Shown here: positions 1-64,000 of the stretch, piece after piece
Position numbering within the stretch: the stretch's first letter is position 1
Layout of the letters: every line of letters starts with the position of its first letter
Assembly: GCF_030684315.1 (NCBI RefSeq)
Contig: NC_081371.1
Coordinates: 9,307,441-9,371,440 of the forward strand
Direction: 5' to 3'
From: Stegostoma tigrinum
Taxonomy: Eukaryota
Length of the DNA stretch: 64,000 nt
Position numbers and translations under genes: made by a program
The notes under the pieces: model-generated
What the model saw: the letters and a program-made list of their open reading frames with translations, nothing else
Told to the model about the DNA's origin: nothing
The model's database searches: none

Positions 1-13
1 CCGTGGATACTAT

Positions 14-192
14 GGGCAATTTAGCATGGCCAATCTACCTAACCTGCACATCTTTGGACTGTGAGGGTAAACCAGAGCACCTGGAGGAAACCCATGCTGG
101 GCGAATGTGCAAACTCCACATTGTCACCCAATGCGGGAATTGAACCCGGGTCCCTGACACAACGAGGCAGCAATGCTAACCATTGTGCCACC
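14..192 (-). mobile_element. HE1-like tRNA-derived SINE (5' head and core)
   Basis: Reverse complement reads GGTGGCACAATGGTTAGCATTGCTGCCTC (A box) ... GGGTTCAATTCC (B box) ... GTGCAGGTTAGGTAGATTGGCCATGCTAAATTGCCC. Matches the copies at 11638, 44916 and 50973. Confidence 0.85.
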
Positions 193-657
193 TGCTAGAT
201 GTCTTAGAACCATGACAGATGGGAAACCTTCACACAGATGGAGCTGAGTTCAGAGACTTGCTGGTTTGTGTGGTTCTGTCCTGTGTGACTCGCTGTCGTT
301 AGCTATTCAACTTTCCAAAAGATCTGACATGAGATGTACCACTGATTTGTTTGTGTTTGTGTATTACAGGAATTCAGGTTGTATTAATTACGTTCTTGAT
401 GCAGACTTCTTTTTGTGCGTGCACATATGTCGTCCAGCTGCAGCTTCATTGTGATGGCTTCAAAGTGCCAGGAGAGGGCAGACATCGCCTGCAGGCAGAA
501 GTGTTTGTGTCGATAAAATTGACCCAAATAAGCAGAAGGAGAGCAGCCTTTCTGTTGTTTTTTTCTTCTTCTTGTTTCAGAGTCAAATGTTTTCAGCTTG
601 TTCGAGAAACATCTGTCAACTGGATTTAGGCTTCTGAGGAAAAATACTTTAATCTCC

Positions 658-1018
658 ATCAGAATGTGTACAAAATGATCAGAGGTATCGATAGAGTCGA
701 CAGCCAGACTTTTTCCTAGGGTGGAGGTAGTTATTCCGAGGGGACATAGTTTTAAAGTGAGTGGAGGTAGATACAGGGGAGACGTCAGAGGTAGGTTTTT
801 ACTCAGAGAGTGGTAGGGGGCATGGAATGCATTGCCGGAGAGGGTTGTGGAGTCGGCCTCATTAGGGGCATTTAAGCGGCCATTAGATAGGCATTTGGAT
901 GATAGTATAAGGTAGGGGTGGAGGATAGATAGACCTTAGGTTTAGGGTAAAAGTTCAGGACAACATCGTGGGCCGAAGGGCCTATACTGTGCCATACTGT
1001 TCTATGTTCTGTGTTCTA
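658..1018 (+). mobile_element. CR1/HER1-like LINE 3' end
   Basis: Decayed ORF2 C-terminus (YKMIRGIDRV...RGHSFKV...FTQRVV..WNALP-type), a 3' UTR with TGGGCCGAAGGGCCT and a TTCTATG-type tail. Confidence 0.85.
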
Positions 1019-3689
1019 ATAATGTGGTTCACGAGTTTCACAGGAAGTCCCAGCTCCGCCCACTCCCACCATCTATAGTCACAGGGACGCTTGTCCAGTG
1101 AGGAGCTGTGGTGCGGTTTTGAACCTTACCTGTGTTCCCTGGTTCTGAGAGGATACGGAGGGTGGATAGGAAGAAGAGCATCCCAGGCTAGGAAGTGTTG
1201 ATTGTCAACCTTAACCCACAACCAGTGGCTGGAATTGTACAGAAGAGAGTGTGGGCACCCAGTATGGCTGGGATGCTCTTTCTGGCTAGGATTCCGAGTA
1301 GAAACTGTCCTCCCTCTGGGATGAAAGGTCATAACGTGAGGAGGGACAGTTGAAGAGGAGAAGGATCAATTGAAACTCTGCAAAGACCATGCCAGTCTGC
1401 TCATTGCCAACTCACGGTGCGGGGTTTCGTTTGGTCTTTATGACCAAAGTTTCTGGAGATTCTTTCGAGATATTCCATACTTGACAAACAGACTGTTTTA
1501 GCGGCAGCTGGAAGTGATAAGCTCTGCTCAAGGCCACTGCTGCGGTTGACAATTTTTCTAAACCTCAGCGGCAGGTTCAATCTCTTCAAGTGAAGCAGGA
1601 GTTGGAAGTTCTGTCGTTCGTGTCATACCCCGCTGTTGGGTTTTAGGATGGAAGTCAAATAGGTTGGCGATTGGCTGCAGAGATAGTCACCCTCCGGTTT
1701 GAAGGACATTGCTGTAGTCTTGCAGATGTCAGGCTGTTGGATGGTCGATTCGGCCTACCTCACAGTGACAGTGAGTTGTCACGAAAGGTTCTGCAAATCA
1801 TACATCTTGAACGACAGGGAGTAACAATCGTATTTTATGATAAGCAGCCAATGCACCAGATAATGTTTAACCAAGAGAACACAAGAACATCTTGTCTTGT
1901 GACACACACAGTGAACAGTGCTCATCTCTCTTCCCCTCTGCCTCAGCATTTGTAATTCCGGAGGGCACGCCCTCAACAGATGTTCTGCCCCATCTTCTGG
2001 TTGCAAAAGACCTTTTGAAATCCGTTTAAATGTCTAGAAATGGGCCACACTTGGCCTGACACGAAATGAAGGCTCCATATTGAATGTCTGAGTCCTGATT
2101 GGACTGGTGCTTGCCCTGTGCCCTATGACCTCCCCGTGGCCATGTGACACTTGACCAGTCTCAAGTGGCCACTCTTGCATCTGTCCTGTATTTGTCAGTG
2201 GGAGGTGTTGAGGGCTGCACCACTCAAAAAGAAAGCGTGTGCAATCTATTGTCGGCACGATGTAATAGAATAATTTTGGTAGCAGTAAAATGAAGGTGGC
2301 ATCATTGGCATCCTCATTAAATAATGAACACGGCAGGTAAAGAATGCTTTAAAGCTGTGCTTTATTATTAAAATAAGGGCACAGGAGAGACTTGCACTCG
2401 CTCTTGTTCCTAACCTTACGAGAGGGAAACCTGCACCTGCACCCCCACCCCTGCCACTGTATTGCCTCCTTTGTGCCAGCTGAGCTCTTCCTTAGCCACC
2501 CAGTGATCGCTCGTGCGAGTGCCACCAGCTCGACTGATGAAATGCTTTTCAGTGCGTGGTGGGCTGGGCTGGCCGCTTGCAGCTCCGTGGCCCTGAGCCA
2601 GGCTTCTGCTCGTGCGCAGTGTCTTTTAGCAGAAAATTTGTCCCTGCCATTCTGCTGTCAGTAGGCTCGCTGTGAGATTAATGAGGCCCCTCTCAGCAGA
2701 GTGACGGCTGAAAGCCATCTGTACAGGTGGCTCCAGTCATTATTTTACCAGGACGTCTCCCTCGCCTGGCTCGGTGTTGACACATTGCCTGGCACCGTTT
2801 GGCATCAGGGCAAGTACACTTTGCCTGTGGAACTCAAGACTGACCAGATACGTTTAGTCACAGGCCTCCAGGGATTGTCGTACTTGGTTAGGAGCAAGAG
2901 TAAGAGCTGATCAGAGGAGGAGAAAGATCGAAAATCCAAGTTGAAAATGAGTATTGCAAATTAATTTGTTTTCACGAGGTACCAGGCCCTGGTTTGTTTC
3001 CATAGTGATGACTGCAAGGTCAAGCATAGAAATCGCCTCAGCAGTGCGTCATTGGAATTAACATCGGTAACCCTGTGTCACTACTGAAATTCATAAAAGT
3101 TAATAAAGCGATTTGTATTTTCAACTGGGGAGACTTCAAAGTGCTTTTTTCTTTAAAAACTATCGGGTTGTGTCACAGGGACAGGGAGGTTCTTGGGTGC
3201 ACAACTTCAAAGGAAGCAGAGGAGACTTCGCTTATGCTTCAGTGCTCTTGTTCCTAACTGCTGTTTGGCTGTCTCTCGGAATGCAGACAAAGGGTCAGGA
3301 ATCCTTCTGAACCCTGGCCCTCTTAATTGTCGAATTCTGGCATCATCTTCACAGAAATCCCCATGCCTCGCTCTTGCACTCGGGCTGGATGTTCTGTGAC
3401 CAGCCGGTGATCTTACATCGAGCAGTGTGCAGAGATACCAGCCAACCCTCTGTCTCAGTCCCCAAACCCATCCCCCCGCCACAAAAATCTGCATAACATT
3501 TCATCCCTCTAGCCTCCTGCTAGCTCACTGTTCCCTATCCCTGTGTTGTTGTCAGCTGGAGAATCACCATCACCATTAATAATTGTCTATGGAAATTGAA
3601 CAATGGTAGAGCTGAATGCACAAGGAGGAAGCTTTTCATCCTATTGCCTGGCTCAGTGCATGAAATGCTTGCCACATGTCAGACCACAG

Positions 3690-3910
3690 GTTCAGGCCAC
3701 CTCCAGGGATTTGACAGCACAATTTGTGGGGAGGCTTCCTTGACAGTGTTGAGGGGATGTGCCACTGTCCGATGTATCGACTTTCAGATGAAAGTTGAGC
3801 CCGTGCTGCATTTGCCCCTTGAGTCAGTGTATACCATCCCTAGGAACTGTTTGGAAGCAAGGGGAGAATGCTGTGGTATTCGGGCAAACAGTTACCCTTC
3901 AAATCAAAGC
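3690..3910 (+). mobile_element. DeuSINE/SacSINE-like element, central (Deu) domain, degraded
   Basis: GTGCCACTGTC...CTTTCAGATGAAAGTTGAGCCC...GAAGCAAGGGGAG...TACCCTTCAAATCAA resembles the Deu domain and is similar to copies at 34720 and 62510. Confidence 0.55.
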
Positions 3911-3934
3911 CTTAGCTGTATGTGTTTATTTACT

Positions 3935-4295
3935 TGCTGGTTCCATTCTGATCTTGCTAATCATAAACAGAGAATCACTTGCAATGGCTTCGCTTCCTGA
4001 CACCCCAGTGATCCATGCTTGCTGTCCTCCTGTCCTGATTCTCATCTACATGCTGTCCCTAGGCCACATTGCATTTGTATATACCCTGATGACACCCAGC
4101 CCTTACCTTCCAGTCTCTTACTGTTGCAAAATTATCAAACTTGCTGTCTGATAATCAGTGTGCATGAAATGGAAATGCCCATCCATTAGTTCTTGGGAAG
4201 AGCAAAGTCCCTGCCACCACCTCCATTCCCCAGCTACCAACTCCCTCCATCTCCACAACTGGGATCAAGGCAGTCTGTTTGCCTGTTTTGGTGTT
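3935..4295 (+). mobile_element. L2-like LINE reverse transcriptase fragment, degraded
   Basis: CAGAGAATCACTTGCAATGGC...TTCTCATCTACATGCTG...CTGATGACACCCAG is a decayed QRITCNG / FLIYML / YADDTQ motif series. Confidence 0.6.
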
Positions 4296-4389
4296 ATCAT
4301 AGAATCCCTACAGTATGGGAAGAGGCTGTTCAGCCCATTGAGTCTGCAGCAACCCTCTGAAGGGCATCCCAAACCCCCTCAAATTTGAT

Positions 4390-5350
4390 AGGCTTCTAAG
4401 AGATTCCCCCTGAGTCTTCTAAATTCCAGTGAAAGTAGCCCAAACCGATCCAGTCTCTCTTCATATGTCAGCCCTGCCATTCCAAGGAATCAGTCTGGTC
4501 AACCTTCATTGCACTGCCTCCATAGACAGAACATCTTTGCTCAGATAAGGAGACCAAAATTGCTCACTGCATTACATGTGTGTTCGTACGAAGGCCCTGT
4601 ACTGTAGCAGGAAGACACCCTCACTCCAGTACTTGAATCCTCTCAGCATGAACGCCAACATTCACATTTTGCTCACCGCCCTGCTGTACCTGTATGCCAG
4701 CTTTCAGTGACTGGTGTACCAGATCTCATCACACCTCCACCTTTCCCAATCTATGGTAGAGCTGTAGGGTCATTCAACACGGAAACAGACCCTTCGCTCC
4801 AACCAGTCCATGCCGAACAGAATCCCAAATTAAACTAGCCTCATTTGCCTGCTCCTGGCCCATATCCCTCCAAACATTTCCCATTCCAGTCCTTATCCCA
4901 ATGTGTTCTAAACGTTGTAATTGTGCCCACTTCCTCACAAAGTTCATTCCGCATGTGAACCACTGACTACATGTAAAAAAGAAAATCGCCCTTTGTGTCT
5001 TTTTTAAATCTCTCCATTCTCACCTTTAAACATGTGCTCACTAGTCTTGAAATTGCCCATCCTAGGGGAAAGAAACCTACAATTAACTCTTATCTACGCC
5101 CCTTATCAACTTCCATGAGGTCACCCCTCAACCTTCGACATGAAAGTGGAAGAAGTCCCATTCTACCCAGTCCTTCTTTATAATTTCAAATTTCCATATT
5201 AATAATCTGCCTCCCTACTTTTGTTATCAAATCGGATAACCACACATCTATCCACACTCTACTTCGTCTACCGTGCATTTGACCACTCGCCCAACTTGTC
5301 CAAATCACACTGAAGCACCTCTGCATCCTCCTCGCAGCTCACCCTCCACT
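4390..5350 (-). mobile_element. CR1-like ORF2 fragment split by a nested CR1 3' end
   Basis: The 5200-5350 part encodes VSCEEDAEVLQCDLDKLGEW (CR1 RT), and 4390-4754 continues the RT C-terminus. The element is interrupted at about 4755-5199. Confidence 0.75.
4756..5198 (-). mobile_element. CR1-like LINE 3' end (nested)
   Basis: Starts with CACGGAAACAGACCCTTCG..CCAACCAGTCCATGCCG (reverse complement of the CR1 3' UTR), followed by ORF2 C-terminal sequence. Confidence 0.8.
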
Positions 5351-5356
5351 CATCTG

Positions 5357-5520
5357 TCGGTGCTGTTTGTGGGAGCATTTGTAGCTGTAGATTGGCTGCT
5401 GTGCTGCTTACATTAAAGCATTGACAACCCTTCAAAAGCACTTGATGATTGTAAAGCACATTGATAGTTCCTGTTGTGATGGAAGATGCTATATAAATAC
5501 CAAAGTTTATTTTCTTTCTC
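5357..5520 (+). mobile_element. DeuSINE/SacSINE-like 3' tail
   Basis: TGCTGTTTGTGGGAGC...ATTGGCTGC...CTTCAAAAGCACTT...GCTATATAAAT...TTTCTTTC tail. Confidence 0.6.
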
Positions 5521-8017
5521 TTTGTGACTGAACATGTCTGCTCTGAAACGTGCAGTAACTCATTAACGCCAGGCCAATCGCGGTCAAGCAGTGACCAGCT
5601 TCGTTTGTGACCATTGTTAGTCACCTTCCTGAAGGACTGAGAAAGGTATAATCTTGCAGCAAATTGAAAGTTCCACTCAGCTGGATTTTCTGGTTTTAAA
5701 TATTTCCAGGGAGCTCAGGGAAAGATTCCACTCTTGATGCCTGGTCTGCAGTCACAGGATTTGTTGATCGGTCAGAGCAGGCCAAAATTCTCACCACCCA
5801 GGAAGATTTCTTTGCTTCTGCAGCTGTATACAGCTGTAAACATGAAGCATCCTTGGGGTGGGGAGGAAAAAAATCTGACCACAGCTTATCCAGACACTTC
5901 AAAGATGCCAGAATGGGATAACGCTCCCTGATTTTGTGAACATTTAGTTGGAGAGCATGCTAAATTGGTCAGTGAAGTGGATTACTTGACTGGAGGTGTC
6001 TGACTGTCAAATCTGACACAGCCAAGTTCTGACACGAGGTCAAGCTTCTTTGGAGTCATACTTGGGTGACATGTAATCATTCCCTTATAAGAGAATCCCC
6101 ATTTTCCAGTCTGTCTGTGGATGGAAGTGTATATTTTTGGCTATTGCGCAAATTAGAGGCCATGACTTGTGACACATTGTCAGGATGTGATGTCATTGTG
6201 AATATCTTGTTCATGTTAAGATGTTTGAAGTAATGTTTCTGTCCTGTTATGCAGGTAAGGTAACATTTCAGTTACTACCAGAACAGCTATAGAAACTGCA
6301 GTTCATAAAGTTACCCGTTTGATTGCTTACTGGAGTCACTATGAGACAGTAAAGTGGGCTTACGAAGCTGGAGAAATTGTAACTGATGAATAACTAACTT
6401 AAAAGCAACTAAGAGGATAGCTACTTGTCGGTTACACCATGGTGAAGATGGGTATAAAGCACTTTCATTTGCAGTTTGGACTACATGTGGTTTTCTGTTC
6501 AGAGGTATTAGCCAAGATGAATGATGATTAGTCAGACCTGCGTTGTAAGCAGATTAAAACATTAACTTCTTTATTGACTGCATGGAGGGCAGTTGAGGTT
6601 TAATCTCCAGTTTGAACAGAAGCTGGAAGATTGTTGCATTTGAAGGTAGTTTGAGAACTGACATCCTGTCTCATTGCAAAAGAAAACAACGAGCAGTCAT
6701 GTTTTGTGGTCTTGGAAAGGTAACCGGAGCTAGAGGTGGAGGCATTGACAGTCAAGAGAGGGTACTTCTGAGAATAGCAAGGGCTGAAGTGAATTCTCCA
6801 AAGCAATGTGGCATCCTTTGAGATGGCCATATAAAAGGAACTAACTGTCGCATTAATGTGTCTTATGAAGAAAATTCTTGGAAGAGGTAGGAAGTGAACC
6901 AGACTGGGTAATTAACATCTTGAAAATCCATGTTGGCACGTTAATAGTGGCAGTTTTCTTTCATTGTTCTTTGTATTAAAAAAGTGTTTATTTTTGTTTT
7001 CTTCTTTAAAAAAAAGACAGGAACAGATTGTATTGGTTAAAATGTGGTATCCAAATTGAATGGCAATGGTCCTTGACAGAATTGTGACCACTGGTCTGTC
7101 TGGCATTTCTTGACCAATCCAAGTGCCTTGCAGAAGGCCACCTTAAATCATATGACCTCTGCCAGAGAACTCTGCGACTTGCCCCTTGCCCCTTGACCCC
7201 GTATCCCTTTCTGCTGGTGACACACACTGGCGAGAGCTGTAATGTGCCCAAAGTTAAACAGCAGCCTGCCACTTTTTGGCAGCACTGGACAAATCTGATC
7301 CTGTGAAGGCCCTGTCAAGGTTGCGGGAACAGATGAATAATGAGCCCTGAAATTTCGAAGCCCAACTATTTAACATGAGCCTTATCTGCCTTCCAATTTC
7401 AAAACTAAGAAAGGATTCCATTTGAAAGATTATCTTAAATTTCTCTCTTCTGGCCTCAGTTCATTTGCTGTGGAACAATAGGTCCCTGTTTCCTTTTTGA
7501 TCCCTGGAATTTTAACTGGATTGCTGATTGGTCTCTTTTCATTATTGTCAGTAATTATAAACCAATTGTTTTGAGTTTTCTTTAAACATCAGTCGATAAA
7601 AGAGGTACTGTGTCTGTTAATCTTCCTATTGCAAACTCTACCATCCTGCTGCCACTAATGCCGGAGACAAAACATTTATCAGCCTTAATGTGGCCGCCTT
7701 TTGTTTATTTCGTGTGATTGATCATTGCAACGAGTTATATATTCACACGAGATAGAAATTTCTGCCAGAAGATGAAGTTTCACTTTGAGAATTAGTGCCG
7801 AGGCCACAGGTATATATTAGATCAGCCAAAAATAAAGTAGGTTCTACTTTTGGGTTTCATGCCCATAAAGTTTTTCCAACGCTACACCAGCTACAACTTG
7901 CGTTTATGTAGCACCTTGAACACAAGAAAACAACTCAAGTAACAGGCCAACAAAAGTAGAAACTCAAACAGGCCTGGCAGCAACTGTAGAGAGAGAAGCA
8001 GAGTTAATGATTCGAGG

Positions 8018-8383
8018 GCAGGCCACTTTTGGAATACTGTGTTCAATTCTGGTCTCCCTGTTATAGGAAAGATGGTGTTGAGCTTGAGTGGGTTAGAAAA
8101 GATGTACAAGGATGTTGCCAGGCTTTGGGGCTTTGATTTCTAGGGAGAGGCTGAATAGGCAGGGGCTCTTTTCCCTGGAGCTTTGGAGGCTGAGGGGTGA
8201 CCTTAGAGAGGTTTATAAAATCATGGAGGGCATAGATAGGATGAACAGTCGAGGTCTTTGCCGCAGTGTTAGGGAAGTTGAAGACTAAAGGGTGTAGGTT
8301 TAAGGTGGGAGGACAAAGATTTAAAAGGACCTGAGGGTAAACTTTTTCACGCAGAAGATGGTGTGTGTATGGAATGAGCTGAA
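8018..8383 (+). mobile_element. CR1-like LINE ORF2 3' fragment
   Basis: Decayed RPLLEYCVQFWSP...RLRGDL.EVYKIM.GIDR...WNEL motif series. Confidence 0.8.
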
Positions 8384-9232
8384 ATGGAGGAGATCACACA
8401 AATAAGGGTGTGATGAGACCATAAATGAGGTGGAACAAGGAAGAGACTTTTAAAGTAAAGGTTTAGCTTGATCACAAGGTCAGTGAGAAGGCGGAATGAT
8501 AAGTGAACAGAACTCATACAATAAAGACCTGGGTAGAAGAGAGCAGAAGTTTAAAGGGGTTACAATGTGGAATGCTGGCCAGTGGCCAGGAGTACTTTGG
8601 AATAGATGAAGGTGTGGATGAAGGTCTCAGCACTTGATGGATGGAGGCAGGGACAGAATACAGATTTGATGAACATGTCTGCATTTCCTTGAGTGGACCT
8701 GAGGTTTTCTGAGGGGAATAAAAGAATATATAGAGCTGTAGGGAAAGACCAGGCTGGACTGACTTTCCAAAGAGTCAGCACAGATATTGTCCCTTCAGAC
8801 TTCCTGAGTCAGAAAAGCAGCATTTCACAAGGATAACAATCTTGGCATACAGCAGATGATTCATTCTGTGTGCAAGAATGCATGAGCTCACAGAATTTGA
8901 CATGCAACGTTGAAATGGAGTGGGGCCCTCGTCATCATCTGATCATGAGTCTAAGAAAGCTTTTGTTCCTGTGGAGGATCTAACAGGAAGCTGAGAAGAA
9001 TTGGGCAAGTCTCAGGTGGAGACTGGATTGGAGAGTAGTGTGTGTAGTAGTTTGGGCGTGGTGTGGAATGACATATCCTTCTAGAAGATATCACCAGATA
9101 GGAGATCCGTTCAGAACACAGCTCTGTGTATGTACGTACTAGGATGGTGCCACTAATTGTACATACTGCTACATTTATGCAACTTTCCAAAGAACTGTAA
9201 GCCCTCATCTACGATTAACAAGTTACTAAGAA

Positions 9233-9497
9233 AGTCATAGAGATGTACAGCACAGAAACAGGCCCTTCGGTCCAACTCGTCCATGCCGACCAGATGTCCT
9301 AGATAAATCTAGTCCCATTTGCCAGTATTTGGCCCATATCCCTCCAAAGTCTTTCTATTCATGTATCCATCCACATGCCATTTAAAGTATTGTAATTCTA
9401 ATTACCAGCCTCTTCCACTTCCTTGGGCAGCTCATTCCATAATGCACCACCCTCTGCGTGAAAAAGCTGCCCCGTCGATCCCCTTTAAATCTTTCTT
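9233..9497 (-). mobile_element. CR1-like LINE 3' end
   Basis: GTCATAGAGATGTACAGCACAGAAACAGGCCCTTCGGTCCAACTCGTCCATGCCGACC is the reverse complement of the shared CR1/HE1 3' tail. Confidence 0.8.
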
Positions 9498-10529
9498 TGA
9501 AGATTGTACTCAGGTGCTGTGCTTTGGGCATGTTGGGGTCAATCCCTGCCTTCATGTTGAGGTAAGGATGTCATACGGGATGGAAGCCAGGCAAGAATCT
9601 GCTCCAGCCTCCAGTGAACAGGTGCAGCTGGTAATCTTACGCTGCACACATCAAGCAGAGAAACATAAATACACAACACACAACACGCAACGAAGTTACT
9701 GCATTTCACATTGGGATTCCCTGTCTCGTTGAGCAAAAGAATGGCACGTGCGTATGGCGGGATTAAGTTTTGTTCCATCACTGCATCCTGCTCAGAGTAG
9801 AAAAGAGCCACGACAGCTCTTGCACTTTCTGGGTGATGACAGCAGGAGGGAAAGACGGCTGCTCTATCTCTGTGGTGTTGGATCTGTTTCCTGCTGATGA
9901 GATAATCAATTTTTAGTTGGTGTTCTTCCCTGTAAATGTTTGGTTTGAAGAGGCTGTTGCTACAATGTAGAAATTAGATTTTAGTAGATAGTTTTAATCA
10001 ACCTGTGCAGATATGTTATGACACATATCCCGATGCGGTAGGCCTTGAACCCAGCGCTCCTAGCTCAAAGGTGGTGACACTGCCACTGCACCACAAGTCA
10101 CTTCATACGTTTTCATAGTTTCTCATCCCCGGTTCAGAGACGCTGTTGCATATCTACCATTGTGCCCAAGAGCACTTAAAACCAAACTTCAGCCGAGTCA
10201 TTCTGATGACACCACCGCCGCGGATCAGATCAAACAAAGGCGAGACAGAGTACAAAAAAAAAAGAGATATGGTGTTGTTCATGGATCACAAGGTCATGGT
10301 GGCAACTGGACTTCAAGACTGCTGTAGCTATCTGTTTTATGAAGAGCTGGTCGTTGCCAGGAAGCTGAGTTGGGACGAGCTGCTAAATGCCTCCCCCTCT
10401 AGGAAATACATTAACATCACTGCTGAAGGGAGGATGTTACTGAACTGGAAGATTTGGAAGGATGTGATAGAGACTGGAAGGGTGGAGGTCGAGGCCGGGT
10501 GGGGGGTTGCGGTGGTGGCTGGACAGGCT

Positions 10530-10948
10530 GGGGATGTTCCCCAGGAGCCGCCGGAGGCTGAAGTGTGACTTTATAGAGGTTAATAAAATCATGAGGGGCG
10601 TAGATAAAGTGAGTAGCTGAGGTATTCCCCCCCCCCCCCCGGATAGGGAATCCAAAACTAGAGGGCATGTGTTTAAGGTGAGAAGGAAATGATTTAAAAG
10701 GGACTCAACGGGCCACTTGCTCACACAGAGGGTGGTGCACACATGGAATGAGCTGCCAGAGGTATGAGTAAAGACAGGTACAATTACAACATTTAAAAGA
10801 TATTTGGACAGGTAGATGAATCGCAAGTGTTTGGGGGGACGTGGACCAAACATGGCAAATGGAACTGGTTCAGTTTAGGAAACCTGGTTGTCATGGACTA
10901 GATGGACTGAAGACCCTGCTTCCCTGCAGTGTGACTCAATGACTCTAA
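10530..10948 (+). mobile_element. CR1-like LINE 3' end
   Basis: GAGGTTAATAAAATCATGAGGGGCGTAGATAAAGTG...TGGAATGAGCTGCCAGAG...GACTCAATGACTCTA tail. Confidence 0.8.
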
Positions 10949-11637
10949 CTGCTGCATCTAAACATAAATTCATTAATTCATTGTAGTATCAACTGTCTGC
11001 TGTAACTGAGTGACCAGCAGCCGTACGGTGTCGGACTAATATCATCTCCTGCAGCCTGTTTTCATTCGAACTTTGAACGGAAAATTCTCACCAAAAGGTT
11101 GGCATATTTTCCCCTTGCAATGGTGGTTCCTTTGTAATCCTGCTACAGGTGTACCCTTCAGAGGGCAGTTAAGCGACAGCTATATTCGTGTGTGTCACAT
11201 ATGGTTGACAGACCGGGTGTGGACAGCAAGAATCCTTCTCTGAAGCATGGCTCAAAAAGCAGTGTTTAAGCATCATTTTACAGAGATGGCTTAATAACTA
11301 CGTAATTCTCCCTGTCTACCCGTGATTATTATTGTCAATTGGTCACGCAATTTAATACTCTTAATTTGCAAGTACTTTTTTCAAACAAAATTACCCTCTT
11401 TGCTGAACAGGATGAGCCTAGCTCGTGTCCAACACTGACCTTTGTCAATTGAGAGCCTACCTGACAATCTCTGTGCTATTCTCCGTACTCCCCACTGGGA
11501 GTAGAGCAGTCTGAGTTGCCCTGCACACTGCTTCGGTCCAGCACCAAGCCTGCACGAGCTGCCCATCATTTGTGCACTCCTCCCTCATGAATGCCTGAAA
11601 ACGATGGACTGAATTGTTAAATGTGGCAAATGGGCCT

Positions 11638-11888
11638 GGGCAGTACAGTGGCTCAGTGGTTAGCACTGCTGCCTCACAGTACCAGGGACCTGGGTTCAGT
11701 CCCACCCTCGGGCGACTGTCTGTGTGGAGTTTGTACGTTCTCTCCATGTCTGCGTGGGTTTCCTCCCGCAATCCAAAAACATGCAGGTTAGGTGGATTGG
11801 CCATGTAAAATTGCCGAAATGCTGAAGGATGTGTTGGCTAGGTGTGTTATAGGCCCTGTCTCCACACTGTAGGCATTCTAAAGGTCTA
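11638..11888 (+). mobile_element. HE1-like tRNA-derived SINE
   Basis: GTGGCTCAGTGGTTAGCACTGCTGCCTCACAG (A box), GGGTTCAGTCCC (B box), conserved core and a CACACTGTAGGCATTCTA tail. Confidence 0.85.
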
Positions 11889-12096
11889 AGACAGAAACAG
11901 CATTTTAACATAAAATTCCAATACCTGCATTCTACATCATGCAGTGTGTGAGGGTGTCACTGCTATCTTGAGTTTTACTTTAATGTTCAGCCTTTTCCAC
12001 CCACCCTGCTGCAAGACCAGCCACATTTTAGAGAAGCCAGGGGCCCATCATAGACAGTCTAGCATCGTCTGTCCAGTTGTTGTGGTCAAAGCCAGA

Positions 12097-12119
12097 CTAC
12101 TCCTACTACTACTACTACT
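12097..12119 (+). repeat. (CTA)n microsatellite
   Basis: CTACTCCTACTACTACTACTACT. Confidence 0.9.
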
Positions 12120-13129
12120 TCGTCGTTCCTGGTTCACAGTCCTGCTTTTAATGACTTGGTGGGTCAGGCACTGGAAGCCTGTGTCTAATGAGAGCATAAT
12201 TAAGTCAGGAAGATAATTGGTTTTGAAAACAGACAGTCTCAACAATTGACGCCCACCTTTCTGAAGAGCTGAACTATCTCGAATGAGTCTGCTCTCCTAT
12301 GCGAGTAAATCAGCTGCATTAAAACAATAGTGCCAAATCAATGAATCAGTTAAGAGCACGCAAATGGAGTAAAATCAATCCATCTACCATTAAGCCCTGT
12401 GGGCTAGATGCTCCCAATAAATTACTGGATTTATTGGATCGCAAATTGTGTTAACACCAGGTGGACAGTCATGTTAGTACTGTTGGAAGTTGTTGACTTC
12501 AGTGAGCAATCTTGCTACTTCCGCATCCCTGTTTGCAGATGAATGCTGTGAAATTCCATCCCTTGGTGTGAAAAAAACTTTCAGTCAGCATCGTGGTATT
12601 CTGAGGAAGAATATTGATAACCGATAGACCACACGAATTGAGTGGAAGGATCCAATGTTTGTCTTGTCACACTTGCTCAAGTCTTTCCCAGGGATTGGCC
12701 AGTTGGGTGCTAATTTGCAAAATACGTACATTAAAATCTTTTTAAAGATGCACAAGAGCGATCAAGAAATGTGAGGCCTTGGGGATGGGGTCCCCAGTGA
12801 AAGAACCTTGAATAATATCACTTTGGAGTTCCCTGAAATTCTAAACCTCCAGCCCAGTTGAGGTACAGTGGTACATTTTGCACAGTCTGTGTGTGTGTTC
12901 ATTCTCTGAGTGAAGTTTAAGGATTGGATACTGGGCTGAAGTTTCCACTCAATGGCAAGGACGTTACTTGTTCCACATTGCTGTGGAGCTAGCTCAAGGC
13001 CAAGTACGTTGTATGAAAATAGCAAATATAGCTATATTACAGGATGGTCATTTAAGAAAAATGTTGCACCACTCATGTAACTTTTAGTGAATATGCACTT
13101 GAATTTGTGGTATGCTGTACAAAGTAAAA

Positions 13130-13310
13130 CCACAAGGTGTTTTCTTGCTATGCAGGCAAACAAAATTTGGCACTGAGTCACAAAAAGAAGATATTAGGTC
13201 AGATACCCAGAGAGGTGTTGCTTCTAAGGAGAGGTTTAAGAAGTTGAGAGGTCACGGCACAGGAAGTTGAAAGGTGGCCAGCAATGGTGGGCTAAAGGAA
13301 AATAAATCAG
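13130..13310 (-). mobile_element. L2-like LINE 3' fragment, degraded
   Basis: CAAACAAAATTTGGCACTGAGTCACAAAAAGAAGATATTAGG...CCAGCAATGGTGG, similar to 23950-24230. Confidence 0.45.
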
Positions 13311-13605
13311 CGGTGGGGGGGGGGGGGCCACAATTTTTGAAGGTCCTTGGGGGGGGGGGGGGGGGGCGGTGCTGCAGGAGCTAACTTGTGGGCCGCTCGG
13401 GAGGGGCGTATTCAACAAAGACCCACCTGGTTTATTTTGATTTTAAAAATCATGAGAACACGTGTAAGAAAGCCAAGACTTGTGATCTACCCATTACTAG
13501 CAAAGTGTTAGTGATAATGGGAACTGCAGATGCTGGAGAATCCAAGACAATAAAATGTGAGGCTGGATGAACACAGCAGGCCCAGCAGCATCTCAGGAGC
13601 ACAAA

Positions 13606-13640
13606 AGCTGTCGTTTCGGGCCTAGACCCTTCATCAGAGA
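13606..13640 (-). ncRNA. Minimal type I hammerhead ribozyme motif with mutated cleavage triplet (GAC)
   Basis: Minus strand reads CTGATGA-A-GGGT-CTAG-GCCC-GAAA-CG-AC-AGC. Confidence 0.6.
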
Positions 13641-14590
13641 GGGGGATGGGGTGAGGGTTCTGGAATAAATAGGGAGAGAGGGGGAGGCAGACCGAAGATC
13701 AAGAGAAAAGAAGATAGGTGGAGAGGAGAGTATAGGTGGGGAGGTAGAGAGGGGATAGGTCGGTCCAGGGAAGACGGACAGGTCAAGGAGGTGGGATAAG
13801 GTTAGTAGGTAGGAGATGGAGGTGCGGCTTGGGGTGGAAGGAAGGGATGGGTGAGAGGAAGAACAGGTTAGGGAGGCAGAGACAGGTTGGACTGGTTTTG
13901 GGATGCAGTGGGTGGAGGGGAAGAGCTGGGCTGGTTGTGTGGTGTAGTGGGGGGAGGGGACGAACTGGGCTGGTTTAGGGATGCGGTGGGGGAAGGGGAG
14001 ATTTTGAAGCTGATGAAGTCCACATTGATACCATTGGGCTGCAGGGTTCCCAAGCGGAATATGAGTTGCTGTTCCTGCAACCTTCGGGTGGCATCATTGT
14101 GGCACTGCAGGAGGCCCATGATGGACATGTCATCTAAAGAATGGGAGGGGGAGTGGAAATGGCAACTCATATTCCGCTTGGGAACCCTGCAGCCCAATGG
14201 TATCAATGTGGACTTCACTAGCTTCAAAACCTCCCCTTCCCCCACCGCATCCCAAAACCAGCCCAGTTCGTCCCCTCCCCCCACTGCACCACACAACCAG
14301 TCCAGCTCTTCCCCTCCACCCACTGCATCCCAAAACCAGTCCAACCTGTCTGTGCCTTCCTAACCTGTTCTTCCTCTCACCCATCCCTTCCTCCCACCCC
14401 AAGCCGCACCTCCATCTCCTACCTACTAACCTCATCCCACCTCCTTGACCTGTCCACCTTCCCTGGACTGGCCTATCCCCTCCCTACCTCCCCACCTATA
14501 CTGTCCTCTCCACCTATCTTCTTTTCTCTCCATCTTCGGTCCGCCTCCCCCTCTCTCCCTATTTATTCCAGAACTCTCACCCCATCCCCG

Positions 14591-14625
14591 TCTCTGATGA
14601 AGGGTCTAGGCCCGAAACGTCAGCT
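14591..14625 (+). ncRNA. Minimal type I hammerhead ribozyme motif (intact core)
   Basis: CTGATGA (14594-14600), stem II GGGT/GCCC with CTAG loop, GAAA, palindromic ACGT at stem III and a GUC cleavage triplet. This is the layout known for PLE-associated minimal HHRs. Confidence 0.75.
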
Positions 14626-14748
14626 TTTGTGCTCCTGAGATGCTGCTGGGCCTGCTGTGTTCATCCAGCCTCACATTTTATTGACTAGCAAAGTGTTATT
14701 CGGAAGGAGCTATTCGAAGAAGGCCGGATTCAGTTTCATGCTCCAGTC

Positions 14749-14766
14749 TGACCAGCAGGTGGCAGA
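14749..14766 (+). promoter_or_regulatory. CTCF-like motif
   Basis: TGACCAGCAGGTGGCAGA fits the CCASYAGRKGGCRS consensus. Motif match only. Confidence 0.3.
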
Positions 14767-15302
14767 AGCAGCTCGGTCCAGCATCTAGCACATTTAAAGT
14801 TGCTTCAGCATTGTATTGAGACCACTAGCAAGAGTCAGTATTAAGGTAAAGTAAACCTTGATAGCAATACATCAAAGACTAACCTAATTTTCCCTTTTTA
14901 AAAAAAAAATCGTAATTTAAAAACTCAATTCATTTGGTTTCAAACTTAACACAGCTGGTTTATAAAACAAGTTGTTGCATTCAGTAAATGAGGACAAACC
15001 TGACATCATACAACTTTTACACTTGGGTCTGGCAAAATATTTTGAGAGCTTTGTTTTTCTTTATATTTTCCAGGCTTTTGTAAGGGAGGGAGCACCAATC
15101 CCTTTGCTCCCAGCCCCAAACTAAATTTTCTTGCTGTCCTTCATGAAGTGACATCCTAAAGAACCCACCTCTGTGACCAATCCAAGTGACCTATAATGCT
15201 CAATGTCTGCCTTTGCTTTGTAATGTTCCTGTGAAATGCCTTGCAATATTTTGTTTTGCAACATGTTCTATAACACTATAGTTTTATGTGTTAGATGAGT
15301 TA

Positions 15303-15950
15303 GTTGAGTTATAACGAGAGGCTGGATAGGCTGAGATGTTTTGCGCTGGAGCGCAGGAATTTGAGGGGTGTTATTATTGAGGTTTATAAAATCATGAGGG
15401 GCATCGATAAGGTGAATAGCCAAGGTTTCTTTTCCCCCAGGGTATGGGAGTTCATTGCTAGAGGGTGTAGGTTTAAGGTGAGAAGAGGAAGATTTAAATA
15501 AGACATGGGGGCACCTTGTTTTTTAACATGAGTGGTTTGTGGGGAATGCACCTCCAGAAGAAGTGGTGCAGGCAGGTACAGTTAGAATGTCTAAAAGACA
15601 TTTGGATAAGCGCGTGAATAAGAGATATTTGAAGGGCTATGGACCAAACGCAAGAAGGGACAAGTTTAGAGACAATAGATACTGCAGATGCTGCAGAATC
15701 CGAGATAACAAGATGTGGAGCTGCATGAACACAGCAGGCCAAGCAGCATCAGAGGAGCAGGAAAGCTGACGTTTTCTGATGAAGGCTCTAGGCCCGAAAC
15801 ATCAGCTTACCTGCTCCTAAGATGCTGCTTGGCCTGCTGTGTTCATCCGGATCCACACCTTGTTATCAGGGACAAGTTTATTTTGGGATTATCGTTGACA
15901 TATACAGACCCTTCAGTCCACAGTCTCTGTGTGCTGTATTGCCTCTATGA
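15303..15950 (+). mobile_element. CR1-like LINE 3' end, interrupted by an HHR fold-back element
   Basis: LSYNERLDRL..LERRNLRGVIIEVYKIMRGIDKV...; the 3' UTR resumes after 15880. Confidence 0.8.
15669..15867. mobile_element. Non-autonomous PLE-derived fold-back element with central HHR and 13-bp TSD
   Basis: TSD AGGGACAAGTTTA at 15656-15668 and 15868-15880. Arms are about 15704-15774 and 15797-15867. The centre reads CTGATGAAGGCTCTAGGCCCGAAACATC. Confidence 0.85.
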
Positions 15951-17684
15951 CCGAGTGCCATAGTTGTTGAGCAGATGTGAACAAATTTTGAACCTTGAGC
16001 TGGTGCTGTTCCGAACAATAGGATAGTTAAAGTAAAAGAATATTTGATCTTTTCTCGTGAAATCGAGTATCCCTGTGCAGATTTGAGCGATCGTTACTGA
16101 CCGGTTACAAAAACAGAGCCGAATTAGAACCTCCACAGTGTGCTAGTTCTCCAGGAATGTTGTCATTGTACTTGAGAGGGTGTCTGGGCTGAACTGAATC
16201 AGCTATGAGGAGAAGCAAGATGATCTAGGAGAGCAGAGAAGGGTGAGCGGGGGGGTGATCCTGATTGAAGCGCATTTAAGTTACAAGGGTTATAGCTCAC
16301 ATAGATAGGGAGAACCTTTTCTGTAGGTATCTGCAAGTTAGTGCTTAAAAAGGTGTTAGAGGTAGGAACCCTTGAGATTTTGAGGTGAACTGTTGAAATG
16401 CCATAACATGCAAGGCTGCGAGCCAAATACTGCATTGTGGTCCTTTGGTAAATTAAAACATTGCAAAGCATTTTACAGCAGTGTGGTAAAACAAAGACAC
16501 TGAACCTTTATAGGTCACTTAGATACGGAAACGGTCACAGAAGTGGTTTCTCATGAAGTCTTTTAAAAACTACTGTCCAGATGTCAGCTAAAGGCAGTTC
16601 AGAATAGATGGGTGTTTGATGACTAGCACGAAACAATGGGCCAAAGAGCCTCTTCTCAAGCTGTAAAAACTCTGACCCCATGACTTTAAATGAATGTTTC
16701 ACCACTGAGTTTATTGGATGTGAATATCGCTGGTAGGGAGCCCAGGATGCTTTTCTTATTGTGTTCCTGCAATTTAAGCCAAATAGGCTGTCAGAAAGCA
16801 ATGTGAGTTTTTTTTTCTCTCTGTTTTGATGCCTCGGTATCACTTGGCCACATTTTGCTCCATTAGTCGGAAGCCTCGGTGTCAAAGCCAAACAAATGGC
16901 TTTCTGGAGAAGTGACATAATTCCTTGTCCAGTAATTGCTGTGTACACCCATGATGTATGGCCACACGTCGAGATGCATGTTTTAAATGAGAATGGAATA
17001 TGCAGTTTTCATAATTTATTAACACTGCAGTGGTCAAATAGTCGCCTTATGAATAATACAGAGATTTACATGGGGCACCATGTCGCTAATAGATGCAGTT
17101 GCTCCCCTTGACTGCCAGGAGACTTGTAAAGCAGAATGCATTACTTCTGCTGTGTAATAAATCATTGTAGTTTGTTGGTGTCTCCTGACGACTTTTTTTT
17201 CCCCCCCTCTTGAGGTTTTGAGTCAGCTGAGATCCTGGATAATGTCCAAAGTACTTCCAGTAATTCACGATTTCTGAGGCGATTGTCTGAAGGCAGTTTG
17301 TTGGTCTGATAAAAAGTGGTAATAATTCTCAGCTGTCCCATCAGCCTATTTTCATATTTTTAAACGCTTGGGATGGCGAACTTAATTCTAATTGCAAGTG
17401 CAGCCGTGCTTGTATGTTTCTGTTCAAGAGTTATGAAGCCCCTGCAAGCCAATAACGAGCTGAGTGAGAGCTCTTTATCTCCCCTGACAGAAACATCCGA
17501 TGGCTTCGCTTTTAGTATCACTTAAAGTCAGAAAATAATTCTCTGAGCAAAGCAGCTCTCGCGGGTGCACACTGCTTGGAGGAAAGATACCATTTCTTCA
17601 GCCTTGCTCCAGAAATAACCCTCAAGTTGGCCTGCTGAAAACTGAAAGCAGTCAGCAACTGTTCACCTTGATTTGGAGTGACCA

Positions 17685-17700
17685 CCAGGAGATGGCAGCA
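17685..17700 (+). promoter_or_regulatory. CTCF-like motif
   Basis: CCAGGAGATGGCAGCA, one mismatch to the consensus. Motif match only. Confidence 0.25.
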
Positions 17701-18936
17701 TCCCTGTTTGCTGTGTGTTTGAGGTTCCAATGGTAGTCCCTCTGAATTCTTCATTCCAGTTTCCTCTGAAGAAGCTGTAAAGACAATATAAGTAGATAAT
17801 AAACCTTTTTTTTGTTTTGGCCCTTCTGCAGTCTATTAGGGAGCTTTGACACACAATCCATTTTTCTCCCTTTGCTATCCTCATTACCGTAGGTCGTGAT
17901 ACACAGCTCACATGGCAGCAGAATGTCAGACCTTTGAAACTCGTTGTCTGGCAAGAGATAGCTCAGCCTCAAGCGTAATATGCTTCTCTCTATTTTAAGT
18001 AAAGCCCAGTGTAACATTGAACAGTTTCACCAGTGTACATCCAGACAATGCTGATTGTCTGATCTGGTTGTGACATATAGCAGAGCTTTCTTGGCCAGAC
18101 AGGAGAGCTATTTTTAAAGCGCGGCAAGTGTAGGAAGCACCCGCCCGCCGCCAACAACAACTGTCCCCCTCCTTAGTCGAAACTCAGGCAAACAGAAGGG
18201 TCCACACATCAGTAATTGGCTGATGCCTCAAAAAGTATTAAATAAATGTAAACATTTTCTTTTCTCCCTTCCTTCCTTGCCTTCATAAATTGACATGGGG
18301 AAGCATGAGGCATTTTGACCCCTTGTGCGTAACCTAGCTTTATTCAGGCTGTTCCATTCTACTCTCTCTCCTCATAGCTGAACAAATATTTCCCTTCAAA
18401 GATCCAGTCCCCTTCGAAAGTTACAGCAGAATCTGTTTTTATTTTTCCCAGCTGTTCTGGCAGTGCACTCCCGATCTTTGAAACTCTCCCCATAATTTTT
18501 TTTTTAAAAGGCCTCCTCATTTCCCCCTCGGGCTTCATAGCTAATTACCTTGCATTTGAGTCCTCTGGGAGCCAGTCCTTCTGTCACTGAAAACTATTGC
18601 TCCTAATTTGCTCCACTGAAACCCTTAGTGATTTTCAATACTTGTCCCATGTTGTGAGACCTGAGTCTTTTGTTAGTCTACCTCTGCTGCTCTCTGTCTG
18701 TTGTGGAGATGGAAATGACGTTAGTTAAATGTGGTCTACCTACCTGTGTTGGCTTGGCTTCATGCAGTTCACAGCCAGAAAGACAGTGATGAGGGTTGGA
18801 TAGAATTTTCTTTTACATTTCATTTGAGAAATAAGTTGTTTGAAACTCTTGGAGTTCATTTTGAAGCTTTTTTTTTAATAGGAGGGATGTTAGTCAGTTC
18901 TGTTATTATCATTGTCATTTTGTTATTGTGCAAGTA

Positions 18937-19408
18937 AGACGGAGAGGGTTCCAGAGAGATTTACCAGGATATTGCTGGAAATGGAGGGTTTGAATTATAC
19001 AGAGAGGGTGGATTGGCTGGGGCTTTGTTCACTGGAGTGTAGGAGGTTGAGGGGTGATGTTATAGAGGTTTGTAAAATCACGAGGGGCATAGATAGTGTG
19101 AATAGCAAAGGTCTTTTCCCTGCGGTGGGGGATTTCAAGACTCGTGGCATATTTTTAAGGTGAGAGGAGAAAACTTTAAAAGCAGTGTGCAATTCTCTTC
19201 CAAACAGAGCAGTCCATGTGTGGAATAAACTTGCAGAGGAAGTGTTGGATGTGAGGATGTTGAAACGACATTTGGATAAGTACATGAATAAGAAATGTTT
19301 TGGAAGGTCGTTGGCCGGATGCAAGTAGGTGGGACTAGATTAGTTTGGGATTATGTTTGACATGGGCTGTTTAGACTGAAGGGTCTGTTTCCGTGCTGAA
19401 TGACTCCA
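18937..19408 (+). mobile_element. CR1-like LINE 3' end
   Basis: ERVPERFTRILLEMEGLNYTERVDWLGLCSLECRRLRGDVIEVCKITRGID, followed by the 3' UTR with GACTGAAGGGTCTGTTTCC. Confidence 0.85.
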
Positions 19409-19419
19409 TATCCTTTCAA

Positions 19420-19690
19420 AGAATGTTAGTGCTGCTGACAAGCTCAACACCAGTCATCCATCCCAGATTTGCTCCAGAACTGAGTGGCTTGCTCGGCCAG
19501 GTTAGAGGGTAGTTAAGAGCCAACCACGTTGCTCTAGGCTTGGAGTCATCCATCGGCTAGACCAAGTATGAATGATGGGCTTCATTCCCTGAAGGACGTT
19601 AATGAACCAAATGGTTTTTGCAGGAATTGACAGTCACCATTATTGAGGATAGCTGTTCAATTGCAAACTTGCTGCTGGGTTTCAAATTCC
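19420..19690 (-). mobile_element. Short SINE-like element sharing the 5' region of the LINE at 46470-48365
   Basis: GAGGGTAGTTAAGAGCCAACCAC..GGAGTCA..TTCCCTGAAGGACGTTAATGAACCAAATGG resembles 48128-48230 and 11160-11250. Confidence 0.55.
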
Positions 19691-20015
19691 AACAGTAAGC
19701 ACAGTCAGTTTGTTAGATGGCTGATTGTACACTTTATATTCAGTGAGTCAGCACCATATGTAATTGAAACAGCAGGAAAAGCCCATTTGCTGTTAACCCG
19801 GGAGTTCTACTGTAACGACGTGGACTGGTGAATTATGATTGTATGTTACAATATTTGGCTGAAAGTGAGTAAAATAGATGGGAAAATAAAGGAACTCATT
19901 TCTACACCATGATTAGGCCAGTTGTTTTTTAAAGTAGTGTCAAACTACTTTTGCCTGAGGCTGTAGTGCTGTAGATCGTTCCAAACTCAAGTCATGGCTC
20001 GATGGACGGAGATTC

Positions 20016-20200
20016 ATATGGAGATACCCGCGTGGGTCTTGGGTGGACAAAGTCAGAAGCCACACGACACTAGGGTGTAGTCCAACAGGTTTATTTGAAA
20101 GTACAAGCTTTTGGAGCTCTGACAAAGGAGCAGCGCTCTGACAGCTTGTGATTTTAAATAAACCTGTTGGACTACCACCTAGTGTCATGTGACTTCTGAC
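20016..20200. mobile_element. Non-autonomous fold-back element (PLE-derived family 2) with decayed HHR
   Basis: Arms 20052-20110 and 20143-20200 are inverted. The centre CTGACAAAGGAGCAGCGCTCTGACAGC is a decayed CTGANGA-GGAGC/GCTCC-GAAA motif. Confidence 0.7.
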
Positions 20201-20564
20201 AGAAATTGCACCGAGTTGGCTTCTGTGAGGGATTTGTCAAGCGTGACTGTGACAGAATGCTTTCTCAAATTAGAAGCACACTCTTGATGGGCTGAATGGC
20301 CTATCTTTGTTCCTTTGTCGAATGGTCTCCAGTCATTGTAGGTTTAGCACAAATTTAGAAACCACCCTGAGAGATATTGTTTGTACAGCACAATCCAAGC
20401 AAAATAGTTGAATAAAGACAAGAAGCTGGCATGGGAGGAAGCTTTGGATGAGGCCGGCACCATGGAAATAGTGGAAAAGGAGACTAGCAGATTGCCAGGG
20501 ATTTCATTTCCCGAGCTGATGAGGCAGGGCCTCCAGATTTCAGCAGGATCAAAGTTCGGCACAA

Positions 20565-21235
20565 AGACTGCAAGATATTGGGGCACATTTAAGCTATTAG
20601 GCATATCGAGTCTGCTCTGCCATTCAATCATGGCTGATATGTTTCTCAACCTCACTTGCCTGCTATATCTCCCTATAACCCTTCATTCCCTAACTAATAT
20701 AGAGCCTTTCTATCTCTGTCTTAAATATGCTCAATGGTTTGGCCTCTGCAGCCTTCTGTACCAATGGGTTCCACAGAGTCGCCACCTTCTGGCTGGAGAA
20801 ATTCCTCCTCCTCTCTGTTCTAAAGGGTTGTTCTTCCATTCTGATGCGGTGCCCTCGGGGCCCAAGTCTTTCCCCCAGTAGTGGAAACAGCTTCTCTGTG
20901 ACCGCTCGATCCAGGCCTCTCAGCATTCTGTCAGTTTCAATGTGATTCTCTCTCATCGTTCTAGATTCTGTCAGACCTAGAGTCCTCAAATGTTCCTCAT
21001 ATGACAAACCCTTCGTCCTTGAGATCAGTCTATTCAACCTCTTCTGAAACCCCGAGAAGGCCAGCGCGTCCTTTCGTAGATACAGGGCCCAAGCTGCTCA
21101 CTACATTCAAAATTGATGGGTTTGACTGGCTCTCTTTGTCCAAATTGCTTGTTAACCCCTCAAAGTCTTCTGACAGATTGGTCAGGCATGGCCTCCCCTT
21201 GTTGAAGCTGTGCTGACTCAGCCCCATTTTACCCG
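20565..21235 (-). mobile_element. CR1-like LINE ORF2 pieces and 3' end
   Basis: Minus-strand frames QHSFNKGRPCLTNL and GLSYEEHLRTLGL...RGLDR...RRNFSSQKVATLWNPL..SIFKTEIER. Confidence 0.8.
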
Positions 21236-22865
21236 CACAGTTGGTAACAGCAGAGTTGGACATTTAGATGTTACCGTTGTCGTGGCAACCATCAACTGTA
21301 TAAGTGCTCCCATTCCCAGTCAAAGTATTAGGAAGTCGGTCATAGCTATAATATAAGGTAGCTGGTCCTAAAGAGTTAACTCTCTAGCTTCTGTAGCTTT
21401 ACCCATATGAGATATATGTGTTGGTCTCTGGGAGGAGTTTGTCATACCTTGTTTTCTGTTGTATTTATTCCAGTCTTCTGTTCTTACCTCCACTGCTAAC
21501 AGCCATGTAACTTAAGTTACCCTAGATACAGTTGTGATTATGATGGGAGGAATGCAGTGATAATCAAGGTCTGTTGCTTCACAAGTCGCGTCATTAATAT
21601 CAATGTTTTGGTTCCATCACTGTAATGACCCACTGTATGGCTATCCAGAATAGAAGAGACTTCCTCCACCCAACTTGGCAGCTAATCGTTTCCACGTTTG
21701 TATGACTATTTTCTCCGTGACATGCTTGACTATACGGACAACGATTCTCTTTAACACAGGCTAGAGAATTCTCTGTTAACCCCACAGTCCACAATGAATC
21801 AGTAACCGTGTGTGTGAGAGTTCCAACATGCTTCTGGCCTGACATCAATAGCAGCATAAGAGAACAGTCAAGACAAAATGAAGATTATTGTGGATATGTG
21901 AGCCATGAAACTTGGAGAGTCCAGGGTTAGTCAGAAGGTCATGGTGAGAAAGAGAACCATGTGCTGGGAACTGTTGCAAAGAGACAAAGTGTATTTGTGT
22001 ATCCGTCGAGGTTTGTAGACTCTGTAGAATGTTTGTTTGAAGGAGGAAATCTGTTGATGAGCATAGGAGAAACCTCCAATCCAAATTCCCCCACCAACCC
22101 AAAGTGTAAGCAGAAAGAAAGTGCAAGTCGCCAGAAAAATGAAAACTTGTTGATATCACAGGATCCACCAGTCGAGTCACGTGAGTTGGGGTCCTTGAGT
22201 CAGTCAAATCAATCATTGTCACACTTGCATTAAATTGAGTTTGTTGCCAAAGTCAAAGTTCAGATTTGACACAGTCAGTGATGTTGAGAGTACAGAGTTA
22301 AGCTAATGGAAATAGAAAGAGATACCCAGACAGAAAGAGAAAGATGCCCGATAGGTTAATTGAGAGTATGTTGGAAGGAAGAATAAAGTGGTTCTTTCCA
22401 TTATTTCTTGTAATAAACGATATTTTTGTTAAAACATATTGGAATTGAGGAAAAATAACATTTTATATGCAAATTATGCTGACATCGTTATTGGTCCTGC
22501 ATGTTTGATTTGTGATACAAACCGAGAAGGCGATCTGTTAAATTTCAGTTTTTGGGGATGTTTGTTGACTTGTACTGTACTTTGAGAGTATAGCATGTGA
22601 GATCTGAGCATTTTGTTCTGCCGCCCTCCCTGATGGTGAGATGTAAATAAAGCAACTTCAATTTCGGTGACCTGCAGTTGAACATGTTTTCATCATACTG
22701 GGTGCAATGTGCAACTGCATCTCTCTTAATTCTCCCATTAAAATTTTCTGGGAGAATAACCCCAGTTTCTCCAATATCAGTCCAATATCCCTGGTACCAT
22801 TTAAAAGAATCTGTGGTAAGCAGTTGATCAGGGAGAAGTGGAACCATTCTTATCGACCCTCTCTC

Positions 22866-23081
22866 GGTCGGAAATCACACGACACCTGGTTACAGTCCAT
22901 CAGGTTTGTTTGAAAGCACAAGCTTTCAGAGCCTCACTACTTCTTCAGGTTCAGGTGACTAACACCTGAAGGGGGAGCGAGGCTCAGAAAGCTTGTGTTT
23001 TCAAAGAAACCTCTTGGACGATAACCCATGGCGTGTGATTTCTGACCTTGTCCATGCCAGTCCAACACCAGCATATCCACG
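22866..23081. mobile_element. Non-autonomous fold-back element (family 2) with two opposed HHR motifs
   Basis: Inverted arms span 22866-23047. The minus strand has CTGAAGAAGTAGTGAGGCTCTGAAAGCTT and the plus strand has CTGAAGGGGGAGCGAGGCTCAGAAAGCTT. An unpaired tail lies at 23048-23081. Confidence 0.75.
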
Positions 23082-23949
23082 CTTTTGCAGGTCGCTATAA
23101 TCAGATGTCAAATAATATTGTAGCTTTCTCAGTCAAAATGTAGGAGCCGAAACCCAGCTTTCCTCAGAGAAAGAGAGAAGAATTTTATTGTCTACTGATC
23201 CTGAAAGAAACAAGTTAGACCATATCGAGCAACATATGCTCCACTTTTCACTCTTCCATGCTTTGTGAACCCAAATAATCATCTCCGTCTTGGGATACTT
23301 CACCTGCTTCATCATGTTTTCGTTGGTCTTCCTTCCTGTTTTCTCTCTTTACTATTCAGCAGTGAGAATCTGAGCAGGATGTGGTTTGCAAATGAATGGT
23401 AATGTTGCAAATAGTAATGCTGCAAATTTTGCTGGGTTCAGGCTGTTCCTCCCATGTTACTGTCCTCATTGGAGGCAGGATTTATTGGGTGCAGAGTTGA
23501 AAGGTCTTGTAGTCTGGTGAAGAGTGCCTGATGACTTGCTCTGTTTATTCAGTACGTGGTTATGAGCTTTTCCACGTTGAGAATCTTTTCTGATCGCTGA
23601 CGACACAGTAACATGGAGTGAACTTCCCTTAACAGTTACTTGCACTTTGCAGAGCCAGGCACATGTTTAAGTTAACGTATCCTGTTCACAGAACAATCCC
23701 ATGAATAATGCTTTCCCTGATCTCTCCTTAGTCACTGACCACTGATAGACCAAGTGGAATTTTGTTTAATTTTGCTTTTCGGCATTGGACATTTGTGCAA
23801 AATGGTTATCATTTTCTTTGATATAAATTGGCTTTGTATATACCAGACACTCCTGACTCCTCCCAAAGCTCAGTCCAATTGTTATGAGTTTTCTCCATCA
23901 AAAAACAGCCATTGGCATTCATAGAACATCTTGGGAAGAGTCATGGGAA

Positions 23950-24230
23950 CTTTATCAGCGAAAATTGAGCACTGAAACATATGAAGAGAAATTGGAATAG
24001 GATTTTAACAACATGGTCAGAGGTAGGTATTTTAAAGTAGCATCTTAAAGGAGGAAAGGAGACAAAGTCAAAAAGGTTTTGGGAACATATTCCTGAACTT
24101 GAGGCCTACAGGTTTGAAGTCCTCGCTGTCAGTGGCAGGCTGAAGTGAACTAAGTGTATAGAAGAGACCAGAGTCGGGCAATGCAGTAACCTCAGACTGT
24201 ACAATTGGAAGAGACTGCAGATCTGGTGGT
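23950..24230 (-). mobile_element. L2-like LINE 3' fragment, degraded
   Basis: GGTCAGAGGTAGGTATTTTAAAGTAGCATCTTAAAGGAGGAAAG...GAAGAGACCAGAG resembles antisense shark L2 3' region. Confidence 0.45.
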
Positions 24231-24259
24231 AGGTGTGAAACATTCACACCCCACCCCGA

Positions 24260-24800
24260 TTAAAGACCAAAAGAAAGGGGGAGAGTCGGCTGTTCAGCCT
24301 TTTGAGCTGCAAAGACCATTCCTCGCAATAATCTCTGGTACTCCACCTGTTAGAGTCTGTCAAATTGAAAATAATTCGTTCATCCAATCTCTCTGTTGGT
24401 TTCCCAATCCTCTGTCTCTGCTCAACACCGTAAGTTCTTCTGTGAGCACCAATCCCATGTTTGGTACCTTATCAAATATCTTTTGTAAATCCAAGTACAC
24501 AATCTCTACAGTTACCCCTTTCTCCATCCAGCCTCAAGGAAGAGCTCCAATAAAGTTATCAAATACAATTTCCGTTTCACAAAACCGTGTTGATTCTCTT
24601 TGCTTGTTTTAGAATTTTAAACGCCCTGTTATTAGCTTAACAAAGTTTCCTCGCATTTTCCCAGTGACAGATGTTCAGCTAACTAGCCAATTGTTTCTTT
24701 AATCTTGTCTCCCTCCTTTCTTGAATTAAGGTGTTCAATTTGTGGTTTTCCAGTCCACTGGGATCATTGAAGAATGTAGGAAATTCTGAAACGTTGTTCC
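24260..24800 (-). mobile_element. CR1-like LINE fragments, degraded
   Basis: GGTACCTTATCAAATATCTTTTGTAAATCCAAGTACAC is the antisense of a VYLD-QK-FDKVP RT motif. Confidence 0.6.
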
Positions 24801-24828
24801 AAAGATATGCTCCGGACGGTATATGCTC

Positions 24829-25749
24829 ATGTGGAATGTGACACAACCTATTCCAGCCTATCAGAGAGCCAACAATCACCCCAAATATAACACTCACACT
24901 TTTCTAAACTGCTGGGAAAATTTCTGCCTCTGACTTTAACCAGCAGACCATTCCCTGTGTTAAGTCCTTGTATGGACAAGTTTGTGGCATCAGTTCTCAT
25001 TTTCCTCACAGAAAACTTCTCCCCTTCCCTCCTTCCTACATCCCATTCCTTTCCCAAATTGTGTTTTTGCTTCAGATGTACACAGCTAGCCTTGGTTTCA
25101 AAGATTACTGTGGCTTGATAGTTAACCGTTGCTCATGAGGTACGTTTCTGTAACCTAGTCTATCAATTTTGAATAGGAATGTTTAAAGTGTGGGAACTCT
25201 GAACGTAGGGAGTCCGACACTGTCCTCCTGATGTTGGATAAACCTGGTGCTCAGCAAAGAAACTCTGCAAGAAGGTTGCAAGCTCAATTTGCTGGTTCTT
25301 TATTTAAACCCCACCTGCTGGTGCAATATGTTCTTGGGAGGTGAGGTGAGGGGGGTTGTGGTGGCGGGAATGGGGAATGGGACTGACTGGATTGCTGTAC
25401 AAAGTGCTGGAATGGGCTGGATATACCTACACCCTCATGACAGCATGGAAGTATCAGTTTCTGACTTTGTTTCAGACTGTGGTGATACATCCCTCCCCTT
25501 GCCCAAGGTGTGGCAGCAATGCTGAATTTCAGCACAAACCCCTTGCACCAAGTATGTACAAATGTGGAATATGATTCAACCTATTCCAGCCTATCAGAGA
25601 GCCAACAATCGCCCGAAATATAACCCACAAACCTTTCTAAACTGCTGGGAAAATTTCTGCCTCTGACTCTAACCAGAAGACCATTGCCTGCGTTAAGTCT
25701 TTGTATGAAGAAGTTCTTGGCGTCAGTTCTCATTTTCCTCACAGAAAAC
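24829..25749 (+). repeat. Local direct duplication of 188 bp (24829-25016 and 25562-25749)
   Basis: Both copies contain CAACCTATTCCAGCCTATCAGAGAGCCAACAATC...CTTTCTAAACTGCTGGGAAAATTTCTGCCTCTGACT...CTCATTTTCCTCACAGAAAAC. Confidence 0.9.
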
Positions 25750-25834
25750 ACTGCTTCCCAGGCTCATGCTCTCTCCCCACCATTACATTTTCTTCCATGG
25801 TATAACGCATTATGGATGTTACTGGTCTCCTTTA

Positions 25835-26002
25835 AGACCATAAGACACAGGAGTGGAGGTAAGGCCATTCGGCCCATCGAGTCCACTCTGCCAATTAAAT
25901 CATGGCTGATGGGCTTTTCAATTCCACTTCCCTGCACTCTCCCCGTAGCCCTTGATTCCTTGTGAGGTCAAGAATTTATCGATCTCTGCCTTGAAAACAT
26001 TA
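25835..26002 (-). mobile_element. CR1-like LINE 3' tail
   Basis: AAGACCATAAGACACAGGAGTGGAGGTAAGGCCATTCGGCCCATCGAG. Confidence 0.75.
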
Positions 26003-27125
26003 ACTTTGTCCCCGTACTGGCTTTATCAGAGCAATTTAGCAGCTCTAACGACCCCACTGCCTCGCAAGTGATTCCTTTTGAAATACATATCCAGTACCTT
26101 TTTTTTTAAAGGAATGTTCAGTCTGTTTCAGCCATCCTTTTATGACAGTGCAGTCTTGATCTCATTGTAAACCCGCTCAGGTTCATTCAAGGGTGCAAAG
26201 CCAAAAGTATCCTGGTCAGAGCCTTCCTGCTTAACTGCTGCTGACTGTTCCAAGGGCAGAGTTAGGAAGAGGCATGCCAGTCTTGCTTCGAACCTGTTTG
26301 AGTCAGTTGAGAAGGATGCAAGGGATAAGGAAAAAAGAGATGCAAACTTTACTTGAACGGTTTGCTGAGGGAAAGTTACATTTTTTCCAAAATAGAGGGC
26401 CTGTTGAACCTGAGGAGTGTGGGCTAATGTGTCCCGATATTAAATTAATGGGATTAGGCTTTTTTTATGTGCAGACGACTAAAGACTATTTGCATAATGC
26501 GTGTGATTTTCATGCTTGCAAGCCAGCGTAATAAAAATGTTGTCACGACTTATTACATTTTTGTACAAATGCTATTCTCTTGTAAATGCTCTGTCAGTAG
26601 AAATGAAATTGAAGCAGTGACAGGAAAGTGTCATCTCTGGTGCTAAGTTGAAGACACTAAAAATGATCGACTCCTGCAGTGTAACGAGATTTTCACAGCA
26701 AAAAAAAGTGACAATTTAACATTAATCTGGATTTCTGTCTTTTTTTAAGCAGATGCAATCTGAGTTAACTGTTCATGTGTCGTAATAACCAAAACAAGAT
26801 TGATCACTTTGTTCCAAATGACATGTTGCAGTTTTGCTTTTGAACTAAGTAGAGTTTAGGAACTGGGCATTGCTCATCTTGTTGGATGTTGATCTGAGGG
26901 TTAGTTCTGTAAACCCTTTGTGGTGGTCCTGGGTCAGTTCCCTGTGGATCAGGCAGCTGAACTCAGCTCTGTGTGTTGTCACAGGACTGTATCCTTCCTA
27001 TCATTAAGAATATCACATCAGTATGGAGTGAATCTTTCCCTGGTCGCCCTCAGGAAGTGTAACTGTTCAGTTTCACCGTCACTTTCGCAGAAGAACTTTT
27101 CGCTTCAAACTGAGTTGAAAGTCTG

Positions 27126-28070
27126 AAGTCATAGAAACACACAGGAAACAGACCCTTCAATCCAATCAATCCATACTGAACGTAATCCCAAACTAAACTA
27201 GCCCCACCTGCCTGCATCTGGCCCCGTGCCCGTCCAAACCTTTCCTATTCATATTGAGGGAGTGCAGCGTAGGTTCACGAGGTCAATTTCCGGAATGGCA
27301 GGACTATCCTATGTTGAAAGATTGGAGCGACTGGGCTTGTATACACTTGAGTTTAAAAGAATGAGAGGGGATCTGATTGAGACGTATAAGATTGTTAAGG
27401 GATTGGACACTCTGGAGGCAGGAAGCATGTTTCTGCTGATGGGGGAGTCCAGAACCAGAGGACACAGTTTAAAAATAAGGGGTAGGCCATTTAGAACAGA
27501 GTTGAGGAAAAACTTCTTCACCCAGAGAATGGTGGATATATGGAATGCTCTGCCCCAGAAGGCAGTTGAAGGCTAACTCTCTGGATACTTTCAAGAAAGA
27601 GATGGATAGAGGTCTTAAAGATGGTGGAATCAAGGGTTATGGGGATACGGAAGGAACAGGATACTGATTGTGGATGATCAGCCATGATCATAATGAATGG
27701 TGGTGCTGGCTCGAAGGGCCGAATGGCCTACTCCAGCACCCGTTGTCTGTTGTCATATATCCAACGAAATATCTTTAAAATGTTGTAATTGTACCCTCAT
27801 TCACCACTTCCTCGGGAAGTTTGTTCCGCATGTGAACTGTCCTCTGTGTAAAACATTTCCCTCGGGTCTTTTTTAAATCTCTTTCCTCTCACCTTAAAAA
27901 TGTGTCCCCTAGCCTTGAAATGCCCAATCTTAGGGGAAAGGCAACTGCATTAATCCGATCTCTACCTCTCATTATTTTATAAACTTCTAGCAGGTCACCT
28001 CTCACCTTCCTCCTGTCTGGTGGAAAAAGTCCCAGCCTATCCAGCCTTTCCTTAAAACTCAAGTTCTTTG
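27126..28070 (-). mobile_element. CR1-like LINE 3' end, host of a nested CR1
   Basis: Tail at 27126-27254. The element resumes at 27753 with antisense LSFKERLDRLGLF..RRKVRGDLLEVYKIMRGRDR. Confidence 0.8.
27255..27752 (+). mobile_element. Young 5'-truncated CR1-like LINE with 6-bp TSD
   Basis: Open ORF2 C-terminus EGVQRRFTRSISGMAGLSYVERLERLGLYTLE...WNALPQK. TSD TCATAT at 27249-27254 and 27753-27758. Confidence 0.88.
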
Positions 28071-28819
28071 AATTATTAGTTGAGGATTGTTGCGTCAAAG
28101 GTTCTTTGAGGAAAGAAAGCCAATCCACAGATATTTTTACATTGTTGCGCATGACATTAAGTGAATGAGCGCATTACACTGCTTCTCCCTTTTCTCAGTG
28201 CTTTGGTTGTCTTCAATAATCTTTGCTGTTCATGTAATTTCAACATGCAGTGCAAGGAAGAAAGTCTTTATGAATATGCATACTTGACAGATGTCTTGTA
28301 GAGGTACTCTGAGCCAGAAAACACAGATTCATGTCCTTCCTGCCCCTGAAATGTGTCACTGCATGTTCAAACAGGTTGATTTAAGATAACTACAAGTGGC
28401 ATTTTTTTCTTTGAACTCTGATGACAAATCAAGTTTAACAATTTGTTTACAAAGTCTAATGGAGCCCTGACAAATTTTGGTATGCATTCATATTTCGTTC
28501 AGTTTGGCTTCAGCCCAGTATTCTCAGAAGGTCCTTTTAATCGTTCTCAGGACGTGGTTCATCAACCACTGAAATCTGAACTGGTTTTAACTCTGGCTTG
28601 AGTTTGTGATCAAATGGATCATGCTTGCTTTTGGTGCATAATTCCTTCCAGGGTCGGTGATGGACGTGATCATTCCACGAGAAAGAAAGCCAATCCACAG
28701 GTATTTTTACATCATTTCATCATCTTGTGTCACTTCTGAGGGGAGCTCAGAGCAGCAACTTTCCTCGAACTCTGTTGCCTCATGTATGTTTATATCATAC
28801 TATAGTTTGAAAAACTGTT

Positions 28820-29330
28820 CTAGGCAGGATATTATTAGGCTGGAGAGGGCTCATAAGAGTTTTGCCAGGATTTTGCCGGGACCGATTGGTTTGTGTTACA
28901 AGAGCAAGTATGGATTGGCTGGGACCTTTTCACTGGAGGGTAGGAGGTTGAGGGGTGAGCTTAGAGAAGTGTGTAAAAGCACGAGGGGAATTGATATGGT
29001 GAATAGCAAGGGTTTTTATTTTCATAGGGTGGGCGATTTCAAGACTAGAGAGCATAATTGTAAGGTGAGAGGAGAAAGATTTAAAAAGGATGTAGGGCAG
29101 TTTTTATTTTAGTGGTTTGTTTGTTTGTGGAATGAACTTCCAGAGGGAAGTGGTGGATGCTGGTACAGTTACAACATGTAACAGACATTTGGCTAAGTAC
29201 ATGAATAGAAAGGGTTTGGTGGGACATGGGCCGAGGACAGTCTGGTGGGAATAGTTTAGGTTGGGATTGTGGTCACCATGGACTGGTCGGACCGGAGGGT
29301 CTGTTTCTGCACTGGATAACTCTGACTGTA
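28820..29330 (+). mobile_element. CR1-like LINE 3' end
   Basis: RQDIIRLERAHKSFARILPG...FSLEGRRLRGELREVCKSTRGID followed by the 3' UTR. Confidence 0.8.
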
Positions 29331-30296
29331 AATCCTGATTCATGTGTGGCCCCTTTAATTTTTAAAATTGTTTCTTCATCCAAACACTCAGGAAATAAAC
29401 CCAGTCATGAAGTGTGAGATCTTTCTGTACTTGAGTGGAAAATTAGCCCACCACTGTTTCATCCTGCGGCTTGAATACCTGTGCAACACACAGGTTTGGA
29501 GTTGTACTTCAACAGGCCTAAGAGAGCTTTCAGCTGCACGATTTGATGCCAGACAGTGAGGAGAAGTGAGACTATTTTTGTTACTGTATTGCTTTCTAAC
29601 AAGTAGGAACGAAGCTGAAGTGAATTGAGGCCCACTTTGTGAGACAGGCTTCTCAGCTAAGGAAAACTGCAAAACAAACAGCTGTGTGTCAATGGTTTTG
29701 ATGCTTGGATTTTCCTTCACTCCACTTGAATGCCTGTCAATGTATCCCAGGAATGGGTTATTTTCCCCATCAAGGAAGCCAAATGGTCTCTTTGCATTGG
29801 TCAGGCAGCTGGTCCCGACCTGTAAAACGTTTTCTTTCCGTGGTTTGTTTCAATAGTTTTGGCAGATTTCCACCCGTTAATATCAGAATACTGTTGAGAC
29901 CGGGTCAACAAACAGCCCCTCTTGCTGTACTGAATACACAGGTAGAGTCAGTGTGTAGTTTTCACGGAATTCTCTCTCTCAAAGAATTTGGAGCCACCGC
30001 TCTTTGACCTCCCTTGATCCAGCCCTGCTGAGTGCAATGATTGCCGAATGGTTTCACCTCCTCATTTCCACACTGGTCAATTCATTCTACCCATCCAATG
30101 TCAGTCCACAAATGCTTTTCAACTGAACCTTTGGGTTCAGCTATGATTCGAGTTGCATTGATTTCGTCGTCATCTATCAACCCTATTCTGAAGTCTTTGA
30201 CACCACACTCTGTGTCTGAGTCCTCATGCAGCAACCTAGTGAGCTTGTTGTCTTTCAGTTATGATCTTCAAAGTTATTGCTGTAGTGTACTTTTCA

Positions 30297-30502
30297 GTTA
30301 GCTCAGTTGGTTGGACAGCTGTATGACAATGCAGAGGAACACCAACGGTGTGGGTTCAGTTCACACACTGACTGAGGCTGAAGGACTCTCCCTCTCAGTC
30401 CCTCCCCTTAGCCGAGGTGTGGTGACCCTCTGGTTAAACCAGCACCAGTCGCTTCTCCAATGAGAAAGCCACCCTGTGGTCCACTCGGACAGTGGCGATT
30501 TA
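30297..30502 (+). mobile_element. tRNA-derived SINE (distinct from HE1)
   Basis: TAGCTCAGTTGGTTGG (A box) and GTGGGTTCAGTTC (B box), then a GGTGACCCTCTGGTTAAACCAGCACCAGTC body. Confidence 0.6.
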
Positions 30503-32620
30503 GCGTCTGCTTTCACTGAGAGAAGTACAGTCTTACCTGCTTCTGTTGTCAGTGGAATTGCAGATCTTGTCCTGAATTAACTTCGAGGGAGTTTATGACT
30601 TGACGTGAGTGAGATTTGTTACACATAAAGAGCTGGTGGCACTTTTATCATTCATTCTGAAGATTATTCCAAGTGCTTGCCTTTCTATTTGCACAGAGTT
30701 AAGTGAATGTACGTCACACAAGTGCTATGGCTTCTCTTGTGTGTTATTAATGACATGTCTAGTCACGGCTTCAACAATGTTTCGAAGCATCATGTGCCAG
30801 CTTCAGATTGAGGTTTGTGTTGTGCATCATTGGTCAAGCTCCCCTTCCATGTATCATCAGCATCATTGTGCTTTGCATAGTTCCCACTCACACCTTTCTT
30901 CAACAGCCCACGTGGTGGAGCTAACACAGTTGAAAGCTCAGATGGAATATTGATGAATATTGACCCATACCTGGAAAAGATCTGGGCTCAGATCCATCTT
31001 TTGGTTTTGGGTCATTAACCCAAGTCAGTCGGTGGTAATAACCCCTTCTCATTGACTTTCAGGCTTCAGATTGCAAACTCGGTTCCTTTTCAACTCCACA
31101 CTGTGCTTATTGTACTTTAACCCTTCAGCCGACACTTAGAAGATCCTCTTCCTCTGCTGTTGGTCATGACTAACATATCCTGATTGCACAAGCAAATGGG
31201 TACTCCTTGAACAATATTATCCATCGAAGCTTGGAAGGTTTTTAAAGAATATGTCACGCATTAGGTCGGCTTTGCGGAGGGTGTGTTTATCATGCAATAT
31301 TACTAACTCTGCAGTTATTTGCCTGAGTTTAAGGTAAATCCAACACTTGTGAATACCTTGGCTTCTGCGAGCACCCCGTGGAGATCTTGGCAGATCAGTG
31401 CTGGATACTGCTCTGCCACCCCTGCTGGGTCGACTGTATGTTTGTAGTGACCGCATTGTTCTGGTTTTGTCTGACTTAAAACTAGAATAATTGGGATTAC
31501 CCAATCACTGTGATTAATTTTGATGAGTTTCTCTGTGTCTTATTTAGCTCCTCTCCATCCTGGGTTTTGACAGCATGTGGAATTGAACCAGTCTTGCAAT
31601 ATCTGGTCTTACACGAGGTCTGATCCTATAGTGTCCTTCTGCACTGATTAGGTCTTCAAAACTGTTTATAAATGTCATCTATGCGATTGCTGATTAAGCT
31701 TCTTGATCGTCTTCGGAAAGCACACTCCAGTTCCAACTTAAGTTTGCAAACCCAATGCTTATTCTTTACTGATTTCACTGCCAGACTGGCTGAGATTTTC
31801 CAGCACATTCTATTTTTGTTCCTTCCTGTTTACTGTTCGTTTGTTGCCATACTCACTGCGATAGTGGGCATTAAAAGGATTTGCCTTTATGTTGAGCATT
31901 ATTCTTCATTTGTCCACACATGTCTGACAACCCTCCAGGTTAAGGCTCCAGTCAAATTGTGTTCTCGGCCATATGTATTATGTTGGCTTTCTGTTTCTGT
32001 GGCAATGCATTCAATCATTAATGACTACAAAGTCCATCCTCTCCCTTTTACCCCAGGACTCGGGTGTTAAGGTGTTATCTGAAATGTATCCTATTGCTTC
32101 CCAATTTTGCTTGCTCTTCCGATTGCCCTCTTGCGCGTCCATTCCTTCAAAGAAATGTCCCATAGCCCCATCACCTGATTTTAGGTAGAGGGCAGTGGTG
32201 ATGGTCGAACCCGGAAGTTCCCAGGTTTGATCCAAGTCTGCACTCACTCGACTGATCTTGGCCAAAGCAATAGTGTTGCTCTCAGCATCCTGTGGTGAGC
32301 GATGGATAAATTGATCCAAACTCCCGCTTGGGTAAGTGGATTTCAGATGAGGACAGCACTGTGAGACCACATGTACATTGCACTGCCCCACCATCTCCCA
32401 CTCCCATGTGCCCACTGCCCCTCACCTTTGATGGTATGTGGGCAGGAACCTTCCTGACTTGGGGAACACTTAAAATGTTCCATTTAAAAATGGAACGAGA
32501 ATGAATTTAATCCAAATGGCTAGGAAGAAAATTCAAGGAAAAAGCAGTGCAGGAAGATAAGGAAATTGCTAGATATATCACTATAGGTGAAAAAACACCT
32601 GATATTGAGTTACATTTATC

Positions 32621-32672
32621 CTGTGTGTGTGCGTGTGTGTGCGTGTGTGTGTTATATGTGCGCGCGTGTGCA
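32621..32672 (+). repeat. (TG/CG)n compound microsatellite
   Basis: TGTGTGTGTGCGTGTGTGTGCGTGTGTGTG..TGTGCGCGCGTGTG. Confidence 0.85.
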
Positions 32673-33129
32673 CTCTTACTCATTGTCTGACCCAGGTCCT
32701 CTCATTTGAATAAGAATGCATTTATTCAGTACATTGACACAGTTTGCAACTTGAAACTTTTTCTGTGTGCGTCTGTGTACGTGTTTACAGTGGTGAGACC
32801 CGCACGCTGAACCCCGCACGCTCAACCTTGCGCGCTCTCTCACGCGCTCTCTCACTCACTCTTTCATTATAATACCAGGGTACAAAATTGCAATTGTGAA
32901 ATAAATCAAAGAATAGAGAGAATTGGAAAAAGTGAATGGGACACATCCACCAGGTCTGCAACGCTACATTGAGTGATTATAAGTTTAGAAACAGTTGAAA
33001 AGAGCGCAGCAGACAGATGAAGGTAATTCTGTGGTGGAAAGTAAACAGACGGTATTTTGGGAATGCCAAGATAATAAAATGTGAGGCTGGATGAACACAG
33101 CAGGCCAAGCAGCATCTCAGGAGCACAAA

Positions 33130-33164
33130 AGCTGACGTTTCAGGCCTAGACCCTTCATCAGAGA
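33130..33164 (-). ncRNA. Minimal type I hammerhead ribozyme motif (intact core)
   Basis: Minus strand reads CTGATGA-A-GGGT-CTAG-GCCT-GAAA-CG-TC-AGC in the PLE 3' region. Confidence 0.72.
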
Positions 33165-33303
33165 GGGGGATGGGGAGAGGGAACTGGAATAAATAGGGAG
33201 AGAGGGGGAGGCGGACCGAAGATGGAGAGTAAAGAAGATAGGTGGAGAGAGTGTAGGTGGGGAGGTAGGGAGGGGATAGGTCAGTCCAGGGAAGACGGAC
33301 AGG

Positions 33304-34046
33304 TCAAGGAGGTGGGATGAGGTTAGTAGGTAGCTGGGGGTGCGGCTTGGGGTGGGGGGAAGGGATGGGTGAGAGGAAGAACCGGTCAGGGAGGCAGAGA
33401 CAGGTTGGACTGGTTTTGGGATGCAGTGGGTGGGGGGGAAGAGCTGGGCTGGTTGTGTGGTGCAGTGGGGGGGGGGACGAACTGGGCTGGTTTAGGGATG
33501 CGGTGGGGGGAGGGGAGATTTTGAAACTGGTGAAGTCCACATTGATACCATATGGCTGCAGGGTTCCCAGGCGGAATATGAGTTGCTGTTCCTGCAACCT
33601 TCGGGTGGCATCATTGTGGCACTGCAGGAGGCCCATGATGGACATGTCATCTAGAGAATGGGAGGGGGAGTGGAAATGGTTTGCGACTGGGAGGTGCAGT
33701 TGTTTGTTGCGAACTGAGCGGAGGTGTTCTGCAAAGCGGTCCCCAAGCCTCCGCTTGGTTTCCCCAATGTATTGGAAGCCGCACCGGGTACTTTGGATGC
33801 AGTATACCACATTGGCAGATGTGCAGGTGAACCTCTGCTTAATGTGGAATGTCATCTTGGGGCCTGGGATGGGGGTGAGGGAGGAGGTGTGGGGACAAGT
33901 GTAGCATTTCCTGCGGTTGCAGGGGAAGGTGCCGGGTGTGGTGGGGTTGGAGGGCAGTGTGGAGTGAACAAGGGAGTCACGGAGAGAGTGGTCTCTCCGG
34001 AAAGCTGACAGGGGAGGGGATGGAAAAATGTCTTGGGTGGTGGGGT
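33304..34046 (-). pseudogene. PLE ORF C-terminus: Cys-rich linker and GIY-YIG endonuclease (open frame, no RT, no native start)
   Basis: AFRRDHSLRDSLV..GTFPCNRRKCYTC...TCTSANVVYCI..C..QYIGETKRRLGDRFAEH...VANHF...EQQLIFRLGTLQPYGIN. Confidence 0.88.
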
Positions 34047-34719
34047 CGGGAATGGATGGACTCTCAGAAAAAGGGAGGATCATCTTTTTCACAGAGCTGT
34101 CACACAAAGGCCAGGATGCTTTTAGCCAGCTGGAAGAGGTCTGTGTGATGTGTAAACAGAGGGCAAAGAGCGCAGTCAGCAGCAGTGCCCCTTTTACTTC
34201 AGAATCATTTGATCAAATGAGTACAAAAGTGAATTGGCGAGACAGAGCATCATCCACTAAAGGACTGTAAGAGAGAGAAATAAAGTCTTTATATGTTCAC
34301 AGTTCAGAACAAAGAGAGTTTCACTGCTAAGATTGATTAACTCATGTCTGTGGTGCCATGATCTTGTTATTTAGAGCAACTTTCCCACTTTCCCTTGGCC
34401 TGGCCTGTGAGGCTTAAAATTAGAAATATTTTGAGAGCTTTTTCAGCTCTGTCCAGATATGATTACTTCTATGATTACTTGAGCTTGAGAAGCAGGTGCA
34501 GGATGGGCAAGTTGCTGTAATGTGGCACTGCTGGCCGGTTAACTGTGTCCGCAGATCATGCAGGTGGAAGGAAATGAAATGCTTGTATATTTTTGATAAC
34601 CGAATGTGGGACATGAGCATCATTGGCGAGGCTAACACTTCCGACCCAAACCATTTGTAGTACAAGTTTGATGGAGCAAATGGCTAACTGACTTGCCCTT
34701 GAGAAGAGGCTGCCTTCAG

Positions 34720-34985
34720 GTCATTTTAAAGCCCCTTTCAAAGTGCTGTCACTGTTATAATGTGAGAAACACAGTGTCAGTTCAGACACAGCAAGCTCCC
34801 ACAAACACTGATAACCAAGGAACCAGTTGGGACGACTCAGTTTAACATTTTATCTGGAAGAGAGCACCAGGGACAATGCAGCTCTCTCTCAGGACTGCAG
34901 TGGAGTTTCACTCTGGATCACTTTAGATTGGGATTGGAACCCACAGCCTCCAGACTTGGAGATGAGACTGCAACCTACTGCTCAA
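34720..34985 (-). mobile_element. DeuSINE/SacSINE-like element
   Basis: CACAGCAAGCTCCCACAAACA...CTCAGTTTAACATTTTATCTGGAAGAGAGCACC...GGGATTGGAACCCAC (antisense B box). Confidence 0.6.
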
Positions 34986-37936
34986 CATGGAATAGAAGAC
35001 TGTTACTCCCAGGCCAGTTCACTGACCTACTTGTCCTGCACACAGGGTTACCATTGACAAGAAACTGCAGCACTCCATTGGCTCTTGAGTTAGGGTTTAC
35101 TCCTCATTGTTTTGTTGCATGTTTAGATCAAACTGCACACATTGCTTGAACAGATTAGTAAAGTGGAGAGTGAGCATTGTTTTCATGGAAGTTCAGTGCC
35201 TGTGGTCAATGCTGAGTTGGCTGATTGTCAAATCTGCAAGCGGTAACAATAGAGAGAGTGGTTAATTTTGTCCTTCGTGGTGTGGAAGTGTAAGTTGTTT
35301 TTTAAGGATTTTCAGTTGAAGCAGTTCTAAAATGATACACCTGACCCTTGGCCTCTGTCCCCTTTATCCAACGTTTGTCACTCACAACTGCACTTTCCAA
35401 CGACCAACTGTCTTGCCTTTTTCAATCAGGGGCTGTCAGCCTTGTCCACAATAAAACTTCATTGCTTCTTAAACGATGGTCATTCCCCTTCCTCTTTTTC
35501 TGACTGCATCTGTGGGTTAGATGTGGATTGCCAGAGTAAAATGGACCGTGTGGAGTGAACTGGTTCCCTTTGCCAAACCTGTTGCAGACAGATCCCGTTC
35601 AGCAAATGAGATCCACAAGCTTACAGCCATAACTCAACTCCCAAGCTCGGTGCCTGTTAATGAAACAGTGAAGTGTGATTCCAGGATGCTGTACTCCCGT
35701 CAGGGAAGGTAATTGTGGAAAGGGAGAACAAGTCCATGCAAACTGCTTGGCCTCACTTCTCTGGCTCGCTGTCGCAATGAGGCCATTTCCTCAGAGGAAA
35801 CAGCCAAGTAACTGAATGCAATTTAACAGGTTTTCTGTCTGAGATTAGTGCACGTCCTTCAAACACAGACCTGTTAGAAATGGTGCGTACATAGAATCCT
35901 CCAAGGCTGTAATCTTTTCATCTACAGCTACCTGATGTAATGAGCCTTAGTTTGATTTTCACCTCCCACTGATCCTAAAACCTTCCAGACACAATTCTTG
36001 TCCAAACACTTGGATTTCCATTGGTGGACTCTGACCTTTCAGTGCATGGCAGGCCCCTTTAGGCTTTACACCCTCATCCTTGGACAGCACGGTACATGAA
36101 GGCACAGACAGAATGATCACCCACAAAAAGCGTGCCATTGAGCCGACTTGTAAGAAACTTTTCACTGACCTCTGACCGAATTCAACCAAGCAGGACGCCA
36201 AGGCCAGCATTTTTAACCATCCCTAAGTGATATTGTCAGTGCGTGGATTTCCATCTTGAAACGTTTGTCCCCACCTACCACCCTGTATTGCTCACCTTTC
36301 TACCCTCCTGAGCCTCACTCTTTTGACTTCGTTGGAAAGCACTGCCAATGAGAGTCAACTGCTTGAGACTTGGCTGTCACCAGTGTGAGCTGGATTCAAG
36401 CCCTGAGCTTGAGGGAGGACGACGGTGAGCTACCATCTTTCCACCCCCGAATGTTGTCTGACTGAACCGATTTACTCATGTTTCTAAAGATCTGTTGACA
36501 GTAAAACAGCAATATAAGCATTTTGTGCCGCCAGTAACAATGCCACTTGGTAGGATCACTTGTCAAGGATGATGCAGTGGAGAGGACAGTTATTGACCAT
36601 ATAGCTGTTAATTGATTAGCAACCAATCTATATATTGTTTAAACCTTAGTCATGACCCATATCTGAACTTTGAAAACTGATATTGCAGCGATAATTACAG
36701 TGCCACAGATGATCTAATGCATGTCCGTGCATGGTAATTGCAGTCTGTACTGACTGACTGCTTCATATATCCTCCAAGTACATGGTGCTCTGTACGAGTC
36801 AAAAGCGGGATTTGTAGTCATCCTGTTCAAGCACATTTTATGCAAACTTTGATTTTCAAGTGGCAGTATCATCGCTTTTTTTTTATTGCTGTGGAGAGAA
36901 CAAAATGAGATACTGTCACTGTAAAGATGCAAGGTATTTATAAATTGAAACTATCAAAAATTGAATTATCTGGTGATTTATGTTGTTCGAGTTCCTTACA
37001 GTTGTTCAAATGGATGGCATAGAGTGTCCCCAGTGCAAGTACTACAGACTAATCCTCACAGGCTCAAGGCTAACAGCCACAACTGATTCCTGCAGACAGT
37101 AGCTAGCTGAGCCGACGAAACTTTCATGTAAAATACACTGATATACTTACTGCTTCTGGTGTTGCCCTGGGGAAAGATCAATATATTGCTTATCGGCGAC
37201 CAGCTTAACTCTGGATTCTCCCGTGTTGCCTGCCATAGTTATCTTGGAGATGGTTATGTTATACGATGGAAGGCATCCACGTTTCTCAGCTGTTGGTGTT
37301 TCTTTATATTTCTGACTTGGTTGAAGCTTTTGGTCACTTTTCTCTGCTACTCGTTGAGCACGTTAATGGACTGTTCAGCAAGTTAGATTATCATTGCTGA
37401 GCAAATGACCACATCTGCATATGCACTGTAGCAAGGGTGTGGCATTGAGGGTTCAGGATTGTTTCCCTTTGCCAAACTTTAACGTTCTATGGTAACAGCC
37501 TCATTTAGTATCCTCGCGGGAAACATTGTCTGGACATTGATATTGGCACCGCTGTGGTAGCCTGGTATACATGTGGCGGTCAGCCTCATTTGAAGTGAAT
37601 CGGATTAGCTTTGTTATCGTACGAGTACAGTGAAAAGTTTACAAGTCACCATTCACAGTGTCATCTTTTGTGCGAAGGTACCCAGGTACATTTTCTTGAG
37701 TACAAATTCTTAGCGGAAAAATGAATGAAATAGTCCAGCATTACGACCTTGAAAAGTGAGGGATCGTGGTAGTAAATTAGAAAAATTGTGCTGACATCTC
37801 ATTGCCTGGCGCAAAGTATTAAAGACCGAGATAGTGGCGTGGTTCTGTCAGCAGCACTTTCTGATCGAGAAGCTGCTCAATGCGGGAGACAGGAAGATCA
37901 GGCGACAAAGTCTGTGATGGAGCAGGGGATAAAATA

Positions 37937-38037
37937 GAGATAACAGGGAGGAGAGCTGGGTGAACACAGCAGGCCAAGCTGCATCAGAGGAGCAAGAAGG
38001 CTGACATTTCGGGCCGAGACCCTTCTTCAGAAATGAA
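37937..38037 (-). mobile_element. 101-bp non-autonomous PLE-derived HHR element with 10-bp TSD
   Basis: TSD GGATAAAATA at 37927-37936 and 38038-38047. The minus strand begins TTCATTT-CTGAAGAAGGGTCTCGGCCCGAAATGTCAGC. Confidence 0.8.
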
Positions 38038-38529
38038 GGATAAAATAACTTTGTACCCCACGCCATCAAATGGCTGTGGGTTTTGGATCCAGTTCTGGAA
38101 TGTCTGAGGAGGGAGTTGGCAAAGCGGGACCTCTCTATGGTCGTGCGAGGCCGCTGTTATGATTGGAATGTGATCGCGGCTTTTGCTTGCCCCAATGCCA
38201 AATTTGCTTGTGCCTCTCTGATTTTTTTAAACCCGACCTGCCATTGGCTCACTGCTACTGTTGGAGGCGTTTGTGCCTGAATGATGTGCAGAAATAAGGT
38301 GAACAAATAATTAGGAGGGATGGTTTAACAAAGGGAGCAGATGTTGTGCCAGAGCACTGAGATGCGAAGGTACACTAGCCAGAGTTAAAAAGCTAATCTG
38401 GAGCTGGATTCACACTCGGAAGTTATTAAACAGTTCAGCTTGTAGAGGACACCTGGATATTCCTGCCAGTATGTAGAGAGTGTCTGTCATAGTCAAAATG
38501 AAGGAGATTTGAAGTCTCATAATTTCCTG

Positions 38530-39320
38530 GCGTAGGAACAAGAGCAGGAGTAAGCCAAACAGCTCCACCATTCTAGATCATCTACTTCAATGTCATTTTC
38601 CTCTGTACTCTCCATATCTCTTGATGGCATTCATACTGAGAATCTGCTGACTCCACCTTGACCACGTTTGAGTGTCAGGACCGGTGAATTCCAAAGACTC
38701 ACCACTCTTCGAATGAAGAAATTCCTCCTCACTTGAGTCCTTGATGACACGCCCTTTTATTTGGAGACTGTATCTCCTGTTTCTCGACCCCAGAGCCACA
38801 GGAAGCAGACTTCCCGCACCTACCCTCATGAGTGCTTTGGGATTTGTACATTTAAATGCAATCACCTCATTCATTTTAGCCCAGTTCCCTGAATCTCTCA
38901 TAGTATAATCCCTTCCATCTGAGCAAGTAGCCTGGTGGGCCTCTGCTGCCCTCGGTGTTTGGACAGCAAGAGGCCAGCGCTGCCCACCAAGGAACAGCAG
39001 TCGGCCATTCGGCCCTTCAAGTCTCTTCTGGAATTCAGTGAACTCATGGCTGAGCGGTGGCTTAACTCTAACACTTCTTTGTCTGACAAAAACTAATCTA
39101 TCACCAATTTAGAATCCCCAACCGCTGGAAATAGTTTATCTTTATCTAACCTTTTCCTGTCAATATCTTTAAGACTCCAATCTAATCACCTCTTCACCTT
39201 CTAAATTCTAGAGAAAACAGACCTAATTTGTATAATCTCCCCTCAGAACACATGAAGTTCAGGTCTCATTCTTGTAAATCAATGCTGTATTCCCTCCAAG
39301 CTACTCCAGATGCACTGTTA
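38530..39320 (-). mobile_element. Two degraded CR1-like 3' fragments
   Basis: Antisense CR1 tails at about 38533 and 38990 (GTCGGCCATTCGGCCCTTCAAG), with GAATGAAGAAATTCCTCCTCA and CTTCTAAATTCTAGAG ORF2 remnants. Confidence 0.65.
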
Positions 39321-39456
39321 ACAAGATTGTCAATTCTGTGTTCCTTGTCAGTGAATTGATGGCAATATGGTGGAGCTATGCCGCTGTATTCCCAGGAAAC
39401 CTGCTGAAGTGGAAGCTCCCAGTTCACTCTTGGCGGAAAGAGGATCCCATTGGGAT

Positions 39457-39699
39457 TAAGAGAAAGAGTGTTGTGCCAGAGCACTGAGATGCGAAGGTAC
39501 ACAAGACAGAGTTAAAAAGCTTATCTAGAGCTGGATTCACGCTCCTTGGAAGTTATTAAATAGTTCAGCCAGTAGTTCAGAAAGGGTGCCGACCCAAAAC
39601 ATCAGCTTGTCTGTTCCCCTGATGCTACCTGGCCTGCTGCGTACTCCAGCTCCACGTTGTGTTATGTCTGACTCCAGCATCGGCAGCTCTTACTATCTC
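39457..39699 (+). mobile_element. Composite insertion: copy of local DNA plus PLE-derived HHR tail, flanked by TSD
   Basis: TCCCATTGGGAT at 39445-39456 and 39698-39709. 39469-39569 copies 38342-38439. 39575-39699 matches the PLE tail (GATGCTACCTGGCCTGCTG...CTCCAGCATCGGCAG..ACTATCTC). Confidence 0.75.
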
Positions 39700-42495
39700 C
39701 CATTGGGATCAGGGCTATTTGAATCCAGCTACAGCTCTCCAAGCCCCTGAGTTCAAGTCCTCAAACTGTAGCTTCAACACAAAGGAGGCATTGTTAAATT
39801 CCTCCACAAAAGATCTGCGTTTGTGTGAGATTGTGATCGTTTATATCCAGCTCAGTAAGCCGGAGAGATGTTGCGACAGTATGTTTGAAATTCGTAATCA
39901 CTGTGAGCAGTAATACTTGGAGTAGAATTGGCCATTAAGAATCCATTTCAGTCCTTGCTCAGGTACAAAGGCATCTTTTTACCCTTGAGATTTGATAGTG
40001 CTTTCCTCGCAAAAAAATCAAACCGGCTAGATGCACTTTAAGGGGCTAAATATGCTAAATGGGCTGATCGGTGCTTTGGGAGAAGATTTAGTGCTGGTTG
40101 CTCCCTTGCTTGTTGCTTTGAATGTTGAATGAAAAGCTATAGAAGCAATGTAATAGACAGCGCCAGTGAACACTTCACATCACTGCCACTTTGAGGACTG
40201 ACACGGATTTGGGATACATGTTATATCTCTGATCTGACGCACCCAGGCTTGGAGTTGTCGGAAACACCCCAAAGCCAGGCTTGCTAACATGGGATTCCAT
40301 TATTTGAAGGCGAGCAGAAGGCTGACTGTAGTGCCTTGAGGTTTCAGCAAGTTTGACCTGTGTATGGAAATGTTCTGTGCAGTAACCACAGTGTGGACAC
40401 CTTTGCAAACAGTTTCATTTTGTAAGCTTAATAAATTATGGATGAACCAGGTCAACCCCGAATCTGCCATTTTCGAGTGTTTAATTATACCAATAGATGC
40501 GCCCATTATGGCACGCAGAAAACTGAAATTACAGAATCCAGTAGGTGATCGGTAAGGCGTTTCTGGTCTATCGCTTGTCTGAAAAAGATATGTGCAAAAA
40601 TATTTTTTGTTTTGCGCAGAATCGCCGCCACATCTACTGTTTACCTTCAAAACAATCGTAGCAAACTTCAAAGCCAGGTAAAAAAGGTGTTTGGGGAGAA
40701 AAAAATGACTAGCATTTCACGTCGCCCTCATTGGCAGCTAGGTTTCTGTCATGACAACAATCTGTCCATAGCGCAATCCCATTAATTAGGAAGGTAAGAA
40801 CCAGGTAACCTTTTATGAGCAGTTACTGTTTTATGGGACATCGGGAGTGAACTCCCCTGCTCCTCCTCAAAATAGTGATGAGGAATCTTTGGATGATGGG
40901 ATTTGAGTTTGGCTACTTGTCAAGATGACAACATCGCCAAAAATGCAACTTCCTGTGCGTGGACCGCCAGCCTGGATTGCTACACATGGAGTTAGTGCTG
41001 AGCCCCCATGATCTGTCCTTTCATTGATATCAAGGTACTGCTTAACACGTGGTTCAAACAAATGTGCATTAAATTGCAGAAACTGTTCCTTTCCGGTTGG
41101 GGTTTGCCATGCATTCATCAACAATAAATGAGTAATGCCAAAGAAAGACCCACAGTGTGGTGGGCGCTATGAATCTGCAGCGATCTCCGAAAGTCCTGCT
41201 GCAAGATGATGTCGTACTCGATTCCTCCAAAGCTGTCATGATGCCTTCAGAGCACAGTGAGCGAAGTTTTGAGTCATAGTATATGATGTCCTCGTCAAGT
41301 ATAAAATAACATTGAATACTTGCCTGAACAGTCTGTGTACATCTCTCAAAGGATACCTTGTGTCCACGTGCAGAGTGGTCAACTGTGGATTGGAGAGAGC
41401 TGGACCTATTAGCTTCAATGATAACTTATTATTCATGTCAGAGGTGTCAACACAACCTAAAGTAGTGTAAGAACAACTAAAGTGATAGTCACAAGGGAAT
41501 AGTGTTATTCTGGCAACTACATGTTGTGACTTACAGATAGAGAAGTAGCTGCAGTTTCAACAGGCTCAAAAATACAGTCTTAAAGGAAAAACTGTGGATT
41601 TTTCAAGTGGCCCTCGTGTCTCTAAGCCCTTCTCAGCTCATGAAACATTTCAGAAGTGTTGTCCCTCTTGAACCAGCAGTGAAACAAATGATCAAGTAAC
41701 ATGTTTCAGTGGTGTTGGTTCAGTAATAAATACTGGCAAGCACTCCCCTGTGTTCTGTCTTAGATTACAAGGTAGTGAACTGAAGCTTAAACCTTACACA
41801 CGTCCTATAATCTTCTATTTACAGCAGTGCACATAACAAGCAAGCAGCTCTGAACTGAACAGCCGCAATTTCGAACTCTCCCATCCGTAGGAGCACTAGT
41901 GAATCCCCAGTGAATGCCTACTGCCTGAATACAACTAAGCATTCAATTAATATCATTAACATGACATTTTCATCAAAGCAGAGCCACGGGATCCTCTGCC
42001 CCACCTGAAGGGCAGACATTTAATATCCACCCTGAGGTATTCCTAGAGTATTCCCTCAGTACAGTACTGAAGCCCTGGGGTACAACTCAGACTTACAGCG
42101 TTCTGACCCAGGAAAGCTGAGTTTGCAGGTCATTGTTGAGGTAGGTTAAGAACTAAAAAGAAACTGAATTGAGTTGGAGAGCCCAGAGTTGGAGTGCACA
42201 AGTATTCGGGAGAGAGTTAATAAAAACACTTGAATTCATCAGTCTCAGATGAGTCACCTGTTGCTGAGAGACAGGCGGGACATTTTGTTTTAAAAGTCTT
42301 AACTTTTGAAGACTTTAATAATTTCAAGAGGGATGAATAAAGGACTCATATTCTCTATTTTGCTGCAGAATGCCTATTCTGGTTTCATGTAGGAATTCCA
42401 GGGCACTTCATATGTAGATTGGGTGGAGGAACGCAAGATGTAGATTTTTGAACTTTGAGTGGCACAGTGACGTATTGATGACCCCGTGAGATTTG

Positions 42496-43249
42496 TGCCA
42501 GGGAGCTGAGCAAGTGGTTACACACTGCTTTGGTGAGATTCTCTTTTGTAGTTACAACTCACAAGATTTCTGTACAAAATCAAAAGAAGATTACTATTTT
42601 TGGATGGGCCAAACAGCAGCTTCCGGGTGTGCAGACAGAGGGAGCGAGGACTCCTAGAGGCTTGAGCAGGACGAGTCAACAGTATGGGGATCTGCTGGGT
42701 GCTCCAACCAGGATTCAGTTCTCAATATTGGCATGGGTGATAGTTCCTTTGGGAAGCGGAGCCAACAACAAGCCCGTGGCCTTGTGGCTGGGTCAACTGT
42801 ACCAAGGCAGGAGGAATAATGGGCATCTTGCAGCTTCTGAATAGACAGATGATTCTGTGCCCTGATTCCAGGGTGGTTTGTTGCCCCCGCCCCCAGTACT
42901 AGGGTTAAAAATGCCACTGAGCAACTAGAGGCACATGGGATGAACAACCAGAATTAAAGATCCACATCAATAACAGTAGCACAGGTCAGAAGAAGCATGA
43001 GGTCCTGCTTGGAGGATTTTAGGAGCTCAGTAGGAGACTGTCAAACAGGACCTCAATGATTGTAAGCTGTGGATTACTCTCAGTGCCCATGCTACTGAGG
43101 GAACAAAGGGACATGGGATATCTGTGCAGAAATTGTTCGAACTGCCAGGGAGCTGAGCAAGTGGTTACACACTGCTTTGGTGAGATTCTCTTTTGTAGTT
43201 ACAACTCACAAGATTTCTGTACAAAATCAAAAGAAGATTACTATTTTTG
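42496..43249 (+). repeat. Perfect 107-bp direct repeat (42496-42602 and 43143-43249)
   Basis: TGCCAGGGAGCTGAGCAAGTGG...AAGAAGATTACTATTTTTG is identical in both copies on manual comparison. Confidence 0.92.
42640..43110 (+). mobile_element. Degraded CR1 ORF1 (esterase-like) fragment
   Basis: GACAGATGATTCTGTG..TCCAGGGTGGTTTGTTGCCCC..GATGAACAACCAGA..GATTTTAGGAGCT..AGGACCTCAATGATTGTAAGCTGTGGATTACTC resembles a decayed RMVCCLPGARV / EQPEVVVH / SRTS-VVISGLLPVP series. Confidence 0.6.
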
Positions 43250-43513
43250 CAACTCGACTATCTTCCTCTCATGTAATACCTCATCTCAACATGTGCATGG
43301 GTTAACTCCAAAGTTTTGGAATGGCTCCTCCCAATGATGGTTAAATGACTCTCTCTGAGAGGAGCTAATCAGTTGTAAGTTGGTCACTTTTGTTGGTCAG
43401 TTCTATAACCATGCAGCATAGACCTAGTTATTTTCTGTTTGGAGATTTGAGAAATAGTCTTTCACGTAGTGTTAATGCTGTTAACCAGCCTCCAGCTAAT
43501 ATAATCCTACGTC

Positions 43514-43744
43514 ATAACGGGGTACAAGTTGTATTGCTGGATGAACACAGCAGGCCAAGCAACATCAGAGGAGCAGGAAAGCTGACATTTCAGGCCTGGA
43601 CCCTTCTCCTGAAAACATTTCTGAAGGGTCCAGGCCCGAAATGTCAGCTTTCCTGCTCCTCTGATGCTGCTTGGCCTGCTGTGTTCATCCAGCTCTACAC
43701 CATGTTATCTCAGATTCTCCAGCATCTGCAGTGCCTACTATCTC
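43514..43744. mobile_element. Non-autonomous PLE-derived fold-back element with two opposed decayed HHRs
   Basis: Inverted arms GCTGGATGAACACAGCAGGCCAAGC..GCTGACATTTCAGGCCTGGACCCTTC and GAAGGGTCCAGGCCCGAAATGTCAGC..GTTCATCCAGC. Unpaired tail at 43709-43744. Confidence 0.85.
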
Positions 43745-43749
43745 ATGAT

Positions 43750-44785
43750 GTAGGATTAAATGTGTCTCTCTCTGATCAGTAGTTTGTGACTAATGGGATA
43801 CTGCAAGGAGTCGTGCATGTGCCCCAGCCCTTCACAATATCTATCATTGATTTGGAAGTGGGGTCCAACTGTAAAATTTCCAAAGTTGCCAGTGATTCAA
43901 AGGTAAGTACATATGTGTTGTGAGGAAGATATAGAGCAACTTCAGGACGATTTGGACTGGTTGTGTGAATTGGTAGGAACATGGAAAAACAAAGTTTGCC
44001 ATTTAGGTAGGAGAAACAGATTTGCAGCGTATTTCTGAAATATTAAGCATTTGGAAAGTGTCGAGTCGATCTGCAAAGGGACCTCTGTGTCCTTGTCAAT
44101 AAATTATTCGAAGCTCATATCTGTGTCTTGCAAGCAATTCGGAAGCCCGTTGGAATGTTAGCCTTTAAGATAAAAGGATTTGAGGACAGAAGTGGTGATG
44201 TCTTGCCTCGGTGGTCTTGGAGCTTGTTTGCACATCATCTGGGGTACTGTGTGCAGTTCTGCCCTCCGTATTGTGGAAAATATTACCGCAGAGGGAGTGC
44301 AATGAGGACTCACCAGACTTGTTCCCAGGATAGTGCAACTGACCTTTCAACAAACTTGGGGCAAACTGCATCTGTTTCACTCGAGTTTCAAAAATTGTGG
44401 TCTGACCTCATTGAACCCGACAAAACACTTAAGGGTTAGACAGGGTGGACGTGGGTAGGTTGTTTCCCTGGTTCAGGGAGTCAAGGGTAAGGAGGCACAG
44501 TTTAGAATTCAGAGGAATACCAGTGAGGTCTGAGATGAGGAGAAATAGTTTTACTCACAGGGTTATGAACCTTTGGAATTCTTTCCCGCGAGGCCTGTCG
44601 AAGCTCAGTAATGGAGTATATTTAAGGTAGAGATTGATTGATAGATTTCTGACTACCAGTAGAGTGCAGGGTTATGGGAATGTGGTGAATAAAAGGCAGG
44701 GATGTCTTTGATCAGCCACGGTTGTATAAAATGGCACAGGAGGAGCAATGGGCTGAATGACCTATTCCTAGTCCGACATTCTTGT
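43750..44785 (+). mobile_element. CR1-like LINE, RT to 3' end, degraded
   Basis: Decayed VT-G--QGSV / FTI-I-DL / ISK-A-D-K / HLGYCVQFCP / RRNSFTHRVMNLWNSFP series and a 3' UTR with GGGCTGAATGACCTATTCC. Confidence 0.8.
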
Positions 44786-44915
44786 TGCCCAAGTACACGC
44801 TCCTTTGGCCATAAAGTGGTTAATCTTTCACTTAATACCTCTTAGTTATGTGGACTAGTGTTAGTGAACAAGATTGTTACAACAATGAAAGACTTTCAAT
44901 CTCTGGTATTGCGCT

Positions 44916-45232
44916 GAGAATCCCCACAGTAGGGAAGCAGCCATTCAGTCCACACCAACTTTCGGAAGACCAACCTCTGTACCACTAATTTACCACAGCT
45001 AATCCATTTGGCCAACATATTGTTGGACACTCTGGGCAATTTAGCACAGCCAATCCACCAAACCTGCAAATCTTTGTGACTGTGGGAGGAAACTGGAGCA
45101 CCCGGAGGAAACCCATGCAGACATGGGGAGAACATGCAAGCTTTATACAGACAGTCGCCCGAAGGTGGAATCGAACCCAGATCCCTGGTGCTGTGAGGCA
45201 GCAGTGCTAACCATTGAGCCACTGTGCTGCCC
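44916..45232 (-). mobile_element. HE1-like tRNA-derived SINE, full length
   Basis: Antisense head GGGCAGCACAGTGGCTCAATGGTTAGCACTGCTGCCTCACAGCACCAGGGATCTGGGTTCGATTCC, with core and tail. Confidence 0.88.
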
Positions 45233-45394
45233 TTGAGATGAAGGAGATCAAACAGTGTCACTTGACAAATGGAGCACTTTTGAAGTCAAATAGGTTTGGA
45301 GCGAGTTTGAAACAAATATTGGTAATGCCTGATCTTCAAGTCATTCTGTTTAGTCAGTGTGTAATAATTGAGAATAAATCTAATTACAGCCACG

Positions 45395-45545
45395 TAAACA
45401 AGAAGATGAGTAAAATCAATGTGTGTCTATCACTGTGTAAATAGGGCGATGAGTAATTCCAATGCTGCATATCCCTGTGTAAATAGGGAGACGCGTGAGT
45501 CAATTTGTGTATATTTCTGTGAATAAGGAGATAAGTAAAGTCAGT
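45395..45545 (+). repeat. ~42-bp degenerate minisatellite (about 3.5 units)
   Basis: TGTGTAAATAGGG recurs at 45434 and 45476, and in degenerate form at 45518. Confidence 0.75.
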
Positions 45546-45819
45546 GGGGACTACGTTAGTGAGCCCCTGACACACAACCACGATGTGTGATTGTCCTGTG
45601 CCCATTGATTGCAATGTAGATGGCACGCCAACTCTCTGCTGCCTGGTGAATTGAATGATATTCAGTAACTGCACCGTTGATTTGATTTTATTTTGCGCTG
45701 GACACATCGGAGGGGGCCACTAACCAGCAAACACCACAGTAAAGTGGGTTTGCACTGTCAGAACCCAAACTGGGCATCAGTGAGTGGGTTATTGCTCAGC
45801 ACGTGCTGCTTAATAACAC

Positions 45820-46452
45820 AGTCACCCTACTGTACATCAGAGATGACCACAAGACTACTCAGACCCCTAGGTACTAGGTTGCCCACAAATCTCAGAACCA
45901 CCCTGCGACAGCTACTGATGAGTGTAAAGGATCCCGTACCCATAACCAATAAAACTAACGTGACATACAAAATACCATGCAAGCACTGTAAGAAACACTG
46001 GATAGACCAAACTGGAAGAAAACTGACAATAGGGATACGCGAACACCAACTAGCCACTAAGAGACACAACTACACTCACTGGTCTCAATACACATGGATA
46101 AAGGACACGAATTCAACTGGGCCAACACACCCATAACAGCACGAGCCAAACAGAGACGTGCCAGGGAATTCCTGGAGGCCTGACATTCCAACTGGAACTC
46201 CGTTAACAAGCATGTTGAACTGGACCCGACATACAAACCACTGAGAAACAGAACTGGAAGTGATGCTCACCATCCCAGAAAACCAAGGCATATAAATAAC
46301 GCGCGGGACAGAACACCAGCGCTTCACCAGGGGCGCACTGATGATGTTACCTAGCGGGGTGATGAAACATCTGCAACCAAACATGCCAGCTCGCTGACCA
46401 AGTCGACAGCCTCATCCACATCCCGAAATACAATTCTTCTCAAAAACTTTAA
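45820..46452 (+). mobile_element. Penelope-like element (second lineage), GIY-YIG and 3' end, frameshifted
   Basis: SEMTTRLLRPLG...TLRQLLMSVKDPVP..KTNVTYKIPCKHCKKHWIDQTGRKL..IREHQLA, followed by a decayed REFLEA-HS..VNK motif. Confidence 0.82.
46335..46374 (+). ncRNA. Minimal type I hammerhead ribozyme motif in PLE 3' region
   Basis: GCA-CTGATGA-T-GTTACC-TAGCGG-GGTGAT-GAAA-C-ATC-TGC. Stem I is GCA/TGC and stem II is GTTACC/GGTGAT. Confidence 0.7.
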
Positions 46453-46469
46453 GCTTGATAACACCATCG

Positions 46470-48365
46470 ATGGCACCTTCCGTCACTTCACCGATAATTT
46501 ACAAGCAGATGAATGGACAGTAAATGAATCGGGTAGATCTGTCCTGCTTTCTGTGTGAAGGACATATCTGGGCAATTCTCCATGTTGTCGGGTAGATACC
46601 AGTGTTGTGACTGTACTGGAACAGCTTAGCTTGGGGAGCGGCAGGTTTTGGAGCGCAAGTCTTCAGTAATAATATCGGAATGTTGTCAGAGCCCACAGCT
46701 TTTACAGTATCCAGTGTCTCCAACCACCAACTCTTGATATCATATGGAATGAATCAAATTGGCGTCAGTGATACTAGGGATTACTGGAGGAGGCCGTGAT
46801 AGATCATCCACTTGGCACTTCTGGCTGAGGATTGCTGTATATGCTTCAGCCTTATCTTTTCCACTGATGTATTGCCACATCATTGAGGCCGGCAATTCTT
46901 GTGAAGCTGCCTCCCCCAGTGAGTCGTTTAATTGCCCATCACCATTTGTGACGAGATGTGGGAGAACTGCAGAGCTATTGGCTGGCCTTCACTTGCTGCT
47001 ATTACCGTTGGGCATGCAAGTAGTCTTGTTTGGGTAGCTTCACCAGGCTGATGCCTCATCTTACACGCAGGAATGCGTTGAGTGACCAACACGCAGGCTA
47101 AAGGAAGGGAGGTCATGGATGAGATGCCTCGGGATGCCCCCCCCCCCCCACCCCCCGCCGCTCTCTCTGACAGATGTCCCATTTTGAATATTGCTGGGGG
47201 AGATGACCTTCGGAGGGTAGCAATGGGAGCCATGTCCATGGTACCATGGATGGCACTGCCATGTAGTTAAAGGCGTGTTGGAGTATAGTTCTGCTGCTGC
47301 TGATGGCCCACATCACTCCATGGATGCCCACTGCTGAGTAGCTAAACGACTCTTAAGTGTATCTCACTCAGCATGGTGATATTGCCATATCGTATAATCA
47401 TGGTTAATCTCTACGTGAGGACTCGACTTGGTCTCCCCAAGGGCAGATGCATCTGCGGCAGACAGTCTGTTTATCAGTCTTGTTGGTTCCTTCACCACTT
47501 GCCACAGACTGAGCTAGCAGCAATGTCCTTCAGGACTTGACCAGCTCTGTCAGCAGTGCTGCCCCAAGCCATTCTTGTTGGTAGATCCTGAAGTCTTCTG
47601 CCCAGCGCAGATTCTGCACCCTCACCTTCCGTGGTGCTTCCTTCAAATGATCTTCAGCATTAAGGAATGCAGAATTGTCAGGTAAGAGGTGGGTGAGGCA
47701 GGGATGGGGGCGAAGACAGGGATGCATGTGCTAATCAGCTGGAGATATTTTCCTTGGCCCGTGTTTGCCCTGAGGCCATGAGATTTTGAGGGTCTGGAGT
47801 CAATGTTGTGAACTTCCAGGCCAATTCCACTGTGTGCTGCCACTCCTGCTGGGTCTATCCTGCCAATGGAACAGGACAGAGCCAGATGGTGATGGTGGTA
47901 CCTGGGACACGATTTGTGAGGTATCATTCCCTGAGTCTGACTATGTCAGGGTGCTTGACTATTCTGTGAAACAGTTCTCCCAATTTTTGTGCGAGCCCAC
48001 CGATCTTAGGAAGAAGGACCTTGTAGGGTTGATAAGGTTATGATTGCCTTGGTTGAGTTTCACCTGGTTGAGTTCCAATCTTGAGGCTTTCTAATGATTG
48101 ATACAGTAAGCTTACGGGGTGATCTCAAAGGGCAACTGAGAGTCAACCGCACAGCAGTGGGTCTAGAGTAGGCCGATTTCACTCAGACAGCTGTTGACTT
48201 TCCCAAGGAAATTAGTGAACCAGATGGATCGTTGATACCAAATGACAATTACTTCTTGGCCCTGTCGGACTTTTATTTCCAGATATTTATTGTTTTGAAA
48301 ATTCAGTATCTGCCATACCTGATCTATGTATTACTCGTCCTGCAACAATGCCTTCACTTTTGTAG
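46470..48365 (-). mobile_element. APE-type LINE (CR1/L2/Jockey group): 5' region, endonuclease and RT N-terminus, degraded
   Basis: LDTVKAVGSDNIPILLLKTCAP..KLFQYSHNTGIYPTTWRIAQICP.HRKQD (pre-RT), plus decayed endonuclease motifs HL-EA-R--R-QN--W--DF----QEWLG and GL--KLGEL-HR-VK. Confidence 0.75.
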
Positions 48366-48959
48366 CATATTAAGTTGCACAGCATCCAATAAAGGGCACT
48401 GACAATCCCAATTTCCTGTCCACGTGTGCATCGCAGTATAGAAACTGAAAAATAACGATAGGTCAAACATTTTCCTCTTGAGCTGCCTCGAATCATGTTA
48501 GCACGACTCTTTTCAGAATTGTCAGCAGCTCTCGCTCGCTTCATTGCTGGAGAGAGCCCTGTTGGTAAAATTGTGCTTCTGAATGGTTGACAGAGTCCAT
48601 GGTAGTGTCTTCCACTCCTTTCCAATGTCCACTTAGTGCCACATTTTTCCACTTGCTGTATCAACATCGCCGTGTCTCAAATCAGCTGCAGGTTTAGCCA
48701 GGCTTGCAGTGTTTGAGATATCTCCATGTCAACTGATCGCTTGTAATTTTGGGCTGTGGCATGCCTGAACTCTACTCTGGCTACATGGCCAGGGTGCACT
48801 GGTTCAGCTGTCCTGGAGTCACCAGTCGGAAACCTTCCTTTTCATGGGTTTCCTTCCATTGGATTTCCCATTCTGCCAGTGGGAATAACTGACAAACTGC
48901 TCCATAACAGAATATTCAGATTATCCAAATTTAACTCAACATAGTTTCATTGTCATTTC

Positions 48960-49090
48960 CATATGTGTGTATTCCACTTTGAAAGAGAAATTAGTCAAGA
49001 AAATATGTGTATATCCCTGTGCAAATAGAGAGATTGGTAATGTCAATACACGTATATCCCTGTGTAAATAGGGAGTTGAGTTGAGTGATT
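48960..49090 (+). repeat. Second array of the ~42-43-bp minisatellite
   Basis: TATATCCCTGTGCAAATAGAGAG and TATATCCCTGTGTAAATAGGGAG match the unit at 45395-45545. Confidence 0.7.
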
Positions 49091-50843
49091 AAGAAAAAGA
49101 GGCTTAAGTGTGTATGTTTCTCCTTTCAGTCCAGTTAAGATCGCTCATACAGGTAGTTTTATATACAGATTTTAGCAGTGGCTGTATAAGCAGTGATGCC
49201 AAATCGGGTCGTTTAAATATTTAACCAGCCAAGTCAACAATATAATTGGACCTAGCTGAACAGGACTTGACGAAAAGATCTAGACCTGTTTGCGCAAGAG
49301 AGAGCCAAGAGGGAAGCCAGTATAAACTCTCGAGATAACTTATGTTCCAGAGATAATGACTGTTAGCCTGGCTCAGTGCCACTTCTCATTGGGCCAAGTA
49401 CTGGGAGTTTGCAGAAACTCGAGCACTTTGTGAGAGTCAAGACTTAGTTCAACTCTTGAGCTTCCTAAGAAAGCCACCAAAACTAGAATTGCAAATGCAG
49501 TGTAGCACTGAATTATATGGTCATGAAAGACTCCCTTTCTGTTTAAGCCGCTATATGAGTTGGAGTGCTCTGTTTAACCTAAGAGTCGCTGGGCTACATG
49601 GAGGCTGTATATATTTGAGCGTGATGGACTGCTGGCTTCAGGGAAATGTGACCCTTCCAGGAATCAAAATGTTTCTGGCAGTTTTGGGAGAACTGAGAAA
49701 ATTGTAAAAATGTACCAGCCCAGATATTGAAGTGTGACTCAGTCTTTCTTTCTTATGGTATCTCTTCCTTCAATGCTATGCCAACTTTTGTCTGAATTTG
49801 TGTCTGCAAAGAGCATGAGGGTATGTTTTGATGTTGAAAATCCCACGCAACATGATTTCAGTGGAGGTTATCAGGTTGGAAATAACTGAGATAGCACTTG
49901 CTCCTGATTAGTTTTTGTTGTAATAATCACATGAGCACCATTGTGAGACGAGATTATGTCTGCAGGAACAGGCGAGCAGAAAATGCCAAGGGGTGACGGG
50001 AAATGATAAACTCATCACAGATGAGGACAGCCATTTGCCCTTTTTTATTTGCCCATTGAGCAATATCCTTAAGACCTTTCATTCCCGCAGAGCGTTTCTG
50101 AAATTACTCCATGGTTTTTGCAATTGCTGCACTGTCTGGGAGCCCATTCGATATGTTGATCACTCTAAGTGTAATAAAACATAACAGACATCCCGCTAGA
50201 TTTTCATGACTGAATCGGCTTCCCCTTGTGTTACTGCTCCAATGCAAATTTGCAGACTTTCCATTTCACTTTCTCGTCCCCATCTGTTAGTATGATACCC
50301 CTTCAGTCTCCTCTGTTCTGGTCTGAGAATTCCGAGTTTCTCCAGTCCTTTATTTCTTGCTTCATTCCTCTGATGGTCAGCATCAAGAGCCACCATTATG
50401 ACTTGCCTGCTGATCCCAATGTGGTCAGAATCTCCCTGCTGATCTTTTCCACACCTCACAGCCTTGCACTTCCTCTTAGCAGCTACTTTCAGTAACCATC
50501 CACTTTTGATTTAAATCACCAATATGACTGAAGAGAATTCCTGAGGTCAATCCAAGTGGTCCCCCTTGGATCCTCTGTTTGGAAGCTACCATGCCCCTCG
50601 GTTCCAGCTCTGTCGCTGTTTGCATTGGAAATTTTCTGGTGCCAGCATTGATGATGGATCCTAGTCTTAATCGTGAGACCCTGACCTTGGACGTTGCACG
50701 AATTGCAAATGGTAATCACCAACCGTGACATCTGAACCGCCCCTATTCCATTTTTCCATATAAATGGTGCAATTGCATTGGGATTTCCACCATTTTTTTA
50801 CTCACAATCTTATTCTCTCTTTCAATTCTTTTTTTCTTGGTCT

Positions 50844-50846
<3 letters not shown>

Positions 50847-50890
<44 letters not shown>
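50847..50890 (+). repeat. (CT)n microsatellite
   Basis: About 22 CT units. Confidence 0.95.
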
Positions 50891-50892
<2 letters not shown>

Positions 50893-50898
50893 CTCCCT

Positions 50899-51887
50899 TG
50901 TGATGATGCTGTGGCTTTAAGGGGCTATTTTGTCCTGGTTTTTCATTAAAGAGAGCTTTTCTGAAGAGATTAGGTGTGGCACGGTGGCTCAGTGGTTAGC
51001 ATTGTTGCCTCACACCTGTAGCGACCCGGGTTTGATTCCAGCCTTGGACGACACTCTGTGCGGAGTTTGCACGTTCTCCCCATGTCTGCATGGGTTTCCC
51101 CCGGCTGCTCCAGTTTCCTCCCAGAATCCAAGGCTGTGCAGGTTTGATGGATTGGCCATGCTAAATTGCCAATTACATTCAGGATTCAGTATTAGCCACA
51201 GGAAATGCAGGGTTAGAGGATAGGGGAATGCGTTTGGGTGGGTTGCTGTTTGGAGGGTCAGTGTGGACCTGTTGGGCTGAATGGCCTGTTTGCACACTGT
51301 GGGGATTCTATGAGAGGTAATGAGCTGTCTGTTTGGAAAGCCAGTCAAGTAAACAGTGGTGAGGCCTAGGGTTTTTTTTAAGTTGGAACAACAGAAGCAG
51401 CCTGAATGGGTGGGATCAACACTCTGACCAGGATTTCTGGGTTTTATTTATGATTTGCGTTCGTCAGAAGCTGCTGATGTTTTGAAGAAGCAGAAGCTAT
51501 GATTTTCCTTTCTGCTGCAGCTAGAAACTGGCGTTTCTCCCTGCTTGTGTATCATCTGTGAAACAAATCTATTTTCAGAATTGGCCTTTTTGCCAAGGCG
51601 TGTGTTTATGGGATGTTACTGTCTTGAACACTTAATGAGTAACAGCTACTCAACCTACTGTTCTGTTAAGTTTTCAAATAGAGTTGTTATTCTAAGTTCT
51701 CTTTTCTTTCATGGAATTTTAACTATAGTGTTCGATAAATTATGTTTTTTGCTTAACGTTGAGTAGTTCGACCAGTTGCATCGCATTTGGAACGTGGCAC
51801 TTTATGTTTGCCCTTAAAATAAGAAAAAGTTAGGGTGTAGGCTACCTTCCTAAAATATTTTGAGAGGGTCTGGTCTGGTCCAGAACG
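50899..51887 (+). mobile_element. Probable solo LTR (Gypsy-like) with 4-bp TSD, interrupted by an HE1 SINE
   Basis: Begins TGTGATGA and ends ..TCCAGAACG (CA mutated to CG). CCCT flanks both sides (50895-50898 and 51888-51891). Confidence 0.55.
50973..51312 (+). mobile_element. HE1-like tRNA-derived SINE, full length
   Basis: GGCACGGTGGCTCAGTGGTTAGC...GGGTTTGATTCC...TGGCCATGCTAAATTGCC...GGGCTGAATGGCCTGTTTGCACACTGTGGGGATTCTATG. Confidence 0.9.
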
Positions 51888-53173
51888 CCCTCCCCACGCT
51901 CTTTGTCCTCCTCTCTCCCTGTCTCCCATTCAGTTTATTTCTCTCTTCTCTTTCCCTATTCCTTCTTCTCTCTCCCCTTCTTTCTCTTGTCGCTCTCTTT
52001 CTCACCCCTCTTTCCCTTGCTGCCCCTTACCATGCTGTCTCTGTCTTCTCCTCTTTACCACCGTTTAACGCGTAGCCCCTCAACTCTCTATCCCTTTGCA
52101 GAATCAAAACCAGCAGCAGTAAGACGCGTGAGAAATAGCTTTCTCCTGTTGCCCATCTCAGTGGCTGTACTGGATTTGATTTGGGTCTATAAACGAGTTA
52201 CACAAAGACGTAACAACTTCATGAAACGGATTAATTTATTAACTTTATATTTTTGTTAATACCTGCTACCTTCAGTCACCCAGACAATTGAACAAGCAGA
52301 TGAGGCATGACAGTTAGTAGCAGTGGGTTTCTCAGTGCTGTCTCTTGCTGTCAATGCAGGCAGACTCTTGGAACAATCACTCTGAGCAAAAGCAATGGGC
52401 ATGTTGAAGATTGACATTTGGAAGAAATTGGATCATGTTCTCATGTTTGTTTTTTTTTCCCCTTCCGAGCCTGTTGATGAGACATTAAGGTCTGGTGTGA
52501 GCGAAGTAACTTTGCAGGTTCCTGGCTGACACAAGGACAAAACCTCCTGGCTGCTGCTGGTGATGCTGAGCACTGCTAATTTTAGAGATTTCAGGGATGA
52601 GTTAAATTGAGAATTACCCTCAAACTCTGTCTTACCAGTGGTCAATGAGGGGTACAGATCCACCACACATGGTGGAACAGACTCAAGGGGCTGAAAGGTC
52701 AACGACCATTGGTTCACTGGTAATCCTAAGCAAAAGCCTCATTTCCCACACGCTACATTTATATTTCTCTGATAAATGTTAGACTACCCTGTAACATTGT
52801 TGCATTTAGTCATTTGTAAGGGGTGGTTGACGCTGATTGCAAAGTGGACTTATTCTCTGTCAGGCAAAACTTTCTCCTCTGATTTATACTTTAGTGAGCT
52901 CCTACTGAGATTGAAGATAGAGAGACTCGGGAGCCTTCATACTGTGAAAAAACATCTTTCCTAACTGTTCATGTGATGTACATAAGTAGGTAGAGCATTC
53001 CCAGAATGATAATGGCTTGGTTCTCACTGCAAGTATTCCCCTCTCCTAATTACAACCATAATGGCATTTTCTCATTATCCTACTTGGACAGTATCCTTCA
53101 GGAAGATATCTTGGGACAGAGTTACTGTTGCCCAGTAAGCAACATGGAGCAAATTAAATTGAAAGAATCATTT

Positions 53174-53328
53174 TTAGATTAGATTAGATTAGATTCCCTA
53201 CAGTGTGGAAACAGGCCCTTCGGCCCAACAGGTCCACGCCGCCCGTTGGAGCATCGCACCCAGACCCATCCCCCTATAACCCACACAACCCTGAACACTA
53301 CGGGCAATTTAGCATGGCCAATCCCCCT
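53174..53328 (-). mobile_element. HE1-like SINE 3' half with (TCTAA)n tail
   Basis: (TTAGA)4-TTCCCTACAGTGTGGAAACAGGCCCTTCGGCCC...GGGCAATTTAGCATGGCCAATC. Confidence 0.85.
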
Positions 53329-54559
53329 TGCCATCGGCAGGAATAGCCCCTCTGCTCACACGACGTTACAAAGGTGCTGCTAACAATTTTCTTTGACTGG
53401 TATTTCTAACTTTCAAAAAAACAACAGATGCCAAGGTTATGATTTTTCTGCAGACATGTTTGACTAAGTGGCCTGCTGAGTTCCCAAGTATGTCTTTATT
53501 GTCAAGAACTGGACTTTTCTTTGACAGTTGGAATCTTCAACAGGGAGGGAACAAAGTGTAATAAGTGGCATTCCCCTTTTACAAAGAGAATAGGAAAAAG
53601 GAATACTTGTATTTTCTTGACTTAGCAATGAGGTTGACCTCAAAAATATACGTTCTGTAGATTCTCGAGAGAAATTGGTGATTTTGTGCAGAAGAGAATT
53701 TTGGCTTCTCAACACTGTATAGGGCCATTGCAAGACACATCGCAAGAAAACTAGACATCGACCTGTCAAGACTATGTCTGATTAGAAATACGCCTGGAAA
53801 GAAATATCAGCAACATCTTGAAAAAATGGTGTACGCCAAACAACAAAACACTTGTCATGGGCTCAGCTACCCTACTCGGACATCTCCAATGACCAACCTC
53901 ATCCTTTCTTTACAAGTTGGTGCAGACTTGATGGGCCAAAGTGCCTATTGTGCACTCTGAATCCCATTGAAATACCCCTGTGATTCTCACTGGTCTGGAG
54001 TTGTCTGTGAAATATGTTGCCTCTTTAGGTTAAGCTAGAAACTTTGCTTTCTGGCACTTGAAGAAAACATATTTTGGCTCTAACAATCTCGCTCCAAAAT
54101 TCCTGAAGAATTTATCACGAGCTGCGATACTATTTTGAACCTCATTTAGTTTGACTGTGGTCAACGCTGTTGACGCTGGTACTGGTCTGACATTCTGGGC
54201 CTTATGTGCTCACCTCCCATCACGACAAAGTTTGAAAAGCAAATTTAATACATTTGGGTCGGTAATGGAAGTGGCAGGTTTAGGTCCTTGACTGGATGTT
54301 AATTGTGGAGGGTAGGAAGATCAACCACAGACATTCTGACTATCCTTGCACCTGATCAAGTATCTCTTGTGCTGTAATAGTGCAATCGAATTCAAATCTT
54401 TAGGCAAGCCCTGATGGTAACATGTTTTGAGCTAGCTGGACTTGTAATCGCCGTAAGGTGGATTGGTCACCATTATCCCCTGCTGGGTAGGGATTAACAA
54501 GGCCCGCCCTGTCTACTGTAGAAAAGCGAAACCTGTAATGCCAAGCGGTCCTGTTGTTG

Positions 54560-54975
54560 CCAGTCCTGGAGGGTTCGAGTCATAAGGTGAGGCTGGAGAA
54601 GCTGGGACTTTTTTGACAGGAGTGTAAGAGGTTGAGGGGTGAACTTATTGAGGTTTATGAAATCATGAGGGGCCATAAACACAGTGAAAAGCAAAGGTCA
54701 TTTTTCCCGTGGGGTGGGGGAGTTCAAAAAAAGGTCATATTTTTAAGGTGGTGAGGAGCAAGGCACCTGAGACACAGTGTTTTCACAGAGAGGGTGGTTC
54801 ATAGGTGCAATGGATGCAGGTACAGTTAGAACATGGAAAAGGTATTTGGACATGAACAGGGAAGATCGAGAGTGATTTGGGCCAAATGCAGGCAAACGGG
54901 GCTAGTTTAGTTGGCATGGACAAGTTGGACCGGAGGGTCTGTTTCAGTGCGATTTGACTCAATGACACTGTGATC
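54560..54975 (+). mobile_element. CR1-like LINE 3' end
   Basis: GAGGTTGAGGGGTGAACTTATTGAGGTTTATGAAATCATGAGGGG...GGACCGGAGGGTCTGTTTC. Confidence 0.8.
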
Positions 54976-55289
54976 ATTTGTTAGCACCAGGAATTAAATG
55001 ATGGTCACCTTTTGGAAATCTCTGACTGCCTTCTTGCTAACAGTGCTATTGAGCTGCTTACAGTATACAGACAGCAGCTGCACAAGAATTGAGCTCCTTG
55101 CCACCTACCAGTCAGCCTTGCCAGCAGCCCCCATACCTCGAGAGTTATTTTCAAAAGGGAAGGAACTCTGAAGTGGCCCAAGAACTGAGAAATGAGCAGA
55201 ATATATTGTCCTGCCAGTGCCCCCATGTGTCAACAACAAAATGTGCTTCAGACTTTGAAATTGATCTTGGAATAAGGTGTGTTGGTTTT

Positions 55290-55600
55290 CCAGATGGTGA
55301 AATTGGTGGTATTTTTTGTGGCTCTGTGACTCAGCGAACATGCTGAAGACCATGAGTTCAAAATGCCACTGTGTCACATTGTGGAATCAAATTCAATGTA
55401 GCAATGCATTAATGAGGAGTGAAGGGTCACGATAGCTACAGATTATAGCAGTCGGAACATTTATACCATGGATGGGAACCCAGTCGAATCTTAATCTAAT
55501 CTGTCTCACATGTGACTCCAGTCTGAGATGATGTGGTTTATCTGTAGCACCATTGACCAATAAAGGATGGACAATTGTGAAATGACTGTATTCCTACCAG
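55290..55600 (+). mobile_element. Degraded SINE-like element, same family as 19420-19690
   Basis: CATGAGTTCAAAATGCC (B-box-like), AAATTCAAT, ACATGTGACTCCAG..ATGTGGTT, AAGGATGGACAAT. Confidence 0.45.
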
Positions 55601-56889
55601 TGCTTCTCAAACCACAGGAGTAAGTCCCAAGAGCCTAAGGCTAAGGTAGTGTATTTGTGGTATTGGCAGTTTGGGTAAAGATTTCATTTCAGATGAGCCC
55701 AGCTCTGAAAGATGAACTATGCCCGGATTGCTCACATAGTGCTGTCTGTTTGGCAAAATGGGACTTTGTGTTTGTGAGGCATTTGACTATGTGGCAGAGA
55801 TTTTGCTATACTTTATTGCCCCTGGGTGTGTCCAATGCAGTGCATTGTGATAATGTACTATAACATCTCTGTTATTGTGAGGCTTCATTGTAGATGCTAT
55901 GAACGTAAGGTTAGCACATAAGTGCACATGGTAAACCGTTGCTGTCTTGCAGAATCAGCAATGAAAGTTAACACTTGAACCTGTTGCGCTGTTTCCGGAT
56001 GTTACAGGTGCCGGCGTTTGGATAATGCAACAAAGTTCCCTCAAGGTGACTGCGCATTCCATCTGGAATTCTCACAGCTGAATCTGCTTGTTCATCAGCA
56101 ATTACATGAGTTCTCCTGCAGGGCTACATGTGACCTGAGGCTTTCACAAGCCGATCTGCTCCGTGGGAGATGGGCTGGCCTACACCGTGCCTTCCGATGC
56201 AGGTAGCAGAGCGATAGCTAATTGGAAAGGGTGTGGGTTCTTCAAATGTGTACAAAGCAGGCAAACAAGATGCTGGAGCTGTTTTGCCACGCTGTACTGT
56301 GGCACAGTTCAGCTGCCGTGCCCCGCACTTGATAATGTTAACTTATTTCAAAGGGGGAAAGGTATATTGCCATTTTGCTGACAGGTATTTTAATATCCGG
56401 GTGAAATATTGAAGAAGAAAATCCATGAAGTGAGAGAGTCTTTTTTTCTTCTTATTAAACAGTCTGCTAAAAGCAACCGGGTGGGAAATTAAACACTTGT
56501 AATTCTTGATAAGTCAGTGAAGAGACAGAGAGACAGGCTGATCTTATACATGGCTGAATATGCAATTAATCTGCAATGGTGTTGGAATAATATTTTCTGG
56601 TCAGGGCAAATACTTCACAGCCTGTGGGCACAGTGGAACAAAGTGCCATTATATCTTTGAACATCAGTCTTTGACACCAGATGCATCAGTAAAGCAGAAT
56701 CGGTTTAGTTTGCTATTCATGCTGCTCTCCAGCAATTGCAAATGGTGGACCCTTTTATGTCGCAGATTTTCTGTCATCCAGCAAGCAACATCTCCTCCTC
56801 CCCACTATTACTATTACACCGGACCACCGTCACAACATCATCCATTTCAGACTTTCCGACATTTGTTCACTGAAGAATTTCATGGCATT

Positions 56890-57600
56890 CTTGTTTAAAA
56901 ATAATATCCTTCTTCTGTCTTCCGGGGCAACGTCCCAAAGTCTCTCAACCCGCTGACAAGAAAACACAGTTAAGCTTATCTCTGTCCCAACAAAATGACT
57001 ACTAACTCTTAGGTAATATTCCTGAGTTCAAATCCTGCAACTTTGTATTTCCTGTTCAGGATCACATGCACTTGAATCGAGTTCCCTTGCGCTCTTCTAA
57101 ACTCCAGTTGAAACAAGCCTAGCTTGTCCAATCTTTCGTCACAAGACAACCCACTCGTGCCAAGCATCCATCTGGTAAAAGCGTCCTCCGAACCACCTCC
57201 AGTGCTTTTACTTCCTTCTTTAAATAGCGAGACCAAAACTGCATTGAGGTGCACTGTACAACTGAAGAGTAACAGTCGGGATAAAACATAATGTTCTATT
57301 TGCCTCCTTCATGACTTGCTGTACGTGTATATGAGCTTTTACAGATTCATCCACAGGAACATTTACATGCCTCTACATCTCAGAGTTCTGCAGTCATTCT
57401 CCTCTTAAACAATATTTTTTTTATAAATTCTTCCCGTCAAAGTTCACAACTTCTCGTTTTTCCCACATTATGCTCTATCTGCCAGACGTTTGGTCGCTGA
57501 CTCAAAGTGGCAATTTTAGTCTGCGACCTCATGTTTGCCTCTTCACAACATTATTTTCCTTTTTATTTTGTCATCTCCAATTCTAACCATTATGCCTTCA
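56890..57600 (-). mobile_element. CR1-like LINE ORF2 fragment, degraded
   Basis: Antisense FTRWMLGTSGLSCDERLDKLGLFQLEFRRAQG. Confidence 0.75.
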
Positions 57601-57761
57601 CTCCGCCTGAAATAGCTTGACTGCAGTCGGTATCCTGTCACCGAGTCACCCTTTATTAACATGTGAACAGTTCTCGACAATTCTACTGCCTCGTACAGAC
57701 CCTTGAAGATCCCTATTTACCACATCCTGCCAATCAGGTAAAAGTCTATCTATGCATAAAA

Positions 57762-57890
57762 ATAAAACATAGAACTGAGGATGCTGTAGATCCGAAAAGA
57801 AAACAGAAAATGCTGGAGAAACTCAGGTCTGGCAGCATCTGTGGAGAGAGAAACAAAGTTAACGTTTCGGGTCCAGTGACCTTTCTTCAG
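57762..57890 (-). mobile_element. Short PLE-derived element (family 3) beginning with an HHR motif
   Basis: Minus strand reads CTGAAGA-AA-GGTC-ACTG-GACC-C-GAAA-CG-TT-AAC, then CTCTCCACAGATGCTGCCAGACCTGAG..CTCCAGCATTTTCTG, related to the PLE tail. A truncated relative lies at about 7950-8015. Confidence 0.72.
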
Positions 57891-58284
57891 GTCTGTCAGC
57901 TAGCCAGCCACTTTCCATCCATACCGAGATGTCACTACCTCCCCAATGCTAAGAGCACTGATTTTGTCCTTGAGTTTAGCCACGTGATGATGTACCAAGT
58001 TGGGATGGTAGTTAACAGATTTGCAAAGGTCAGATGCAATTCAGGGAGATCTCAGACATAGCGCACATTCACTTTCCTCGAAGAGAGTGACATCATGTTG
58101 TCCTGAATGTATCTGTGGCTGTATTTATGGGTCAGCTTGACCTATCCTCTCTGCTTAAAAGTCATGCCTAATAAACATGGGGCTCATTTGCATTTGTGTT
58201 TTCACAACAAAGATTTAAGCTTCTGGAAGAACAGAGTATCTCCCAGTACTTTGCAGAGCACATGCATCATTGGGAAGGTACCAC

Positions 58285-58582
58285 GACAAGAGGGCGATAC
58301 TTTGAAAGTGAAAGGCAGAATGTTTAGAGGGGATTTGAGGAAAAGCTTTTTTTCACGCAGAGACAATTGGGGTCTTGGAATGCGCTGCGTTGGGAGACCC
58401 AGTTGAGGTGGGAAACCTAATAACATTTTTAAAAATACATAAATAAGTACTTGAAGTGTCATAACATTCAAGCAGATGGGCCGAGTGCTGGAAAGTGGAA
58501 CTACTGTAGGCTGCAGTGTATTCTTGGATGTATAGACTCGATGGGCTAAAGGGCCATTTTGGTACCATGTGACTCTATGATT
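58285..58582 (+). mobile_element. CR1-like LINE 3' end
   Basis: TLKVKGRMFRGDLRKSFF, followed by the 3' UTR with TGGGCTAAAGGGCC and a GACTCTATGA tail. Confidence 0.75.
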
Positions 58583-61469
58583 GAAACTGCAAAGATAAAA
58601 TTAACATTTGAACGTTTATCAACTGCGTTTGATTGGAATAAGTGGAAAATTTGTGTGAGTACTGCTTCATCTTTTAGTGGGATTATTCCAACGTGTGTTT
58701 GGTCCCTGCACCTTATTTAACCAAGAGGAAATAAGTGATACCTGGTCTATCATCTGTTCCTCTCCCTTCTTTAGGCTGATTTGTCAATCTGTCTCTGCCC
58801 CCCTCGCTCATTTTCATTGGCTTGCTTTCTCTCAATGATTTACTTTTCTTTTTATCCTTATGTTTGCTTCCATTACAGCTTGTTTTGCATTCTGCCTCTC
58901 TTACGGACTCTACTCTTCTCTCGCTCTTCCCCAACCTACAAGTCAATAAGACGACGTTAATACTCGGTACACCAGGAACTGATCAGTGTTAACCTACCAG
59001 CCGAGGCAACCCATTAAAAAGTGAGAGACAGTGCAAGTTAACTTCAGAATGGTAAAATAGAAATGAAACGAGGGCAAACACAAAACAAATTGTCACTTCA
59101 TTTTGAAGCCAACAGCGGTACATGTTGGTTGGGAAAAAGAATAGTCAAACAGCGATCATAGGTAGCCCTTTTTTTTCCTGTGTGTTGCCATGATTGTCAT
59201 GTTATATCTTCACAGTTCCACTGACTCAGTTTTATAATGATTTTTCTCTATAATGGAGGCTTGGACTAAAGCACCTCTGGTAACATTAACCTCAGTCGCT
59301 GAGCAGGACACTGATTTGCAACCTGTTGACTTCTGTGGGAGGTGAAGCCAGGTGTTAGGTGTAAAAACTCACGGCCCAGTCAATCATCGGGTTTCCGTCG
59401 GTGGGTTAAGGTAGAATTACCACCGCCTCCATCTCTTCGTGCAGCTTTGTTGCAATAATGCACTGTCCTGTTTAGGTATGCGCTACCCTCCCGTCACTGC
59501 TGCCAAAAAATCCTCCTCCTTTTCCCACCAACTGCTCATGTAAAATAACCCAGCGTCGGTACTCTTCAGTGATAAATTATTGCTCAAGGCCTCTCTAACA
59601 GAAGATTAATTGTTCTCAGTCGCTACTGCATCCTTGTAACTTTGAACAGCCGTTTGATGTTGAAATGTTAGCCATCATTTGCGAGTCAGAATGCAAACAG
59701 TGAACTGTATTAAGGTGAAGGGTGAATGTAACCAGACTTCGGTTATAGTTATACTTTATCTTAATCTAATTACAGTATGTTCATAAATCTCCAGTGACTG
59801 CTGTTCTATTCCTTATCACTGGGTTTGTTGTCTTCAAATGGATCATTCTTAATGTTCAGTGTGGCTTCCTGTCTTGCACCATTTATGCATCGTGTAAGTA
59901 AGGCAAAACTGCTTCCTTACCTGTTGAGTTTGCAGACCTGTGCTGTTTCTCATTGTTCATTGTCTGTTGTCTCTGCTAATGGTGAACAGGTAGTGGCAAG
60001 CGAACAGGGGTTTGAGATCCTTCAGGGAGCTGGAACACAGAGAATGGGCTGACTGAAGAAAGAATGGATTTGCAGTTAGTCTTTCCGAACACTGGGAAGC
60101 CTCAACATACCTTCCAAGTAGTGCGGTACTGTTGAGTGTCGCCACTGTTGCAGTATAGGATGTGGGCACAATGATGGAGAACCTCTATGGTAGCTGTTGA
60201 AGAATAGTTCTTCACAGTCAACACTTTCAAGAAAAATTAAAAAGAAATTTACCATGCATAGCCCATTTTTGTGAATCCTAAGGCATTCAAAAATGCTTCC
60301 TATGTAGATAATACTTCAGCATTGACCATAACACAGGCAAATGCAATTGTCATTTTGTGCACAAGATCCCATGAGTATCGATTAGAGTTATTGGTTGAAG
60401 AAGCAGTATTGACGCTCAGTGCAAGAGGAGTCTGTACTCGTGGCCTGTCTGTTCAAAAAATAGTGCTGAGTGAACTGCTCTTCCGGCACTTAGAATAACT
60501 TTTTACTGAGTTAGCTTAATTTCTGTAGCAGGGCCTGGGTGCTCAACTTTGTGACTGAGGGCTGAAAGTGTGATCATTGGCTCATTCTGTGAGAAAGGAA
60601 GGGAAAAGACATGTTTTGAATGTCAATCCATTGGGAAAACATGTGCTGCAGCAAGCAAATTGGCCACTAACTCAGTGCTTTACAATTGTGCCTTCAGGGA
60701 CTGGTAGAGATTGCTGAATAACATAATGCCGGACAAAGGTCACAGCTGAGGATATGGAGAATAGGGTAGGTTTATACTGAGTAATAATGTAATCTGTTTC
60801 ACAGAGGGGTAGAAAGTGCTTCTCTGTAAATTCCAAGTATTTTTCTCCCCTTGACTGGAGCTGCAGACACAATTAAATTGCTTAGTGTTTAGAGATGCTG
60901 AAGTGCTAGAGACTTGGCATCTTTTGCAGCAGGGAATTGGGTCGTGAAGCTCCAGCAGGGCCTTAATTGTGTCGGCGTGTGGAAGACCTTTTGGAAAACA
61001 TAATATGTTGGGCAATTAGGAGCTCACTGATAACTCAGCAATCAGCTCTGATGCTGCTGCTCATAGCTACCTGGTTCACAACAGACTTTATCAGAGACAT
61101 GTTTCTCATTGTGAGCGGGACACTTGCACTCGAGTGATGAGTCACCCTGCCGTGCTTGATCTGTCAGATATTCCCCACGTTGCGCTCCCTTTGCATTGAA
61201 CAATGCTTGAGGGCGATCTTGCAGTGTAATTAATTGTGCAAGCAGATACTTTAAGCAGATTTTGCCGAAAATTGAATTCACTTTGATCTGGGCATAGGTG
61301 CAGGAGTAGGCCAATCAACCCCTCCTGTCAATTTAACCCCTTCAGTAGCCATAGGTTGAGGGGGTGAAGCAGAACGAACTGGATTCTGGGTGCTTTTTAC
61401 AAACAAACACAGGCGTCACAGGTTAACCCCACCATTGACAGAATTGCCTTCAGTTCCCAGAATTCTCTG

Positions 61470-61730
61470 CCTTTACAGTTGAACGTGTGTCATATGGATC
61501 AGTTATTAAACTGAAGGCCTATCTCTGGCCTTCTCCTAAGTATCCAGAACAACAGTTATCCCTCAATTGATTTTTATGAAAACACCTTCATTCCATTTGT
61601 TGGATATTGCTCTGTTTTAATTGGCAGCTGTCTTTTGAACATACGTAACAAGATCTTCACATTGTTGGTTATAAAACAACTTGGGGTCATCCTGAGACTG
61701 TGAAAAGGGCTCCCTGAAGGCACATTGTTT
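61470..61730 (+). mobile_element. DeuSINE/SacSINE-like element, degraded
   Basis: TTAAACTGAAGGCC..TTATCCCTCAAT..AATTGGCAGCTG..TCCTGAGACTGTGAAAAGG. Confidence 0.5.
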
Positions 61731-62509
61731 TTCACCACAGCACACACTGGCCCTCTTTAAGACCCATACCCTTGGTCAGGAGCAAGAACTCTTCCATTGA
61801 CCACTGAGGTCAATGTAATTGTCATACGTTGTGCTGAGGATCAGCCAATGTTCCAAGCTCATTCAGCATGGGAATTACACTAACTGTGCGCTCAATCATT
61901 GAACAAACCTGAACTATTTTCCAAGCATTCGTGATAGTTCCTAAGACTTCTGAAGTTACGAGTGGCCTGATTGATATCACTGTACACCAAGGGTCCAGTG
62001 AGCACTGTAACATGTGTCAAGGACCTCTTCCGCTATATAAGTTTGAGAACAAGGGCAAATGCCAAACCTGTGTTGCTGAGATGTTGCTGGATCCTCTGTT
62101 TGGTTCCTAAACTTTTGTTGTTTCTCCACTGTTTGTGCCTGCTCCCCTGTGTTCACAGGACCCAAAAGAGCATGTAAATTTGAGTCTTTTTTAACCAACC
62201 CCATTAATTTGCTGTAGAGGGTTGAACCTGACCTGTATTCCTTCAGGTAGAAGGTAGTTTAAATGTAGAATGTGAAACAGATTTGAGGGGGTAGATGCAG
62301 GAAACGATCTTCTCTGGTGGTGAAATCAAGGAAGAAGGAATATTGTACAGATCAGTCTTTAGGAGGGAAATACAGGAGTCATGTTTTCACATGGGCCATT
62401 GGAGAAACCTGGGAATTCCTCTCGCCAAAATGTTATGGATGAAGGAATAATTGCAGCTTTCAAAAGACAGAAAGACTGATATACTTAGTATATTTAGATA
62501 CATATGTAT

Positions 62510-63710
62510 CTATATATTTTTAAAAAAGCACTTCTCATGACTGCTAGATGTCTCAAAGCACTTTATACCCAATGAAGTACTTGTTGAAACATAGTCGCTG
62601 TTAGAAGTTGGGAGACGTGGCAGCCAATTTGTGCCCAGTAAACTTCTACTGAGGGCAATGAGATAATGATCAGATAAAGGAGGGATACAGACTGGGGTCA
62701 CGATAGTAGAAATAACTCACCTGCTGTTCCTCACAATACAGCTATTAGATCTTTTGCGTCCACTGGAGCAAGCAGACAGAGATCTTGGTTTGACTTCTGA
62801 TCTAAAAAACAGCACCTCCCACAGTCCAGTAGTCCTTCAGTACTGCACTCGTGTGTCAGCCTTGATTATCTTTTTAACTCCATCCCTTTTACACAGTTAT
62901 ATGGCACAAAAACAGACCCTTCGGTCCAACTCATACATGCTGACCAAGTTTCCCACATTAAGCTAGCCCCACTTCCCTGCTTTCAGCCCATTTCCATCTA
63001 AACGTTTCCTATTCATGTACCTGTCCAAAATCTTTTAAATGTTCTAACTGTACCTGCGTTTGCCACTTCCTCTGGAAGTTCATTTCACATATGAACCATG
63101 TCTGTGTGGAAAGGTTGCCCCTGCCCCAGTCCGTTTCAAATCTTTCTCCTCACACCAGAACAATATGCTCTGTAATTTTGAACTATCCTTACCCTAGGGG
63201 AAAGACCTGGGGTATTCACTTTACCTAAGCCCGCCACGATTTTATAAACCTCTGTAAAGTCACCCTTCAACCTCCGACACTCCAGTGAATACAGTCCTAG
63301 CCTAACCAGTCTCTCCTAATAACTCAAATTTGTTCAGTCCCAGCAACATCTTGGTTAATGTTTTCTGAACTCTCTCCAATTTAATCATATGCTTTCTATA
63401 GCAGGGTGACCAGAACTTTAGCAGAACAGGCCTCGCTAATGTCCTGTACAACCTCAACATGACATTCCAACTCCTATTCTCAAAAAGCCTTGAGCATTGA
63501 AGGCCAATGTGCTAACTGCCTTCTTAACCACAATTTTGTATTGGACTGTTGAAGTATCCCATTGCTGTTAGTCGGAGTGTGCTCTGTGCAATTTCGCTGC
63601 CTTGATTTTTTTTCTCTCCGTACTCCAGCCCGAGGCTGGGACTTGAACGCAGGATGTTGTGATCAGAGATAAGAGTATCACCAACTGAGCCACAGCTGAC
63701 ACTACAGAGA
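62510..63710 (-). mobile_element. DeuSINE/SacSINE-like element split by a CR1 insertion
   Basis: Tail and Deu domain at 62510-62875 (CTCAAAGCACTTT..CCAATGAAGTACTT..GGCAGCCAATTTGTG..CAGTACTGCACT). tRNA-like head at about 63600-63710 (GGGACTTGAAC..CCAACTGAGCCACAGC). Confidence 0.65.
62890..63530 (-). mobile_element. CR1-like LINE 3' end
   Basis: AACAGACCCTTCGGTCCAACTC tail and GATTTTATAAACCTCTGTAAAGTCACCCTTCAACCTCC (antisense RLKGDFTEVYKI). Confidence 0.85.
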
Positions 63711-64000
63711 TTGCGATGGGTATTGTAGAGAGAGAACTGGTATGGGTGAATAGAGCTGCACTTGAGATCAGTCATGATCTCATCAAAGTGTGAACAGTCT
63801 CAGGGGTGAAGTAACCTAATTCTGTTACATTGTGTTTCAAAGGAGAAAGATCCGACTGTGAACGTCTTCCCTGTGTGCTGTCTGAAAGATTTTTGAGCTG
63901 AGAATTCAGTGTGTAATTGATGAGGCTTTCTAGCATTTTTTTTGGTTGGGGGTGGGGGAACAAGAAAGAGATCATAGTTTATTTTCAGTTTTGCATGTTA

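Follow-up and report, generated by a model that had tools for sequence, protein, structure and literature searches.

Minimal type I hammerhead ribozymes (min-HHRs) have been described in the Penelope-like elements (PLEs) of metazoans (Cervera and De la Pena 2014, PMC4209133). According to that account, they have a bulged base before stem II, a G10.1-C11.1 pair, a loop-less palindromic 15.2-16.2, and a short stem I, fall into several families per genome, and occur mostly as single motifs ascribed to truncated PLEs and as opposite-strand pairs (100-700 bp apart in that report), all of which recurs in the shark DNA described below. Cleavage of PLE hammerheads was weak in vitro, and the portions of the paper considered here contain neither 5′-end mapping of short copies nor in vivo cleavage evidence. 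EN+ PLEs with inverted terminal repeats (pLTRs) and a 30-40-bp tail (PMC8557442, PMC3846280) share with the present elements 5′ truncation, partial tandems, target-site duplications (TSDs), an inverted copy at the 5′ end, and a tail on one side only. In the same papers, a TATA box and an Inr-like word were proposed for an Adineta pLTR, a CX2-5CxxC linker before the endonuclease was given as the mark of Neptune, and the function of PLE HHRs was termed unclear; the sections considered describe no one-base 5′ pile-up or extra G, unlike what is reported here.

For the PAc Poseidon element of Anolis, an in vitro study (PMC11167929) reported that reverse transcription (RT) begins at two internal sites, about 115 nt below the HHR, that both strands are cut and extended, and that the HHR is protein-assisted, features that have counterparts here. 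As far as the consulted part of that study goes, no RNA reads began or ended at the cut site and the RNA start was unmapped, two points on which our junction counts bear. Non-LTR retrozymes (bioRxiv 10.64898/2026.07.22.740005; see also PMC7229834) are likewise non-coding, HHR-bearing, and derived from PLE terminal repeats, and have been reported in one chondrichthyan (bioRxiv 10.64898/2026.07.22.740005).

The window analysed here is a stretch of 64,000 nucleotides from Stegostoma tigrinum. Each of the roughly 13 hammerhead motifs of the original prediction is present (13/13), and its plus-strand coordinates are correct; for the minus strand it gave the low end of each motif, whereas the C of CUGA, from which positions are counted throughout, lies about 30 nt higher, at 13637, 22948, 33161, 38030, 43611, and 57890. 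In all families, the architecture is that of a minimal type I hammerhead, consisting of CUGANGA, a bulged base, stem II, GAAA, and a 4-nt palindrome. At least four stem II families had been proposed and four were found, namely A (GGGT/GCCC), A′ (GGGTC/GACCC), C (GGAGC/GCTCC), and D (GTTACC/GGTGAC). Decay was said to affect some motifs, but intactness is in fact the minority state (2/13): as judged by eye, core, stem II, and ACGU palindrome are all kept only at 14594(+) and 33161(-), while the palindrome is broken at 13637, 15776, 38030, and 46338, the core at 20119, 22966, 39575, 43611, and 43621, and stem II at 22948 and 57890.

A strict descriptor, which required CTGANGA and GAAA to be exact, allowed 0-1 bulged base, and asked for at least 3 bp in stem II, gave five matches in the window versus 0-1 (mean 0.33) in six Markov controls, and only one motif was recovered when the bulged base was disallowed. 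A descriptor search of 830 kb of unselected genome returned 64 motifs with the bulge and G10.1 versus 0-1 in three controls. Extrapolation from this sample gives an estimate of about 250,000 intact cores genome-wide, which bears out the very high copy number anticipated and compares with roughly 4,000 for coelacanth and 9,000 for Xenopus (PMC4209133). An Rfam search of the window at the gathering score yielded no match. The palindrome 15.1-16.1 and the following H17 read ACGU-C in 89 of 146 family A motifs, most of the others being explained by CpG decay, ACGU-U in A′, AGCU-U in C, and ACGU-C in D. Stem I, which was no part of the descriptor, differs compensatorily in its first pair between families (U-A in A and A′, C-G in C and, by eye, A-U in D). 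It is 4 bp long in A′ and C, pairing as far as -4 and not -5 (pair 4 in 73% and pair 5 in 14% of A′, n=44; 100% and 29% of C, n=7). In family A it has only 2 bp (pair 3 paired in 5%) and stem II has 4 bp, a combination unlike the min-HHRs covered in the consulted part of PMC4209133. RNAfold, applied to monomers and homodimers from -4, gave alternative folds and no hammerhead fold for family A motifs, and is therefore uninformative on the active fold. With the bulged base and G10.1-C11.1 in place, the motifs of the window are the published min-HHRs of PLEs, and the prediction of PLE-type minimal hammerheads in several families was right.

A large head-to-head fold-back of family A PLE 3′ ends lies at 13511..14683, with a tailed left arm (-), a tail-less right arm (+), an endonuclease C-terminus, and a 15-bp TSD (13496-13510 and 14684-14698). 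It contains, as had been noted, two motifs, one at 13606..13641 (-) with its core from 13637 and a mutated palindrome, and the intact one at 14590..14625 (+) with its core from 14594 and a predicted cut between 14621 and 14622. Four short fold-backs are also present. In the short family A fold-back at 15669..15867, the left arm (-) starts at about +21 and is tailed, the right arm (+) starts at about -3 and is tail-less, the decayed HHR lies at 15776, and the TSD is 13 bp (15656-15668 and 15868-15880). The older family A fold-back at 43524..43744 has a tail-less left arm (-) from about -3 with a broken core at 43611, and a tailed right arm (+) from about -5 whose core at 43621 bears a 3-nt deletion. 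Family C contributes two short fold-backs with approximate outer ends, 20016..20203, with a broken core in its HHR at 20119(+), and 22864..23080, with decayed HHRs at 22948(-) and 22966(+). Single stubs include an older family A copy at 37937..38035 (-), which starts at -5/-4, has no tail, carries a core at 38030 with a decayed palindrome, and is flanked by a 10-bp TSD (37927-37936 and 38038-38047), a decayed tailed family A copy at 39575..39697 (+) with a broken core, and a tailed family A′ copy at 57773..57892 (-) whose HHR core at 57890 has a mutated G10.1. The expectation that some elements have their own TSDs was thus correct for three short or fold-back elements (15, 13, and 10 bp).

Two motifs had also been placed in the 3′ region of GIY-YIG-encoding PLEs. 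This stands for 33161, which belongs to a 5′-truncated young family A PLE at 33063..34049 (-) comprising a Zn-linker and GIY-YIG coding region (Pfam PF01541, E 0.002, under the curated cut-off) and, on its 3′ side, a pyrimidine-rich region with a TATA-like box, the intact HHR (33130..33165, -, core from 33161, G-U closing pair), and a tail-less end. For 46338 it holds by eye only: the motif (46334..46375, +), with an intact core, a long stem II, and a decayed palindrome, lies downstream of a broken frame with a GIY-YIG-like stretch, for which a Pfam search found no match, in a decayed family D PLE 3′ end (45900..46445, +, 5′ end approximate) that we infer to be Poseidon-like.

With regard to the parent elements, a long family A copy at a sampled locus (L129) matched RVT_1 (E 2e-5) and GIY-YIG (E 0.004), both under the curated cut-off; an 895-aa ORF beside it was rejected as a PLE part, being by eye a CR1-type LINE. 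The family A translation shows a CX2-5CxxC linker before the endonuclease, a candidate Neptune mark. A′ copies follow a related endonuclease (tblastn), the family D endonuclease was recognised by eye only, and no RT/GIY-YIG ORF or autonomous partner was found beside family C copies in the sample. As in EN+ PLEs, the terminal repeats are direct or inverted, with an optional tail. In complete elements, HHR and tail continue into the ORF of the PLE; at three loci (L267-L269), the order is upstream region, HHR, tail, and ORF, and at L264/L266 an ORF-bearing copy has its 5′ end at the HHR edge. In long copies of A and A′, an initiator-like site is preceded, at a distance of about 30 nt, by a TATA-like word.

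The starts of the copies were mapped in an unselected sample of 122 x 10 kb, in which 266 family A arms were placed, the other 12 of 278 being left out because they were unaligned or lay at the edge of a stretch (of 100 stretches specified for the sample, 17 proved nonexistent and were dropped). Sixty arms start at -7..-1, with a peak at -4, only two at -35..-8, 84 further upstream, and 120 inside the unit; five start at -36 and are probably alignment ends in old copies. Family A′ behaves similarly (31/90 at -7..-1, 5 at -35..-8), while family D has no pile-up (1/24 at -7..-1). Simulated uniform truncation produced no comparable pile-up at -7..-1, and genome-wide exact junction counts with matched flanks in the young family gave 7,013 starts at -4 versus 67 at -10. 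The -4 base is the last base of stem I in A′ and C, and it lies about 30 nt below the TATA-like box, on the initiator-like motif. The base before it, at -5, is G in 83 of the first-listed 100 of the 7,013 starts, in 45 of 62 of these when the 38 inverted-arm rows are removed (p 3e-10 versus one third), and in 9 of 12 in the unselected sample. Inspection of 30 loci that start at -4 showed the G to be an unambiguous single untemplated base at only about two of them; elsewhere it lies within the target duplication, longer added stretches, or the inverted arm. In full-length L1 insertions, an extra 5′ G is reported to mark cap copying (PMC11702581). The pile-up is best interpreted, at the level of sequence, as run-off of reverse transcriptase at the capped 5′ end of PLE RNA, the -4 base being the likely capped start. 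A 3′ splice site was rejected as the boundary, with only 1 of 266 arms starting near a CAG at about -20 and no common upstream exon in the inspected junction loci, and so was a type III topology cutting at -8, for which neither stem forms. In our literature search, the one-base pile-up, the extra G, and shark min-HHR families were undescribed; supplements of PMC4209133 and of the bioRxiv retrozyme paper may list shark families.

It could instead be supposed that the enzyme stalls on a longer RNA, either at the folded or protein-bound foot of the hammerhead or at a C-rich tract, and that a second set of starts, at the predicted cut (+28), reflects microhomology of the palindrome. That the boundary falls where stem I ends in A′ and C, that the PAc protein assists hammerhead folding (PMC11167929), and that local hot spots such as +35 occur would fit, but a stall leaves the G at -5 and the TATA-like word at a fitting distance unexplained, and a polymerase that has passed an unwound ribozyme should not halt at its far end; we regard it as unlikely. 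The second peak comprises 3,008 starts in genome-wide exact counts, versus 187-1,616 at four control sites. Other 4-nt palindromes have few junctions (ACGT 317, GGCC 187), which argues against microhomology. The peak is only 1.9-fold over +35, a local hot spot in its own right, so that this control weakens the +28 peak rather than testing it. It is partly confounded by the palindrome: 64 of the first-listed 100 +28 starts are perfect palindromes on AGCT. In an older subfamily without the AGCT palindrome, a small, about twofold excess persists, which the stall reading can also accommodate; of 92 rows assigned to one of seven positions in a hand count of first-listed rows, 22 fall at +28 (p 0.009), 8 of 100 having been set aside for deletions or a repeated segment. 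This weaker pile-up may mark the self-cut of the ribozyme.

At their 3′ side, copies end at about +92 (tail-less) or at the tail (+120 to +127), and in 48 of 51 head-to-head pairs a tailed arm is joined to a tail-less one, the pattern predicted by two internal start sites (PMC11167929). The original prediction was right in ascribing the short copies to the PLE enzyme, and also took them for a separate non-autonomous class. A self-propagating, SINE-like class, whose 125-nt unit would have an internal promoter, be transcribed from its own copies, and rely on the PLE enzyme in trans for its mobility, would account for the fixed 5′ end combined with very high number (180 of 266 family A arms lack the upstream region), and for a short:long ratio that varies from subfamily to subfamily (four linked sites; lowest p 0.0005 among 72 tests). 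There are also precedents in the internal promoter of D. virilis Penelope (PMC2377424) and in non-autonomous pLTR-like elements (PMC8557442; bioRxiv 10.64898/2026.07.22.740005), and family C has no autonomous partner in the sample. Against it, all 12 diagnostic subfamily words occur in both short and long family A arms, no variant reaching at least 10% in 171 short arms was absent from the 84 long ones (72 tests; family A only), the starts of 120 of the 180 short arms are scattered over the interior of the unit, and stubs, starting 4 nt before the core, lack half of the initiator as well as the TATA-like word upstream. Such a class is accordingly held to be quite improbable: common sequence and variants, the two PLE 3′ ends, and the lack of private variants identify the short ribozyme-bearing repeats, on present sequence evidence, as truncation products, pieces of PLEs and not a separate mobile family. 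The claim of a new mobile-element class is not supported, a verdict that does not extend to family C, which lacks an autonomous partner in the sample. The further claim that the elements are unlike tandem retrozymes holds for the window, whose elements are single or head-to-head, without head-to-tail HHR units and without the upstream region kept by arrays, but not for the genome, where retrozyme-type tandem arrays of 308-581-bp units from the same PLE occur (L076, L270, L271). That the short elements arose by reverse transcription of retrozyme monomers, cleaved or circularised, is very improbable, for although there are a peak at the predicted cut, 2 of 30 inspected +28 loci joining ORF-start sequence to +28, and tandem arrays in the genome, the main boundary lies 32 nt upstream of the cut with the whole core kept, only 7 of 266 unselected arms start at +26..+28, and stubs are no circular permutations and end at ordinary PLE 3′ ends, so that cleavage as the main source is contradicted and would survive only for the +28 minority.

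The reading we prefer, to which we assign a probability of roughly 0.75, is that the stubs are dead-end PLE copies produced when reverse transcription starts at two internal sites and runs off the capped 5′ end at -4. The upstream terminal repeat would act as a TATA/initiator promoter, with the transcript beginning at hammerhead stem I; the PLE enzyme would initiate within the RNA, at one of two sites that lie some 90 and 120 nt below the hammerhead, and then run off the likely capped end 4 nt before the catalytic core. Both DNA strands would be nicked and primed, and joining of the two cDNA ends would yield the fold-backs with 10-15-bp TSDs. Devoid of the TATA-like box, stubs would remain untranscribed as masters, and would themselves be templated by complete PLE transcripts, by 3′ ends that bear a promoter, or by retrozyme arrays; the subfamily-dependent short:long ratio speaks against a single kind of master unless age or loss differ. 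Stubs might keep some promoter activity, given that the D. virilis Penelope promoter is internal and TATA-less. Less securely, some RNAs may be cut at GUC by a dimeric, probably protein-assisted ribozyme, and run-off at that end, at about even odds, gave rise to the +28 peak.

If the junction peaks are RNA ends, they would place the ribozyme at the transcript cap, tell 5′ RACE and cleavage assays exactly which positions to target, and explain the 125-nt stubs as the majority of PLE copies in such genomes; repeat libraries could list PLE stubs as separate short families. A fuller picture, which unites a capped stem I base and self-decapping with strong-stop-like cDNA and germ-line cleavage, is offered tentatively and falls somewhat short of an even chance. 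Were it true, the ribozyme would occupy the extreme 5′ end and could free its RNA of the cap by cleaving off 32 nt, internal priming at the 5′ terminal-repeat copy would yield a strong-stop-like cDNA integrated hundreds of thousands of times, and the thousands of junctions at the predicted cut would show a minimal hammerhead with a 2-bp stem I cleaving in the vertebrate germ line. The genome would then preserve the PLE life cycle as a fossil record at base resolution.

All 13 of the hammerhead ribozyme (HHR) motifs originally predicted were found in the window, and the motif is a conserved RNA structure. In the fitting descriptor, a single unpaired base separates CUGANGA from stem II, and GAAA is followed only by C-G-U-H or G-C-U-H, so that stem III is a loopless 4-nt palindrome (ACGU or AGCU). 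With exact cores and a stem II no shorter than 3 bp, the window contained 5 matches, whereas 6 Markov controls averaged 0.33; only the motifs at 14594(+) and 33161(-) are intact throughout. Sixty-four motifs with exact cores, the bulge, and G10.1 were detected in 83 unselected 10-kb stretches, compared with 0-1 in three controls. Four families, named by stem II, were counted as arms (single copies of a Penelope-like element (PLE) end) in 122 stretches (1.22 Mb): A (GGGT/GCCC) 278, A' (GGGTC/GACCC) 101, C (GGAGC/GCTCC) 17, and D (GTTACC/GGTGAC) 24. For the 3.2-Gb vertebrate assembly, these extrapolate, on large scaffolds only, to ~730,000, ~265,000, ~45,000, and ~63,000, respectively.

Stem I and the palindrome lie outside the descriptor used to find the motifs. 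In families A and A', stem I opens with a U-A pair, in C with C-G, and in D, by eye, with A-U; the palindrome changes from ACGU to AGCU in family C. Family A has a stem I of 2 bp, against 4 bp in A' and C. Decay of the motif is for the most part loss of CpG. In family A, G to A at +29 (counted from the C of CUGA) disrupts the second stem I pair in 19 of 129 short and 2 of 84 long arms, an excess (p 0.004) that is not significant after 72 tests. The window motifs are the minimal type I HHRs of PMC4209133, which gives helix I of the Drosophila virilis form as 2 bp, ascribes lone motifs to truncated PLEs, and already reports opposite-strand pairs and several families per genome.

The carriers of the motifs are PLE ends. 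The element at 33063..34049(-) encodes a GIY-YIG domain and has at least 39 further genomic copies at 98-99% identity, and another stretch, L129, carries reverse transcriptase, a CX4CxxC linker, and GIY-YIG, and after these HHR and tail. In three partial tandems (L267-L269), upstream region, HHR, and tail are continuous into the ORF start, while at L264/L266 an ORF-bearing copy starts at the HHR edge and is preceded by an inverted arm ending at -4. Copies of A' lie downstream of a related endonuclease (31-58% identity), and no adjoining endonuclease was found for family C copies within the sample. A 27-codon in-frame upstream ORF also lies inside the HHR-tail segment of L264 (1890-2010), stopping just before the main ORF start.

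Arms end 3' either near +92 or in a tail near +120 to +127, and 48 of 51 head-to-head pairs combine one end of each type. This pairing matches the two internal reverse transcription start sites and two-strand priming described for PAc Poseidon (PMC11167929), as well as the inverted PLE terminal repeat with a one-sided tail reported in PMC8557442 and PMC3846280. The fold-back at 43524-43744 lacks a direct TSD and is instead bordered by a 14-bp duplication in inverted orientation (43503-43516 and 43745-43758, 13/14 matching).

With regard to the short copies, the original prediction proposed a distinct class of PLE-mobilised ribozyme mini-elements. Short and long arms alike contain all 12 diagnostic words, and across 72 site tests every variant at ≥10% in 171 short arms was also present in the 84 long ones. 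The short copies thus follow the autonomous lineages, and "stubs" describes them best; the new class is not upheld for A and A' and may still hold for family C. The window elements are additional members of an already known kind of element. Long arms carry the youngest variant more often than short ones (best p 0.0005 in 72 site tests), which counts against one single kind of source.

Among 266 placed family A arms, 84 reach above -35, 2 begin at -35..-8, 60 at -7..-1, and 120 are scattered inside. Simulated uniform truncation gave 12 called for 13 true starts, and 16 for 10, at -7..-1, and so the start caller does not create the pile-up. In A', 31 of 90 starts fall at -7..-1 against 5 at -35..-8; family C (5/17) perhaps shares the pile-up, and family D has none (1 of 24 starts). 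Exact genome-wide counts, with a code of three non-matching and 26 matching bases, were 7,013 at -4 versus 67 at -10, both positions following CCC in the element. In A' and C, stem I extends no further than -4. A TATA-like word precedes -4 by ~30 nt in long copies, and an initiator-like or TCT-like word lies at -4 itself. Among the first 100 matches listed, G stood at -5 in 83, and in 45 of 62 after rows explained by an inverted arm were dropped. A clean single added G was seen in only ~2 of 30 examined -4 loci, and at the others the G belonged to a TSD, to an inverted arm, or to a stretch of added bases; the extra-G sign is therefore statistical. In L1, such an extra G signals cap copying (PMC11702581).

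At +28, the predicted cut site, starts did not form a distinct peak in the unselected sample, with 7 arms at +26..+28. Genome-wide start counts were 3,008 at +28, 317 at +23, 456 at +30, 1,616 at +35, and 187 at +55, the last made with a narrower code. Perfect palindromes on AGCT occurred at +28 in 64 of the first 100 matches listed, as two annealed cDNAs ending at +28 would give; for ACGT and GGCC palindromes, such junctions made up only about one quarter of far fewer rows. In an older subfamily reading AGCC, counted by hand on 100 of 391 rows, 92 rows could be classified over seven positions, of which 22 fell at +28 (p 0.009), 19 at +30, and 18 at +24. The count at +35 is also high. Cleavage in vivo has about even odds. 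ORF-start sequence is joined to +28 at 2 of 30 loci (L227, L228) and, at L004, straight to -4 of another copy, a pattern that template jumping off RNA ends would produce.

Elsewhere in the genome, the same PLE has given rise by internal deletion to true tandem retrozymes. These arrays consist of family A PLE copies with internal deletions, arranged head to tail in units of ~308-581 bp; they retain the upstream region and the HHR as well as the tail and ORF start, and include L076 7300-8440, L270, and L271 (units ~446, 581, and 351 bp, respectively), as well as G000:C13:85440599, C13:78478298, C10:74196653, and C15:42037413. Periods of 308 and 322 bp are also listed; the former, at three places, would fit a mobile retrozyme family. 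At G000:C2:58043056-58044748, nine copies of a family A arm starting at +23, spaced 208 bp apart, form a minisatellite without the HHR core.

Some other features were also observed. Two abundant dispersed repeat families, at 8100-8336, 10517-10832, 15271-15630, 18957-19300, 28858-29217, 54542-54874, and 63124-63330 and at 4766-4934, 9241-9388, 27136-27252, and 62895-63042, probably represent the 3' ends of LINEs and a short repeat associated with them. A weak Pfam match (E 0.006, short of the cut-off) to a NOMO1-like beta-sandwich at 384-935(-) is perhaps a host exon. L129 (7259-9946) holds an open 895-aa CR1-type frame, suggesting a young LINE family, and 10-kb segments nearly identical to one another lie on four contigs (L119, L122-L124).

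End positions, arm pairing, shared variants, and ORF continuity are direct observations, beside which the following scheme may be set. Transcription of a capped RNA would begin at stem I, driven by a promoter within the upstream terminal repeat, and the enzyme would prime internally at +92 or +122. Priming in the downstream repeat would produce long, randomly truncated copies, and priming in the repeat at the RNA 5' end would produce stubs, with run-off at -4; both target strands would be primed and the cDNA ends then joined, and part of the RNAs may be cut at +28. The junction statistics, of which no description was found in the literature searched, make the role of PLE hammerheads directly testable.
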